From the NCBI RefSeq assembly GCF_037042905.1, contig NC_087246.1, positions 57,164,001 through 57,228,000 on the forward strand: DNA of 64,000 nt, in the 5' to 3' direction. The stretch comes from Lytechinus pictus. Its lineage: Eukaryota. Positions 1 to 64,000 of the stretch are shown here, piece by piece; the stretch's first letter is position 1, and every line of letters starts with the position of its first letter. A program made the position numbers and the translations under genes. The notes beneath the pieces were generated by a model that was not told the DNA's origin, did no database searches, and saw only the letters and a list, made by a program, of their open reading frames with translations.

Positions 1-541
1 TTTCATTTGTTTACAATAAAGCCCATAATTTTAAATGGAATAGCAATATATTCCAAGAAATAATGTAGACAACCTCTGCACCTGTCGAGACTAAATTCTC
101 ATTTCTAAACAATTCTTAATTGAAAAAATAGTTAGTTTTTGGTCCAGTTTCTTCCGACTATCACCGTAACTTTTATAATCATTTAAAAAAATATCTATTA
201 CCAAGGTTCTCTTTGATGTTGAGGTTGATTATGATAACAAATTAAAAAAGAATGCGCTTAGTAAAGAGAGGTTTTAAAATTTTCGTCTAGCTCACCAAGA
301 GCAACGCATGATGAAAAGAAAAGAAAATAAAATTGAGTTCTAAACCAAGTTGACAAAATATACTGGGAAACTTACAGGCTCCTAGTTCAATTCAGAAACA
401 CAATCATTAGCATCGCATCATTCGCATGGTGCTCTGTGTCACCTAAAGGTCTCGAATAGCGTGTATCGATAGCACCAACACCAAATTTCAGTTTATACCA
501 AAAAATATATCCATCGAGTGACATTCGATCAAATAAATTTG

Positions 542-997
542 CTGTACACATGCGTGACCCCAAAAAACGCGTTAATAGGGGTGTTTTTTTCAGTTTTGGA
601 CACGGGCCGCGCGTGCACTCGTTTAGCAGTTTAAGGTATCAAAACATCGATTTAAAAAAAAGGGTGGTTTTGAAATACTGGTCAATGGTCAATCACGGGA
701 TCAAACGTATTTAGGTAATGTTTTTACGTGTTTAGGGTATGTTTTTTTCCACAAGCTTTTTTTCCCGAGGCTTTTTCCTCCTCGTTCTGAAAAGTGTTCA
801 GGCCCGAGACAAAACTTGTTTAGGGGTGATATTCTGGCGACAACTTGGTTAGGGGCCAACATGTGTAAATGAAGCCCGCGAAAAACTTGTTTAGGGGGTT
901 ATTTTGCACACAGAGAAAAACTCGTTTAGGGGGTGTTTGGAAATAATTTGGTCACGAATGTGTACAGAATACAATTGACTGCCCCCCAACCCCCGGG
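542..997. mobile_element. Related CCCGGG-ended element, left end truncated
   Basis: CTGTACACATGCGTGACC / GGTCACGAATGTGTACAG inverted repeat, repeated GTTTAGGGG motifs, right end CCCCGGG. Confidence 0.7.
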
Positions 998-2460
998 TAA
1001 ATAGCAGCCTAAACACCCACATTAAAACTCAAGGGAAAAATAGAACATCAAAAGGGTGCAACTTGGCACATTTCTGGTGCACCTTCATATATGGTGCTTC
1101 TAGTGTAGGTGGCATTGCTAAAGATGCTTAAAATGAACATATCTAAATTTCTAAGAGCGCAGTACAAAGTGTAACAACACCGAACTTGAAACCGGATGGT
1201 ATTTAGTGTTCATATTCTTACGTGTGTATCGTATGGGTAGTCCTTGAAGTCGAATGCACATGATGCTTCAATAGCCATAGGCGGTAGATAGAACACGGTA
1301 CCAGTGTTGTACACTAGAACTGCAATATCATCCGAAAGCATCTCATTTGGTGAATGGCTGGAGGAAACACAAGTTCTAAACTATGAATTGCGTAATCATT
1401 GATCGTCATGACGTGCCTATTTGGGAGTATTCCTACACAATTTTGCCTCCTTTTCTCCTTCCTCCTCTTTTCATCTTCTCGTGTAATCATTAATTCATGG
1501 ATATACCTGGTTTTATATAGATCTTAATCATAGCTTTAATTTCAGTTGGTGTTTTTAAAGTTATGTCATATTCCCAATAAATTTAATTGTAATCAAATTA
1601 CTTCATGTACTTAGGTAGCTGCTGCTCCTGTTTCTTTGTGTGACATTTTCTTTTGTTTATTGCTTGCATAAAGTTGCGCAAAGCCAAACATTATACTGCA
1701 ATCGTTGAAATGAAAATAAACTAAATGAAATAATAAGGTAGATGTGTATTGAATATCTGTTGTTGTTTATTTTTTATGTTAATATTTTAATGTTGTTTAT
1801 TTTTAATGTTAAACAGTAAATTTTGTCTCCATGGTATCGCCCCCGGTAAAAATTGTATACGACCATGCCCTGTACATAGGCGGGCTCAAGAGAAGGGCTT
1901 TAGACTGTTATGTTTTTTCTTGTTCTGCAAAAAGCAAATTATCATGTCATTATAATTGGTTCTTTGGTGATCTAACAATCGATTCTCTGTCATTCATCAT
2001 CAATTTAACTAATTAATTACCTACCTGTTGTAGAGGGATATGTCTGGCTTGAAGACCTCGGAAGAATGAACGCGCAAGATAGAAGTGTTTCCAAATTGCT
2101 CCGGATCCCACTCCAGACGTGAATCTTGCCATAACTGTGCAAAAATATTTGTAGCGGTTAACAATGAATTCCCGAATATATTCAGAAGGCTAAAAATTAA
2201 TATAGGGATTTTGTAATAAATTGATCTGTAATTTATTTCAAATTTCAGTTACAAAATGGGAATTATTGACCAATCTTAATCAGCGCAAATCATTCCATAT
2301 TTTCTGTTACCAATACAATGTGCCCTAAACAGAAAAGGGAAACCCATATTATTAAATATGTTTTAATTAAGTTCATTTTGACACTTATAATAAGTGTCAA
2401 AGAGTGGAAGAGTGGAAACTCTTCTTGGTTTGAGACCAAGTACTAAGCATTTCGTTCATA

Positions 2461-2714
2461 CGGAGCCCGCCAGGTGACATGAGGAGAAAAAAATCTCCGT
2501 CATTATTTCGTTCCCATGAAATATTATTTCGTGGCCACGCAATATTATTTCGTTCCCACGAAATACTATTTCGTGGCCACGCAATATTATTTCGTTCCCT
2601 CGAAATATTATTTTGTGGGAACGAAATAATATTGCGTGGCCACGAAATAGTATTTCGTGGGAACGAAATAATGTACGGAGAATTTTTTCTCCTCATGTCA
2701 CCTGGCGGGCTCCG
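2461..2714. mobile_element. Foldback-like MITE with about 57-bp TIRs, TA TSD and internal 21-bp tandem units
   Basis: TA|CGGAGCCCGCCAGGTGACATGAGGAGAAAAAA ... TTTTTTCTCCTCATGTCACCTGGCGGGCTCCG|TA. Interior alternates ATTATTTCGTTCCCACGAAAT and ATTATTTCGTGGCCACGCAAT. Confidence 0.9.
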
Positions 2715-4045
2715 TAGAATCTGAATCAACTCTCACTTAGAGAATACAAAAGGGATGAGCCATTAGGTTCAATTTATATCTTAAATAAATCTTGTACATT
2801 TTATTGTACAAAATCTGTCTTCCTACTCATTAGTGCGTGAAGTATTGATATTGTACCAATACATATTATCCTGTATCAAAATACAGGGTAAACTGAATTT
2901 TATAATGGTGTAAATGCAATATCAAAATAAATATGCCAGTGAAGAAAAACATATCTGTGAACCCCTATTTTATTTTTATAGGACGCACTGTACAAAGACC
3001 TACATGTAGATCTTTCCAGTTATGAATTGTTAAAATCAAATATGAAAACAAATAGATAATCGAATGAAGGCAGATCCAGGGAGCCAAAGCGGCCGCATAC
3101 ATACTTAATAAGAGATCCTCTTTTTATGCAATATAAAAACAAAAATCCGTTCTCGCTTCAAGTTTTCATTACTTTGTTTAGTGAGAGACACGCCCAGTTC
3201 ATGGCTACAAGTGCTTAAATGTACCTTTTTTCCGTCAAAATATCAAACATTAAGGATCACATTATATCTATTAGATTAATAAAACTGTTCACAAATTCCC
3301 TAAAACAGTTCTTACAATGTTTCTTTACGGGTCTGTATAGTAAACGTTTTCAGTTCGCGCTTCGCGCTCACATAATGATTGATGAGATATGAGCTCTTTT
3401 GATTAATGAATTCTTGCAAACAGTATCAAAATAACACCAAATATATTTACTGATTCTTGTTGATTCGATTTTTTATTTTAAACCAGGAAAACACTTCCCG
3501 TTTGATACGTCATATATCTGTGCTCATGCAATGGTCTGTATAGCAATCTGAGTATAAAAGCAGACTAACAACGATTGTGTAAATTTCTTATATGTATTTC
3601 ATTAATTTGATGATCTGTTTATCAAGAAAAAATGAAATATTCAACCTTTTCCATAAATAAGTTTGATGAAAATATTCGTTTATGTTATTTTCTTACCATT
3701 TTTAGCCACACATTCATTTTTATGATCCCTTGAGAAAAATCCTGAAATGAAAGGCGGGAAATGGATAAGAATGAATAAAACAACTAACACAGTAATCTGA
3801 AAACGTCATAACAACATTGTGCATATTCAATGATTGTTTCATAACAGAATGAACGTGATAAATATAATCCGGAACCTCTGCGTGTGATGGTATAAAAAAA
3901 AACATGTAGCCTAAAGATTTAAACCAAGTGTTAGTCCACATATTAGAACCCAATTTTTCAGAGTGTAAGATCGCACAGATGTAATCATTCTGTACATGTA
4001 TTATGCAGGCTTTTATATGATATGATATAAAAGTGCAATTTTAGT

Positions 4046-5150
4046 TTCAGTTTCAATTTTATTTTTTCCCATTTCCAACAGAACAGTATACAAATACATA
4101 AACATACAATTATGATAAAAAATGGTGGTATAAACCAACACGTAACGCAATACATTTGAAACCTGGATGGATCATAAAAAAATATTTTGTAACTGAAAAT
4201 AACATATTGGAAATGGAGAGGTCCACTGTGAAGCTATGCTTGTAAATCGTGGACCACTCGAATGAAATTATTCAATAATAGTCAATATTTGATTACATAA
4301 TTAGAATAATGATTGAAGCCAACAGAGAGAAAAGGAAAAATAAAAAATGAAAGCAATAACATAATACATGAAATGAGCAATGTACAAAAAATAACGAGGA
4401 GAGACGATGAAGAGAACATAATTTCTGCGTGTGGACTGAAATAAGAAAATGTATCACATGTGGTGTATAACAAGTATATGAAGTTAACGCGCAAGGGAAT
4501 TAAGCGGGTCAAAGATTATGCCTGGTTGAGGAGTGGTGATGAGTTCTTTGGATATCAACTTTAATAAACAATAAATTAAAGTAATAGAGATAGTAGTAAT
4601 GATATTGATAATCATAAATACCAAAACTAATAACTGTAATAAAATAACAATATTAGTAATAACAGTATTAACAATAATAACAGTAAAAAGTATTGATAAG
4701 AAAAGAAGAGACAGTCTAATTACAACAAAGAAAGCTAGGTTTTATACGGAGTCAATAAAGAGTTTTTGAGTTTTCTCTTGAAGACTACGAGTGAAGGGAA
4801 ATTTTTCATATCAATGCGCAAAGTATTCCAAAATTTAGGACCTTAAAAATGAATGTATTTTGTGCGGAAAGTGTTCTCAGAAAGGGCAAATGAAATTCTT
4901 CCAACTGTCTTATGGGATAATTATGAATAGTATGATTTGTTTCTAAACAAGTCATGAAGAGCAAAAGGAATGGCACCAGAATTTGATTTATTCATAAATT
5001 GTCCAAGATGAAACAATTAGAGATCGTTAACTTTGAGGATATTAAGTTCATTAAAAAGTGGATCAGAACGGGCACGAAACGGAGCATTGCAGATTATATC
5101 AGTGGGTATAGGTTCAAACATCTTCTTTAGCGAAGAACAGCAAATTCTGA
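4046..5150 (-). mobile_element. Degraded 3' end of a CR1-group LINE (ORF2 C-terminus plus AT-rich 3' UTR)
   Basis: Minus-strand fragments IICNAPFRARSDPLFNELNILKVNDL*LFHLGQFM and GPKFWNTLRIDMKNFPSLVVFKRKLK match the typical CR1/L2 post-RT region. Internal stop present; AATAAA with a TGAAAC-repeat tail near 4046-4065. Confidence 0.7.
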
Positions 5151-5381
5151 TGAAAGACCGACTAATTTACAACTTTTTAATGTTTATCAACCGAAAAAGG
5201 GACCCCGGAACCAGGGAGGGGGGGGGGGGACTTGGTGAATAAGGCTTTAACCTCCATCTCTCTTTTTTTATAAACGTGTACAAAAATGTGAAAATTACAA
5301 TCTGATTGTTTTCTGCATGATTAGCACCCCCTCCACTTTCACAACAGTTACACTCCCTTGTAAATACACATGCAACCAAAT

Positions 5382-5595
5382 CAGGGGCGGATCGTCATTA
5401 ATAGGTGGAGTACAGTTATTAGTCGATAGATTTTTGTAGAATTGTTTGGACAAGCAAAATGAACAAACGATTCTTACAATTTGCGAGGGGGATTCCCCTA
5501 AATCGAATAACTTTCATGCTTGACAATATACATCGATATTGTCACAGGGCACTTCAATTGCCCCTATGCCCCCCCCCCCCCCGGATCCGCGCCTG
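5382..5595. mobile_element. Degenerate hAT-like MITE (CAGGGGCGGATC ... GGATCCGCGCCTG)
   Basis: Imperfect TIRs; flanks AACCAAAT and AACCAATA resemble an eroded 8-bp TSD. Related GCGGATCC/CGCGCTTCGCGCTC-bearing relics lie near 3070-3480 and 12228-12810. Confidence 0.5.
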
Positions 5596-5959
5596 AACCA
5601 ATAATAACTTACCACTTCTTTCAAGCATGCTAAGGACATTTGCAGACTGAGATCCAGACTTTCTTCATGGGAGGGTAGAAGACTCTTGTCATAGCCAGTA
5701 AATAGAGTGTCTTTCAAGCGCTTCTCAACTGCGAAATACCAGGAAAATTTAAAAGAGAAATCGAGAATCAGATTAGCGTAATTTAAGGAAAATATTCCTC
5801 TCAGTCCAGGGCAAAATCACACATTCAAACTGTTTTCAATAAAATAAGATAGTTGGGTGGCTGTGCGCCTGTGCGTGTGTATATGTGGGAGGCCTTGGTG
5901 GGAGGTCATTAACGTCAATCGTATAAGGATTTTATTAATAATGATTAAAAAGTATACGA

Positions 5960-6068
5960 TAATCATGAAGATGATGATGGTGATGATGATAATGATAAAA
6001 TGAATAATAATAATAACAATAATAATGATGATGATGATGATAGTAATCATTATACTAATAATAATGAA
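5960..6068. repeat. (GAT/AAT)n compound microsatellite
   Basis: Direct reading; similar tracts at 47282-47435 and 50315-50369. Confidence 0.85.
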
Positions 6069-6381
6069 TTATAAATATCAGTGATATCAAACATTAGATT
6101 TCGTCTATTTGGAATAACCATCGAGGAATTTTTATTCTGAAAAACGCTATATCGCGAAAAAGGTAAACCCAAATCCACCTATAATGCTCTCAAACTAAAT
6201 TATAGATGTACAGATAACATTTTTAATAAACTTTTAAAAATCCATAACTTTGTTATCAAATAAAAAGTTTCTAAAATTTTGTACAAAGTTTCCCGTTCGT
6301 GTATCTGTTAATCCGTATCAAATGTTCGAGTCTTATACGAATGATAATTCCCACTTTTATGCCGATAACCTACCTCTTGTA

Positions 6382-6621
6382 CACTGCAAAAACTCCGGTG
6401 TTGATTTAACACCAGCTCGGAATATATTGTCCACACCAGAGAAGTATTGAAACAACACCAGTTTGGAATCAAACCGATGCTGTTTTATAACTAATCGGTG
6501 TTGTATAAACACCTATCTGGTGTTAGACTAATACCAAAACCGGTGTTGTTTAACACTTCTCTGGTGTGGACATATATAGATTCCGGGCTGGTGTTAAATC
6601 AACACCGGAGTTTTTGCAGTG
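6382..6621. mobile_element. CACTG-ended MITE (CACTA/EnSpm-like), copy 1
   Basis: TA|CACTGCAAAAACTCCGGTGTTGATTTAACACCAGC ... GCTGGTGTTAAATCAACACCGGAGTTTTTGCAGTG|TA, with many internal AACACC motifs. Confidence 0.88.
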
Positions 6622-7044
6622 TACCCCCTACAGTTGGGACATATATATACATGGGCGGGAATGTACTATGTCAAGGATTATAACTCACCCGGATTAGCTA
6701 TTGTCTCTCCAAACATACAAATGAAACACAGCAAATACAATCCCAGTAACACCTTCATGGCGGAAATTATTCTGAGAACAAAATATAAACAATTATTGCA
6801 CTGTGAGTTTCATTAACACTGATCCATATAGTACCTATCGTAAATGAAATGAAATCATGGACCTATCCGCGGAGGATTATTCTATTGTTACTAATTTTGA
6901 ATGCAAAACGCTATTTCATTTTTCTCTTAAAGATCAGAATCCCACGAAGAGTCTGTTGACGAAAAATAACAATTTATGGGCTTTCTTTAGTTGATTACAG
7001 CAAAATCTCGATTTTATATTTACATAATTAGCGTAATTAATTAG

Positions 7045-7432
7045 GGTAAATTGCCAATTCGTCTACTGCCAACTCATCCACTCACCACAATCTATGTTCA
7101 TTTCATTTAGTCTAATGCAATTTCGTCCATATTTCGTCTAACAACCATTTGGTTCAATCATCACTTCGGCTAATCACCATTTCGTCTATGACAATTTCGT
7201 TTCATAACCAGTTGGTCTAATATCCATTTCATTTTGCACAATCAACAATTAGTCCAATTAGACCAAATGGTTATGGAATCAATGGCTATTGGACCAACTG
7301 GTTATTAGACGAAATGGTGAGTGGGCGAATTTGCAATTAGACCATGTGGATAGCGGACGAACTGATGATAGACCAAATGATAATAGAGTAGGCAATTGGA
7401 CGAATTGGCATTAGACGAATTAATAATAAACT
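7045..7432. mobile_element. Mutator-like MITE, copy 1 (9-bp TSD ATTAATTAG)
   Basis: GGTAAATTGCCAATTCGTCTA ... TAGACGAATT...AATAAAC termini; TTCGTCTA/TAGACGAA repeats in inverted arms; ATTAATTAG at 7036-7044 and 7433-7441. Confidence 0.8.
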
Positions 7433-7679
7433 ATTAATTAGTAATGAAATCTTATCAGAATATTTCCAGTTTTGTGGCTAATATGCAGATAAATTTTCTT
7501 CGCGATCGCGAGGTCAAAGGCCGAAATCTTGGGGGCGTTTAGAGAGAAAATGATATTGAACAAAGTTTTTAAAAGAAAGAAAGAATGATCCGACCAACCT
7601 AAAGAGGAGAAGGAATTTGGAATTGAAATACAAATGCTTAAGGTTGCGTTCAGAAGCATCCATAAGTATCCATATTAAG

Positions 7680-7864
7680 CAGGGGCCGCGGAACCGGGGG
7701 GGGGGCTGGGGGGGGGGGGCTTCAGCCCCCCCCCCCACTTTTTTCCAAAACCGTGTACAAAAACGTAAAAATGACCATATGATTGTGATTTTTAGCATGG
7801 TCAGCCCCCCACTTTTGGCTCAGCCCCCCCCCCCCCCACTTTGAAAACAGTACCGCGGCCCCTG
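7680..7864. mobile_element. Short GC-rich MITE with poly-G/poly-C arms (degenerate relative at about 5197-5350)
   Basis: TIR CAGGGGCCGCGG/CCGCGGCCCCTG flanked by a TTAAG direct repeat. Confidence 0.8.
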
Positions 7865-8562
7865 TTAAGTAAGTGTGAAAAGTAAATACAATTTCTTGCA
7901 TTCCAAGTAGGCCTATACATTTTCCTAAACATGGAAAGTAAAACAAGGAAACTTCTTGTTTCCTTGTTGCCATAGAGATATTGGGTCACAAAGGTTATTG
8001 TCAAAAGATCAGAAGTCATGGGGCGGATAGGCTTGTTTGACCATGGACCTACTAGATATCGAGTGGGTCCATGGTTTGGATAACACACTTGTTCTCCGAT
8101 TATTCAGGTCACGTTACCCCCCTCCCCCCACCCCTAATCCTTGGGAATGGAATGCATTAGGCTAAAATCTCTTTGAAATTGGATGATATTTCTTAAGGTC
8201 CCTTGAAGTTGAGGAAAATGGCCCTTTTGAAAGGGAGACTTTACAAGCACAGAATACCGATAGGTTATTCATCGAATTTTGATAAGAAGTAACGAAAACG
8301 GGAACGAAAATAAGTTTTGATCGCTCACACACACCCACACACAACTCACGCACCCTTTTTTCAAATGTTTTATCGACCTCATCAATAGAAAATTACCAAT
8401 ACATTAATTATTTCTCTCATAAAACTATTCATCTCTAAACATAACACATACATACAACCACCCACACCATCACCCTCAGGAACGCCCACACATAATACTT
8501 TTAATCACTACCAAACGCAATCGAGGGGAAAACAAAAATCGAGCAGAAAGGCGATGTTAAAT

Positions 8563-9127
8563 CCCGGGGGGGGGGGCACTTACATTGACGAGTGGATACC
8601 ATGCGCGACCAAAAAACACGTAAAAAAGGGTGTCTTTTTCAAGATAGGGCACGTTAAGTACGTACCGTAATAAGGGTGTCAAAAACACTAAAATAATGAA
8701 AAAAGGGTATCTATTTTCGCTAGAAGAGCTACGTGTTTAGGGTCAAATTTGCGAGGGTATAGTAAATTAGGACTAATATGTTAAAGGATGTACTTTTTGC
8801 CCCAATAGTCAACACTACGTGTTTAGAGTATCATTTACGCGAGGTGTGGGAGGTGGGACCGTACTAAACCCATTGATGTAGTTAAAGGTAAAACCGACGT
8901 CCGTGATATAACAATTAAAATATCGATGTACTTGTTTAGGGGTTTAATTCAGGGAATACTCGCCAAGAGTATAATTTTGTTTCCAATACTTGTTAAGGGT
9001 AGGGTTTCACACGCCAATACTTGCTAAGGGGTGCATTTTCAGAATATGGAAAATACGTGTTTAGGGTGCTTTTTGAGACCCCATGGTCGCGCATGGTATC
9101 CACTCGTCAATGGAAGTGGGCACCGGG
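8563..9127. mobile_element. Non-autonomous DNA transposon with CCCGG termini and 8-bp TSD TGTTAAAT
   Basis: TIR core CACTTACATTGACGAGTGGATACCATGCGCGACCA / TGGTCGCGCATGGTATCCACTCGTCAATGGAAGTG; TGTTAAAT at 8555-8562 and 9128-9135; internal GTTTAGGG repeats. Confidence 0.88.
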
Positions 9128-10058
9128 TGTTAAATACACCTCTACAATGAGACAAGAAAAAAATAAGACAAAATATATTACATGACACCGATCAACCACT
9201 TCAGATTGTGACATGATTGCATCGATTCATCTTTATTATATGAATCCGTAATATTTTATTGCGAATCAGTTATTTCAAATAACCATTTTCGTTTTTGTGT
9301 GTCAAGATGCAATTTCTTTTTCTTCATTTTAGTAGGTTAAAACGAAAACAGGTTGATGAACGGTTGTTGCATATACAATACATACATTCCATGTTAATGT
9401 CAGCTGAAGTTTCCAGTAAAAACATAACTGAGAAATAAAAAATAAATTATTGAAAAATAATACCTTACCAAACACCATGAAACTTTGTAAAACATAGCTT
9501 CTGAAACAAACTTACTGCGATCCGAAAACTTGGTACTTGTAGAAAAAAAAAGCGATGTGAACATCAAAGACTCTCCAACACTGTCAGCGATTGACTAGCG
9601 AGTATTATTTCTGTGTGGCTTCGAGAATTGTCAGCGTCCAATATATAAAGAAGTAACCTAACATCTCTGCCAGAGGGGGCATTCACATCAATCAACTTTT
9701 CTAGGAAATACTGCTAAAACGATAACAGTTGATGTGTGAACGCAGTGGTTGTAGCAAACAGGAGAGGGCCGTTAAGGGTGTGGGTGATTTCTTTTCTATT
9801 CACCAAGCCAGATCTCATTTTCTGTAAAGGAGATCCAGAAATAGGCCTAAAGGTCTAGGTTTAAGATATTTCTGGGGCGGCTCCGGTGTCGATTTTCATT
9901 TTTTTACATTCAAATTTCAGACCCCAAAACTTGACAATTCAAGCCCGTTTTTAATAAGACCATTGTATTTAGAGCGCGAGCTGATTTTTTTTTATACAAG
10001 TAATCCTAAAACAGGACATTCAAAGCAATGTAACCATGAACAGGATGGGCATATATCT

Positions 10059-10933
10059 AAACAAGTAGAGCTCCTCTGACAGTCTCGCCTGCATTACACG
10101 ATTCAATATAGCAGCAGTGCTGACTTTGAAAACGACCATAGAATAGTTATTCACAAAATAAGGATATATACTAGTTCATTGTCCCTAAATGATATTTGAC
10201 TTTGATTGTGTGACCGAAGACTTGTGTAAGACGATCAGTGATACTTGATTACCTGATATGTCAACATTTCATGAACTAAATCCATAAACTTTCAAAGTTA
10301 TGATAGCAATTCAACAAATACCCCCAACACGACCAAAGTTCATTGACCTTGATCATGTGACCTGAAACTCACGCAGGATGTTCACTGATGCTTGATTATT
10401 CTTAAGCCCAAGATTCATGAACTAGCTCCATATACTTTCAAAGTTATTACATTTCAAAAACTTAACCTTGGTTAAGATTTCGTTTCCATTCCCCCAACAT
10501 AATCTAAGTTCATTGACCTAAATGATCTTTGACCTTGGTCATGTGACCTGAAACTCACAAAAGATGTTTAGTGATACTTGATTAGTCTTATGTTTAAGTT
10601 TCATGAACTAGGTCTATATAATTTCTAAGTTATGACTACATTTCCAAAACTAAACCTTAGACTAAGATTTTAATGTTGATTCCCCCAACATGGTCTAAGT
10701 TCATTGACCCTAAATTACCTTTGACCTTGGTCATGTTATCTGAAACTATGGCAGAGTGTTCAGTAATACTTGACATGTCAAAGTTTCATGAACTAGGCCC
10801 ATATACTTTTTATAAGTTATGATGACATTTCAAAAACTTGACCTTAGGTTAAGATTTGATGTTGACGCCGTCGCCGCCGCCGTCGGAAAAGCGGCGCCTA
10901 TGGTCTCGCTCTGCTATGCAGGCGATACAAAAA
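10059..10933. mobile_element. Non-autonomous Helentron-like element (HINE) with about four internal 165-190 bp tandem units
   Basis: Subterminal inverted repeats GTCTCGCCTGCAT (10082-10094) and ATGCAGGCGATAC (10916-10928), terminal hairpin, A-rich flanks without a TSD; units start GTTCATTG at about 10174, 10338, 10508 and 10699. Confidence 0.72.
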
Positions 10934-11149
10934 TAGTTTTAAAATGTTTAAAAACTCATCCAAACAGACGGATTTCTGCTGTCTAACTTACAAGTTAGGC
11001 CTAAATAGCTGTAGTGTTCGGTTAGCCTAATGTTTATAATAAGTTTGGTAGCTGTTCCATAGACTATTTTGGAGACTTAACGTTAGGCTTGGCGTTGATT
11101 CATTAAGGAAGTGAATCTGTATCTCATTCGAAAGAATAAATCCACTTTT

Positions 11150-11298
11150 GTTCTTGATTGAGTTGAAGGTCCTCTCCGAAGGACCTGGTAATGAGGATTA
11201 ATGCCTTACCAAAGGGCACTATAGCGCACCAAGTGGGAATCGAACCCGGTTCACCGGAATACGAATCCCCGCTCTACCGACTGAGCTATCGCGCCTCC
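11150..11298 (-). mobile_element. tRNA-derived SINE, 5' part
   Basis: GGAGGCGCGATAGCTCAGTCGGTAGAGC (A-box) and GGTTCGATTCC (B-box), followed by GTGCCCTTTGGTAAGGCATTAATCC, similar to the 13.8-14.1 kb SINE. Confidence 0.7.
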
Positions 11299-13768
11299 TT
11301 CTTTGAAACACTAATATCACCTTGTTGTTTACTCGAAAGGTGTCTTCCCCCTTTCATTATTTTTATTTCAAAATCAATGAAGTTCTCAATACAAAATCTA
11401 AAAATGTCTTTTTATCGAATAATCTCGAGAAAAAAAAACATGCATCATGATTATAGTCATGCAGGAAAAAGATCAACTCAGTGTAATAAAGCATTTTTTT
11501 TTTCTCGTGAAGCGAATTTACGTGTAAACTAGTGTCATTTCGATGATTGATCATGTCATGTTAAATAAGTGAGATAGAAAAGATAGGGCATATGGCCTGC
11601 AGGAATAGGGGTGGGAACGATCTCATGTATAGAATGGAGAAGCACCCCTATTGGACATCAAAGGTACGGTATACCGGTGCGGCCCAATAAAACGATATTA
11701 ACCAATTCTTACAATTCAAAGACCGTGTATCACCATTGATCACAACCATAAATCATTTTTTATTCATACTATTGTATCTCTACAGCCTTAATTTATGCCG
11801 GTTCTTGTGTATCATTTCTTTCTCTCTTTAAAACCAACTCCGATCGCGAACGCATCTGAACACGTCGTTCTCAGCTGGAGTATTTTATGAAATATTTCTT
11901 TTGACGGTTTTTCATTGGTCTTTCATTGGTCTCAATGCTGCCCTGCGGTATAGAGAGGTCAAAAAGGACTGTAAGAGCTTGAGAGTTCATCCCTTATGTG
12001 ACAATCCGTAATCGGACATAGGAAAGCAATTAACTTTCAAGTTTCGCTCATCAAAGAAAAAAAAAACACTGCACACGAGAAAACGAGTAAATAACAGCTT
12101 CTTTCCGGTATAAGGTGGAAAGAAAGACATGATAATATCCTTCCATTTTCACAAGGCTGCTTTTTGATAATGTGACCATTCTTATTATTATCTATATAGA
12201 GTGTTTATAATGGCACCTTGATACATAAGCGGATCCAGGAGGCCAGATTAGCGCCCCCCCCCAAAAAAAAAAAAATGGGGGGAGTAAAAGCGGGGGAAAG
12301 AGAATGGGAGAAAGAAGAGGAGAGAAGGGAGGAAACTATAAGAGGAAAAAGAAAAGTAAATAAAAGGAATGGGATAATTCGAAAATAATTATTCACAGCA
12401 AAATTCAGGTCGGTATACCAAACTGAAAATTTAGTTCTCGCATTGCCTTTCGTGAGATAAGGCTGTTCATCAAGATAACATGTGGCTTAACATCTTGTCT
12501 TCAACTCAACATTAATATGCACAAAAAGTCCTTAGAATGCCAAGTTTCTCATGTCGTAAAATAAAAAAAAAATCAACTTTTGCTTCGCGCTCGCATTATT
12601 TGTTTGGTGAGATATGTATCTTGTTCATAGTCACTGCAAGTCACTGCATGGTCAGTACATAAACAAAAAAAATCAGCTCGCCATTAACTGTTATTTTATT
12701 TGGACCTAGGCATCTTGTTCATGACTACAAAAACGGCTTAGAATGTTCAATTTTCAGGTCCGAATACATGAAATATCAAAACATTTGTGCTCGCGCTTCG
12801 CGCTCTTATTGTTAATTCATGCATAATGATAAGATAATACCCAATATTTATCACGAACTTTTCCCAATTTCAGTTTACCTGATTCATACAAAACAAATAC
12901 AGAATGACATACATAAAAATGAAGGCAGTCGCCTAGAACAAAAATTATTCAATTGTTGGGATAGTCTTAATGTGAGAGGAAATTTGTTCCATTCCATTGA
13001 GGATGCAATAATGAAGTTCTATCCCCGGTCTATTTTCGTTTGGTTAAATATGTTAATTTAAGAGGGTCTTCAGAGGATCTAGTTCCTCTACCTGGGACAA
13101 AAAATTCTAAACAATCAGACAAATATTTTGGGGCTATGTTATTAGGTGATTTGTATTACCCAAAAAAAGTAGCGTTAGAAAAAAAGATCCGTTGTCTAAT
13201 AGGGAGCCAGTGTAAATTATGTAACAGGGTTTAGGAAGTCTGTCAAGGCGGACATCGAAAAGCAAGACTAGCGGTCCAATTCTGGAGTCAAAGACGATTT
13301 AAGTGGGCCGCTATTACAGAAGAAAGAAGACCTTTACAGAAATCAAGACGAGAAAGGATAAGGGAGCGTATGACATAGTTAGCAGTTGACTGATCAATAA
13401 ACTTACGAATTCTAGTTATGTTCCTCAAATGATATGTGACAATACAACAAACAGTAGAAATAGTATATGTTTATCAAAATATAAACCTAGGTGCTTAATT
13501 TTTCCGAAGCATTAATACTGAGATCACTAAATGATATGATATATTTTATCTTATCTTGAGCTAAGACGTACTTCAGACTCTAATGGGGACTACCCCCTAT
13601 TTTTTTTAATCAGCTTTTTGCAGCCGAACGGGAAAAAATTGGAAGAAAATTTATATGCTTCCACCGTCAGTGTCATAAACGGGCTACTGTCAACAAAACG
13701 TTGGCAGAAGTGACATTTTTGTTGAATCAATGTGTGTAATTCAGTTTCATCATATTTTTTTATCGAAT

Positions 13769-14119
13769 TAATAATAATAATAATATTCCGCATTTATATA
13801 GCGCTTAATACATCGGAACGACGTCTCTAAGCGCTTTACAGACATATTATTACCCTGGTCATCCTTGCATGCCCGCATACAATGTATGCACCTTCTCCAC
13901 TCCCTGGGGAGCATTCCAACAAGAGTTCCAAGACTCAATTGCTAGGCATACTACATATAGGCTTTCACATCCTACCGGGTACCCATTTAACACCTGGGTG
14001 GAGAGTGGCAAAGTGTGGATTAACGCCTTGCCAAAAGACGCTAGGCCATGGTGGGATTCGAACACACGACCCTCTGATTACAAGGCGAGAGTCAGAACCG
14101 CTACACCACGACGCTTCCC
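13769..14119 (-). mobile_element. Full-length tRNA-derived SINE with L2-type 3' tail
   Basis: A-box TGGTGTAGCGG and B-box GTTCGAATC; central CCACCCAGGTGTTAAATGGGTACC; 3' AAGCGCTTAGAGAC...AAGCGCTATATAAAT followed by (ATT)n. Confidence 0.85.
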
Positions 14120-14278
14120 CTTTTTTATCTAGCCGATATCCTCCTACAAAATAACTTAAAACCGTGTGCTCGCAAAAAAAAAAAAAAAAAAAAAACAGTT
14201 CACAACTATGATTTTGTTTGTTGCTAAATTTTACGCCACTTTCATTGACTGTGGCTATGGTAGGAATTTAATATGATC

Positions 14279-14897
14279 TGGGGCTCATTACCCAAAGCTT
14301 AGCAATGATCGTACAACATTTTTTCTAAGATCGATTACTAGTACATTGACTACAATGTGGTGGTGGTGGTGGTGGTGATTTTTTACCTGATTGCTAAGAA
14401 AGCATGAATGCTTGTACAATCAATCGTGAAAATCAAGCGTGCAATTGATCGCTAACCTCACGGGACCCAGGTCAGTGTTTCATAAAGCTGGTCGTAAAGT
14501 TACACACCACTCTAAAAAATATTGGGTACAAGTATTCCTTGAGGGTAATTAGGCATATGTGTCCAACCAACATTGGGCATTTCTTTTGGGCATTGTTATT
14601 TATCCAGTGTGATGAAAATGTTGCCCATTTTTAAGTAACTGCTGCTTATTTTTTAACCTTATTGGACAATATGCTTTCTGTATTGGATGAAATACTGCCC
14701 CAAATTGGTTGGACACATAATTACCCTCGTGGTGGTAACAATTTTATCCAATATTTTTTACAGTGCACGTCTTTACACAGGACTGGAACATGTTCTTATG
14801 CAGTTATGTGCTAAGTCTACATAGGGATATACCTTTAAGCATAAAGAAATGATACCAGTCTTGTGTAAAGTCATTCGAACGGCTTTATGAAATACCT
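14279..14897. mobile_element. Two adjacent PIF/Harbinger-like MITEs (about 14279-14468 and 14471-14897)
   Basis: First: AAAGCTTAGCAATGATCG / TTGATCGCTAACCT arms. Second: GTGTTTCATAAAGCTG / CGGCTTTATGAAATACC arms, interrupted by a CACT element. Confidence 0.6.
14508..14765. mobile_element. CACT-ended MITE nested in the previous element, 3-bp TSD CAC
   Basis: CACTCTAAAAAATATTGG ... CCAATATTTTTTACAGTG; CAC at 14505-14507 and 14766-14768. Confidence 0.8.
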
Positions 14898-16591
14898 ATT
14901 TGGTAGCCATAGGGACTCGATTGAAGTTTTGACTTTGGTACAAACTAGAAATTGAAGAGGGCAAAACCATATTAATTTCAAAGCGAGTACAAATCCAGTT
15001 TACTTTGTACCTATCATGCACTAATACATGCATGAGAATGGAATTCATGAGAATAACATCTAGTGTGATCGCCCCTTACAAGTGGACTTGGTCTATAGAT
15101 GGAATTCGTCTGTCGTTTCTATGTTATGATACCGTCTGATATCAATAATATCAATATGTAGAAGGCCGAATTCGGGAATCTGGTAAATTTTGATAAAATG
15201 TTTTTTCCACCTATAACCGAGCCCCTCGGTATAAAAACACATGCGTTAATAATCAAAACTAAAAACGAATAATCGTTCATCTGGCTGCGTGTCCAGCGGA
15301 TATCCCGTACTAAAGAACGCTGTCGTTCAGGAAATCAAATCTAGTTTTTTTTATATATACGATAGGACAACACTTCCAATTTAATATTGACAGAAAAGAG
15401 AATTTATTTGGATAATGTTTATTTTCTTGGAAGTCTTGTTAATGCCGGTAAAAACTTCAAGTGTACACGATTTCCAATTAATCCTAGCGATTTTACTCCT
15501 ATTATATTTACATAATACTGTCTTGTGTCATTCATGCAAAACTTTTTTTGCTATGAATATGTATGAAGAAAATATGTTACTAATTTCTTTTTTTTTTCTT
15601 TCTTGTTTTCTCCTCCTGCTTATTGTCCTCCGCAGAATCCCATTTTCATAATTCTGTTGCTGACCACAATTATATGATATGGGGGAGCAAGAAAGTGAGA
15701 AAGGGGGAGAAAAGGAAAGAAAGAGAATGAAATGAAGGTAGGGAGAGGGGATAGATAAAGTAAGGAAAAGAGAGTGAAAAAGAGGCAAAAGATCACGAAG
15801 ATGGGGGACACAGTTGGGGGAAGAAAAAAAAAGGGGGAGAAAATTTAAAGCACAGCCTTTGCCCGTGGACGTAGGTCTGTAGGTTGATAATTATAAAGGG
15901 TAGGGCTCACTGAGCTTTTTTCCATTCTTTTTCAAAGTTCATAAAAATTGTTCTCTCTCATCTTTTTCTCCGCAAAAGAATGGAAGATAAAAAAGAGATT
16001 GATAATGAAAATGTAGTACGAGGGCGAAAGGACCTCTGAGGATCTTGCTTCCAAGAAATAAAAGAAGGAAAAAAAATAACAGTAGAGGGGGAAAAGGAAA
16101 AATGGATAGAAAAAGAAAGATACCGTGTCGGAACGGCCCTATAACATATCCCATGAATGGTATAACGAAGATGGAAAAATGAGAACAAAATGAAAGCGTA
16201 CAGGCCTAAAACTAAAATATATCAGTTGTTTATTTTTGTTACAATATTGTTAAACTAGGAATCTTAAAGTTCTTGCCGCTTCTTGTACCAAATTAGATTA
16301 TGAAGGGAAATGGAAAGACATAGATGGGGGGGGGGGGGGGGGGCAAGGGGGGCAGAAGGGAAAAGGAGAGGACAAAAAAAAGAAGAAAAGCAGCAGAGTG
16401 ACATAAAGGAAGAAGAAACAAAGGGAGGGGGAAAGTGGAGAAAATGGAGAATAATTGGCAGATAGCAAACATTTCAGGTCACGATAAAACAAAAAATCAT
16501 AGAGATGAATCATATTGACATCAGAGGGCGTATTTTATTAAAATGCTGTGAGGAACATTGATCTGTATACGAACAAAGCCGAATACAGATC

Positions 16592-17123
16592 GGTAAATTG
16601 CCCATTCGACTGTTGCCAACTCGTGACTCGTCCACCCATCACATAGTCTAGCTTCATTTAGTCTTATGCCATTCCGTCCATCAACATTTCGGTTAACAAC
16701 TATTTGGTCCAATAACCATTTGATCCAGTCATCACTTCGTCTAATCGCCAGTTCGTATATAACCAGTTGGTCTAATATAGACTTCGTTCCGATGTATTAT
16801 GTTATATAAAAGCGGATTATTATTATATTATTATTATTATTATTATTATTATCATCATCATCATCATCATCATTATTATTATTACTATTATTATTATTAT
16901 CCATTTTATTTTCACTAATTTCGCCGAATTAAAACTTTGTCCTATTAGACCAAACGCTGTGGACTAAAATTGGCTATTTGACCAACTGGTTATCAGACGA
17001 AATGGTGAGTTGACGAAATGGCAATTAGCCCATGTAGATAGTGGACTAAGTAATGGTAGACAAAATGATAGTAGACGAGTTGGTAATTGGACGAATTGGC
17101 ATTAGACGAATTGAAAATAAACC
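16592..17123. mobile_element. Mutator-like MITE, copy 2 (8-bp TSD TACAGATC), interrupted by a SINE tail
   Basis: Same family as 7045-7432; TACAGATC at 16584-16591 and 17124-17131; insert at about 16779-16899. Confidence 0.82.
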
Positions 17124-18269
17124 TACAGATCAGTGGTGATGAATTGATTTGGAGTCTGCTGAATAGGAGCATATTGCCACGCATTGTTATGAGGGGTGGT
17201 CTTGATAATTAAAATTTTGAGGAAAGGTACCAATTATTATCTGCACAAAGTTTCTTTCTGGTGGAGATTGTCATCCCAAAATTATTACCACCCAAACAGA
17301 TATTGGAATCCTAGGCAGGGAGGGGGCGACCCCTCACGGGCCCGTTTGATGCTTAACTGCCGTCATAAATTCTCATAGCAAGAAATTTGTGACGCTCCTT
17401 CGCAATATCAACCCGAAAATTTCACATTAAAAACATTCTGCCCCCCTTTTGAAAATTTCTGGATCAGTCCCTGATATATGTACATACACACCCTCATTTT
17501 TTCCATCCCCCTTAACACACCCACCCACCCCACGCACCGTAATAACTTGTGCGTTTATATACACTCACAGTCACTAAGAGAGAGAATTTAAAAAAATACT
17601 TTGACTGCAGTCTCCTTTTCCTAAGTTTGCCCCTCTTTTCTTCCCCCATTTTATTCATTTTTGTTTTGTTTTGTTTATTTAATCTCTTATATACAGCATG
17701 AAATAAACGTAGAGATATATCTCTATGGAAATAAATGTCTGTTATTGTAGTGTAGGCCTAATCGTTTCAACGCCGTTATCAATGTAAAGTTTTCAACGTA
17801 AGAGGGCAGTCTCCTGCATGGTTTTTATTCTGTTTCGACTTGAAGTTATCTTCTGTTCTATTCATGAAGAAAAAAACTGACAATATTCACAGTTATAGTA
17901 ACGCAATAAATTTTCTCATTGTTTTTATCTTTTGTAGTATGTAATTGATATTTGAATTATGTATTGCTATAATTGATATATAAGTGCTATACTTTAGGTG
18001 CAAATGAAACGAAATCAATTCAAATTAACCACTGGATCTGGTTTATGACTGAAAACCTCAGTTTGATATTCGCTTGGGAAATGGGCCAATTAATGAAATA
18101 TCTGACAAAACACCTTAATTTGATGAAATCCTTCTAGAGGAAAATGTTTCATCTCCAAAAATAATCAAGCTCAATATTTGGTCGGATATCCGATTCCTTA
18201 CTTCATAAAGTATTTAACTTTAACAATCTGAACGGGGGTAAATAATTCATCCAAAAATATCAATTTTTC

Positions 18270-20609
18270 ATGTATCATAGTTCTATCTTTTATTTCACAT
18301 AGAAAATCACGTATCAACAAAATCAATATCAACAAATTAAAGCTTAGTCGTTCTTTACATACTGTATATAAATAAACACACTCTCACTCTGTCACGTTTA
18401 TCGATCTCACAATAGTTTAGGAACGATAAATTCAGATTTACAAAGTTCAATTGAAATACTTACAGTTAATATTGGATTCTAACCAATGCCGTTATACTCT
18501 TCGGTTTCGTTTTATGAATTTTGCCTGCTTAAATGAAAAAAAATCATACCCGTTATTTATCAACTGACCTGTTAATTACAATTTTGGTTTGTCTAGTAAC
18601 TGGATATGCACCAAGTGTTTTCACCATGTTTACAGAAGGTAATACAAGGTAAAAATACAAATTTAATAACAAAAGAATTTCAGTCGATTTGTGCTGGAGC
18701 TCGTTGCATGAAAATCATTACTACGGTAACTTTGACATCATTCATTTCGACATGTTTGATTGGATGTTGAGCCGTGTTGCCATAGAAATTGCTATTGAAG
18801 TTAACTTAATAGTAACCTTTTTTGCAACAAGACCATGGGAACAATGTCATAAAACTTTTAAGGATAACAAATTTGCAACAACAGATTAAAGCTACTGAAA
18901 GCGTTCAATTGGATTCAACTCAATTGAAATAGACATTTCTTTGTCTTTCATTTGGCTTTGAGTAAAACTTGTTGTAGTAATTGTGGATTTTATATTGCAA
19001 CAAGTCTTCATGAAAATCGTCTTTTCCTTCATGTTGTTCGAAATTATTTTGTGATCTTTTGAAGTGTCTTCGCTTGCCCCATTGGCACTTGGCATCAATG
19101 GAAATTTACGTTGAATCGTACTGATTCTAGCCTGATGAGAACTACAACGTTATTTTCAATGGCATATCATCGATTGGACTATAGAGTTGGTATTTAGTTG
19201 TAACTGCAACGTTAAACATACCAAAAATATATCATTTAAAAAGCTATCACGTTTTCAATACATAAAATCTGTACATTATTCAAAAACTAATCTACAAAAC
19301 GAATTTACAAAATAAGGCACCTTTGCCGGCAAGTTACATGTTGGCACTTATCGCTGTAAATCAGACAATATTATGCAACAACATTGAAGATTTACATTAA
19401 AAATAATATATACTACACCCACAATAAGATATTGCGTAAATTCCTCACATTCAAATAAATCACAATCTATTCTATCTCGTATTGTATAAGTCTTATATAT
19501 TTACAACAATCATTTATTATTATCATGTACTGTTTACCACATCGTTATAAATAGGTATATATATATTTACAAAGGAAATCTGTACAAAAGAGCTCAGTAG
19601 TTAATTGCAAAAAATATATTCTTGCAAAGGAAAGTTACTCATGAATAGGAACGTCACTGAATTAATGGAAATGACTTATTAAAAATTAAAATAAAAACAT
19701 ATCAACGGTTTAACATATAACATTAATGTAATAATGTAAAAAAAAAAATACGCATTTTTGGGAAGGAAGTCTATTAACAAGGCCATAAGCTGATACGTAA
19801 TACGAAATTGCATTCTTTAGGCATGTTAGGTAAAAAAAAAACCGTTATATATTCCAAGGATTGTCTCATAACCTATTCAGAGAATGATTCTTATTAAAAA
19901 AAGGAAATTGAAAGCACAGAACTGGCCCTAAATATTTTTTTAAAGGCGTTGATAAAGAGATAAGAGTTCATGATAGGAGGACATTAAATCATTCATATAA
20001 TGAAAACAGAATTGTTAAATCAAGCAATAATGAAAATCCGATTGTGGCGGCATCTTTATCTAAGTTTCATTCTTCAGCATACATGATTTTCTTTTAATCT
20101 TGGATTCATAAATGCAAACTTTTACATCGATTTTTTTTTCATTTTCACGTAGCTAAATATTTTTAGTTTGTGTTCCTTATTTATCATACAGATTTGAAAG
20201 AAAGTGATATCTATAATTATAAATAAGCTTATCGCTCAATTTAAGGCTACATTGTATAAATCAGTTGCGAGTACATTGATACTGTTAAGGCTATAAGTCA
20301 AGGTTAACTATAAAGTATGATTTATAAGGCGTAATTTGGTGATCTTTAAGTTATTTGAAGGCACTTCTTAAGGCGATGTAATTCATAAGGCACTGAATAT
20401 TGAAAACGATTTATAAAATTCTGCTCCCGTAACGCAACAAGATTGTCATCAAAGAGCAATATGCAACAAAATGATAACTGATTGAAAAAAAAAAATTATC
20501 GTTGAAACTCCTACGTCCACAAGAAGCATACTTGCATCATCAATAAATAAACATACATAAGATATTCCATAAATAGACGGACGATCAAGAAGTGTTTTAA
20601 AATAGTTCT
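18270..20609 (-). other. Putative 3' UTR of the scratch gene (distal end uncertain)
   Basis: Follows the TAG and is U/A-rich in the mRNA sense. Candidate AATAAA signals at 19518-19513 and 18294-18289. Contains miRNA seed and Pumilio-type motifs. Confidence 0.45.
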
Positions 20610-20880
20610 CTAAGTGGTCCTGTAGCACGCAGACTCGACATGTTTGTAGAGATAGCTTTTGAGCGCGAAAGCCTTGTTGCACTTTTGACAGACGTACGGT
20701 TTTACGGTGGAGTGTGTCTGAATGTGCGCGCGCAGGTTTGATTTGTCAGCGAAGGCTTTACCACACTGTGGACAGGAGAAAGGACGCTCTCCTGTATGGG
20801 TACGGATATGACCTTGAAGAAGCCAAGGACGGCTGAAACACTTTCCACAAATGTGGCATTTACATCCAAGCTTGTGTGTC
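20610..20880 (-). CDS. scrt: Scratch-family zinc-finger repressor, coding exon 3 (fingers 3-5, stop)
   Basis: Acceptor CTTTTGCAG|G, then [101 protein letters not shown] and the terminal C2HC finger are Snail-superfamily hallmarks; ALKSYL is Scratch-type. Total CDS 1170 nt, 389 aa. Confidence 0.96.
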
Positions 20881-21245
20881 CTGCAAAAGTTATGAGAAAG
20901 AAAACATATATTAATTTACTTTGTTTCATTTTATTTTCATACCGAATCTTTTATATTTTTAGACTGACAACTGCAATAGATAATAATGATGATGATAGTA
21001 ATACAATTCAATTAATATATTCAAGTATAAAAAAGTTTGAAAATTTACCCTGAAGGATCAAATTGTCTCCAAAAACAAATACCCCATTTCTATCTTATAT
21101 TCAAAGCCAAGTATAATATTTCTTAAATTAAAAAAAAATCATGCTATGGATGAGCACTTTTAATTATATGATTTTTTTATCGTTTCGTTTCCTTTTAAAT
21201 GGGGACATCAGAATGCAATGTAAAGCTAAAAGGTTATAGTCTCAC

Positions 21246-22044
21246 CTAATGTGCATACTGAGTGCAGGCATTGAGACGTAGACCTTGTCACAGTGTGGAC
21301 ACTTCCTTGCCTTCTGGTCTGTAACGCTTCTGTGTGTCTGTCTATGCCTGGCCAGGTTACTCGAAGTGCTGTAGCTCTTACCACACTCAGGGCACGAATG
21401 ACCACCGGGCATCATTGCCCCGTTCAAAGGCGACACCGCCATCGGTTGCGATTCTGCCGACGTCGGACTGCCAGGTTGACTGTTGAAATGTGAGATTGGC
21501 GAGCTTTCTGATGAGGTTTGGGGCACGACCATACTAGATGGTGAAGTTGCCTTGATGGGACTTGAGGGAGTAGTGGCGCGGTCATTACGAGAAGGTACAG
21601 ACCCTTCAGCGGGTTGAGCATTACCTATGATGGAACCATAATTGAGAGTTGCGTTGGCTTGACGAATATGGGTTTGATTTAGAAGTCCACTGATATCATT
21701 AGGGTAGAAGAGGGCTTGGGATTGGTCGTAGTATTGTTTTTCCGAGCTGTCAAGCTTCTCAGCAAGTGTAGATAGAATAAAAAGTCCGCTGTGCGAGGAG
21801 TCCATGGTCTTGAGAAGCCCTTCCGTGGACGGGATGTTAAGGGTTGTCACTTGCTGAATCCTCTGTTTCTTCTTGTCCGCGGACGCTTCACTCCTAGGGC
21901 GCCCTCTGCGTTGCTTAGCCTTGCTGCCAACTTGAGAAGGGTGAGATGTTGTGTGGAAGTGGAAGGGTCGATTGCGTGGTGAGGTCGCCGAGACAACCGA
22001 CCTCGCAGATGGAATTTGAATGACGCTGGAGTAGCCATAGTAAC
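21246..22044 (-). CDS. scrt: Scratch-family zinc-finger repressor, coding exon 2 (basic/AT-hook-like region, S/P-rich region, fingers 1-2)
   Basis: Acceptor TTTTTTTCATTCGAAG|GT. The frame is open from YYGYSSVIQIP to CPECGKSYSTSSNLARHRQTH...CPHCDKVYVSMPALSMHI. Donor AG|GTGAG in phase 2; 799 bp fits phase 1 to phase 2. Confidence 0.92.
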
Positions 22045-25000
22045 CTTCGAATGAAAAAAAAAATACATAAACAAGTTAAACTACACGTCAAAACTGAAAA
22101 AAGAACATCAGTAGATTCGAGGTGATAACGAGGTCCCTTTGTTTTCATTTCTAACCCCACGTGGTTTTGAACATGATTACACCAAGAGACTCTGCCAGCA
22201 GATTGATATGAAAGTTACATTCCATGAATTCTATTGCAAAATAGAATAACACTTATATTCATTTTAAGAAAAAAATACAACACGGTTTTTTGGAAAATGT
22301 CTGTTTGGTGCTGATAAGGAACGTCTGACTGATTGGCCGGGATGTCGAGGTTTAGAGCATTGACATCGTCACCCTCATGTTATGATAATAAAAATAAAAG
22401 GGTTCCACCAAAACTTGATCGCATTTTACAGGGCAGATATACAGCTTGGTGTAAAAACCAAAAGTGAATGAAAAATAAGGATTTCATTGAAACCTGTGAC
22501 GTTTGCACACTCTGATTTTAATTTGAAAATGGTAAAAAAAAGGTCCAAGTTCATAAATCACTAACAACGGTTAGAAATATCAAAGAGGTTATTAACGAAA
22601 GAGGTTATTAACAAAAACACTATACAAAATAGTTGAAGTATCTTGAGCTATAAATCATGAATAATATTTGTCAAATATTTTCTACAATGTTTCATCACAG
22701 TCTTGTGGGATTTTTTCAGTTAACGTAAAACACAATATACGATCGAATGAATCTTATTGCCCTTTGCGTGTGTCAAAAAGGTAGAAACTGTGACTGACAA
22801 AGGGTAATGCATCATGAAAAATAGAACAAGTAAAAGAGCAGGTTATCGTCGATTTAATTTTAGGAGTTAGGACGTTTCATGGGCGGCAGTAGACTAACCA
22901 ACGAGTGGGGAGTAGAAGGATACATAGTGCGCATGTTAATCAAGCTCGCGTGCCAGCTGTCATGGGCATGCCGTTGCACATCAATCAGAATACACCGCAC
23001 CTAGAAAACAAACTCACCAACTCCATGAACTCTGGGGTCATATGACAAAGAAAGAAAGGGCAGGGAGGGAGAGAGAGAGGGAAGGGGGTGGGGTAAAAAC
23101 TTGGATGAGCTAAAAGCAATAGCAGCATCAGGGTTGAATAAAAAAATAGTCGACATTCCATCGCAGCGGAGGAGAGATGAAAGCGAGCAGAAGAAGAGAG
23201 GACGCGCGTCCTGATTGGTTGTGTCAAATAGATAGTGGTACTCTCTCCTGGGGCAGGCGCTGTGTGCGTCATGGTGGCTATGAAATAAGCAACCTCCCAG
23301 TCCCGTGCCTTACAGCATGCCGCCTGTCTAGCCAACCTCTCTGCCACGCGACCATTATTTTCATCTTCAGTCATCCTCACACTTCTCCTACTTTTTTTAA
23401 AGTTAAGTTGCGAAGGAAAAGTGCAAATCATCTGACCCCGCCGATGATTCTATTAGAATCTTGAGATACATCCTACAATGTTATGCTGTTGAGTTTATTA
23501 AAAAAGGATTTTGATTTTATTTCTTGTGCCTTCAATATGAAATGGGTATCGATAAATAAATCCTTCGGGAGGAGACCCATCTTTAATTACTCCATCACTA
23601 CAAAAGTGCGAAGCTGTCTGATGTAACCCAGTCATATTTTTTTCAATTAGCTGGTGGCCAGAAGAATGCCAAAGAAATTTCGTAAAGACCGTGTCATAAT
23701 AATAGTTATCACAAATGAAAATATAAGAATCGATTGTTTGCGGTGAAATTTCGTCAACTTTTTTTTTACGTCAACCACCACAACAGAAATCGTCATAGTC
23801 GTGATAGTCAATATTGAGTCCTGTATACATTAAAACGATCGTAGAGAATGGAATTATACATCCACAATATCATTTATTTCGATTTATTTCGCAAATCAAT
23901 TATTATCACGCTTTGATTTCTCGAAAAAGATTTAGGGCGGACAACTTTTCTGTAAGTGCGTTACCCACCCCCACCCCCTCAACATCAATTTGAGCTCTTG
24001 ATTCCATTTTATTTAGAATATTCTGTAACCATGTTCCCCAAATACTCTCCACTATAGGCCTGTATATCATTTATACTGTACCTCCATGATGTTACATGTA
24101 AATAGCCGTTGAAATTACGTTTGTTTGTAGGTGGTGATGGTGGAAGTAGTTCGCTGACGAACAGCTGTTTTCTTGATTGATTGCGAGAAAGATGAGGCCA
24201 GATAGAGGGGGCCTGGAGCAGAACAGACAAGACTGTTTCATTAGCCCAAATATAAAACATCTTCAGCACCATTTTTGTCTCTCTTTAGACCCTTAAGTTC
24301 TTCTTTGGCGATTGCGTAATCAAATGGTATCATGACTGAGGAATTTACAATTTCGGTTGTCCGCTTTGTAATTATTTATTGTTGGTATTTTCTCATTAAA
24401 AGAAATAATATCCTAACGAAAATTCGATCACGATGACAAAATCGGCACATGGACCCATGAAGTTGAGCTATGAAACATTGAATCGCTTTTATTATTTAGC
24501 TTTCATTTAATGTAATTGTTCCGGAGAGGTACTAATGTCACCAGCGTATGTTATTCAAATGCCCTGCCCCCGTTAGTGCATCTCTTTAACAGGATTAGTA
24601 ACAAACATGGCTTATATCACGTATGTACAATGATGTAACCTGTCGCTGGCCTCTATACCCTTCATCATCATTATCATCACCATCCTGTCATATGGCATAG
24701 CAACGAGAGCAAACCAACTTGTCACGCTTGCTCACTGGAAATCAGCCAACCAACTGATGCATGCCGACTTGATAACTGGTGGCTATGACTAGACAACACT
24801 TGTAATGCTTTAGTCATACCATGGGCGTATGATCATACCAACGATTCCGACTCCAAACCGATCAAACGATCGCGTTATCTGGTTTGGATCGGAGTTGGTT
24901 TTGTTGCTGTGACTGTAACACATCAAACCTCCAAAGTCGAAAGAGGAAATTAAAATAAAAAAAATCAGGGGTACGTTGTTGTGCCGATGATCAACTAATT

Positions 25001-28000
25001 TTGAAATGAATTGAGACTTGCTTTGTTGTTGTTGTTGTTATTGATGTATCTTGATTATTTATCATTTTTATGGATATATACAAACCCAATATTCAACATA
25101 TTCTTCTGTTTAATCGAATGAATAAAGATATTAATCAACGTAGCCAAGATCATAAACTCTGTCAAGAAAGTACGATGGTCAAATTAAATCCGATGATGAA
25201 AATATTATAACGAAAACAGAGAGTGCGGAACAGTCTTAGGACCAATACATTTCGGCCATGCCTAACATAATATACCACACCACATTTTTCTTTTGTCGTT
25301 ACACGCTACCATAGATGCATTTTGGCTAGAAACTTGAATGATTAGCTCAGATGCTAGACTCCACCATCACGCCTGTCTTCCACCGATCATCAGTTTGCCT
25401 GACTAGACTCGGAGACAGTGAAATTAGAAGAAATGAGAATCATATATCTACCTTCTCTGCATCTGAATGCTATGACATTTCAATTAGAGTTCACAAATCA
25501 GTTCAGCGAGCAGGAAAATGGGTTTGTCGGATAGATATCTTAACGAAAGAATACGTTATTTAGAAAATATCTATGTAAAAGAAGGATTTAGCAAAAATAT
25601 ATAAAAACTAATAAGTATGCTTACTTTATCTTTAGATAGTAATATTAATAACATTATCAAAATTAATCATATTAATGACAAAACGAAAGTTTAAAGTACT
25701 ATACTTTGTTTAATTTCCATTTTTTTTAAATCAGATTGTGTCAATTAAGTACAGTGTGGACTCAATTTGAACTTTAAATGAAGGTGACGATGAGAGAAGT
25801 CGCAAAGTGCATTCTCTCTTGTTAATGGCACGTGCGGGGGTAATTCATTTGCGTCAAAATAAAAAACTTGTTTTTCATATTTTCATACACATGTAGCCAA
25901 GGTTAAGCGGGGGACAAACGGCAAATTGTATACGCAAGAATGTGTCAAAATTAAACATCCGGCATTCTACTTAATTCTCCCCTCGAACTTCCAAACGTGT
26001 CTATTTTATTAGCAACTGTTACCGAACGAGTCCGCCCGTCCGCAAAACTCATCAACCACACATGTCTAATAAGCACGGCCTTAATGAAACATTTCCGATG
26101 CCTTTCTGGGACTCAACAAAGACCAAGTTGTTGAAAATGGACAGTCAGTCAGAGATGCTGCCCAGAAAAAAAAAAGAAAACGGGTTAGCGGTTTTTAGGT
26201 ATCTTTAAAGGATTGATTGGATGAAATAACAACACGAGCGATGCGGTGGTAGAGTGGTAAAAAGATGACTGTCGATGAGGGCTCGTGCTGAAATATTTGG
26301 GGGTAGACAAGAAGCAGGAGAATCAAGTGGGCCTTCATGTAACAGGCCTCAATCAAGACAAGTTTTTAGCCACCACTGGCGCGCGCCGGTTGTATCCATA
26401 TATGGTCATGCTTGCTCCCGACCCACGTGCCTCTAAAACACACACCATACCTTCACTCTTTCTCTCTTCTCGACTCCCCCTCTTCATTTTTCTTTCTCTT
26501 TCAAGTACTTTCGTTCTCCATCTTCTCCCAACCAAGCAGCAGACGCTCACAAATTGACTGATGCCGAAGTATGACTGCTTTTTATCATCCCCTTCTAAAA
26601 TAGAAAGCCGAAACCGAAAGGATGAAAATAAAAAAGCAAGGACTGTTTGACAGACGCTGATGTACAGTTCATGTCACATTTACTTCGCAGATATCATCTT
26701 TAACATTGCGACGGAAAGACGGTTTTTCATTTCACATTAACAACGTCTTCAAGCTTTCCTTTTATTTTTTTGTGACCATCGACTGTGCAGCGATCTACCA
26801 GTCGCTCTCCCTCACAATGTTTTTAATGTCAGCAGCGGGTATGAAACGGGACACTATTAGAAGATCTAAATCTCTCCTCTTCTTAGTTGATGAACATTCT
26901 AAAAATACTCGATGATATTTATTTGATCCGATTGATAACATTTCTGCGTGACCTTTAAGTGATGAATGCAGATCTTGGCTATTGCATTTGACATCGACTA
27001 ATTGAAAGAAAGCGAGTAATTAAATATGACATCGGTTTAAAGGAGGTGAAAGTTTGCACACCCTGACTGACTTCTACTTTCTTCTTTTCTAAAATATCCG
27101 CATGTTATCATTATTCTTTGCATTTTTCGTGCTAAATTGAAAAAAATATTCCTGTAGAAATTTGTTTAAGGTCAAGATTCGATCGGATGACCTCAAAGTG
27201 GGGGTCACAACTTTGCTGAGCCTCTGCACACAAACAGTGCCCACATGACAAAGATTTACAGGGTCACAAGAACAGAATAAAAACAATCAAGAGACAAACA
27301 ATCTAAAAATGAATGTAACCAGCGTCTTCGTTCAAGAATTCCTTGACATTGACGTAGAAGAGAACAAATGGAAAATAAGTAAGATAAAGAGGGGGGTGTA
27401 GACAGGGGAGGAAAGATAGAAGAGAGAAGAAAGAGAAAGGGAGGGGTAAATCGTTGTCTCTGGTGGATTATTGGTGGTATAACATTTCTATGAAAAATCA
27501 TTAGGGATTGACATCGAGAAGTTTGGGGATCGTGGGTAAACGACAGGGGTACATGGTTACCCCCATCGGACGAAGATCGGCTAATTGGTATAAACTGATC
27601 TGTCTCATCCTATTTGTATTTGAATAACTAAAAGGTCTTATAATCAGATGGAGATTTTAACATATCATTCTCTTCATCGAGAAGGCTCTATTTGTCTTCA
27701 GTAAATCTTAGCCTTTAGAGGAACGTCAAACTTATGATGGGGTCTGGGAATTAAACTTGTATCTGTATGGTGCGGAAAAACTCTTGTCAGAACGTTGTTT
27801 AATGTCCTTTGCCGGGCGTGTGGTCTTTCCCCATCCATTGAGCTTTTAAGAACATTATCGTATCATCACATTTACTATGTTAACAAAAAATTGTTTATCA
27901 CCCATATTTGTTATGTTCTTGGTCAGCATTTTCCACGTTTTGCTGCACAAATCATCACATTGTATTGATTTTATCAATAATTACATGAATGTAATTATAA

Positions 28001-28360
28001 TCCTTAAATCCCTGTCCTACTAACCTCCCGATCCACAACCGATGTTTAAAAAAAAAAGAGACTAAAAATCAAGCGACGCCGTAAACCAAGAAACTTCATA
28101 CAGATTAATCACGGACCGGGCATCCAAACGTCACTCCTCAATTTGTATTTGACGTGTGCCTGATTAGCTTGACACACATGACATTATGACCTTCCAATTT
28201 AGCCCGACTCTTTTCGTATACCGTAGGGGTCACAATGGACTTTCAGTTCCATTCATAATTTTCCTCGTTTTCTCTTCTTTTTACCCTCCTCTTCAACTCA
28301 ATTCGACCTGACGCGCAGCATCACAGGTGGTAGTCAGGTTTTCAGACAGACTTTCATTCA

Positions 28361-28600
28361 GTAGTAGCCTCAGTGGTAGTAAAATGGCTTTTCATTTCGC
28401 TTTTAGTTTATCTCTCCAATTTTTAGCGTAGGCATTCGCGTACCTTAAAGGGGGGGGGGGCAGGTTTTTTTAAGAAGAAAAAAAGAAATCATTAGTAGCC
28501 TCATTAGTACTTTAAGGCTTTCACTTTCATTTCGCTTTTTATTAAATCTCTCAAATTTTCAGCCTAGGCGCTCGCGTACCCGCAAGGGGGGGGGGGGGGA
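28361..28600. repeat. Imperfect tandem duplication of about 130 bp, each copy ending in a poly-G run
   Basis: TAGTAGCCTCA...TTTCATTTCGCTTTT...TAGGC..TCGCGTACC + G-run occurs twice. Confidence 0.6.
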
Positions 28601-31600
28601 GAGTGCCCCCTGACAGAATTTTGATTAACTAAAAAATATTCTTGAAAAGTTTATGTCTCTTTCTGCAATGTTTTCCAGACACGCTATTAAGTGAGATTGT
28701 TGCTCTGTTTTTTTTTATGATTTCATCCAACGTGTCCAACGGATAATATTATTTTCATGCGTCATTTAATGGTTGTTTCAACTATTTTGAAACTAATAAA
28801 CTTGAAGTTTATACGTACCATTACTTTCGTCCCAAATGCTTTTCTGAATAGTGGTTATATGTTACTCCGTTTATACTTCATTTTTTTTTATGTTAAATGA
28901 ATTATGATTAATGGAGTATACAAATAAGAATGAAATACAATTAAGTGAATATTATACTTTTAAACTCTATCGCGATAAGTGTATAGGGCCTAAAATCTCG
29001 ATAAAACAGATTTCTATAATTTTTTAAAAAACTGACCGGAGGTTTGTAGGTGGTCATGCCAAACATAATCATGCTATTAAATAAAATCAAAAGGACCCCA
29101 ACCCCTCTCATCCTCGTATAATTTTCATTTTCTTCTTTTTAAACAAGTTTAGGTATATTTATCTCACCGCGGGAGTTGTGTGTCAGTGGAGGTCGTTAGC
29201 GGCACGCGCGTGTCGGCAGGGCTCACTGTGGTCGCGTGGAGGGGGGAGCGTTACGCGGGATGGCAACTTTCACCAAGTTGACAACTTAAACCTGTTCGAA
29301 TTTTTCAAACGATTATACATGGTTCTTTTAAGGGATTTGGACGTCGGACCTGGATTCGTTACCACGGTTACTCGATGAATACGCTTCAAAATACCACGGA
29401 GCTGCGTTAATAGCTCCATGAATATACTATAAACTTATCACAATAATTGAAGACTTTAGTATGATATGGACACCAATGACACAACTTCGACAGTCTACTT
29501 TTTGTTATTTCCATCCTTTTTTATTTTTATTTATATTCTATTCTGCTATTGTTAAATTTGTATAAAAAAAAGCATATTATTATCATTAATATTATTATCA
29601 TTATTACTATTGTTTTAGATGTTGTTGTTGTTGTTATTATTATTATTATTTCATATTTCCATTTTTTTTTGTGGGCGGGGGGAAGAATTACAACGAATTC
29701 GGGATAAGTGTGTTTGACCCCTAGCGTAATACATGTCTTTATCTCTATACATAACGTAATTACAGCACCCACGCGACTGACAGTTGTCATATGGCGTTAC
29801 CTCCCCTCACCATCTTAATTCAATTCACTATCTTGCTTTATCTAGGATAGTATCTCCCACTACAGGCATTAAAAAGAAATAGGGGCTTACTCCCATAACC
29901 AGGTGGCATTATCTTAATAACGCAACCCGGGGAGGTGGGGCGCAACATCCATTCCTCATCCCTATACGATCAATAGCACCATCTACAAATATTGGAGTAT
30001 AAGGAGTCGTCATAATTTTCTTTTGTTTTAAACTAAACTGCCCCAAAAGAACGATAATATTTTATAGTTTATGTCATTCTCGGTCAAGCATTTATGAAAT
30101 GTCACAGCATGGTCATGCGCAATAGGGGTGGACAAAATGTGGCTCTCGACCCCTCCCCCCGAATAATATTTGAATACTGCATTACTACTGCAAATTTTCT
30201 TAAGGAGAACGAAGGAGCCACGAAGGGGAGTGGGGGTAGACGATAATGGGGAAGATAGATTGAGAGTTAAAAGAAGAGACATTTAATTAAGAAACGTGTA
30301 GCAGTATTTACTTTCTGTTTCTGTTTCTGCCCTCTCAACATGCTCAATATATACGTCACTGACCAAACATGCAGTCCCTTCATGATTCACTCTTTTCATG
30401 GATATAGAGCCAAGAGGATTCATTCGGAGAAGTGAAAGGTAGTGATGACGATTAATATCAAATGAGGTTTGAAAGACTCTCCAAAATTCATGTATCAAAT
30501 TCATACACCGCACCTTGAGGGTGGTAAACTGTTTAGCATTATAGGACAAACGGCAGTTGACAATATCTGAATATGTATGAATGAAATCATAATGTTCGGC
30601 CACTGCTGATAAATCAACAAAGAAAACATGTGTCATTTTTTTCCATAATACTTTATTGGAAGTGTTAGAACAATGACAAAGCCTTGTAGCTTGTATCAAG
30701 AAGCTTTCATGCCTGCTCAGATGTGGTTTCACCCTTTTAAATCTACCTTTTGCCAAAGTGTTGACGAAATGGCATTCCCAGAAGGCTAAGCTTCGTGTAT
30801 CAATACATTTTGGTCTTTAGTTTCAGGAGCTCTGACCCCAATTTGGGGGAGATATTTAAGGTATGAAACCTGCTCTCGTTCATGTACGTCTTCATCCACT
30901 CCCCCCTCCCCTCCCGGAAAAAAAAGAGAGAAAAGCGATGAAAAGGGTGGATACAAAGTGGTAGATGGGGCGTAATGCGGCATTGCATCGGTTAAATACC
31001 GTACGAAAATAGAGCAGAGTAAAGAGTGAGTGGAGAAAGATAGGTCGGGTCGGTTTTCATGAAAGGGGATTTGATAGCTGATGTGGGACAACAAAACAAA
31101 AGGATTCACCGCTACCAGAGTATTTTGACCCCCTTAAAGTGGATCCCCTTTCGGAAAACGTTCAATCCCCCTAGCCATTGCCTCACATGCTGGATATTCC
31201 GTGTGCAACTGCATGTCGCTTGGCACGGGGAACAGTACAATCGACTATATCAGTAGAGAAGAAACAACTAAAGGATCATTATGAGAAGCTTTACTTTATA
31301 GTAAGGATAACGATATTGGATTCTTATACAGCGCTCACTTCTGGTAGATCAGACACCCCTGACTATAGCTCAATATAAAGCGCTTCATCAAGAAAGTGCG
31401 AAACTTCATAACCGTTCGAGTTCGTTATTGACGTAGCCATTTTTAAAATGATAAAATCACAGTTCAACTGGCTGATACAATAAGCAGGTAGGTTGATGAT
31501 AGACCCAACAGGATGGTAAAGCACTGTAAGCACAGGTGTGGCAACGAGAGACACCGTCAAACATGTGAACGACAATTACGAACACGCGACCGTTAGAGGC

Positions 31601-34379
31601 GCCCGCCAAATTTTCTTGGACAAAACACCTTCTTCTTTTCATTTATGCTCAGTCTTTTAAATAGATTTTATTTTATTGGCTTGTCATGTCAAATACATTC
31701 CCATTGCCACAAAAATACATTAAAAGTGTATTTTGTGAGATTAAATTGTAAATAACCAAATATCGATAACGTTTTAAATGATATGTTGTTGTTCGTCCCC
31801 CACCCCCCCCCCCAAAAAAAAAAGTTTTTAGAAAGACTGACTTTGCAACTTTCCTCGAAAGATGCAAAGTCCCCTATAATTTTTCATGATAACAAATGAG
31901 TTTTGAAAATAAAAAAGTACGGTTATAAGAATAATCCATATATTTGCTACATTCTTTCGTTCTATTTTCCCTTCCCCATTTACGTATCTTTCTCTTTTCA
32001 TTTCTCATTTAAAACAATCGTGGATATATTAGTGTCTATCAAAACGAAACTGCAGAGGTGGATGAACAAATAAGATTGCGGGCGAAAGCAAAGCATAAAT
32101 GAAAGCAAATACTGAAATGATGAAATGAAACTGGTTATCAAAAATAAGTAAAACGTTAAATCTACAAAAGAACAGATTTGGGAGATTCATGAAAGTTAGG
32201 AAAAAGACCCAATGAAATTCTTGAAAATGAAAGGAGGGAGAAAACATTGGTAAATCAGGGATATGAATATGGGATTAAAGTAGGGAGTTATAATATATTG
32301 ATTCGATATCAAGATATAGAACTGATGCAAAAGATAGGATGAAGTGCAATACGAACTAAAGAGGCGGAGAAAGGGACAGATACGCAAGCGAACTATAAAG
32401 ACAAGGAAATAGAAATTATAGGAAAAGAAAACTGTATATACTTTAACAGAAAACACAGAGAAGAAAAGTCTGGACGGTAAGGTATTAAAGAAAATAAAAG
32501 GAAAATATACGAACGAAAAAGGGAGATACTGATAGAAGAATGGAAATTAAAAAGGCCAGAAAGAAAGAGAGAAAGAAAAAGAAAGAAGAAAAGAAACAAA
32601 TAGTAAGAACGAGAGAGAGAGAGATGAAGAGAAAGAGAGGGGAGAGGAAGAGGGAGAGACGAATAGAAATGAGGAGCGAGTTAGCACAGTGGTGGAAGAA
32701 GATGATGATGCCCTCGCCAACTTTGCCACGCGACCAAATGCCCAAATATGGTCATAAGCACGGCCACCCGGTTCGGGTAGAGATTGCACAGGAATCTAAC
32801 AGGCCGTTTTTTCTCTCCTGCGATCTACTTACACCTAGTCTCTTTACCAAACCTAACTTATACTCGTTACCGTTAGTTAAAAAGAAAACATAATATTTAC
32901 AGGATAATGTGAGTCGGTTTTTAACAATCAAGAAGCCTTTAAATCGGTCATTGATGATAAAAAACTATCCTGCACCAGCCCATCAAAGTTAAAAAGAAGT
33001 AAATAAACAGAAAGGTCCCATAATAATATATGTTCGAACACTAAACCCCACTAAACCTATAAACTTGAATCTGATAAAATCGGAAAGTAACTATGGATTT
33101 TGACAGTGGAAATGTCGATGTCAAATTATTGATATGGATTTAAAAGATTATGTATAAAACAAATCTTATAGTAAAAGTTCAATTATAGACCAGCAAACCC
33201 CAGCAAAACGAATTATTGATTGAAATGATGTCAATAAAAAAATGCTGGTTTATTTAAGTTAAGCCCAAAGTTATAGTTGGCATGCTTCAGCCCAAATGAG
33301 GAAAGGCACTACAAGAAAAAATATAGAAGAAATTTATATCATTTTATAGGGTAGATTGAAAGTTTAAAGTGTCAGTTCACATTACCAAATGAAAGAATGA
33401 CCCCCTCCCCAACCCCCTCCATACCCCCCTTCTATTGGTCGCGTGAGCCCAGTAGCGTGCCATCCAAACCCAAGACTTCGATAGGAGATTTGATGAGGAA
33501 TTTTAACCAAATCGAAAAGCGAATGGGAGCATACCGCTCCTGCATTTTTACCCGTTTCCCCCTCGGTGGTGAATTCCTTTACGCCCGATCCCAATGAAGG
33601 AATGAAAGGAGAAGAAGGAGGAGGAAGAGGAGAATGAATTATCATGACCATAAGGACAGAGAAAGGAGAGAGAGAGGGGGGGGGGGAGAAGAAGAAGAAG
33701 AAGAAGGGATATTCAACTTGAGAAACAAAAATCGACGTAAACTCCTTTGGGCGCCGAGTGAACGGTTAATCCAAACCTTTCTAGAAAATAAATATTTCGA
33801 GAAGCTTTATGGTTATTATTTTATAGTCTAAACGATGTGTTTATGGTCGAGATGTGCGTTCTTTACAAGACGACATTTTGACGGCCAATCGGCTCAGACT
33901 GGATTTAGTAGCCGTAAGACCATCTGATCGCCTGTTGTGATTTAGAGAGATTACTGGTATTTCATGACTATTTTTTTTTTTTCAAATATCTGATAAACTA
34001 GTCAAATCTTATAAATGGGCACTCAGATGTCCTTATTTTAAACATGTAGTCCTGCTTACTGGACATTTCCATGCAAACGTTTTTTTTTTCAAAAAATAGT
34101 AAGATTTGTAAAACAATGAGCTTGTGTTTGTAAGTTTATCACTTTGAATAAAATTTTGTCAAATTCACTCCCTTCCCGTTATTAATGATTGTACATTGAT
34201 TAATTGTAGGCCCTTTCATAACTTGAAGAATAAGAAAAATAAGAAATTCTATCAAAATGATGCCCAAACTTTATTTCAAACATTCATTAGAATTTTGCAG
34301 AAATTTGAGATATATACGGGTGGGTAAGATAATGTATATAAGATTTATTATGATTACACTTTAACGTTTCAAATGTTTA

Positions 34380-34502
34380 GTGCCAGAGAATAATGTAGAA
34401 GGTGACAAGTTATTAAGTCTATATGGTATGACTAGGGCTGGATTCGAACCAACGACCTTCCCTTTCACGGAGCAGGTGCGCTACCACTGATCTACCATGC
34501 CC
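34380..34502 (-). mobile_element. Degenerate tRNA-derived SINE head in scratch intron 1
   Basis: Minus strand TGGTAGATCAGTGGTAGCGCAC...GGTTCGAATCC followed by GTCATACCA; no complete cloverleaf. Confidence 0.55.
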
Positions 34503-34961
34503 GTTAGCTCATATTTTGTCATATTACAAACATAAAGAAACCTTCAATCGAAAATGAAATTAGTAAGTGTTCACTTTAAGATTTGTAACAGTTGTATACA
34601 ATTAAGGAGGGAAAAGATTGAAGAGATGATTTCTTAAAGTTCGTTTATATTGGTGGCCATCTTGCTCATGGAGATGAGGTTGCTATTAACAACGCGGACG
34701 TCATGCTGACAATTGAACTCATCATCATCATCATCCTCGTCATCATAAGACTTGGCTAAGAGCCCAGGCGAATCATTATTATCTGGCCTGTAAACCTCTA
34801 CCACCTTCTACCAGCAACGACCCATATGAGTATCATCTTCGCGCTCTTAATCACTTTGACCGCTATCTATTTTAAAGTTCTTCCAAGAAAGCTCGGCATA
34901 CAGTGGCAATGACTCGCGCTCACAAGAGACTTCAGGGTGCAATGAAACGGGGGTAAACATG

Positions 34962-35169
34962 NNNNNNNNNNNNNNNNNNNNNNNNNNNNNNNNNNNNNNN
35001 NNNNNNNNNNNNNNNNNNNNNNNNNNNNNNNNNNNNNNNNNNNNNNNNNNNNNNNNNNNNNNNNNNNNNNNNNNNNNNNNNNNNNNNNNNNNNNNNNNNN
35101 NNNNNNNNNNNNNNNNNNNNNNNNNNNNNNNNNNNNNNNNNNNNNNNNNNNNNNNNNNNNNNNNNNNNN
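34962..35169. other. Assembly gap (N run) in scratch intron 1
   Basis: Run of N. Confidence 1.
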
Positions 35170-38100
35170 TAGAAGGAAGGAAGAAAACAGAGAGAGAAAA
35201 GAGTTGAAAACAATTCGCAGATGATGAAAATATTGAATTGATAAAGTTATTAAAGGCCTGGTCGGTTCATCAACAAGTTGATTTAAACAACTATATAAAA
35301 ATGAAACAAGGATAGAACTGAATATTTTAATGAAAAATGAAACTTAAGAGATCAATTTCATAATGCATTCGAATAGAGTATATATTCGGCTTATACTTCA
35401 CTTTTATAAGAATATACCGATTTATAATACATTTTTACTCAGGTGATTACTGCATAAGTTCGGGTTTAGGCATAATAGTGCAGAAAAAACGTTTGATTGA
35501 AAGTTCTTAAAATGGCGAAAAGCAAATAATGGCGATGAATTAAAATTGAAATAGTGTTTCACAATTTCTTGGTCGGAATTTTAAGACAATATTCTAGATT
35601 CATATTTTAAAGGGGACAAATACTTTCTAATTAAATATTTTTTTGCCCGCAGTTGTAAAGGAGAATAAAATGGATAGGTTTTCACAGTTTTATGGATACT
35701 AGGCACGTTTTTGTAACAGTTATTTTTACATCTGATGTAAAATTCTGACATTTAAAGGAGTGTGCGCTTAGCTTGGAGCAGAGGTCTGCCACTGTCAGTC
35801 CAGGTCAAAGTCGGGGCTTCGACTCCCTTGGGAAACGACCTCAACTCGGGTCACAAATACATAACATTCCCAGTCAAAAATCACTTGATATCAACTTAGA
35901 TCCTAGTAAAAAAAAAAGGCAGAAATATCTAGACCGAAAGTGTGACATTCCATTTCACCTGTTTCATATTCAAATAGCATGGTCCATAAACAAGGGGGGA
36001 AAAAGAAAAGAAAACGAGGGATGTTGCGAGGAGGTAGCTTTGCCTATTTCTCGAGGCTTTTTGGTAGCTTTTCACAGGATATTAATGAGAAGTGACGGCT
36101 TATCGAGACGTTTGTGTTATCCTTATTGTGATAAAAATTACGGGTTTTATTTAACTGGGTAAATGTATATTTATAAACAAAAAAAGGTAATGAATAATCA
36201 ATATAGCATCATGATGAAATTCATTTTTCAAACTATATCTGAGCTCTGTATTTTGTCAGTTTTATTCATTAAATTTTCTTTGTGATAATCTAATAAATGA
36301 AGAAGCAAGTCTTGAACTCTAATTCCAACTTTGTAAAAAATGATTCTTGGGATCGGGTACTTTGCAGGTATAAATGCATTTAAGAAGAAATTAAGGCTAA
36401 TGATTTTTTTATGAAACAATGGAACAGGGGAGAAATTTCACCACCACCACCACCTAGAAATAATGACGCAAAGCTGTCGGAATTTCGCGAAAGTGCAGTG
36501 CCGGTTAATCATGGAAATAACTTGCCTATTAGCTTGAACAAAATATCACTAAAGACAAGCCCCCGCCGAGTCGAAACAAGGTTTTAGTCGAGAGAATTGA
36601 GTACAAAGGTGGTTTCACCTAAATCACAACGGTAAAGAAACCCCGTGGGATCTGGCGGGAAAAAAGTGGACGAAAACCCGGAGAAAGATCTCGGATCGTC
36701 TGCACAACAACCCTAACAACATAACGATGCTTAATTCGCTCGTTAGGTCGATTAACTTTGAATTTCTAGAACCGTGAGATGTTAATTTGCTTTCGTATAT
36801 ACTCGGCCTGAAAAACAGTGAGAAAATTGGTAGGAATATGAGTAAGGAAAGACATTGGGAGTAAATTGTTTAAGAAATTTAGACTTTTTTCTTTTGTTTA
36901 TCGGATGGGAGAAAAATCGGTTAGTACTAGCTACCGGGAGTTGTTCTAATGAGTTGAGATGCCAAGTGGTTATAGGACTAACTCCGCGCATCAGTATTTT
37001 TTTTACAATGAATAAGTACAACCTGTTCATGTAAATAGCTAACATGAACTTACATAAAGCTTTATAATCTGATATATCAATACCAGTAATGAATAATAGA
37101 ATGTAGTCATCTCACTGAAGATATTATGAAAAGATGACATATAGATTTGTAAACAAAACAATACTGTCAATTCATTTCACTTATTCACTTCGTATCAGGC
37201 CCTATTATTTTGTTTATGACAAGCGAGTATCTTAAAACTAAAAAAAAAAAAGAAAGATAATGGACATAAATGCGAACGAATTATTCAGTGTTCTGTTTTG
37301 ATTTTAATAATATTACCTTATTGTAACTGTACGAGAATACAAAATAATCAGGTCATTCTCCCTATCAAGAACATTTTGACTGCAGTTGACCGGTAAATCT
37401 GCAATGGTTGTAAGTATGGATTTCAAATGAAGATACAATAAAATTCGTCGAACATTGGGTTGAGTATCGTAAATCAGTAGATTCAAAGATATCAAAGTCA
37501 TCAGCAATAATCAGGTGATAATAGATGAACGATCACATCGTTTTCAGCATTGAATAACATCACTCCCCTAACTTATTGTTTAACCAAACACAAAAAGGAA
37601 ACCTTCGAGCTATCCTTTATTATTGTAATCTTCAAGTTTCTTTTCATTTTCTACCAGTATCTGGTAGAGTTTAAATTCAAAAGGTAATGGAATCCCACAT
37701 GTATTTCAACGGCCTATCTGGAGGGAGTTTCGGTCGCGCGCCATGTGAAAAGACAAACAAAGTTTGGTTGGCTAACCCACATGACCCATGGGTCAACAGA
37801 AGAGGACTGACCATTTGATCGAAGCAATGAAATTGACCGCGATACGCTTGACCACTCGTCCATCCTCATCAGGGAGTCCTTTTCACCAACTTAAAATCTT
37901 CATCAACGGGAGACCTAACTATAAACTGGGGGTAAGAGGAGTCCCTTCCATTCTCAATACAACAAATGAAGCGTGTTACGAGCAAGTTGAAGACCTCGTT
38001 TTACGCTTGATCGCCTTCCCGATGGAGAAATTGTTTTTCAACCTTAATTAGCACAAAATTTTTATTGTACTTTAAAGACAGATGGACCGAGAAGAATTTT

Positions 38101-38576
38101 GGTATCAAATTAAGAAAATGAATCCGAACTAGGAGGTGAATTTGTTCATTTTAGACGATAATTGAGGGAAACTTTCCAGATCACCTTCCCTAATATTGTC
38201 GATCTCAGATTTTTTTTTCTTCTAAATATAGAAGACGAGATTTTGTTCCATGGAAAAGTACACTTGTCGTTCTGAGACAAATAAGATGAAATTCAATTAG
38301 GCTAAAAGTCATGGTTTTAGCACTGTATATAATTACCACAACATATTTTGAAACTAAGCCGTCGGAATTCTTTTCAAGGAGCAAGAAAGTTCACAAATCC
38401 AGTTTTGTTACATCCCACTTTCCTAGTGAACTTGACATGGGGCACTCCAGAGTATAGGGGTATAAAGTACAGAATCAAAGCGTCATAAACATAACTTGCT
38501 GTCAAAATTGATTTAACAAAAAACTAGTTGTTTTTTATTTTTACTGGCGATGATTAAATAAAAGATGAAAACTTAC

Positions 38577-38676
38577 TTTGGATGGCTGTTTCTGCAGAAG
38601 CGGCAAAGCAGTCCCACATGGCAGCCTTCTCCTTGTTCGGCCGGGAGACACGGCGGACTAGGAAAGAGCGAGGCAT
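38577..38676 (-). CDS. scrt: Scratch-family zinc-finger repressor, coding exon 1 (SNAG domain)
   Basis: ATG at 38676 opens MPRSFLVRRVSRPNKEKAAMWDCFAASAETAIQ (canonical SNAG start MPRSFLV). It ends at a strong donor A|GTAAGT in phase 1, matching the phase-1 acceptor of the exon at 22044. Confidence 0.9.
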
Positions 38677-39176
38677 GATGATGCGGGGTGGATGTTGCTG
38701 CAGTTCTAGTACAGTGTATAAGGAATTGTGCTCTTTCTTCTTACTCAATAACTATGATGCAATGTTTTAAACAACTGAACATATAAGTACATTTAATGAC
38801 AATTTCTTTTTCAAAAGAGTTTTTCTTCTCCTCAGTCTGTCCGTGAGATTGGAATGAAAAATGGAATAAACAATATGTGAGAAGTCATACAACTCGGATA
38901 TTGACGGTAGGGATGATATCGAATGTAAGATGATGACGATTCCTCCTGCTTTAAAAGTGATGCGGGGTCGATGTTGCAGTATGGTGGTGGTCTCCAGTGA
39001 CACACACTGACTCACAATAGCGTTAAGGGTAAAGTAAGATGATTCAACACAATCATAATATCAAAGGTGAAATATAGGTTGACTGGAAAGTTGATGATGA
39101 TGATGATGATGCTGATGATGAAGCGTCGTTTTGGAAGAGGAGGAGGATGAGATGGAGAGATGGGCAACAACCGGCC

Positions 39177-39620
39177 AGACTGGACACCAAGCGATGTTTA
39201 GATCCTATATATACTGCGTATCCACCTTATATATTCATCCCAGCAACAAGTGTTATTATCCGTTTGAACCGACAGTCCAGGCAGGTCCCTGATACCAGTT
39301 CTGGGGTGGGATGGGCCAGCTAAAGCACGCATCAGTGTGGTTGGTGACTGGAATCGCCATCATCGCATCTCCCCCTGTGGAGAACACACCCCATACTGCA
39401 CTACCATGCCTCTCGCGGCTCAGCCAATCAGAATAGCGCGCGTGCCACTCAGTCGGTACAGCCGACCAATCAAAACCCTGTTTAAGGAGCCAACGGCCCG
39501 TGGCAAGTCTTCTATGCACGTTCATTGGTTGCTCCTATCTGTCAAGTAATTTTGACAGGCGGGTATCCTGATGAGTTGAATTGGTTGCCTTGATAAACCA
39601 GTTAAGACGCAGCTCGTGCG
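39177..39620 (-). promoter_or_regulatory. Core and proximal promoter of the scratch gene
   Basis: Minus strand: TATATATAG (39213-39205) about 30 nt upstream of an Inr-like CCAGTCT (A at 39181), and a second TATATAAG at 39233-39226. CCAAT/ATTGG boxes at 39424, 39466, 39524 and 39580; CGCGTGCC at 39439; locally GC-rich; about 500 nt upstream of the SNAG ATG. Confidence 0.65.
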
Positions 39621-40325
39621 TAAAATTAACAATGTCTTGATGTTATCCAGACCGTCTGATGGTCGAACTTGCTTAAAAGTTACACATGATGATTAGGATT
39701 GGTATAGGATAAGGTTTTTTTAGGATAGGTTTTTATTTTAAAAAATAATTAAGATCATGAAGAAGAAAATACATTTTTAATATAAAATCACAAGAATGCA
39801 AGGCCATTTTCAAGAAATTAACTTAGAATTATACGAAATAATTTACGGAATAAACGTTTGTATAACATCTGTAGTTTCATTGAAAATATTGTGGCCATAT
39901 AAAAATGTGCATCGCAAAAGTCCAAATGTAAAATAAAGAGACACAGTTAAGACAAGAAACCCAATGAAATTATATAACATTAGAAGATAGCTTATACGGT
40001 ACGGTGCACTATATTCTATGTAAAATAGATCAAGATTTACCGAAGATTGTATGAGAGAAGATATCATTAAGAAGGGTTTTGGAAAAGGAGACAACGATAC
40101 ACAACTTTTACCCGTTGTCGTAGGACTACCTATACTGCTGTCGGTCAAGTGCCATGACTGACGTTTCTGTACCCCCTTACACTCCCACACCCACTCCCGA
40201 GTCACAAGCACAAAAGATACAATGTTTAGAGAGTGATTTATCCCAGCTGTGTGAGTTTTGTGAGATGAAATAAACTTTGCCAGAGTGTTTCGATAATGAT
40301 ATTGCGAAAAAGGACAACAAAGCGT

Positions 40326-40719
40326 GGTATAATTCGTCCACTCACCATAATGGTCTATTTTCATTTAGTCTAATGCCATTCCGTCCATCAACATTTCGTC
40401 TAACAACAATTTGGTCCAATAACCCTTTGGTCCAATCATCACTTCGTCTAATCACCATTTCGTCTATGGTCATTTCGTCTCATAACCATTTGGTCTAATA
40501 TCCATTTTATTTTCACTCATTTTTGCACAATTAACACTTAGTCGAATTAGACCAAACGGTATATGGACTAAATGACTATTGGACCAACTGGTTATTAGAC
40601 AAAATGGTGAGTGGACAATTGGCAATTAGACCATGTGGATAGTGGACAAACTGATGGTAGACCAAAATAGACGAGTTGGCAATTGGACGAATTGGCATTA
40701 GACGAATTGGAAATAAACC
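40326..40719. mobile_element. Mutator-like MITE, copy 3 (left end eroded), about 1.1 kb upstream of the predicted scratch TSS
   Basis: High similarity to copies 1 and 2; right end GACGAATTGGAAATAAACC. Confidence 0.8.
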
Positions 40720-41075
40720 ACAATGTGTAGAGAGAGTTATGATGCACGGTAGAAAATATACTGCTGTTACGCGTATAGTTTGTAATAGACATAAAAATTA
40801 TATAGAAACACGTTTTAAGTTTTGAAAATCGAAGAAAATTTTGTAAGAAAGAAAATATATTCAAGGGATTTGTATACAAAGATTTACGACAAATTAAAGT
40901 ACTCTGACAGGGAGATACAATACAACTGTGATTTTTGAAGAATGCTGTCACTTTTTTAACGATTTGAAACAACTTTGCAGGATGGAAAGAAGCTTTGGAG
41001 CATTCGTGGGTCATCCTGTGCAAGCCTGTCCTTGTTTTTTAATGCTACTGTATATTGTGTTGTGGTGACTTAACA

Positions 41076-41273
41076 NNNNNNNNNNNNNNNNNNNNNNNNN
41101 NNNNNNNNNNNNNNNNNNNNNNNNNNNNNNNNNNNNNNNNNNNNNNNNNNNNNNNNNNNNNNNNNNNNNNNNNNNNNNNNNNNNNNNNNNNNNNNNNNNN
41201 NNNNNNNNNNNNNNNNNNNNNNNNNNNNNNNNNNNNNNNNNNNNNNNNNNNNNNNNNNNNNNNNNNNNNNNNN
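41076..41273. other. Assembly gap (N run)
   Basis: Run of N. Confidence 1.
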
Positions 41274-44200
41274 GATCGATGTGAAAAGAATTACAGTTAA
41301 TTGATATTTTAGAATACGTTCAGATTGAATCTCGGCCTATTCATCATGTTTATTGGGGCAAAAAAACCTTTGTTAGCTACGTAAGATTTGGTCATTTGGA
41401 ACAGTTAGGTTATAACGGTCAAAGCATGGATTGTTTGCAGAAACCCAGATTGAGGTGTAACGTTTATTTGAATACTAGCACACCAATCATCCGACAAACA
41501 AACAGACGATTTACTTTAGTGTGAAAGTTTAAAATTTAGATATTGATTTTTTTTCTTTTAAATCGTGATATTGTCATTGATTAGTCCTTTCCCTGTGGTA
41601 CGGTAAATCAGGGTAGACCTCGATAGGCTTTCTGTCTTTCCCCACATCCGCCGTTCAGCGGTGATCATTATTCCTTACTATCTGTTTATTAATTCTTATA
41701 CAATATACTTGTCAATATCTGTTCTGTTGTATCAGCATTTTATTTGTATTTATGTATTTTTGTGTAAATTAAAGAGGCGTGAAATAAATGAATCTGATTA
41801 TGTAAGTATTGCTGGTTTGATTATTGTTATGCGGAAAGGTTCGTTGTACAAAGTAGTTTTGTATAACTGACAATGCTACACTATGTAAATGAACGTACAA
41901 ATAAATAGAAATAGATCTAGATGATAAACTTTCTTTTTTAAAAGGACAATGTTGAGGATTAAAGACATTTTAATATGCTTTATTCACTTGCAATAACCGC
42001 TAAATATAAACAAAAGGTTATCTTGCTAAACCCAAAGCCCAGTAATTTTCATGCATTTTTTGTAATATTTCTTTGATAGTACCAGATGATGCATAATTCC
42101 TTTGTATAACACTTGAAACATTGCGCATAAAGCCAATCATTTTGATCGCACAAGAGCATAGAAAACCAGATCAACATCATCAACAGAAAGCATAGTATCG
42201 TCGTGTGGGGGCATACAGGCGTGCGCACTTGACACACGACTGATGTAAATATAGTATCGTTCAAGGAGAAATCCCATCACATATTTTCTTAACATATTTG
42301 TAGATTTAGAAGCAAGGTTACCTTCTTTTATTAAATAAAAAAAAGAAAGAAAGAAATTCCAGCACTGTGGGCATTGTTTGGACAAAACCATGCACGCTTC
42401 TGAATATGAAAAATATGCAATGTATATATGATTAATGTCTGTGGATTTATCATAATAAGACGAGGGACAAAATGAATTAATCCACACAAAGGTACAATTT
42501 CAAGTAATTTATTCATAAATATTGAAACAATTCATAGGTTTCTACAATGTCATCTGAAATAAAAGATATAATCCCAATTAAAATGTCCAGATTTTGTTTA
42601 TTTATTTTTATTTGCCTGAAATGATATTAGCGAGTACTTGATCTAAAATAATGCAATTTGGTCGTCTTGGCTTTGACGAGAATTGTATCATTTTCAATAA
42701 AGATTAACGAAGCGACAAGATATTCCACGAAATTACACAATTTAGATGCCGTTCTCATCCATTTAGTATTAATTTATTATAACCCAGCCATTCAGGAAAC
42801 GTATATGGTGATAACTTTGAAGATAAATTACTAGTAATGAACATTATGCAAACATTGAAATATGATTGCAACACCCTCATCCCCCTCCCCCCAAAAAATA
42901 TACGCTTATCTGTCTCATTCCGAAGTGAGCAATAACGCCATGCAGTCAAATTCCTTTACTACGCTTTTCCTTTTGCGCGTTTGTATCTAAACGTATAAAA
43001 AATTGACTGATTATATATTTAACATTATTTTTATTTCATTTTATTATCAGTTGTCTGTTTGCAAGCGAGCTTAGCGAGTGAGTTTAGCGAAAAATTACAA
43101 CTTTCTGGAGAGAATTATATCACTTTGCACACTAGCACAGTATGGTAATCAAATTAACGGGTGTTGTAGTTATGGGGGTTGCGACAACCTTATGAAAAAT
43201 TAATCTCTATATAGACGTTTGCCTACGAGGGGGAAGGGTTCCTTTGGTGCCCCCACTGACTACTGACCATGCACACTTATTGCACTTGTTAATGAGTCGT
43301 GTCTGAATATAGTGAATGGTTGGTATTTCTAATATAGGCCTACCCATATCTCCATCAATGAAGTGTATGAAGCTCGTACCACCCACGAGATACTTAGTAC
43401 TACAAATGTTTACTTTTGTTGGTTATCTTCGCAATCGTTCTTTCTTATAAATACATACATCATGATACTATGAAGTTATTCTACCTGATTTCCCACAAGA
43501 TAATGCGATGATTCAGATCACCCCAATTCAACACCTTTACCTCAATAGTTCCCTTAACTTCTCTACATTTTGTCTGTTTTTATTTTTTGTTAGGCATGAC
43601 CAGATATATATATAATTGTTTTATATTAACGATATAGTACATTGTCTTTTCTTTGTCATGTGATTATTTGAACCCAAAAATAAATCGCACGAACTATAAA
43701 CATTAATAGAGAAACCTATATGAAAAATAACATTGTAACATGTTTCGGCAAGAATTAATTATTTTTTAGCCGTTGATGGAATCATTCGTTGACCGTAAAG
43801 GAAACTCAAAATGGTCAAGATGAATATTACGTTTTAATCCCTGAAACAGACATCAGAAACGTGCACATATTTCCTCCATTTACAATATATTTTGTTCCGT
43901 ATGTCTTAATTATACATATAAGAAACAATAAAGAGAAAATTATATGTACATTATAATTATTCAAGATAATCATACAAACAAGTTGGGAATGGAGGGGCTG
44001 CTAAAAAGCGGAGCTTGTAGAATGCAGTATGTCTTTATCGGCGTATCGGGACACTGTGAATATCTGTAATGTTCCTTCGAATACGTGGGTCGCAGAAAGT
44101 TTTTGAAATCCTGACGGTAAAATTTACGTTTTTTAAAACCCGTTTATTAAACAAATGTTTGTGGGGCGGGAGTCGAAGCCCCAAACCACCCCAACCCTTG

Positions 44201-45119
44201 TTCCGCGGCCACCGATCATGGGGGGGGGGGGGCCTTTTTATTTGGCAACCAGTTAATTTGACTATTTTTGCCTACATATGCCTATTTATCGCCTATTTCA
44301 TGACTGTATATGCCTGCACCCTCATCACTGCTTTCAACCAATTTTTTCGCAACTGGGATTGACAGTTGTCCTTCTCACATAAAATAATCCGCTGGAGTAG
44401 ATAAACCCGAACATCGTATTCCTGCGGCGTGGCTTGTTGTTCTTACATCGCACCTCCATTCTCCACTCCTATTATTATCATTGCGATGATTTCGGGGATT
44501 AACATGATTTTAATGATAAGAAATGAAGAGGGGAAAGGATAGGTGGACCACCTAGCAAGAAGAAGTAATACAATCAGTTCACATTCAAACAGAAGCTAAT
44601 CATAGAAACGGCTTCTAAATTCAATGTTATCCTGTAATGCATGCATTTCATACGTCAAGTAAATCCCATAATTTCCTCATGGACGATGATAAAATTGAAT
44701 TGAATTGAATTCATGTTTATATCACTTATAATAGAACAGGGGAAGTATCAGGATGACATTGCATACGGTATATAATGATACATGTACAAACAACATGAAT
44801 CGAAATATATAATACGTTTTCATGTTTTTCCATGAGTAAACAGAAAATATCAGCAAATTTAATATCATATGTAGGAACAGAGAGACCCATTTAAAAATTA
44901 TTATGAATATGAATAAGTTGATTTGAATTAAATTTGAGTGAAAATTAAGACGATCGTACCACTAAGCATTTCATCAAGATTAAGGGTCTCTTTATGATCA
45001 AATCTACAAAAGTTGAAACAAATTATATGAAATGTAATTTTTTATCATCCAAATTTCATCCATTTTTTTTTATTTCCAGCTTTTCAAAATTGAAATCAAC
45101 GTGTTGCTGGGATGGACTA

Positions 45120-45355
45120 CACTGCAAAAACTCCGGTGTTGAGTTAACACCAACCCGGAATCTATATATGTCCACACCAGAGAAGTGTTAAACAACACCA
45201 GTTTCGTTTTGGTCTAACACCAGATAGGTGTTTATACAAAACCAAGTATTAAACCAGCATCGGTTTGATTCCGAACTGGTGTTGTTTCATTACTTCTCTG
45301 GTGTGGACATAATATAGATTCCGGGTGTTAAATCAACACCGGAGTTTTTGCAGTG
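45120..45355. mobile_element. CACTG-ended MITE, copy 2 (inverted relative to 6382-6621)
   Basis: Same TIRs and TA flanks; the interior is the reverse complement of copy 1 with scattered differences. Confidence 0.88.
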
Positions 45356-46699
45356 TAGGCACTTTAATAGTGATTGTACATGTAATAAAATGTATTGTAT
45401 AGTTCCAGCGTTGATTTTGTCGGCTGATGGTGTAGTGAAGTAGTAAAGGTGGTTGTAGATTGACATGTCGATTGTTGTAGTGGTGGTGGCAGTGAAAAAT
45501 CCAGCTCTGGATGTACTTCGGAAAACTTTGAAAATGTCTTGAATTCTCCTTTTTTATTCTATAATCATATCAAGGATACATATGAATATTTCCCCTTTCT
45601 TTTCTTTTATGAGTTCTGATCTTGTTTGACACAAGCATGCTGTTACTCGTCGGGTCTTTTTCAGATTATTTAATGATTATCATCTTGAAAAAAATAATGA
45701 GATACACATGACATCAGCTTCTTTTTTTATTTCCTCAGACACAAAGAACGAAGCTCTGACCACACACCCCAAACAGAAACCAGATTTACAACGTCTCTTC
45801 TAAACCACATCGCACCTTCACCGCTATCATTATCATCCTTTTTTGCGACCATTTTTATATATTTTTTTAACTTTCCATAGCTGTGACAAGTTGGCTCTGT
45901 GTTTTGACGCACCGTGAAACGGCTCGTCCCAACTTTCTGGTCCGTTCGTCCAGCTCAGTTTATCGTCCATATTTGGACATTGACCTTCCACGCGCCACGC
46001 GACGGACAAAATCGGCACGCGACCTTCCCCATCTCTTTCCGTTTCTCTCCATCTCTCTCGCTCTCTCTCCTGCTCAATGAAGACCCACTAACAAGACCAG
46101 TAAACCAACAATGAATCCCTTCGTTAATGTTCCATTGATGATATCCGCCCCTGGCAGGCTGATCGAGGGGGGAGGATGGAAGAGGAATTCTAGGAGAGGA
46201 CGACGAGATTCTTGGCATTTTTCTGCAGATGGGGGATGGTGTGGAGGGTGGTGATGATGATGATAATGACCATGGCGTGTGCCGGAATCTGGTGTTTCAC
46301 TCCCGTTATGGAGACATTTCGAGGATACCATCATATCGAAAAAGTGCATCACTTCTTGTGCTGCTAATCATCTGGTTTGTTTCTTTATCTTGCCCCACCC
46401 CATCTCTAACTCCCCTAATAAATGTCTGTCGTTCTGTCTATCTGTCTTTCTGTTCCTCTCCCCTTCCCTCTTTTCATATATTTAGTTCTTAGTTTTTTAA
46501 GTTTGTTTTCTTATTTTTTTGAGTACTGGGCAACCTGTAGACATCTAATGATTTATTTTCTTCTTCAATTTCTATTTCTGTGCTCATAAATAAGTATTCC
46601 ATTCTGATCATCATTTCTTTATTAATTCCCTTGTTTCATTCAATCTCAAATGCCAGTGGATCTAATCCAAATTAAAATATGAAAATGACCATAATAACC

Positions 46700-46925
46700 C
46701 CCTCTTCCTCTTTCCCTTTCTCTCCCCACACCCCCTCCCTCCCTCTTTTCACACCCCTCACCCATTTCTCTCTATCTCTCTCTCTCTCTCTCTTTCCCTC
46801 CTAACGCTCATTTTCCCCATTCATCCTCCTTTTCCATTCCTTCTTTTTTCACCCTTCTCTCTCGCTCTCTCTTCCCTCTCTCCTCCTCTCACGCCCTCTC
46901 TCCAACTCCCTCCTACCCATCTCCA
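46700..46925. repeat. Polypyrimidine / (CT)n low-complexity tract
   Basis: Direct reading; purine-strand equivalents at about 15690-15840, 16320-16445 and 32540-32680. Confidence 0.8.
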
Positions 46926-47959
46926 TTCGAACCTCTTTATATTGGTTGTTATATAAATTGCTTCCGGAGTGGCACACACAGTGCAGTGTTTATCACTCTT
47001 ATAAATAAATGCAGTCTTTGAAGCTCACCATCAGGCCGACACATCAACTGCCCATCTCATATGAGTTGGGCAGAGATACATCAAGTTCAAAACCAAAACG
47101 AGCCCCCCCCCCCCGCATTCTCCATACTCACGTCATTCACTTAGCGTTGGATCGTTCTTGCGCTCATAATGAAATCGATGAAAGCAAGAGGGTTGTTCTG
47201 AACCATAAGGAAAATTAATATATTTATAACTCTCCCCGCAGGCATCAACAAGAGTAAGGAAAACAAGTGATATTCCAATAGTAATGATGATGATGGTGAT
47301 TATGATAATGATGAGGATGAGGATGGTGATGGTGATGATAGTGGTAGTGAGGATGATCATGGTGAAGGTAGTGATGATGATGATTTCAATGATGATTATG
47401 ACGACAACGATAATATTGAAAATTATAATAACAACAGTTTATAAAATACACAGATAAATATTAAAAACATGAACAATGCATTTTCTAAAACACATAGTGT
47501 ACATAAGAAATTGTCCTTAAACGTCTTTGAAAATACAATAATAATATCAGTCTGGATACTAAAGTAATCAAAATCTTAATTTCATATTTTTACTTTTAAC
47601 TTTGTCTATTAGGGAAGTTTGTTACACTGTATGACAGTTTTGACAGTAGAAGAAGCAAAAGTATATGTTATCCACAACTAGGCTTATATTACTTCAAACT
47701 GTCGTTCATATTCAGTGCACGCATCTCTCTTTTTTTTTAAACCAGATTCGGAATAAGTAGGATCTGTGGTCAGGTTGGTCAAAAATAAAGGGGAATATTA
47801 AAAAAAAAATAGGAGAAGAAGGAAAACAACGGAAAAACAATATTCTAACTCTTGTTGGAATGCTCATCAGGGAATGGATAAAGTGTATAAATTGTTTGCG
47901 GGCAAGCCATGACCGTGGTAATAATATCAAGCTATATTATAGTAAAATATCAAAATTAA

Positions 47960-48465
47960 AGGGGAAGTTCACCCTGACAATTTTTTTTTGGTAAACATAG
48001 CAGATAAAACAATAAAAAAAAAATATTACGGAAGGTTTTATTAAATCCATCACAGAATTAAAAAGTTATAAGAATTTCATCCATTTGATTTGTGACGTCA
48101 TATGCGAGCAGCATTCCTACATAGCGAATGGTAAAAAAAAATTAATGAAATGTAATTTTCTTTGAAAATTTCTAAATGGTTTTTACTATACCTTTTGTAT
48201 ATCAATAGACAAATCATTTCACACCCGATCAAAAAAAGGAACCAAAAATAAGTCATCAGGAACCATCAAAAATATCAAAATCATGCATTTCATATTACAT
48301 AACACATGGGGCACTTTCTCTTTTATGACGTCACAAATCCAAAACTTAAAATTCTAATAACTTTCTTAATCTTTAACGGATTTTCCTCAAACCTTCACCA
48401 ATATTTTTTTATTATCTTTTCTGCTATTTTTTACAACAAACTTATATCCAGGGTGAACTTCCCCT
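47960..48465. mobile_element. Kolobok-like non-autonomous element (TTAA site)
   Basis: TTAA|AGGGGAAGTTCACCCTG ... CAGGGTGAACTTCCCCT|TTAT; internal TGACGTCA in both arms. Confidence 0.8.
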
Positions 48466-48593
48466 TTATGATATACAATAAAAATCTTGAAGCTGAGTCT
48501 TAATCAAATTCAATATTGTCTTTAAAAGTAGAAACCTTTATAATTGTCAGTATAGTGATGATCTCAACTGCGATAAAGCCGATAAGGGTCTAA

Positions 48594-48827
48594 CACTGTG
48601 AAAATTTGGATGTTAAAATCAGTAGGTGTTTCGAGAGGACCACACCCTAAGGTGTTGAAATAACACCCTAGAGTTCAAACTTATCGCCAAAGGGTGTTAG
48701 TTTAACAACCATAGCTATTGTAATAACACTATAGGTGTTAAACTAACACCTCCAATATCAACACATGTGTACTTGGTGTAGTCCGCTCTATGTACACCTG
48801 TTAACACCGTAGTCTTTTTTTACTGTG
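48594..48827. mobile_element. Degenerate CAC-ended AACACC-rich MITE (related fragments at about 50370-50655 and 53915-54140)
   Basis: CACTGTGAAAA ... TTTTTTACTGTG ends; GACCACACC, GGTGT and TTAACACC motifs shared among the copies. Confidence 0.55.
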
Positions 48828-49525
48828 TACCCCTTCTACTGCACAATGTATAGGGTGTTGTAGTCCAAACATAATGAATTATATATTTCAACACCTTGTT
48901 CCTATTCAGTTTGAACAGTAATGTAAAATGTCAAAAAATATTTGCGACTTTTTGTTTGTTTTTCTATTATAATTTTATCTTGTTTTGTTTTATACTTTTG
49001 ATGGTTGAATGCAATCATGAATTGAATTGAATTGAATTAAACATTTCATTCTTACAAACAGAGGATATTTCATGTTTCACGTTATATGAAACATTATTTG
49101 ATATATTGCTCCATAAAAGTATATAATCTTCGAAATAAGCCTTTTTATATCATAACCGATGAAATTAGATATATTTTCTTTGCGATAGGTGATGTCAAAA
49201 TCTTCTTCGAATCATTCTTATATAGAAAACAATACTAAAGAAAACTAAGGACATATATTTTTATCCCCTCATTATTTTTGACCCGACCCTAACTTCTCAA
49301 ATTCCGGCAGAGATCAGATATTGAGTAAAGATGCCAGGAATAATTCTATTTTCTGTGCATTTATGAAAAAGGATATAGCATGCCCAAAAATGGGCCGAGC
49401 CCGCGAGCTCGCGTGCCGGGCAGGATCGGCAGAAAGAGAATCGTGAAAGACGAGCAATAATGGCATAGTCTGCGGATTGTCAGGCACTGATTCCTTGGAT
49501 AACGATGGACAGAATAATATATGAA

Positions 49526-50238
49526 AGGGCAAGTCCACCCCAAACAAAGTAGATTTGAATTAATAACGAAAAATTAAATGCTGAAAATAAAGATCAAGTA
49601 GACAGAAATAATAAGTTTTTTGTAGGTAATCCAAAGGCACTGGTTATTGTATATGTTATCATGAACAAGTCATGTTAAGTTTAATGTAAGAATTTGTAAT
49701 CATGCTATAGTATTCTGTGTTCCTGGAAAAGAATCAACAACATTTCATAAAAATGGGATGTAAAATAAGAGTATATATTTATATAATATATTAAGTTTTG
49801 CTTATTTTTCATAAAATATAGGTTGCATATATACCCACATACCCGGAGGAATCAATCTTGTTTCACATTATTATGAGAAAAACATAAAATATTAGGTATT
49901 TCTTATAATAATATTAGGTATTTCTTATAATAATATTAGGTATTTCTTATAATAATATTAGGTATTTCTTATAATAATATTAGGTATTTCTTATAATAAA
50001 ATTACATAATAATCATTGAGTGATTGACGACACAGTTCTATACGTACCCCGACCATGTAGGATGTGCATACAACTTACTGTTCTGTTAGAGTCAGCGAAA
50101 CTTTAGATTGCCATAAATTTCCTATTTTCATGATTTTAGATCCGATTTAGATGAACTTTTCAGCCTTATGTCATGTATGTTTGCTTAATTTTTCTTTTCT
50201 CTTCTCATTCAGCTTTTATTAGGGGGGTGACTTGCCCT
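49526..50238. mobile_element. Kolobok-like non-autonomous element (truncated relative at about 55762-56110)
   Basis: AGGGCAAGTCCACCCC ... GGGGGTGACTTGCCCT with eroded TTAA flanks. Confidence 0.7.
49888..49997. repeat. Perfect 22-bp minisatellite, 5 copies
   Basis: AATATTAGGTATTTCTTATAAT repeated five times. Confidence 0.95.
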
Positions 50239-50495
50239 TTATCATCAATAATTACAGCCCTCCAACTAACATGCCAAGATTATGATTCATGATATAGGTT
50301 CCATCTGGTATCAGTGATGATGATGATGATGGTGGTGATGATGATGGTGATGATGGTAGTGGTGGTGGTAAAAACGACACCAGTCGGTACCCCTAGATGA
50401 CCACACCTTGAGGTGTTTAAATTACACCCTATATAGTTCGAATATGACACTATAAATGTAAAGGTTGGGCATTTAACACGAGAGTAACATGTCTG

Positions 50496-50607
50496 GGCTC
50501 CGTTGGCATCATTTAGTTACTACCATGGTTACGATACGAAGCAGCCAATCAGAATAAAGGATTTCAGGATATGTACCATTGTAGCCTAACTTTTATGCAA
50601 TGGGCCC
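50496..50607. mobile_element. Small Harbinger-like MITE carrying X-box-like and CCAAT motifs (other copies at 18697-18834 and 53527-53660)
   Basis: CTG TSD (50493-50495 and 50608-50610); GGCYCCGTTG / GCAATGGGCC ends; shared core CTACCATGGTWAC...CAGCCAATCA. Confidence 0.7.
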
Positions 50608-52653
50608 CTGGTGTGGTCGGTCCTCGCGCCGGTGAACATCACAATTTTTGCTGCATGGTTTTGGTTTTAAATATTGAAAGCGTAATTCGGTTCCCGGGTT
50701 AAAGTATGCGCGCAGTTACGAGTGTAGTGGAATGCTGATCGGAGTGTCAGAGTCGGTTGCTATAGAAACATTGAGGTATCCTGGATACGCGCATGCGCTC
50801 TTCGAACAGAGAAAATACATGTAGTTCTTTGAAAAATCTCCTTAAATAGGTCCTTGTTTTCACTCACCATCACTTAATTTCGCCATACTCAGCCTGTGGA
50901 GTTGAAAGACCGTACACAAAAAGTAACGAGTTAAAAAAAAATGTGTTCAATATCTTTGTCATTCTATAAAGGCTCTGTATTGAAATAATGATTGTTTTCC
51001 GTCGATATCATTCTGATCCATATTCATTCAACGATTTCACATACATGTACAACACCCCTTCTTTATATTTGATCGGTTGACCAAAGAAGTTATTAATGAT
51101 TAATTTCTTTGCCTTATTTCAAAAGACTGAACTCACCAAAAACCCCAAAGAGCGAAATGGACTGAATTCATGGAATTCAGTGAAACATCCCAACCAAAGC
51201 ATTTTAAGGTTGATTTTGCAATTCACATATTTTGATAAATTAATAATTGTAATCAGAATTGAGTAAGTCACACTGTAATTCCTATCGTTATACTTTGAAT
51301 CATGGTGCTAAATAAGAACACCCTGTGGAAATGCAAACTATATAGAACCTGTTGCACGGGCATACCTTACCGAATAAGGGAACAGTGGCACAGCGGTATC
51401 GAGCCCCCGTTATTACCCGTGAACTCCCGGTTTGTAGCAACAACCTTTTCGAGCGTCCATCTTATACTCTCGTTGGTAGAGGCTAAATAAGTGGTACGGG
51501 TTCGATTGTATTTCTCTTACCATAGAGCTCTGTATAATAGCTCCATGCTCTCACTATAATTGCCCTAAGTTAGCAAAAATCTAAATACTTGAAAATTTAA
51601 AATCTATACTGAAACCAGGCCAGACGGAAACTAACCTCTAGAGTAGCTCAAACTCTAACCCTTATTCCTCATGTTTTCTTAATCTATGCAAAAATATTTA
51701 ATCGAAGGGTGGCGCTACAGAGAAAGAGAGAGAGAGAGGGGAGGGGGGGCAGAGGCGATCACCTCGTCGATTTTTTTTTTGTTACAGTGTACTAATAAAC
51801 AAGGAGGGGAAATTGAATAAAGACGGAAAGGGGTGGGAGAAAAAAGACTTTCAAACAAAAGAGAGGTCTGCATGGGTTGTCTAAAATGTGGAACCCTATA
51901 CTGGAGGGAAAATACTTTTAGTTCTTCTTGCTCATCAAATTGGTCTGTTTTTATTTTACTAATACTATTTATCTTTAACTATTTTAGAAGCATACGGGAA
52001 AGGGATAAGGGGTTAAAGCCCCCACCTCTTGTACTGCAAAGTAAAAAAAAGTAATGACCTACATTTTTGGAGCCAACCCCTTTTTTGTGTTTTTCATTTT
52101 TTCGGGACAAAATTACCTTCATTTTGTTTTTGCGTATCAAATTTCTCGGTCAAACCCCCTCTTCGGAAAAAGCTAAAAATTAATAAATCTAAAACCTAAC
52201 ATGCCTACCCTAACACTATAATCATCATCATGCCTTTATTTTCTATGGTCCTTATTCTGAAACTGTGGTGTAAAATACGGGAAGCAAAGTGCAGAAATAT
52301 ATGAGGGGGCAAACATGATGAATGGGTTAAAATTTATAAAAATGCACGAGCAAGCAAATGTGTTGGAAAACTTATCACCAAAATGCTAATTTTTGAGATA
52401 GATTTTGACAATATATTTAGATAACAATAAGATATTTCATAATTTCTTCCTTTCCATATTAGAGGGGACATGGCCCCAGCCCCCATCTATATGCTAATGA
52501 GCGAGTGTGACACAATTGATCTCGAGAGATGGAATATTTCAATAACTCTCTATAATTGCTAATATCATTACAGAACGTGTTTATTTCAATAACTTTAATC
52601 AAAGATATATATTTGATAGTAGTCCAGAAAATACAAGGTGAATTCAAATTTAA

Positions 52654-53237
52654 AGGAGAATGAAATCTTTGGAACAAGAGAGCTTGTGTGAAAACAGAAA
52701 AATAAAAAAAACAGATCAACGGAAATTTGAGAAAAATCGGACAAATAATGAGAAAGTTATGAGTATTTGAATATTGCGATCACTAATGCTATAGAGATCC
52801 TCAAATTGGCAATGCGACAAAGATGTGCGATGTCACTTGTGAACAACTCTCCCCATTACTTTAGTATATAATTCACTTAAAATGCCTCTTTTATCACATC
52901 TACCAGTAGATCATGTGTTCTTTCTATAAGAGGGCATGTAATACAGATTTTTAAAGAATGCATCATGGATAAAGAGTTTGTATCACCATAAGAAAAGCAA
53001 AAAGAGACATTTTGAGGGTATTTTATAGTCCATCAAAGGGAAAGTTGTTCACATGTGACATCACACATCATTGTCGCATTGCCAATAGAAGGATCTCCAT
53101 AGCATTAGTGATTGCAATATTCAAATGCGCATAACTTTCTCATTATTTGTCCGATTTTTCTGAAACTTTCTTTGTTCTTATTCTTTGATTTTTCTGTTTC
53201 GACACAAGCCTACTTGTTCCGAAGGTTTCATTCCCCT
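52654..53237. mobile_element. Kolobok-like palindromic element with about 200-bp inverted arms
   Basis: TTAA|AGGAGAATGAAATCTTTGGAACAAG ... CTTGTTCCGAAGGTTTCATTCCCCT|TTGA; arms include AAAAATCGGACAAATAATGAGAAAGTTATG and its reverse complement. Confidence 0.85.
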
Positions 53238-56200
53238 TTGAATAAACATTTATTCTCTTCCATTTTCACAAAATATTAATTTGCATTATAATCCATACAA
53301 AATTTGAATTGAATATGAGGCCGGTGAGTATACAGTTTACAAATTATCAACATCTTGGGCTTCCCATATTAATCTATGTACAAATTTAGACCATGGTTTT
53401 AATTAAACCGAACTAGAATACGGGCCGTTTATCTTCAGAGAATTAAGGCAGGAATACCCTTTGTAGGAGTAAAACGACAGATCAACATTCATAGTGCAAA
53501 AGAGCCAAATATTTTGAGGGGGCCAGGGCCCCGTTGCATAAAAGTTACTATGGTAACTTTGTCATCCAATGGTAACTACCATGGTAACGCTGATCAACAG
53601 CCAATCACAATCAGGGATCCATGCAAGTTACCATTGCATGGCAAAGTTTCCATAATGGGGCAAAATTTATTCAATAAAAAAAGTTGCGAGCGACCAAAAA
53701 TTTTGATATTTTTATTACAAAAATCCAATTATGTGATAAATTTTGGCATAATCTTCAGAAAATGATATCATATTTCACCTTTCTCTTTATCGTATTTTTT
53801 TTCTTGGTCGTTATTTATTTTTTTGGTGGGGGGGGGGGTGGGCGTGGAGCAAGCGCCCCAAGCCCCCCCCCCCCCCACCCCCATTACGCCACTGATGTAG
53901 TGTATGATTCCAGAATAAAAACTTGGGTGTTTAAACCGACACCAGTTAATTGTTTTCCATCGAGTATCACTCCCTCGGTCAGGTGTTAAAATTAAGATAT
54001 GCTAGAATGTTAAAGTAACAACCAAAGATGTTGTAACAACACCCATGTGCATTGAACTTACACCAGAAACTTAACACCGGTGTAAAATGACCGGTGTGGT
54101 CCTATATGTATACCGGTCAACATCAAAGTTTTGGCTGTGAAGGAACATAATATCTACAAAAAAGTATATATATATATATATATATATAACAAAAATAATC
54201 TGAATGACAGAGTCAGTTATCTGTGAAGTAGGTAGGTTCTATGTGGTTTTGTAGGGCTCACTTCGTGGGCATTTTTTCGCGACTTGTTAAGAAACATTAT
54301 TTCAAGATAATCCCCCCCCCAAAAAAAAAAAAAAAAAAAAAAAAATATTAATCACTTCAATTTGATCCGGTTTGCTCATAGCATGTTGTAGTAGGTCCTT
54401 GCTCATAGTTATGAGAATGAGTAGGGAAACTCGTAAACTATTCTGTTTATACGTGTACATAAGTGTATATACATGATATAGGCTAGGGTATGGGAAATTC
54501 GGGGTCAATGATTAGACCATGTACCTCTAGTAGGTCCATAATTATACAAAATTGAAACTTTCGAACAGAATAGTCTAATCAATGTCATCTGACAAGATTA
54601 ACATTGGTCATTCCCGTTTCCTGTTATGCAATAGATTTGACATCTTCAAATAAGTGTCATTGGCCGGAAAGGATCGAATGTGTGTAGGCCGACTTTCATT
54701 AATGTTGTTCTGTTTGAGTTGGGCAAAGAAACAAGTGTTTTAATTTAACAAAAAGATAAGGTCATTATACAGGGACTTCCTGCTTGAGTTCCGTTAGTTT
54801 GATGGGGGTAAATAAGGATTCAATTTGTATGAAACTGGTCATGCATACCATAAAAATGTATAGGATTCTCTTGGCTAACATGTATCACACTAATAGGTCT
54901 ACAATCTACATGAGAATTTCACAAGATTTTGCATGAATTTTCTTCTAACTTTAATTGTGTCAGGAGATGTACGAAGTTTATTTCATCATAATGTCTATAT
55001 TGGCCCAGAAATTATAAATTACAAAGGATAGATATATAGTAGTATATATAAAACATCAGGACAGTAAACTTTTATATTGCTTTTACATGCTTTATCCAAA
55101 ATACATTGGTAACTCCATGCTCCAATGATGTATTAAAAAGAAAAGAAAATAAACCCACTAATATATATATACAAAGACAAACACTACAAGTAGAGCATAT
55201 TGTTATAGTTATGAACTGTAAGTTAAACATCGCTCGATGCTTTGTTTGCCTCTGTAATCGGTAGGTGGTTGTAGGCTGATTGAAGTAAATTCAAACAAAT
55301 TACAGTTAATTCCCTTTTAGCCTCTGTGCGCTCGTATAATATTAACTTTGCCTAGACCCCGCCAAAATTGGCCATCACAATGAAAGAGCTTAAACATTCT
55401 AAAGACTCCAATTGGGGGCATAATTCATTTCACAGTATGAATAATGGGTAAGTAAAAGTGAGAGAGAGTTGGCATTCTTTTATCCCGGCTTGGCCACAAC
55501 TTGTTTTGTTCTATCTCAAAACTCAGCGACATGACCTTTCGAAATTAGACGGTATTTTGGTAAATTGGGTTTCGACTCGGGCTAGTTTTCCTTTGACGAG
55601 GGCATAGCACCAACTCGAGTAATGTTACCGAGGAATTTAATCACTGGTTTTACTTCATTGAAATAAATACCTGTAAACATGTTACTGCAGACTTTATGAA
55701 AAGAAACTATTAAATGAAAGCTGAATGCTATTTCACGTCTTCGAAAAATACATTTAATTAAAGGGGAAGTCCTCCCACCAAACTTGAATAAATAGAGGAA
55801 AACATATTAGTAAAAATGATGAACATTTCATCAAAATAAGATGAAAATAAGAAAGATTTAGTGTTTTAAGTTTTCACTTATTTTCACAAAATAAGTATAT
55901 GTACAACAAGGTGATATATAAATGAGAGACCCGATGACGTCACCCACTATTAATTTTGTATTTCACATGAAATACAGAATATTTCAAGTTTTATAGCGTT
56001 GACAATATAAGGAAGCTTTTTATCGCACTTTCCAGAATCACATATCATGTTGCAATAATGACAATTTGGAGGAATCAACCTTGTTTGACACTATATGAGG
56101 ATTTTTTCATATTTCATTTAAAAAATGTGAGTACGTGTGTTGGCTGTGACAAGTTGTTTGCGTAATCTTATTTCTTGATATTGCCTTTTTATTAACCATA

Positions 56201-59200
56201 TAAAATGATTTCTTCCATTCAAATGATGCGCATTCTTTTGCGTTGTTAACAGATTGCAAGAAAGAATTTCTTTTGAAAGAATCATGAAACGGGATAAAAC
56301 AAAGGAGAACATCCAGGTGGGACAAAACGACCAAAAAGCAAAGATGTGATGAGCCGGGCTTTATATTCTAACGGAGCGCAGATTAATCAAAACATTAACA
56401 CTTTCCAAATAATCTGTCACAATGACACTGTTGACACACCTTGCAGCATTTTTCCCCCATCACGTGCAAAACCAAAATGCACGATTATAATTAGGACACA
56501 CAACGTGGAGTGATTAATCTTATCATCTTATCTAAACATCATTTCTGGAACACTTTCTTAATGGAATGCGCTGGACTTGATCTTGTCCCATCTTATCTCT
56601 ACAAGCTGCACACCTAAATCGCGATACCCGAATAACTTTGCAGGTGAACCAACAAAAACTCCTGCACGAAATTATTTGACTCTGTCGGTGCTTTTGAGCA
56701 CCAAAGGATTGGCTTGAGAATGAACGAGTGGTGGGGTTTATTGGACCTACATCGCATTATGGCTCGATAATGGGGATACATTATTATGTATGGTTGTATG
56801 CTGGGGGGGGGGGGGGGGGGGACCAACCCCCGAATTTTTCAAAACGTACTTTTTCATTGCAAAGCTTTTCGAAGTGAAGTCCTAAGTGTCTTTGGTGTCA
56901 ATTTAGAAATACTCAATTCGACTTGGTAGCTTCGTATCTTTGCTTGTATAATTATATTTTTTAAAATACTTTTTTAGACCCTTTAGTAAAAAAAAGAAGG
57001 TCCCATGGACGGTCAGGAACATAATTATGTCAATCGAGAAAGAACATTCGAAACTCTATAAAGCTTTATAAGAAATTACATTAAAAAAAACTGGAGATTA
57101 ACTCACTGTTGCGACGTTTCTTGTATTGATCACTACTGGGTGAATGAGAAGAATCTATAAAGCTTTACTGCATTACTGGGGTTTTCGCATGCTAGACGCT
57201 AGCGAGATTTAATTTTAACTATAATATGCCTAATGTGGACATTTTTTAATGAAAGTTTTTCTGCGATAATGTGTAACTGAGAGGGGGGTGGTATAAACAA
57301 AAGTATGAGAGGAGGAGAACCGGGGAGAGAGTGGGGGTAAATAGAGAAAGATAGTACGAGGAAAAAAAATGAGAAAGAAGGAGAGAGAGAGAGGGGGGGG
57401 GGTAAAGGAAGTGTGAATATTGTTTCAAAATCATAGCTGTTTCGATAATTCGTCAAATCGTAGCACGGCACCCGTTTTACAGATTCATTCGATCGTGATA
57501 ACAGGGGTTGGTGTCCGAGGGGGGGGGGGGGGGGCAAGGGCCAAACATTTTCCGGTCACATCATGAATTGAACCAGATTTTTCATGATTTTACGCGAGCG
57601 TTGGTGCAAAGCTCTCATGCAAGAGTAGCGTGATATATAGGTGGAAAAAAGAGGGGGCACGGCGCGTGGCGCGTGTGACAAAAGTTTCTCAATAAAAGTC
57701 CCGAGCGAGCGACTTTTTCCCCAACTTTTCATGACATGATATTCAGAGAAAAGGGGGAAAAAGATATCTTGCACTTTGCTGCCCTTTTCTTTATTTTCTC
57801 CTTTTCTTTTTTGTTCTTGGTCGTAGACATATTGGCCCAAACCTTTTGTACACCAGTGCCATGTGGGTGGGATCCCGGGAGGGGGTTCCCGGAACCTCTA
57901 GAGAATCAGCCATTTTAAAACGTAAAGTTTGCCGCTATTTTAATCAAATCACGGGAGGTTTTACACAACATATTACTCCAACGCAGTAGCATAATAAACC
58001 AAACATTTTGAAGGGGGCTCAACATATGGCGAATTTGGGAATATTTCTAAAACGTCATGAGCGAGCGAGAAACATTTTGGCCTTTTGGAAATGAAATTCT
58101 AATTATGTAATTAAAGGGGATGTTTAGCTCTTAGCTAGGGACATAGGCTGTGCGGTACCTCTGGAACCTCTCGAAATTCAGTAATTTTTCTTTGTCCTGA
58201 TTGCGACCGTTATGGTATGAAATTTAGCAACCCTAGATAGACTTCATACATACGCCATCCCATTGTCTCTTTATTTTCATTCCTCGACAGCCTGGCCGTA
58301 TTCTTAAATTCTTTTTTTCCTCTTTCCTCTGTTCTTTTCCTTTCCCTTTCTTTCTTCCACCCTTTCCCGTTCCCGTTTTTTTTTTTTTTTTCCAAGTGAG
58401 CCCCGACAGGGGGCGCCTGTTACGCCACTGGATTTTCCAAAAGCTCTTGAGATTCATCTATCGCTGATGATCAATAAATGCCCCAGGTAATTCCTCCAAA
58501 CTAAATGTGCCTGAAAGGACATTCACACAAACCACACACAGGTGTGCTTAACGGGATGGATTAATAGGATAAAAAGTCTGTCGGCATGATTGCCAGAGAT
58601 CTAGAGAACGGCAATAAATTGCCTCATCAAATCAATTTACATATCCACTAAAATAATAATGTTGGTCGCTGTTTAGTATCACATGATCGGTGTCAGGTGA
58701 CAATAAAATCTACCCGGTTTTTCTTTAGTTATTCGCAGCATTATCATAAAAAAAGTGAGATTGAATGAATATCTCTTTCACTTGGTTAGAATGCAAGTCA
58801 TGTAATCATATATTTAATTATTTATTCATTAGTCTATATTTACTTATTCGTTTATTTACTTACCCATATATTTATTTATTCAACTATTATTAATGAGTGC
58901 AAAGGACGGTCCAATCATATTATATAAAAATTTGTATTTATATGTTTCAAGACTACTACTACTACTATTTCTAGTAGGTGCCTGAAACATAGGCTAAAGA
59001 AGAGGAAGGGTTCTCGCGGAGCTCTTCATTTCCTTCCAATTTTTGGTGTTCATTATCAGAATTGCTATTTTTTCATCGAACCGCATCTTTTACGGATCTT
59101 TTCGGACCAATATTTGGATTTCTTCTGCAAAGAGAAAGCAAAGGTAAGCAGGATTTGTTGGCCCTCAACTAATTCCCATTCCGCACACACTAACGCATAG

Positions 59201-59249
59201 GCTAACACGTATTCTTTTGAATACCCCGCCCTGTAGCGGCGGACCAATC

Positions 59250-60602
59250 ATGGCAGAGGGTCACGCGAAAACGGGACCGCCATTGCAAGATACCACTGAC
59301 GATGAATTCCGGACTGTCACGTACGCACGATCACCTAAAATCAAATTTCGCGGCAAACGAAGACGTGAAGGAAGCTTGGACGTGGAAAATATCACGCCCA
59401 GGGCGGAATCTTCGTCAGATAGTACAAGCAACACAACTTTTACGATACACAGTACCCCATCCACAAACAGAAGGGTCAATTTTACTCTGTATATTAGCCC
59501 AATAGAAAAAAACAAGAATTTCAACAACGTTAATCCCATAGAAATAGCAAGAGCAATTAAATGCACTTGTCCCAATCCAATTGACAATATTATCTCTCTC
59601 CCTCATTGCATTATTGTCAAGTGCAAAAACCAAAAGCAAATGACCGCTCTTCAACAAATAACCCAAATTGGCAACATCCCAGTAAAAATAGAAGAAAAGC
59701 GAGCCGGAGTGAAGGGCGTTATTCATGGGGTCTCTACAGCTATCTCAGAAGAGGAAATCAAGCAAGAGCTAAAGACCCAAGGAGTTTCTTTTGCAAAGAG
59801 AATTACTAAGAAAACAAAACAAAATGAAAATGGCCCCATCGAAGAGGTACCCCTCAAAAGTGTGATTCTAACATTCAATAAAACAAATCTACCCCAACAA
59901 GTAAACTTATGTTTTCAAATTTTCCCAGTTAAGATCTTTGTACCCCGTGCTTCAAGATGCTTCAAATGTCAACGGTTTGGCCACGGCATAGCTCAATGCA
60001 GAGCAAAGATACGTTGTGTAAGGTGCGGAGAAGCACATACTTTTGAGGAATGTCAAAAGAAAGAAGATAGGAAATGTATCAATTGCGGGGGCAGACATTC
60101 TGCAGCATACAATGGCTGCGCTGTGGCTAAAAAGGCACAGAAAATACAACACATAAAAGTAACTAAGAACATAACTTATGCTAACGCCGCAAAAATGCTC
60201 GCTAATGAAGAAAAAACAGCAGAAAATAACTTGACCACGCCTCATAATGTAGACTCTACTAACAAGCACCAAATTGATCCCCTTGTAGCTCAAACTAAAT
60301 CCGCCCCTCCGATGGTCCGTCCAAAAGAACCCCTCCCCCAAAAGGCTGCACCACAAACAGAAGTACCAATGGATCTTAATTATGAACATACAAAAGAAGA
60401 ACATAGATACGAGCCTAAAACGGAAGGTAATTTTTTAACAACAGCAGACAATGAACAGATTATAAATTTTATTACCTATCTTATATTCATTTTTGTGGAA
60501 GGAAAAACAAAGAATGAAGTTTTAGCTCTGGTGGAATCGGTAACTGGACGATTGCTAAGAAGTGGATCTACCCCTACCCCACAGGCAGAAGGAGGTAGCT
60601 AG
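59250..60602 (+). CDS. LINE ORF1, gag-like nucleic-acid-binding protein (450 aa from first ATG)
   Basis: ATG at 59250. KGVIHGV motif and three knuckles CFKCQRFGHGIAQC, CVRCGEAHTFEEC and CINCGGRHSAAYNGC, typical of I/Jockey-group ORF1. Confidence 0.92.
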   Translation: MAEGHAKTGPPLQDTTDDEFRTVTYARSPKIKFRGKRRREGSLDVENITPRAESSSDSTSNTTFTIHSTPSTNRRVNFTLYISPIEKNKNFNNVNPIEIARAIKCTCPNPIDNIISLPHCIIVKCKNQKQMTALQQITQIGNIPVKIEEKRAGVKGVIHGVSTAISEEEIKQELKTQGVSFAKRITKKTKQNENGPIEEVPLKSVILTFNKTNLPQQVNLCFQIFPVKIFVPRASRCFKCQRFGHGIAQCRAKIRCVRCGEAHTFEECQKKEDRKCINCGGRHSAAYNGCAVAKKAQKIQHIKVTKNITYANAAKMLANEEKTAENNLTTPHNVDSTNKHQIDPLVAQTKSAPPMVRPKEPLPQKAAPQTEVPMDLNYEHTKEEHRYEPKTEGNFLTTADNEQIINFITYLIFIFVEGKTKNEVLALVESVTGRLLRSGSTPTPQAEGGS

Positions 60603-60615
60603 TTCTTTTCTTATC

Positions 60616-63600
60616 ATGGCGTCCCTAGCAATATTGCAGTGGAACGCACAGGGCCTACACTGCCATGGCAGTGAACTTATTAGATACCTAAGCAATCCTC
60701 ACAATTTATTCTATCACATTATTTGCATACAAGAAACTTGGTTCGGGGAAGATCATATTTTTAACATTCCCAATTATACATGTATACCCAGGAACCGTAT
60801 GAATCAAAATAGAGGAGGGTGTGCATTTTACATCCACAACACGGTCGACTACCTAACCCCTCATTTTGATAAGGAACATGAAATCCAACATATTAAAGTG
60901 TATTTTGGCGAGTCCCATATTGGCATAGTCAATTTTTACAATCCATGTCAAAAATTAAATGAAAATATTTTAAATAAATTACTAACTGTAGCCTGTGGTA
61001 CTGATAGGTTTCTCATACTAGGAGATTTTAATTCCCATAACAGCCTTTGGGGCAGTGTGAAAAATGATCATAACGGACTTATCATAGAAGATTTCATTAA
61101 TAAACACCATTTAGTTATATTAAACGATCTTTCAGGAACAAGACTTGATCCTCTCTCTGGAAAAATGTCCAATTTGGATCTTAGTTTAACTTCCCCAGCT
61201 TTATCGAACCGATGCTCCTGGGAGGTCCTCAACAATTCTTTTGGCAGTGATCATTTCCCTATATCGATAGAGCTTTTTATGGATATCTCTAAAGACACCG
61301 CACCTCGAAAAGATAATTCTACTCATAGGAAATTTTGGTCTTTCAAAAATACAAAATGGGCTGATTTCGCAAAGAAGTGTGAAGAATTGATGGATGAATT
61401 CATAAATTTTGAAAGTCCTCAAGAATTTTATACTTTTTTCATAAAAAGTCTTACAGATGTTATTCTTAAGACAGTTCCTTCTAACACAAAAACACAGCAT
61501 AACCCTATTCCTTGGTGGACTCCCGAATGTACCAAAAGCATAAAAGCGAGGAATAGAGCTAAAAATAAACTAACAAGACATATATCTGTACAAAATCTTG
61601 CCTCTTTCAAGGAAAAAAAGGCAGAAGCACAAAAAATTCTACGTAAAACGAAAAAGGAATATTGGGATTTATTCTGCAAAAAACTCAACCGTTTCGTTCC
61701 CGAAGGCAAAATATGGGCAACAATCAAACGGATGAACGGCATAACTAGCAAGAAATCTAACAGAATGTCGGCACTTATTGAAAATAACAAGGTAATAACA
61801 AAAGATCCAGACAAATCAGAATTATTAGGTAATCATTTTCAGGAAATAGGATCATCTACCTTTCCAACAAAAAAACAATTACCCAACCTTGAATTTGAGA
61901 TTTTTCAGGCACAATCTGAAGGTTTAGATCATGTAATAAATGAATCTTTCACAATTTTGGAACTAGAAAAGGTTCTCAAAACCTGCAAAAATTCAGCCCC
62001 AGGTAAAGACAACATCCCTTATATCGTTTATCAAAATCTTCCTCTTAAATTTAAAAAAGTAATGTTGAAAATAATGAACAAAATTTGGGACTCAGGAGAT
62101 ATACCACATGAAATGAAACATTCTACTCTCGTTCCGATTCTTAAGGAAAAGAAAGATCCTAAACTTGTCTCTTCATATAGACCTATAGCTCTTTCTTCGT
62201 GCTTCTCCAAAATATTTGAACGCATGGTTAAAGGAAGACTTGAATGGTACATTGAAAAACATCATATTTTGCCTCCCATAATCAGCGGCTTCCGAAAAAA
62301 CCACAACACCACTGATAGTATTGTTGATTTGGAAAACACTATTCAAAAAACTATTAACAATGGAGAACATACTTTGGCTCTATTTTTAGACGTCGAAAAG
62401 GCGTACGATAGATTGTGGATAAAAGGTCTAATTTACAAATTATTGCAGTGTGGTATAAAGGGTAAAATGCTAACTTTTCTCTACAACTACCTTTCAAATA
62501 GAACATTTCAAGTTACAATTGGAAAGAGTGAATCAAAAATATATGTAATGCAAAACGGACTCCCACAAGGAAGTACTCTTAGTCCCATATTATATAATAT
62601 CATGATGAGGGACATCCCTATCATCAATCCAGTCACCACATCTATATATGCAGATGATATAGCAGTCTGGATGTCCGGGAATCAATTAGATGTAACCTCA
62701 AACAAAATTCAAGAATATCTTAATAAATTACACGAATGGTTTAATAAATGGGGTTTCCGTCTCTCCTCTCATAAAACCGCTCTGGTTTTATTTACAAAAG
62801 CTCCCCAAAATAATTGCCCTGAGATAAAACTAGGAGAGAATCGTCTAACTTTCAACTCTGTTAAAAAGTTTTTAGGTGTCACTTTTGATCACCGACTTAC
62901 ATGGCATGCCCATATCGAGGATATAGTGACAAGGTGTAAAAGGAAACTGAACATTCTCAGAAGCCTTACTGGAACATTATTTGGAAGCTCCTCCAAATCC
63001 CTCCTCATTGTTTATAGGGCAATAATAAGATCGCTAATGGATTATGGGTGCGAGGCTTATAATAGTGCATCCCAAACAATGAAAGCAAAATTAGATGCAA
63101 TTCAATATCAAGCATTAAGGATTTGTGTTGGAGGGCTCCCTCTTACTTCACTAGAAGCCCTACAGGCTGAACTCGGGGAAATGCCCCTCGACCTGAGAAG
63201 AAGAGCACTCACAGATAAGTTCAGGACAAAGATTGAAACACATGAAGACCATCCAATTTTGCTTAATATAAAACCATGCTGGCAATTCGATTTATCCAAA
63301 ACTCAAAAAAATAATAAACCTTTTGGAATCAGAGCAGAAAAAATAAACTATTCTGTAGAATCATATATATACGCTTTTCCTCCATGGCTTTTTCAACGCC
63401 CGAAGGTTTCAGTAGAACTGAACAAGGAATTAAATAAACATGACCATCCATTATACCAAAAACAAAAAAGCCTCAATCTTATTAACTCAAAATGGTCAAA
63501 TCAACTCCATATTTACACAGATGGATCCAAAGAACCCGTTACGGGAGCCTGTGCTGCCTCCTTTTACGCTCCAGCTTTCCATTACTCCCAGTCTAAACGC

Positions 63601-64000
63601 CTCACTGATTATACTTCATCATATAGAGCTGAATTAGCAGCAATTATCTTAGCCCTCCACTGGTTAGAAAATCTTGATATATACGTAGGAGTAGTAATAT
63701 TTAGTGACTCATTAAGCTCCCTCGTAGCAATATCAGAACAAAAAGAAGTACCTTTTGTCTCAGAAATTCTTACCCTACTAACAAATCTAACATATTTAGG
63801 CATAGATATAAACTTTGAATGGATCCCCAGCCACTGCGGTATTAGTGGGAACGAGATGGCGGACATGAAAGCAAAAAATGCATTGAAGAAAAAAATCGAA
63901 ATCAACAACAAATTATCTTTAACAGAAATAAAACATCTCATTTTCAAAAGATACAATCTAGAATGGCAAAAAAGATGGAATGAATCCCACCGCCTACTCA
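60616..64000 (+). CDS. LINE ORF2: AP endonuclease, reverse transcriptase, RNase H (runs off window)
   Basis: Single open frame from ATG 60616. APE motifs QWNAQGL, CIQETW, GDFNSH, GSDHFP. RT motifs SAPGKD, YRPIAL, LDVEKAYD, GLPQGSTLSP, YADD, KFLGV. RNase H motifs IYTDGSK, RAELAAI, IFSDSLS, WIPSHCGISGNEMAD. Confidence 0.95.
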   Translation, partial: MASLAILQWNAQGLHCHGSELIRYLSNPHNLFYHIICIQETWFGEDHIFNIPNYTCIPRNRMNQNRGGCAFYIHNTVDYLTPHFDKEHEIQHIKVYFGESHIGIVNFYNPCQKLNENILNKLLTVACGTDRFLILGDFNSHNSLWGSVKNDHNGLIIEDFINKHHLVILNDLSGTRLDPLSGKMSNLDLSLTSPALSNRCSWEVLNNSFGSDHFPISIELFMDISKDTAPRKDNSTHRKFWSFKNTKWADFAKKCEELMDEFINFESPQEFYTFFIKSLTDVILKTVPSNTKTQHNPIPWWTPECTKSIKARNRAKNKLTRHISVQNLASFKEKKAEAQKILRKTKKEYWDLFCKKLNRFVPEGKIWATIKRMNGITSKKSNRMSALIENNKVITKDPDKSELLGNHFQEIGSSTFPTKKQLPNLEFEIFQAQSEGLDHVINESFTILELEKVLKTCKNSAPGKDNIPYIVYQNLPLKFKKVMLKIMNKIWDSGDIPHEMKHSTLVPILKEKKDPKLVSSYRPIALSSCFSKIFERMVKGRLEWYIEKHHILPPIISGFRKNHNTTDSIVDLENTIQKTINNGEHTLALFLDVEKAYDRLWIKGLIYKLLQCGIKGKMLTFLYNYLSNRTFQVTIGKSESKIYVMQNGLPQGSTLSPILYNIMMRDIPIINPVTTSIYADDIAVWMSGNQLDVTSNKIQEYLNKLHEWFNKWGFRLSSHKTALVLFTKAPQNNCPEIKLGENRLTFNSVKKFLGVTFDHRLTWHAHIEDIVTRCKRKLNILRSLTGTLFGSSSKSLLIVYRAIIRSLMDYGCEAYNSASQTMKAKLDAIQYQALRICVGGLPLTSLEALQAELGEMPLDLRRRALTDKFRTKIETHEDHPILLNIKPCWQFDLSKTQKNNKPFGIRAEKINYSVESYIYAFPPWLFQRPKVSVELNKELNKHDHPLYQKQKSLNLINSKWSNQLHIYTDGSKEPVTGACAASFYAPAFHYSQSKRLTDYTSSYRAELAAIILALHWLENLDIYVGVVIFSDSLSSLVAISEQKEVPFVSEILTLLTNLTYLGIDINFEWIPSHCGISGNEMADMKAKNALKKKIEINNKLSLTEIKHLIFKRYNLEWQKRWNESHRLL

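Follow-up and report, generated by a model that had tools for sequence, protein, structure and literature searches.

The question raised by this locus of the sea urchin Lytechinus pictus is whether a crowd of short motifs downstream of a minus-strand coding region, within the 64,000-nucleotide stretch of DNA analysed here (the window), forms a response element for the neuronal miRNA miR-124, and which of the motifs that miRNA would read. The gene is probably an ortholog of sea-urchin ScratchX and encodes a SNAG-domain, five-finger repressor of the Scratch family. As judged from sequence, its 3'UTR quite probably carries a miR-124 response module, which makes ScratchX a new candidate miR-124 target.

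The identity of the gene is taken from its product, which matches the L. pictus "SNAI2-like" protein at 100%, while the best non-self protein matches are echinoid and include the P. lividus "ScratchX/Snai2" (76% over the variable exon). The label given by NCBI to the ScratchX gene of L. pictus is likewise "SNAI2-like". The joined coding sequence specifies 389 aa, and the N-terminal regions are near-identical in the proteins of L. variegatus, S. purpuratus, P. lividus and Diadema. A SNAG repression domain is present at the N-terminus, its exon being joined to exon 2 in RNA contigs, and five C-terminal C2H2 fingers can be read off the translation. Fingers of the VSMPALSMH and FALKSYL type, which we take to be diagnostic of the Scratch as opposed to the Snail branch, are found both here and in the canonical Scratch of the same genome, whereas the Snail of that genome differs (SLGALKMH, FSRMSLLNKH). 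Canonical Scratch is a separate locus (L007) and not the gene of the window. The S. purpuratus gene set has been reported to contain one snail, one scratchA and one scratchB (PMC2688512), and the assignment of L. pictus ScratchX to the scratchA subfamily is made by elimination only. The gene is laid out as follows, with coordinates given on the + strand of the window.

38577..38676, minus strand: coding exon 1, SNAG domain (MPRSFLVRR...); the loose end of an RNA contig at 22044 maps to 38577-38606
21246..22044, minus strand: coding exon 2, which encodes the linker region and zinc fingers 1-2 (translation, RNA contigs)
20610..20880, minus strand: last coding exon, which encodes zinc fingers 3-5; TAG stop, 20610-20612 (translation, RNA contigs)
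18270..20609, minus strand: ScratchX 3'UTR, about 2.34 kb, containing all miR-124-type sites (spliced RNA contigs)
18289..18294, minus strand: AATAAA polyadenylation signal of the long UTR form (contig ends lie 13-20 nt past AATAAA)

Both the 365-nt intron (GT..AG, minus strand) and the intron of ~16.5 kb are removed in RNA-derived contigs. Spliced contigs from different studies (runs X1 and X15) cover 18269-20879 and continue unbroken from the last coding exon to 18269-18276; they span the cluster of motifs and run on to ~18270, beyond all sites, which bears out the placement of these sites in a transcribed 3'UTR by the sequence-only reading. Raw RNA reads over the UTR numbered 0 and 3 (runs X19 and X20), with ~6% of each run sampled, which is too few to resolve 3' ends or strand.

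The same genome also encodes the miRNA. mir-124 occurs at one locus, with an RF00239 match of 72.4 bits (cut-off 49) and a stable hairpin (-35.3 kcal/mol, z = -6.8). The genomic mir-124 ends ...AAUUAAGGCACGCGGUGAAUGCCAAG, a U lies directly before UAAGGCAC, at position -1 of the precursor, and the arms are near the Rfam consensus around the cut site. Seven motifs antisense to the minus-strand mRNA had been claimed on the + strand, and all seven were found in place (TTAAGGC at 20241, 20285 and 20368; TAAGGC at 20325; AAGGCAC at 20358; TAAGGCAC at 20386 and 19313), with the site classes correctly named. Along the mRNA they read as follows.

20386..20393, minus strand: site 1, canonical miR-124 8mer (mRNA GUGCCUUA), 217 nt past the stop; also a 7mer-m8 for the -1 isomiR
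20368..20374, minus strand: site 2, GCCUUAA; 7mer-A1 for the -1 isomiR only, annotated miR-124 pairing through positions 2-6 plus A1
20358..20364, minus strand: site 3, canonical miR-124 7mer-m8 GUGCCUU, 29 nt downstream of site 1
20325..20330, minus strand: site 4, GCCUUA; 6mer, for the -1 isomiR only
20285..20291, minus strand: site 5, GCCUUAA; 7mer-A1 for the -1 isomiR
20241..20247, minus strand: site 6, GCCUUAA; 7mer-A1 for the -1 isomiR
19313..19320, minus strand: distal canonical miR-124 8mer (GUGCCUUA), 1290 nt past the stop, in a highly conserved UTR block

Under the Bartel-class rule, by which a canonical site has a contiguous match to miRNA positions 2-8, or to positions 2-7 with an A opposite position 1, comparison with the mature miR-124 of the own-genome locus gives only three canonical sites in the ScratchX UTR (20386-20393, 20358-20364 and 19313-19320). 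The count of six miR-124 seed matches in the cluster holds for 20386 and 20358, which fit the annotated seed, but not for the other four, which fit the shifted form only. The seed of the -1 isomiR (UAAGGCA at positions 2-8, or UAAGGC plus A1) is matched by GCCUUAA at 20368, 20285 and 20241 and also by the UGCCUUA inside both 8mers, GCCUUA at 20325 being a 6mer. Duplex energies reach -15.4 kcal/mol at site 1, a value between the 1% and the 5% threshold for windows of the UTR, and -17.1 kcal/mol at both site 3 and the distal 8mer; the background has a mean of -7.4 kcal/mol. An ATTAAA at 20098 could yield a short UTR form lacking the distal 8mer.

Neither TAAGGC nor AAGGCAC is enriched across the window (TAAGGC is seen 18 times versus 21.7 expected), and the signal is one of local clustering only, with five of the 11 + strand copies of TAAGGC inside 153 nt. 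In a scan of all 6-mers in the window, no cluster of five copies other than that of TAAGGC was seen once tandem and low-complexity sequence was set aside. GCCTTA is present 5 times in the cluster where a first-order Markov model of the UTR predicts 0.023 (P about 5e-11), GCCTTAA 3 times versus 0.009 and GTGCCTT twice versus 0.006; after a rough correction that takes in every 6-mer, both strands and every position of the window, the probability is still ~1e-4 or less. A tandem-repeat or transposon origin was rejected, as TRF finds nothing in the cluster and shared units extend over only 10-11 nt; a multi-copy origin was likewise discarded, the stretch being single copy in the 812-Mb genome.

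Comparison among echinoderms favours the three canonical sites. In L. pictus, L. variegatus and S. purpuratus the GTGCCTT of site 1, site 3 and the distal 8mer lines up without a difference, although the UTRs as a whole are only 66% identical, and the three camarodont UTRs also keep the 29-nt spacing of sites 1 and 3. The distal block with its 8mer can also be aligned with Diadema setosum (E = 4e-16). In an unbiased count over the three camarodont UTRs, GTGCCTT ties for the top conserved repeated 7-mer with 3 instances; per UTR it occurs three times in L. pictus and in L. variegatus and four times in S. purpuratus and in Diadema, whose UTR extent is assumed, versus 0.07-0.10 expected (P 1e-4 to 1e-6). 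The UTR contains other conserved elements, such as UGUAAAU motifs. No GUGCCUU was found in the 3 kb downstream of the sea cucumber ortholog and one only downstream of that of the sea star, and therefore the link between miR-124 and ScratchX is not pan-echinoderm; these sea cucumber and sea star regions give no alignment with the urchin UTR. Downstream of the paralogs, canonical Scratch and Snail, 1.4 kb of sequence contains no sites of this kind. Logan contigs belonging to the S. purpuratus protein cluster (L003, L014-L016) are genomic pieces that end in the intron or at site 1.

Conservation of the GCCUU(A) cluster holds for the canonical sites, kept in L. variegatus and S. purpuratus, and fails for the four GCCUUA(A) sites, which are confined to Lytechinus; S. 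purpuratus and Diadema either lack them or differ there. L. variegatus has lost site 2 (GUUUU-A), where S. purpuratus has GCCUUCA, site 4 is common to L. variegatus and absent in S. purpuratus, and at site 6 L. variegatus has UGCCUUAA, at once a canonical 7mer-A1 and an isomiR 8mer, while S. purpuratus is without a site. Opposite site 5 in the alignment, S. purpuratus has a canonical GUGCCUU, which indicates turnover at this position. Such changes invite the tentative explanation that the GCCUUA(A) motifs are non-functional, being miR-124 sites in decay or in the making along with matches that an AT-rich UTR yields by chance, and that the three canonical sites alone matter; the disappearance of site 2 from so close a relative as L. 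variegatus and the weak pairing predicted for these motifs agree with it. Neutral decay, however, would not spare GCCUUA at four separate sites yet strip only the upstream GU, and the Markov model gives the motifs a probability of 1e-6 to 1e-8 in each UTR.

In both Lytechinus species GCCTTA occurs 6-7 times per UTR versus 0.3 expected and GCCTTAA 3 times versus 0.1. This excess, which goes beyond the neutral model and involves a motif without any longer shared flank, is consistent with a second reading, possible yet doubtful and raised already by the sequence-only reading, in which a Lytechinus -1 5' isomiR of miR-124 (UUAAGGCA...) reads 20368, 20325, 20285 and 20241 as well as the two 8mers, so that the cluster would contain six working sites across the two registers. 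The U at -1 of the precursor and its near-consensus arms are compatible with such a form. The shifted form is known in vertebrates as miR-124-3p.2, and its seed has been reported to be enriched in transcripts de-repressed in Dgcr8-deficient mouse neurons (bioRxiv 10.64898/2026.10.02.755877). The vertebrate pair miR-124-3p.1 and miR-124-3p.2, as named by TargetScan, uses the same two registers as those found here, AAGGCAC and UAAGGCA (same preprint), and the L. pictus precursor around the mature 5' end fits the miR-124 family consensus, as in the vertebrate dual-register system. Unlike the sites of vertebrate miR-124-3p.2, however, the shifted-register sites here are genus-specific, and the shifted form is hypothetical in echinoderms; a literature search on urchin miR-124 isomiRs returned nothing relevant.

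Further evidence weighs against the isomiR reading. Outside Lytechinus not one of the four sites is kept in its present form, the S. purpuratus and Diadema UTRs have no GCCTTA(A) excess, and the conservation of three of the four between the two Lytechinus species is what their 92% identity alone predicts. In addition, the sites belong to the weakest classes (7mer-A1 and 6mer), their duplexes reach no more than -10 to -13 kcal/mol, to which the isomiR adds 0.2-0.9 kcal/mol, and no compensating 3' pairing was found at the non-canonical sites. It seems rather unlikely that the Lytechinus ScratchX UTR gained three GCCUUAA and one GCCUUA readable only by shifted miR-124, one of them in place of a canonical site that S. 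purpuratus has retained.

The motifs might instead be bound by an RNA-binding protein, or by another small RNA with a GCCUUAA-pairing seed, and merely resemble miR-124 sites, which we regard as improbable. Such a reader would suit a Lytechinus motif excess that comes without the GU needed for canonical pairing, the GCCUU cores at +663 and +827 that are kept across species without canonical flanks, and the presence in the UTR of conserved elements of other kinds. Against it, the genome has only one mir-124-family locus, no known protein motif matches GCCUUA(A), and we know of no urchin miRNA with a UUAAGGC seed. Moreover, the motifs are interleaved with true miR-124 sites and have the GCCUU core in common with them, which points to the same reader. 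The four GCCUUA(A) motifs are best described as additions of the Lytechinus lineage, and at best as weak sites for a miR-124 isoform shifted by one nucleotide.

For the module formed by the canonical sites, Argonaute loaded with miR-124 is predicted to bind the proximal 8mer and 7mer-m8 and the distal 8mer, the proximal pair being separated by 29 nt, a spacing that usually lets neighbouring sites cooperate. Binding would be expected to lower the stability and translation of ScratchX mRNA wherever miR-124 is abundant, which in urchin larvae is the neuron-rich ciliary band. In S. purpuratus, miR-124 has been reported to be functional and enriched in the ciliary band, and Notch and NeuroD1, the targets given by a bioinformatic screen, are validated there (bioRxiv 10.1101/2021.12.10.471989). 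That system, which was studied with luciferase reporters and target-protector morpholinos, has in common with ScratchX the same miRNA, the same animal group and recognition through canonical seed sites; it differs in that NeuroD1 has one site and only the first tested site of Notch was active, whereas ScratchX has three conserved canonical sites and a dense cluster. Our literature search found no paper tying miR-124 to ScratchX and turned up no miRNA input to ScratchX.

The 3'UTR of vertebrate SNAI2/Slug, which like ScratchX encodes a SNAG zinc-finger repressor of the Snail superfamily, is targeted by miR-124 according to data from cancer cells (PMC10839798, PMC6797582), as is predicted here for the urchin gene. 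Urchin ScratchX, however, belongs to the Scratch and not the Snail branch, the true urchin Snail being another locus (L008), and homology of the sites with those of SNAI2/Slug is therefore unlikely.

That miR-124 represses ScratchX at all we infer, and so too the purpose of this repression, which may be either to keep a mesoderm and muscle regulator silent in neural cells or to shut it off during neuronal maturation. ScratchX has been described as a gene of the oral-mesoderm, myogenic and coelomic-pouch networks (PMC4549668, PMC4778923), and because of this published placement the switch-off as neurons mature, which the sequence-only reading had favoured, is uncertain, and it is no less likely that the repression serves to exclude ScratchX from neural cells. 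A neuronal "Lv-scratch" probe has also been published (PMC6371548), and neither the text nor the supplement of that paper gives primers or gene identifiers by which the paralog could be told.

Stark et al. 2005, Farh et al. 2005 and Lim et al. 2005 reportedly described tissue-specific miRNAs and targets that exclude one another, the so-called "anti-targets". ScratchX resembles such genes in that it is described in non-neural tissue (mesoderm, muscle) and is loaded with sites for a neuronal miRNA, while its paralog canonical Scratch has none; it differs in that its transcripts are also reported from the adult radial nerve (PMC7280269).

Regulation through seed matches in a UTR is nothing out of the ordinary. 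The sea urchin embryo serves as a reference for work on gene regulatory networks, its miR-124 is known to act on Notch and NeuroD1, and a conserved three-site miR-124 module on ScratchX would offer a testable post-transcriptional link between neural and mesodermal programmes. The shifted motifs specific to Lytechinus may serve as a natural experiment, on a small scale, for asking if 5' isomiRs influence how targets evolve in animals other than vertebrates; if their gain for the shifted register were true, a miR-124 5' isomiR would be functional and would shape the evolution of target sites in a non-vertebrate, with two registers acting jointly on one UTR.

The minus strand of the window encodes a C2H2 zinc-finger protein, ScratchX, with the TAG stop of its last exon at 20610-20612. 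The protein search returned a 100% match to the L. pictus "zinc finger protein SNAI2-like" and, next in rank, echinoid orthologs, among them a P. lividus protein that bears the name ScratchX/Snai2; the L. variegatus and S. purpuratus orthologs were also identified. Snail-superfamily loci number three in the L. pictus genome, each of them on the chromosome-scale contig C2, and comparison with the other two assigns Scratch-type fingers to the window gene:

L007, G000:C2:47141616-47144876, canonical Scratch, about 10 Mb from ScratchX
L008, G000:C2:64912059-64915319, Snail (fingers SLGALKMH and FSRMSLLNKH), about 7.7 Mb from ScratchX

At both of these loci a single extended open frame of about 300 aa contains the finger region, and the 1.4 kb downstream of each were free of canonical miR-124 sites (7-mer or 8-mer). 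Given that S. purpuratus has been reported to possess one snail, one scratchA and one scratchB (Kerner et al., PMC2688512), ScratchX would, by elimination, belong to the scratchA subfamily.

Transcript evidence was obtained from Logan contigs of two L. pictus RNA runs from different studies (X1 and X15), mapped on 17200-22200. One contig per run spans 21245-22044 and then omits 365 nt with minus-strand GT..AG ends; it is unbroken from 20879 to 18682 in X1, where overlapping contigs extend coverage to 18276, and from 20879 to 18269 in X15. Beyond 22044, contig sequence maps to 38577-38606, within the SNAG exon, so that two introns are removed and the contigs must derive from mRNA. The NCBI model P0001 (376 aa, beginning MTEDENNGR...) has its first exon near 23.3-23.4 kb (about 23300-23431, minus strand) and lacks a SNAG domain; in the RNA contigs, unlike this model, exon 2 is spliced to the SNAG exon (38577-38676). 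The resulting CDS encodes 389 aa, and in its N-terminal regions the protein is almost the same as its counterparts in L. variegatus, S. purpuratus, P. lividus and Diadema. As contig coverage ends 13-20 nt past an AATAAA at 18289-18294, the 3'UTR is about 2.34 kb long. Raw reads sampled at about 6% of each of two runs (X19 and X20; 0 and 3 reads) were too sparse for UTR ends or shorter isoforms. In the distal UTR, two X1 contigs differ at 10 positions over 18506-18711 and are probably two haplotypes.

Pattern search, together with a reading of 19000-22000, recovered every motif at the position claimed by the sequence-only reading (all on the + strand, antisense to the mRNA):

20386, + strand, TAAGGCAC, site 1, 8mer for annotated miR-124
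20368, + strand, TTAAGGC, site 2
20358, + strand, AAGGCAC, site 3, 7mer-m8 for annotated miR-124
20325, + strand, TAAGGC, site 4
20285, + strand, TTAAGGC, site 5
20241, + strand, TTAAGGC, site 6
19313-19320, + strand, TAAGGCAC, distal site, 8mer for annotated miR-124

The cluster lies 216-368 nt past the stop and the distal site at +1290; since the spliced contigs reach about 18270, the transcript does not end before 20393 and the cluster is within transcribed 3'UTR. The signal is local rather than window-wide, as neither TAAGGC (18 seen vs 21.7 expected) nor AAGGCAC (8 vs 5.4) is enriched across the 64 kb. Within the cluster, GCCTTA occurs 5 times vs 0.023 expected and GTGCCTT twice vs 0.006 under a first-order Markov model of the UTR, and a scan of all 6-mers for at least 5 non-overlapping copies in 153 nt returned only this cluster and tandem or low-complexity arrays. 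The stretch is present as one copy in the 812-Mb genome. A tandem-repeat origin was rejected, as TRF and a repeat finder detected no tandem structure and common units measure just 10-11 nt.

The same genome gave one Rfam mir-124 match (72 bits), which folds into a stable hairpin (-35.3 kcal/mol, z = -6.8). Since its 3' arm reads ...ACAAUUAAGGCACGCGGUGAAUGCCAAG, annotated miR-124 begins with UAAGGCAC; with the start moved one base upstream it would be UUAAGGCA, the register known from vertebrate miR-124-3p.2, the seed of which is enriched among de-repressed transcripts of Dgcr8-deficient mouse neurons (bioRxiv 10.64898/2026.10.02.755877). Six proximal seed matches had been proposed, and two of them (20386 and 20358) are canonical, making three canonical sites with 19313. 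At the remaining four (20368, 20325, 20285 and 20241) annotated miR-124 pairs at seed positions 2-6 plus A1 only, and they fit the shifted form alone, as three 7mer-A1 sites and one 6mer. Predicted duplex energies are -15.4 to -17.1 kcal/mol for the canonical sites and -10.4 to -12.9 kcal/mol for the GCCUUA(A)-only sites, set against a background over all UTR windows with a mean of -7.4 and 5% and 1% cut-offs of -13.9 and -15.7 kcal/mol.

For comparison, orthologous downstream sequence was taken from L. variegatus, S. purpuratus and Diadema setosum. Among the three camarodonts (the two Lytechinus species and S. purpuratus), some 1.45 kb of UTR can be aligned, L. pictus being 92% identical to L. 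variegatus and 66% to S. purpuratus. Sites 1 and 3 (GUGCCUU, 29-nt spacing unchanged) and the distal 8mer, in a block approximately 80% identical, are the same in all three, whereas the GCCUUA(A)-only sites are genus-specific: site 5 is AGCCUUAA in Lytechinus and canonical GUGCCUU in S. purpuratus, at site 2 S. purpuratus reads GCCUUCA and L. variegatus has lost the motif, and sites 4 and 6 occur in Lytechinus only. In an unbiased count of ungapped k-mers kept in all three camarodonts, GTGCCTT (3 instances) ties for the top with UGUAAAU-type 7-mers (3 instances each).

Motif counts per UTR, seen vs Markov expectation
L. pictus: GTGCCTT 3 vs 0.09; GCCTTA 6 vs 0.35
L. variegatus: GTGCCTT 3 vs 0.08; GCCTTA 7 vs 0.30
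S. purpuratus: GTGCCTT 4 vs 0.07; GCCTTA 1 vs 0.31
Diadema setosum: GTGCCTT 4 vs 0.10; GCCTTA 1 vs 0.34

BLAST aligned L. pictus +927..+1298 to Diadema +861..+1241 (E = 4e-16). Both sequences close the alignment with CUUGCCGGCAA..GUGCCUUAU, which shows the distal 8mer to be kept across euechinoid orders. The 3 kb downstream of the sea cucumber ortholog lack GUGCCUU, and neither the sea cucumber nor the sea star downstream region aligns with the urchin UTR. In the sea star Acanthaster planci, a GUGCCUU 7mer-m8 at +241 and a UGCCUU 6mer at +275 (spacing 34 nt) lie at a distance from the stop similar to that of the urchin sites; with no alignment to the urchin UTR, this pair may be chance.

A shifted miR-124 isomiR reading the GCCUUA(A) sites in Lytechinus would be the simplest reader for an excess of this motif that exceeds what the neutral model allows. 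However, these sites are confined to one genus, fall into the weakest classes of site and lack extra pairing: duplex predictions gave no compensating 3' pairing, and the shifted form gains just 0.2-0.9 kcal/mol over the annotated one. The isomiR is itself a hypothetical form in urchins, and dual-register reading is considered unlikely. The most probable mechanism is ordinary miR-124-guided repression of ScratchX, which would act through the two proximal canonical sites in cooperation and through the distal 8mer.

The UTR also carries other conserved elements. Three minus-strand UGUAAAU motifs (19565-19571, 19499-19505 and 19303-19309) are kept in L. pictus, L. variegatus and S. purpuratus; two of them lengthen to the Pumilio-response-element-like UGUAAAUA, and one sits 4 nt downstream of the distal 8mer. 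A perfect 10-nt palindrome, UUGCCGGCAA (19323-19332, minus strand), lies 2 nt upstream of this 8mer and is kept in L. variegatus, S. purpuratus and Diadema setosum. A long block, ...CAUUUCCAUUAAUUCAGUGACGUUCCUAUUCAUGA.UAACUUUCC... (19600-19700, minus strand, UTR +910 to +1010), is near-identical from Lytechinus to S. purpuratus and still recognisable in Diadema; the block has no miR-124 site, so the UTR must be under other regulators as well. Further minus-strand GCCUU cores occur at 19943-19947 (+663), kept in the three camarodont UTRs without canonical flanks (GCCUUAA in L. variegatus), and at 19779-19783 (+827; GCCUUAU in L. variegatus, GCUUU in S. purpuratus).

Our literature search found no paper connecting miR-124 with ScratchX, or with Scratch in urchins. 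SNAI2, a Snail-superfamily member, is a known miR-124 target in human cells (e.g. PMC10839798, PMC6797582). ScratchX is therefore a newly proposed target of this known regulator, and as a candidate it is well supported. In S. purpuratus, miR-124 is functional, with enrichment in the ciliary band, and has been reported to target Notch and NeuroD1 (bioRxiv 10.1101/2021.12.10.471989). ScratchX has been described as a FoxY/FoxL1-dependent gene of the network for myogenesis and coelomic pouches (PMC4549668, PMC4778923), juvenile muscle has been reported to express it, and adult radial nerve transcripts include it (PMC7280269); a "Lv-scratch" probe, paralog unstated, labels late ciliary-band cells (PMC6371548). 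The purpose suggested by the sequence-only reading, a switch-off of ScratchX during neuron maturation, appears somewhat improbable. Slightly more plausible, at a little under an even chance, is that repression would exclude this mesodermal repressor of the Scratch family from neural cells rich in miR-124, or clear it from them.

Follow-up and report, generated by a model that had tools for sequence, protein, structure and literature searches.

Does the recurrence of a CpG-rich 9-mer, CACGCGACC, around a single gene of the sea urchin Lytechinus pictus reflect a regulatory code, and if so, which factor would read it? The gene at this locus is ScratchX, a member of the Snail superfamily that is encoded on the minus strand of the window, that is, of the whole 64-kb stretch of DNA that was analyzed. 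Its exons, and the two assembly gaps in the region, lie as follows:

38575 to 39192, minus strand: ScratchX exon 1, comprising 5' UTR and SNAG-domain coding sequence with the ATG at 38676, placed by tblastn with orthologues
21245 to 22042, minus strand: ScratchX exon 2, a 100% match to the L. pictus protein P0001
20613 to 20882, minus strand: coding part of ScratchX exon 3 (zinc fingers 3-5), placed with orthologue proteins
34962 to 35169, no strand: assembly gap in intron 1, with flanks collinear in L. variegatus and there about 147 bases apart
41076 to 41273, no strand: assembly gap in upstream intergenic DNA, with flanks collinear in L. variegatus and there about 24 bases apart

The coding part of exon 1, with the SNAG domain, corresponds to 38676-38575 and the 5' UTR extends to at least 39192; a spliced RNA-derived contig (run X1) spans 38575-39192 with 0 differences and ends at 39192, and the 3' UTR runs on from exon 3 to lower coordinates. 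Because the gaps fall within intron 1 and intergenic DNA, no reading frame crosses either of them, and the copy counts for the window cover its letters outside these two intervals. The RNA-derived contig uses the canonical SNAG exon and not the first exon of the NCBI model (23374-23312), which reads the motif copy at 23345 as Gly-Arg-Val. Coding constraint on that copy was considered and rejected, as the frame is not conserved: L. variegatus carries a 2-base indel, and the S. purpuratus sequence has indels and lacks the ATG. The public gene model can thus be corrected, its first exon being a non-conserved intronic block that holds one class-C site. A search for structured RNA found no Rfam family across the whole window.

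Since the exons were mapped with orthologue proteins and the RNA-derived contig, the layout proposed in the first-pass annotation, with five copies in intron 1 and one upstream, is correct. A letter search of the window recovered the six exact copies of CACGCGACC with the coordinates and strands originally claimed (23345+, 29230-, 31583+, 32727+, 33437- and 46016+), together with the 13-mer TGCCACGCGACCA that is common to 23342 and 32724 and the near-matches CACGCGACT at 29770 and CACGCGACG at 45996. The accompanying estimate that chance would supply fewer than 0.1 copy also holds, given a mean of 0.04 and a maximum of 1 in 100 dinucleotide-preserving shuffles of the window and a genome total of 1,012 copies in 811.7 Mb, which corresponds to 0.080 expected per 64 kb. 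The genome-wide count and shuffled background that had been proposed as a check therefore put the density of CACGCGACC 75 times lower genome-wide than in the window (Poisson P = 3e-10). Genome-wide, the word is not over-represented, its reversed control having 1,729 copies; the 8-mer CACGCGAC has 3,723 copies in the genome. By word length, the local excess is 75- to 212-fold for the 9-mer, 46-fold for the 8-mer CACGCGAC (8 observed in the 38-kb locus versus 0.17 expected) and 3.3-fold for the class-C hexamer CACGCG (13 observed versus 4.0 expected). The six-copy set is thus real but only the tip of a larger one, namely 13 class-C sites, including one near the promoter, that span 22947-46021 (about 23 kb) and of which the CACGCGACC copies would be the strongest members. 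Class-B sites at the locus number three. The first 3' flanking base is A or C at 13 of 13 class-C sites. The hexamer is followed by AC at eight of them, versus 4.4% genome-wide, and by CC at one; ACC follows at six, versus 1.2% genome-wide, a 38-fold difference (P = 5e-9), and four of the six 9-mers continue with A as the tenth base. Another word, GAGCGCGAA, the second commonest with two CpGs, was set aside: none of its copies falls within the ScratchX regulatory blocks, exon 3 holds one of them, and three have common flanks that resemble repeat ends.

From the distal upstream end toward exon 2, the class-C sites and the elements beside them are:

46016 to 46024, plus strand: CACGCGACC in a distal upstream module, about 6.8 kb upstream of the transcript 5' end
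45996 to 46003, plus strand: 8-mer CACGCGAC (the near-match CACGCGACG), 20 bp from the 46016 copy
45989 to 45994, plus strand: third class-C hexamer of the upstream trio, present in L. variegatus and absent in S. purpuratus
45967 to 45976, no strand: CArG-like box CCAAATATGG, 18 bp from the nearest class-C site
39439 to 39444, minus strand: promoter-proximal class-C site GGCACGCGCG, about 250 bp upstream of the mapped 5' end
33437 to 33445, minus strand: CACGCGACC in intron 1, an exact letter match, with site turnover
32742 to 32751, no strand: CArG box CCATATTTGG, adjoining the 32727 copy
32727 to 32735, plus strand: CACGCGACC in intron 1, an exact letter match, with the deepest conservation
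31583 to 31591, plus strand: CACGCGACC in intron 1, Lytechinus-only, exact in L. variegatus
29770 to 29777, plus strand: 8-mer CACGCGAC (the near-match CACGCGACT) in intron 1, identical in S. purpuratus
29230 to 29238, minus strand: CACGCGACC, then ACCACA, in intron 1, exact in L. variegatus and S. purpuratus
29203 to 29212, no strand: palindromic double class-C site CACGCGCGTG, 20 bp from the 29230 copy
23345 to 23353, plus strand: CACGCGACC in intron 1, an exact letter match, within the alternative first exon of the NCBI model
22947 to 22952, minus strand: class-C site GGCACGCGAG, about 0.9 kb upstream of exon 2

Alignment of the orthologous loci, a second check that had been proposed, shows that the sites are conserved in related species. 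Neither of the two sequence-based outcomes named in the first-pass annotation as refuting, a similar density genome-wide or a lack of conservation, was thus observed. The 9-mer occurs five times in L. variegatus, five times in S. purpuratus and twice in Diadema, in similar order and orientation. Only 28.5% of the non-coding DNA can be aligned with S. purpuratus, yet 12 of the 13 class-C hexamers lie in these alignable blocks. Ten of the 13 are identical in S. purpuratus. The corresponding share is 9.3% for 6-mers overall and 25% for the other xCGCGy words (Fisher P = 0.002). Three of the sites (32727, 29770 and 22947) are retained in Diadema. When all non-low-complexity words were ranked without bias, CACGCGAC had the most conserved occurrences of any 8-mer, tied with an AT-rich word (P roughly 6e-4 after correction for all 8-mers), CCACGCGAC led the 9-mers, and GGCACGCG was conserved at 4/4 occurrences.

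The individual sites differ in depth of conservation. The 32727 copy and its flanks are identical in L. variegatus, S. purpuratus and Diadema setosum, and the adjoining CArG box is unchanged in S. purpuratus and Diadema, its offset from the copy being 19 bp in 4/4 urchins. The 22947 site directly follows TGACAGCTG, a Meis-like word plus E-box, in an element with 18 bases identical in 4/4 urchins including Diadema; at 29770, Diadema has CACGCGAC with the same left flank (AATTAC..ACC). The 29203 double site and the 39439 hexamer, the latter flanked by two inverted CCAAT boxes, are unchanged in L. variegatus and S. purpuratus. The 46016 copy is exact in the same two species within a 300-bp block of 77% identity, where the neighboring 45996 site keeps CACGCG in S. 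purpuratus with CC in place of AC and the CArG-like box becomes CCATATATGG, which still satisfies CC(A/T)6GG. At 23345, CACGCGAC is retained across species, with a different ninth base in each: C (L. pictus), T (L. variegatus) and A (S. purpuratus). The region around 31583 cannot be aligned with S. purpuratus. At 33437, the copy has decayed to CAAGTGACC in S. purpuratus, which carries an intact copy about 14 bp away at a place where L. pictus has the decayed CACGCTACT. Because a rare word is both clustered and conserved in other urchins, the candidate sites are very probably real. With local motif excess and evolutionary maintenance both observed, they form a homotypic cluster. As judged from the alignments, the class-C sites are under purifying selection, including one compensatory turnover in the 33437 block. 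The case illustrates compensatory site turnover and single-site conservation in distantly related urchins, which may extend as a trace to a sea cucumber. Su(H) sites (YGTGRGAA) number three at the locus, and none of them is conserved in S. purpuratus.

The identity of the factor is suggested by the hexamer and its flank. The assignment of CACGCG as a class-C site agrees with usage in the urchin literature, where the HesC consensus is given as 'CACGTG or CACGCG' (PMC5859501 Table S9). For Hairy, the published consensus reads ggCACGCG(A/C)C, and achaete carries GGCACGCGAC (PMC449821); CACGCGAC, present at 8/13 class-C sites, fits this published optimum. The 5' GG of the consensus is found at 4/13 sites (46016, 39439, 29203 and 22947), all four of them conserved, and the sites without it mostly have C at position -1. 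The initial view that ACC(A) is not the usual HES flank needs to be divided: AC is the usual Hairy flank, but no HES consensus in the literature accounts for the C at base nine or the common A at base ten. The five Hairy-orange loci of the L. pictus genome contain nine copies of CACGCGAC in 200 kb versus 0.9 expected. The full 9-mer shows no such excess at the HES gene loci, where it makes up 1 of 55 class-C sites, and the ACC flank may therefore indicate a different or additional factor. WRPW genes of L. pictus include hes (P0134) and two others on C14. In L. pictus hes, the Hairy/E(spl) orthologue, the 8-mer lies 448 bp upstream of the ATG and again 1.84 kb downstream; the corresponding distances in Diadema antillarum hes are 529 bp and 1.56 kb, and the strand agrees with that in Lytechinus. 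This placement is the pattern expected of HES autoregulation and would be supportive of a HES identity for the motif.

Several explanations other than HES binding have to be weighed. A recurrent word could be carried by a dispersed repeat or transposon family, and elsewhere the genome does hold the word in repeats: a 44-bp dispersed element, present about 18 times, contains two CACGCGAC, and a C9 minisatellite has eight copies of the 9-mer. Six other close pairs of the 8-mer also occur in the genome. The flanks of the ScratchX copies, however, are mutually unrelated and unique genome-wide, and the copies are positionally orthologous between urchin species that diverged about 50 Myr ago. Motif-masked flanks gave only short chance or low-complexity matches, in line with the first impression that no repeat family is involved, and a genome search with 31400-33650 found elsewhere only the purine-rich stretch 32486-32679, which is clear of the motif copies. 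Repeat membership, with neither similarity beyond CACGCGACC nor multi-copy flanks to support it, was rejected and strikes us as extremely improbable. A more serious concern is that no dedicated factor exists, and that CACGCGACC was selected post hoc within CpG-rich regulatory blocks that are conserved for other reasons. The motif was indeed picked after the window, one of a great many scanned, had been read; conservation extends over the whole of each block, with a footprint that has no sharp centre on the motif, so that part of the motif conservation is block conservation; and other CGCG words are likewise more conserved than average (45% versus 9%). Yet the excess over genome density (P about 1e-10), the lead of the motif in the unbiased count, its conservation above CpG-matched words, the turnover that leaves one intact copy per species and the independent presence of the same 8-mer at hes in two lineages all argue for a factor, and we consider its absence highly improbable. 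Chance origin of the cluster is ruled out by shuffles, genome density and conservation. General CpG richness is ruled out as well, with other CGCG words and shuffles as controls: other xCGCGy words are less conserved, and CACGCGAC is the top CGCG-containing 8-mer in 3/4 species and tied for the top in S. purpuratus.

If a factor does bind conserved functional sites, it could be a bHLH-PAS heterodimer rather than a HES protein. The core of the AhR/ARNT xenobiotic response element (XRE) is TNGCGTG, its extended 3' flank is (A/C)(G/C)A, and HIF-type sites read RCGTG. The fit to the XRE noted in the first-pass annotation stands for the core, since the reverse complement GTCGCGTG has TNGCGTG and GCGTG at every copy, and the A or C that invariably follows CACGCG also suits the T/G position of the extended XRE. 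This core does not discriminate, because any class-C site followed by A satisfies it. The fit does not extend further: the extended flank is fully matched by 0/6 copies, and the position that is free in the XRE is G at 6/6 9-mers, the sole non-G variant in the window being CACGCTACC at 25302, and is unchanged at all retained orthologous sites. The extra G of GGTCGCGTG is accounted for by the Hairy consensus and not by the XRE, and the same 8-mer stands at matching hes positions in two lineages. We regard a bHLH-PAS factor as improbable; the locus-wide homotypic code first envisaged for a bHLH-O or bHLH-PAS factor is thus upheld as a one-motif set, to which bHLH-PAS fits less well than bHLH-O. 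Specificity could also reside in CGCGACC(A), as bound by a GCGACC-binding zinc-finger protein, a Myc/Max/Mnt-type protein on the non-canonical CACGCG E-box or a HES partner at ACC(A). The 38-fold preference for ACC over genomic CACGCG is more than the published Hairy consensus accounts for, the hexamer varies in its 5' flank, A comes next in four of six copies, and the HES gene loci are enriched for CACGCGAC and not for the full 9-mer. Against this, no motif position is less conserved across species than the ninth base, as seen at 23345, where CACGCGAC is kept, and the unbiased ranking puts CCACGCGAC and CACGCGAC above CACGCGACC. A long zinc-finger site is unsupported because the bases past ACCA differ among the copies, and overall we judge such a factor unlikely. 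It is unlikely, too, that CACGCGACC(A) would be the signature of one echinoid HES paralogue or HES-plus-partner complex that marks a small regulon, with a locus-wide 'one repressor, every enhancer' silencing code in which site number is selected through turnover; if it were, the CACGCGACCAAT minisatellite on C9 could be a further member of this extended-word regulon.

On balance, we consider it probable that ScratchX carries a conserved homotypic cluster of candidate HES/Hairy repressor sites that gates several of its enhancers, where we infer the identity of the factor, the repression and the link to Notch from sequence. Candidate sites are distributed over the core promoter, at least six conserved intron 1 blocks and one distal upstream block. 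We propose that a WRPW-type bHLH-Orange repressor dimer (Hes/Hairy or HesC, possibly Hey) would occupy the class-C sites and recruit Groucho-type co-repressors, such that every candidate enhancer and the promoter would have its own repressor site beside candidate activator sites (the E-box/Meis word, CArG boxes and CCAAT boxes). The locus would then be silent in all territories with HES protein and released from silencing in those that lack it, such as Delta/Notch-dependent mesoderm. Published work places ScratchX in the mesoderm/myogenic network, below Delta/Notch and FoxY (PMC4549668); because of this placement, the initial framing of the locus as that of a neural gene is not established. 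ScratchX is a node of the urchin mesoderm/myogenic network with undissected cis-regulation, and the cluster yields a wiring prediction, namely that ScratchX is a direct target of a HES-family repressor, reached through 13 mapped sites that fall into about eight conserved blocks. The cluster also provides mutagenesis targets at base level in L. pictus, a species employed for stable genetics.

Known Hairy class-C sites include the h/E-1 site of Drosophila achaete, and Hairy targets include stg, prd and egh (PMC449821). The ScratchX sites resemble this C-box in that CACGCG plus AC gives CACGCGAC, identical to the achaete site, and in that the candidate site at 22947 adjoins an activator E-box. 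They differ in that the 5' GG is mostly missing and an extra 3' C, often followed by A, is conserved, and in that 13 candidate sites are spread over about 23 kb instead of there being just one or a few. The HesC modules of urchins, with sites given as CACGTG or CACGCG (Ochiai 2008; Smith & Davidson 2008, as cited in PMC5859501 Table S9), share with ScratchX the clade, the hexamer and the proposed logic, in which a broadly expressed repressor silences lineage genes outside their territory. Those HesC sites were defined at skeletogenic and delta genes, and ScratchX is not known as a target; ScratchX also differs in its preference for class C over class B (13 versus 3) and in its constrained flank. 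The AhR/ARNT XRE has its core inside the reverse complement of every ScratchX copy, with the extended flank unmatched. Vertebrate Hes1 undergoes negative autoregulation through its own binding sites, and in both Lytechinus and Diadema the urchin hes gene likewise has one CACGCGAC in an intron and another about 0.5 kb upstream of the ATG, a parallel that bears by analogy on the identity of the motif and not on the ScratchX cluster itself. Homotypic clusters of transcription-factor binding sites are a general concept in developmental enhancers, and ScratchX is alike in having one motif in excess at a developmental regulator, conserved with turnover, whereas its sites are spread locus-wide over several separate conserved blocks and not packed into one enhancer. 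We conclude that the locus presents no new type of mechanism but an established form of gene control that was previously undescribed for ScratchX.

An exact search of the window finds the CpG-rich 9-mer CACGCGACC six times around ScratchX, a minus-strand gene of the Snail superfamily, in each of the places claimed by the first-pass annotation. The 13-base identity TGCCACGCGACCA between 23342 and 32724 and the near-matches at 29770 and 45996 are likewise real. The copies are nested within a larger set of class-C sites, that is, CACGCG hexamers of the Hairy/HES type, and within the 8-mer CACGCGAC.

Copies of the 9-mer and other class-C sites in the window, with their state in related urchins
22947: class-C site GGCACGCGAG
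23345, plus strand: 9-mer; CACGCGAC kept, ninth base variable (L. pictus C, L. variegatus T, S. purpuratus A)
29203-29212: palindromic double site CACGCGCGTG
29230, minus strand: 9-mer; exact in S. purpuratus
29770: one-mismatch match CACGCGACT; exact in S. purpuratus
31583, plus strand: 9-mer; Lytechinus only
32727, plus strand: 9-mer; exact in S. purpuratus
33437, minus strand: 9-mer
39439: GGCACGCGCG, with an inverted CCAAT box on either side; the mapped 5' end lies ~250 bp downstream
45996: one-mismatch match CACGCGACG
46016, plus strand: 9-mer; exact in S. purpuratus
45989/45996/46016: class-C trio

In 100 dinucleotide-preserving shuffles of the window, the 9-mer occurred a mean of 0.04 times and at most once, and with one mismatch allowed the window holds 14 matches where 2.2 are expected. 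The first-pass annotation had proposed counting the word genome-wide; this gives 1,012 copies in 811.7 Mb, fewer than the 1,729 of the reversed control, and CACGCGACC is therefore a rare word without genome-wide enrichment. With its average genomic density as background, 0.08 copies are predicted per 64 kb, so that the six seen represent a 75-fold excess (Poisson P = 3e-10). The claim that the flanks are unrelated and form no repeat family also held: once the motif is masked, the 300-base surroundings share only matches of 10-24 bases, due to chance or low complexity, and the segment with three copies (31400-33650) matches the rest of the genome only in a purine-rich stretch (32486-32679) clear of them. 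No Rfam family was found in the whole window. The sites are thus present, in excess and unique.

The minus-strand zinc-finger exons match the L. pictus protein model P0001, annotated 'SNAI2-like', at 100%, and its Paracentrotus orthologue is named ScratchX/Snai2. Orthologue proteins place the exons as follows.

38676-38575, minus strand: SNAG-domain exon
22042-21245, minus strand: exon 2
20882-20613, minus strand: exon 3

A 3.6-kb RNA-derived contig from a public run covers 38575-39192 without difference and runs on into the downstream exons; therefore, the canonical ScratchX transcript is expressed. The contig puts its 5' end near 39.2 kb, an approximate position because contigs cannot fix the exact start. 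Given this exon placement, intron 1 contains five copies of CACGCGACC, and the other one lies ~6.8 kb upstream of the 5' end of the transcript, in agreement with the layout first proposed. The public model P0001 instead begins in a 63-base intronic exon (23374-23312, minus strand), where the 23345 copy is read as Gly-Arg-Val. A conserved coding exon is ruled out here, given that L. variegatus has a 2-base indel that disrupts the frame and S. purpuratus lacks the ATG, and the segment is therefore a conserved non-coding block. The start of P0001 is probably wrong or that of a minor isoform, since the RNA-derived contig has the SNAG exon instead. Two assembly gaps, in intron 1 (34962-35169) and in the intergenic DNA upstream (41076-41273), are crossed by no reading frame, and by comparison of coordinates their flanks are collinear in L. 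variegatus, ~147 and ~24 bases apart, respectively. A gap may hide an extra copy of the motif, and one copy would leave the result unchanged.

The enrichment extends to all three nested site sets in the 38-kb locus (window 10613-48676). The 84,581 genomic copies of CACGCG predict 4.0 for this locus, which contains 13; for CACGCGAC, 3,723 genomic copies predict 0.17, and eight are present. The six 9-mers lie here too. The rest of the window (41 kb) adds only five CACGCG, and class B (CACGTG) occurs only three times in the locus. The hexamer is followed by ACC at 6 of the 13 sites versus 1.2% genome-wide (P = 5e-9), which indicates that the flank is a real feature rather than a by-product of hexamer enrichment.

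Repeats carrying these or other recurrent words were also seen. A degenerate minisatellite elsewhere in the L. pictus genome (G000:C9:1663360-1664048, locus L026; units of ~30-37 bp) contains CACGCGACC eight times, in most cases as CACGCGACCAAT with a TATTTCC word after it. A dispersed 44-bp element of about 18 copies (for example, G000:C1:23230182-23230225) has CACGCGAC at both start and end; it is part of the genomic CACGCGAC count and unrelated to the ScratchX sites. Within the window, the most frequent CpG 9-mers are accounted for by a satellite-like, internally inverted repeat of 16-base period at 40200-40800, with words such as CATTTCGTCTAA, which is high-copy, with very high depth and many strand-switching joints in sequencing runs. 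Copies of GAGCGCGAA(GC) at 3361, 12584, 12797 and 34838, three with related left flanks (..ATG[TC] or ..AATAA), are probably the ends of a dispersed repeat and lie outside the conserved ScratchX blocks. Two long open frames of 484 and 1,147+ residues (59148-63999, plus strand), running off the window end, look like a retrotransposon-type element.

Lytechinus and Strongylocentrotus diverged ~50 Myr ago, and only 28.5% of the non-coding locus is alignable between L. pictus and S. purpuratus, at 79% identity. Twelve of the 13 CACGCG nevertheless fall within aligned blocks and 10 are identical; the identical share is 9.3% for 6-mers in general and 25% for the remaining xCGCGy words (Fisher P = 0.002). 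The 9-mer occurs five times at the orthologous locus in L. variegatus, five times in S. purpuratus and twice in Diadema setosum, in similar order and orientation. Diadema retains the 9-mer at 32727 together with its flanks, the 8-mer at 29770 together with the flank on its left, and an identical stretch of 18 bases at 22947. At 33437, L. pictus has CACGCTACT then CACGCGACC and S. purpuratus has CACGCGACC then CAAGTGACC; exactly one copy is intact in each species, ~14 bp apart, so the block shows compensatory turnover. To remove the post hoc choice of motif, all words not of low complexity were ranked by how many of their occurrences are conserved in S. purpuratus. Among 8-mers, CACGCGAC (5/8 conserved; P = 6e-4 when all 8-mers are roughly corrected for) shared first place with an AT-rich word, and CCACGCGAC came top among 9-mers (4/5), while GGCACGCG was conserved at 4/4. 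The other top recurrent conserved word of the locus is ATTTTGAC (5/8), often extended to ATTTTGACAG with a TGACAG core. Conservation does not peak sharply at the motif, since the blocks around it are conserved as well. Judged from these alignments, the ScratchX sites are conserved, which was one of the checks proposed by the first-pass annotation, and lie within conserved non-coding elements. A scratch-like locus of the sea cucumber Apostichopus japonicus (L029:4771-4900) has three class-C sites, TGACAGCCTGCACGCG and an identical 12-mer GACCATATTTGG within 110 bp, ~5 kb upstream of a zinc-finger exon; single matches are weak (E 0.4-1.4), and the cluster may be a remnant of the ScratchX module.

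The factor had been proposed to be a bHLH-O or bHLH-PAS protein, with a flank unusual for HES. The Hairy consensus, ggCACGCG(A/C)C, and the achaete site GGCACGCGAC (Bianchi-Frias et al., PMC449821) show that eight of the nine bases of CACGCGACC are the Hairy optimum, so that only the ninth is unusual, and the HesC consensus in the sea urchin literature is 'CACGTG or CACGCG' (PMC5859501 Table S9). The bHLH-PAS element (XRE, TNGCGTG) fits less well: its core is matched, but its extended 3' flank is found at 0/6 copies, its free position is G in all six versus one non-G variant in the window, and it does not account for the extra G of GGTCGCGTG. No HES consensus, for its part, accounts for C as the ninth base, for the A often found as the tenth, or for the weak 5' GG, and it is therefore possible that a partner or a different factor reads CGCGACC.

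The HES reading also finds parallels at the Hairy-orange genes, of which L. pictus has five (three with a WRPW end, one YRPW or Hey, one with neither tail). The 200 kb around them hold 55 CACGCG (21 expected) and nine CACGCGAC (0.9 expected), with only one full 9-mer. Five of the 8-mers lie near the Hairy/E(spl) orthologue hes (G000:C14:12672393-12676367), including one 448 bp upstream of the ATG and one 1.84 kb downstream. In Diadema antillarum hes (L030:9472-11567), the upstream copy of CACGCGAC is at 529 bp and the downstream copy at 1.56 kb, with the strand unchanged, in DNA no longer alignable. The copies in both species are candidate autoregulatory sites, a pattern that HES autoregulation would predict.

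ScratchX belongs to the myogenic/coelomic-pouch network of urchins, in which it is activated downstream of Delta/Notch via FoxY and FoxL1 (PMC4549668); it is expressed in juvenile muscle (PMC12588293), and its expression is lost in a direct-developing species (PMC4778923). Candidate activator sites adjoin class-C sites within the same conserved blocks; the list below also gives the third CArG-type box, at 26396.

~22940-22995, minus strand: TGATTGATG, then TGACAGCTG, then GGCACGCGAGCT
26396-26405: CArG-type box, CC(A/T)6GG
32742-32751: CArG-type box
45967-45976: CArG-type box

The first of these, a block of ~60 bases shortly before exon 2, differs little between Lytechinus and Diadema. In it TGACAGCTG, where a Meis-like word and an E-box overlap, directly adjoins the 22947 site, with TGATTGATG near, all kept to Diadema, and the block reads as a putative Pbx/Meis/E-box/class-C composite. 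All three CArG boxes are still CArG in S. purpuratus. Those at 45967 and 32742 lie 18-19 bp from class-C sites, and both the sequence and the offset of the 32742 box are unchanged across the four urchins. The boxes would fit a muscle-lineage enhancer of the SRF/myocardin type, but three are no more than chance would give (4.3 expected). The 39439 site, in turn, has CCAAT boxes on both sides.

In the most economical model, each control element of ScratchX would be provided with a separate docking site for HES. By recruiting Groucho, a HES protein would silence the locus in every place where it occurs, and the activators would be effective only where it is absent. Of the locus-wide code for one factor originally proposed, the excess and conservation stand, while the identity of the factor, its repressive action and the link to Notch are what we infer from the motif and its context. 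As read from the DNA, the ScratchX sites form a homotypic cluster of putative Hairy/HES-type sites, which, though not previously described at ScratchX, is a known regulatory architecture.
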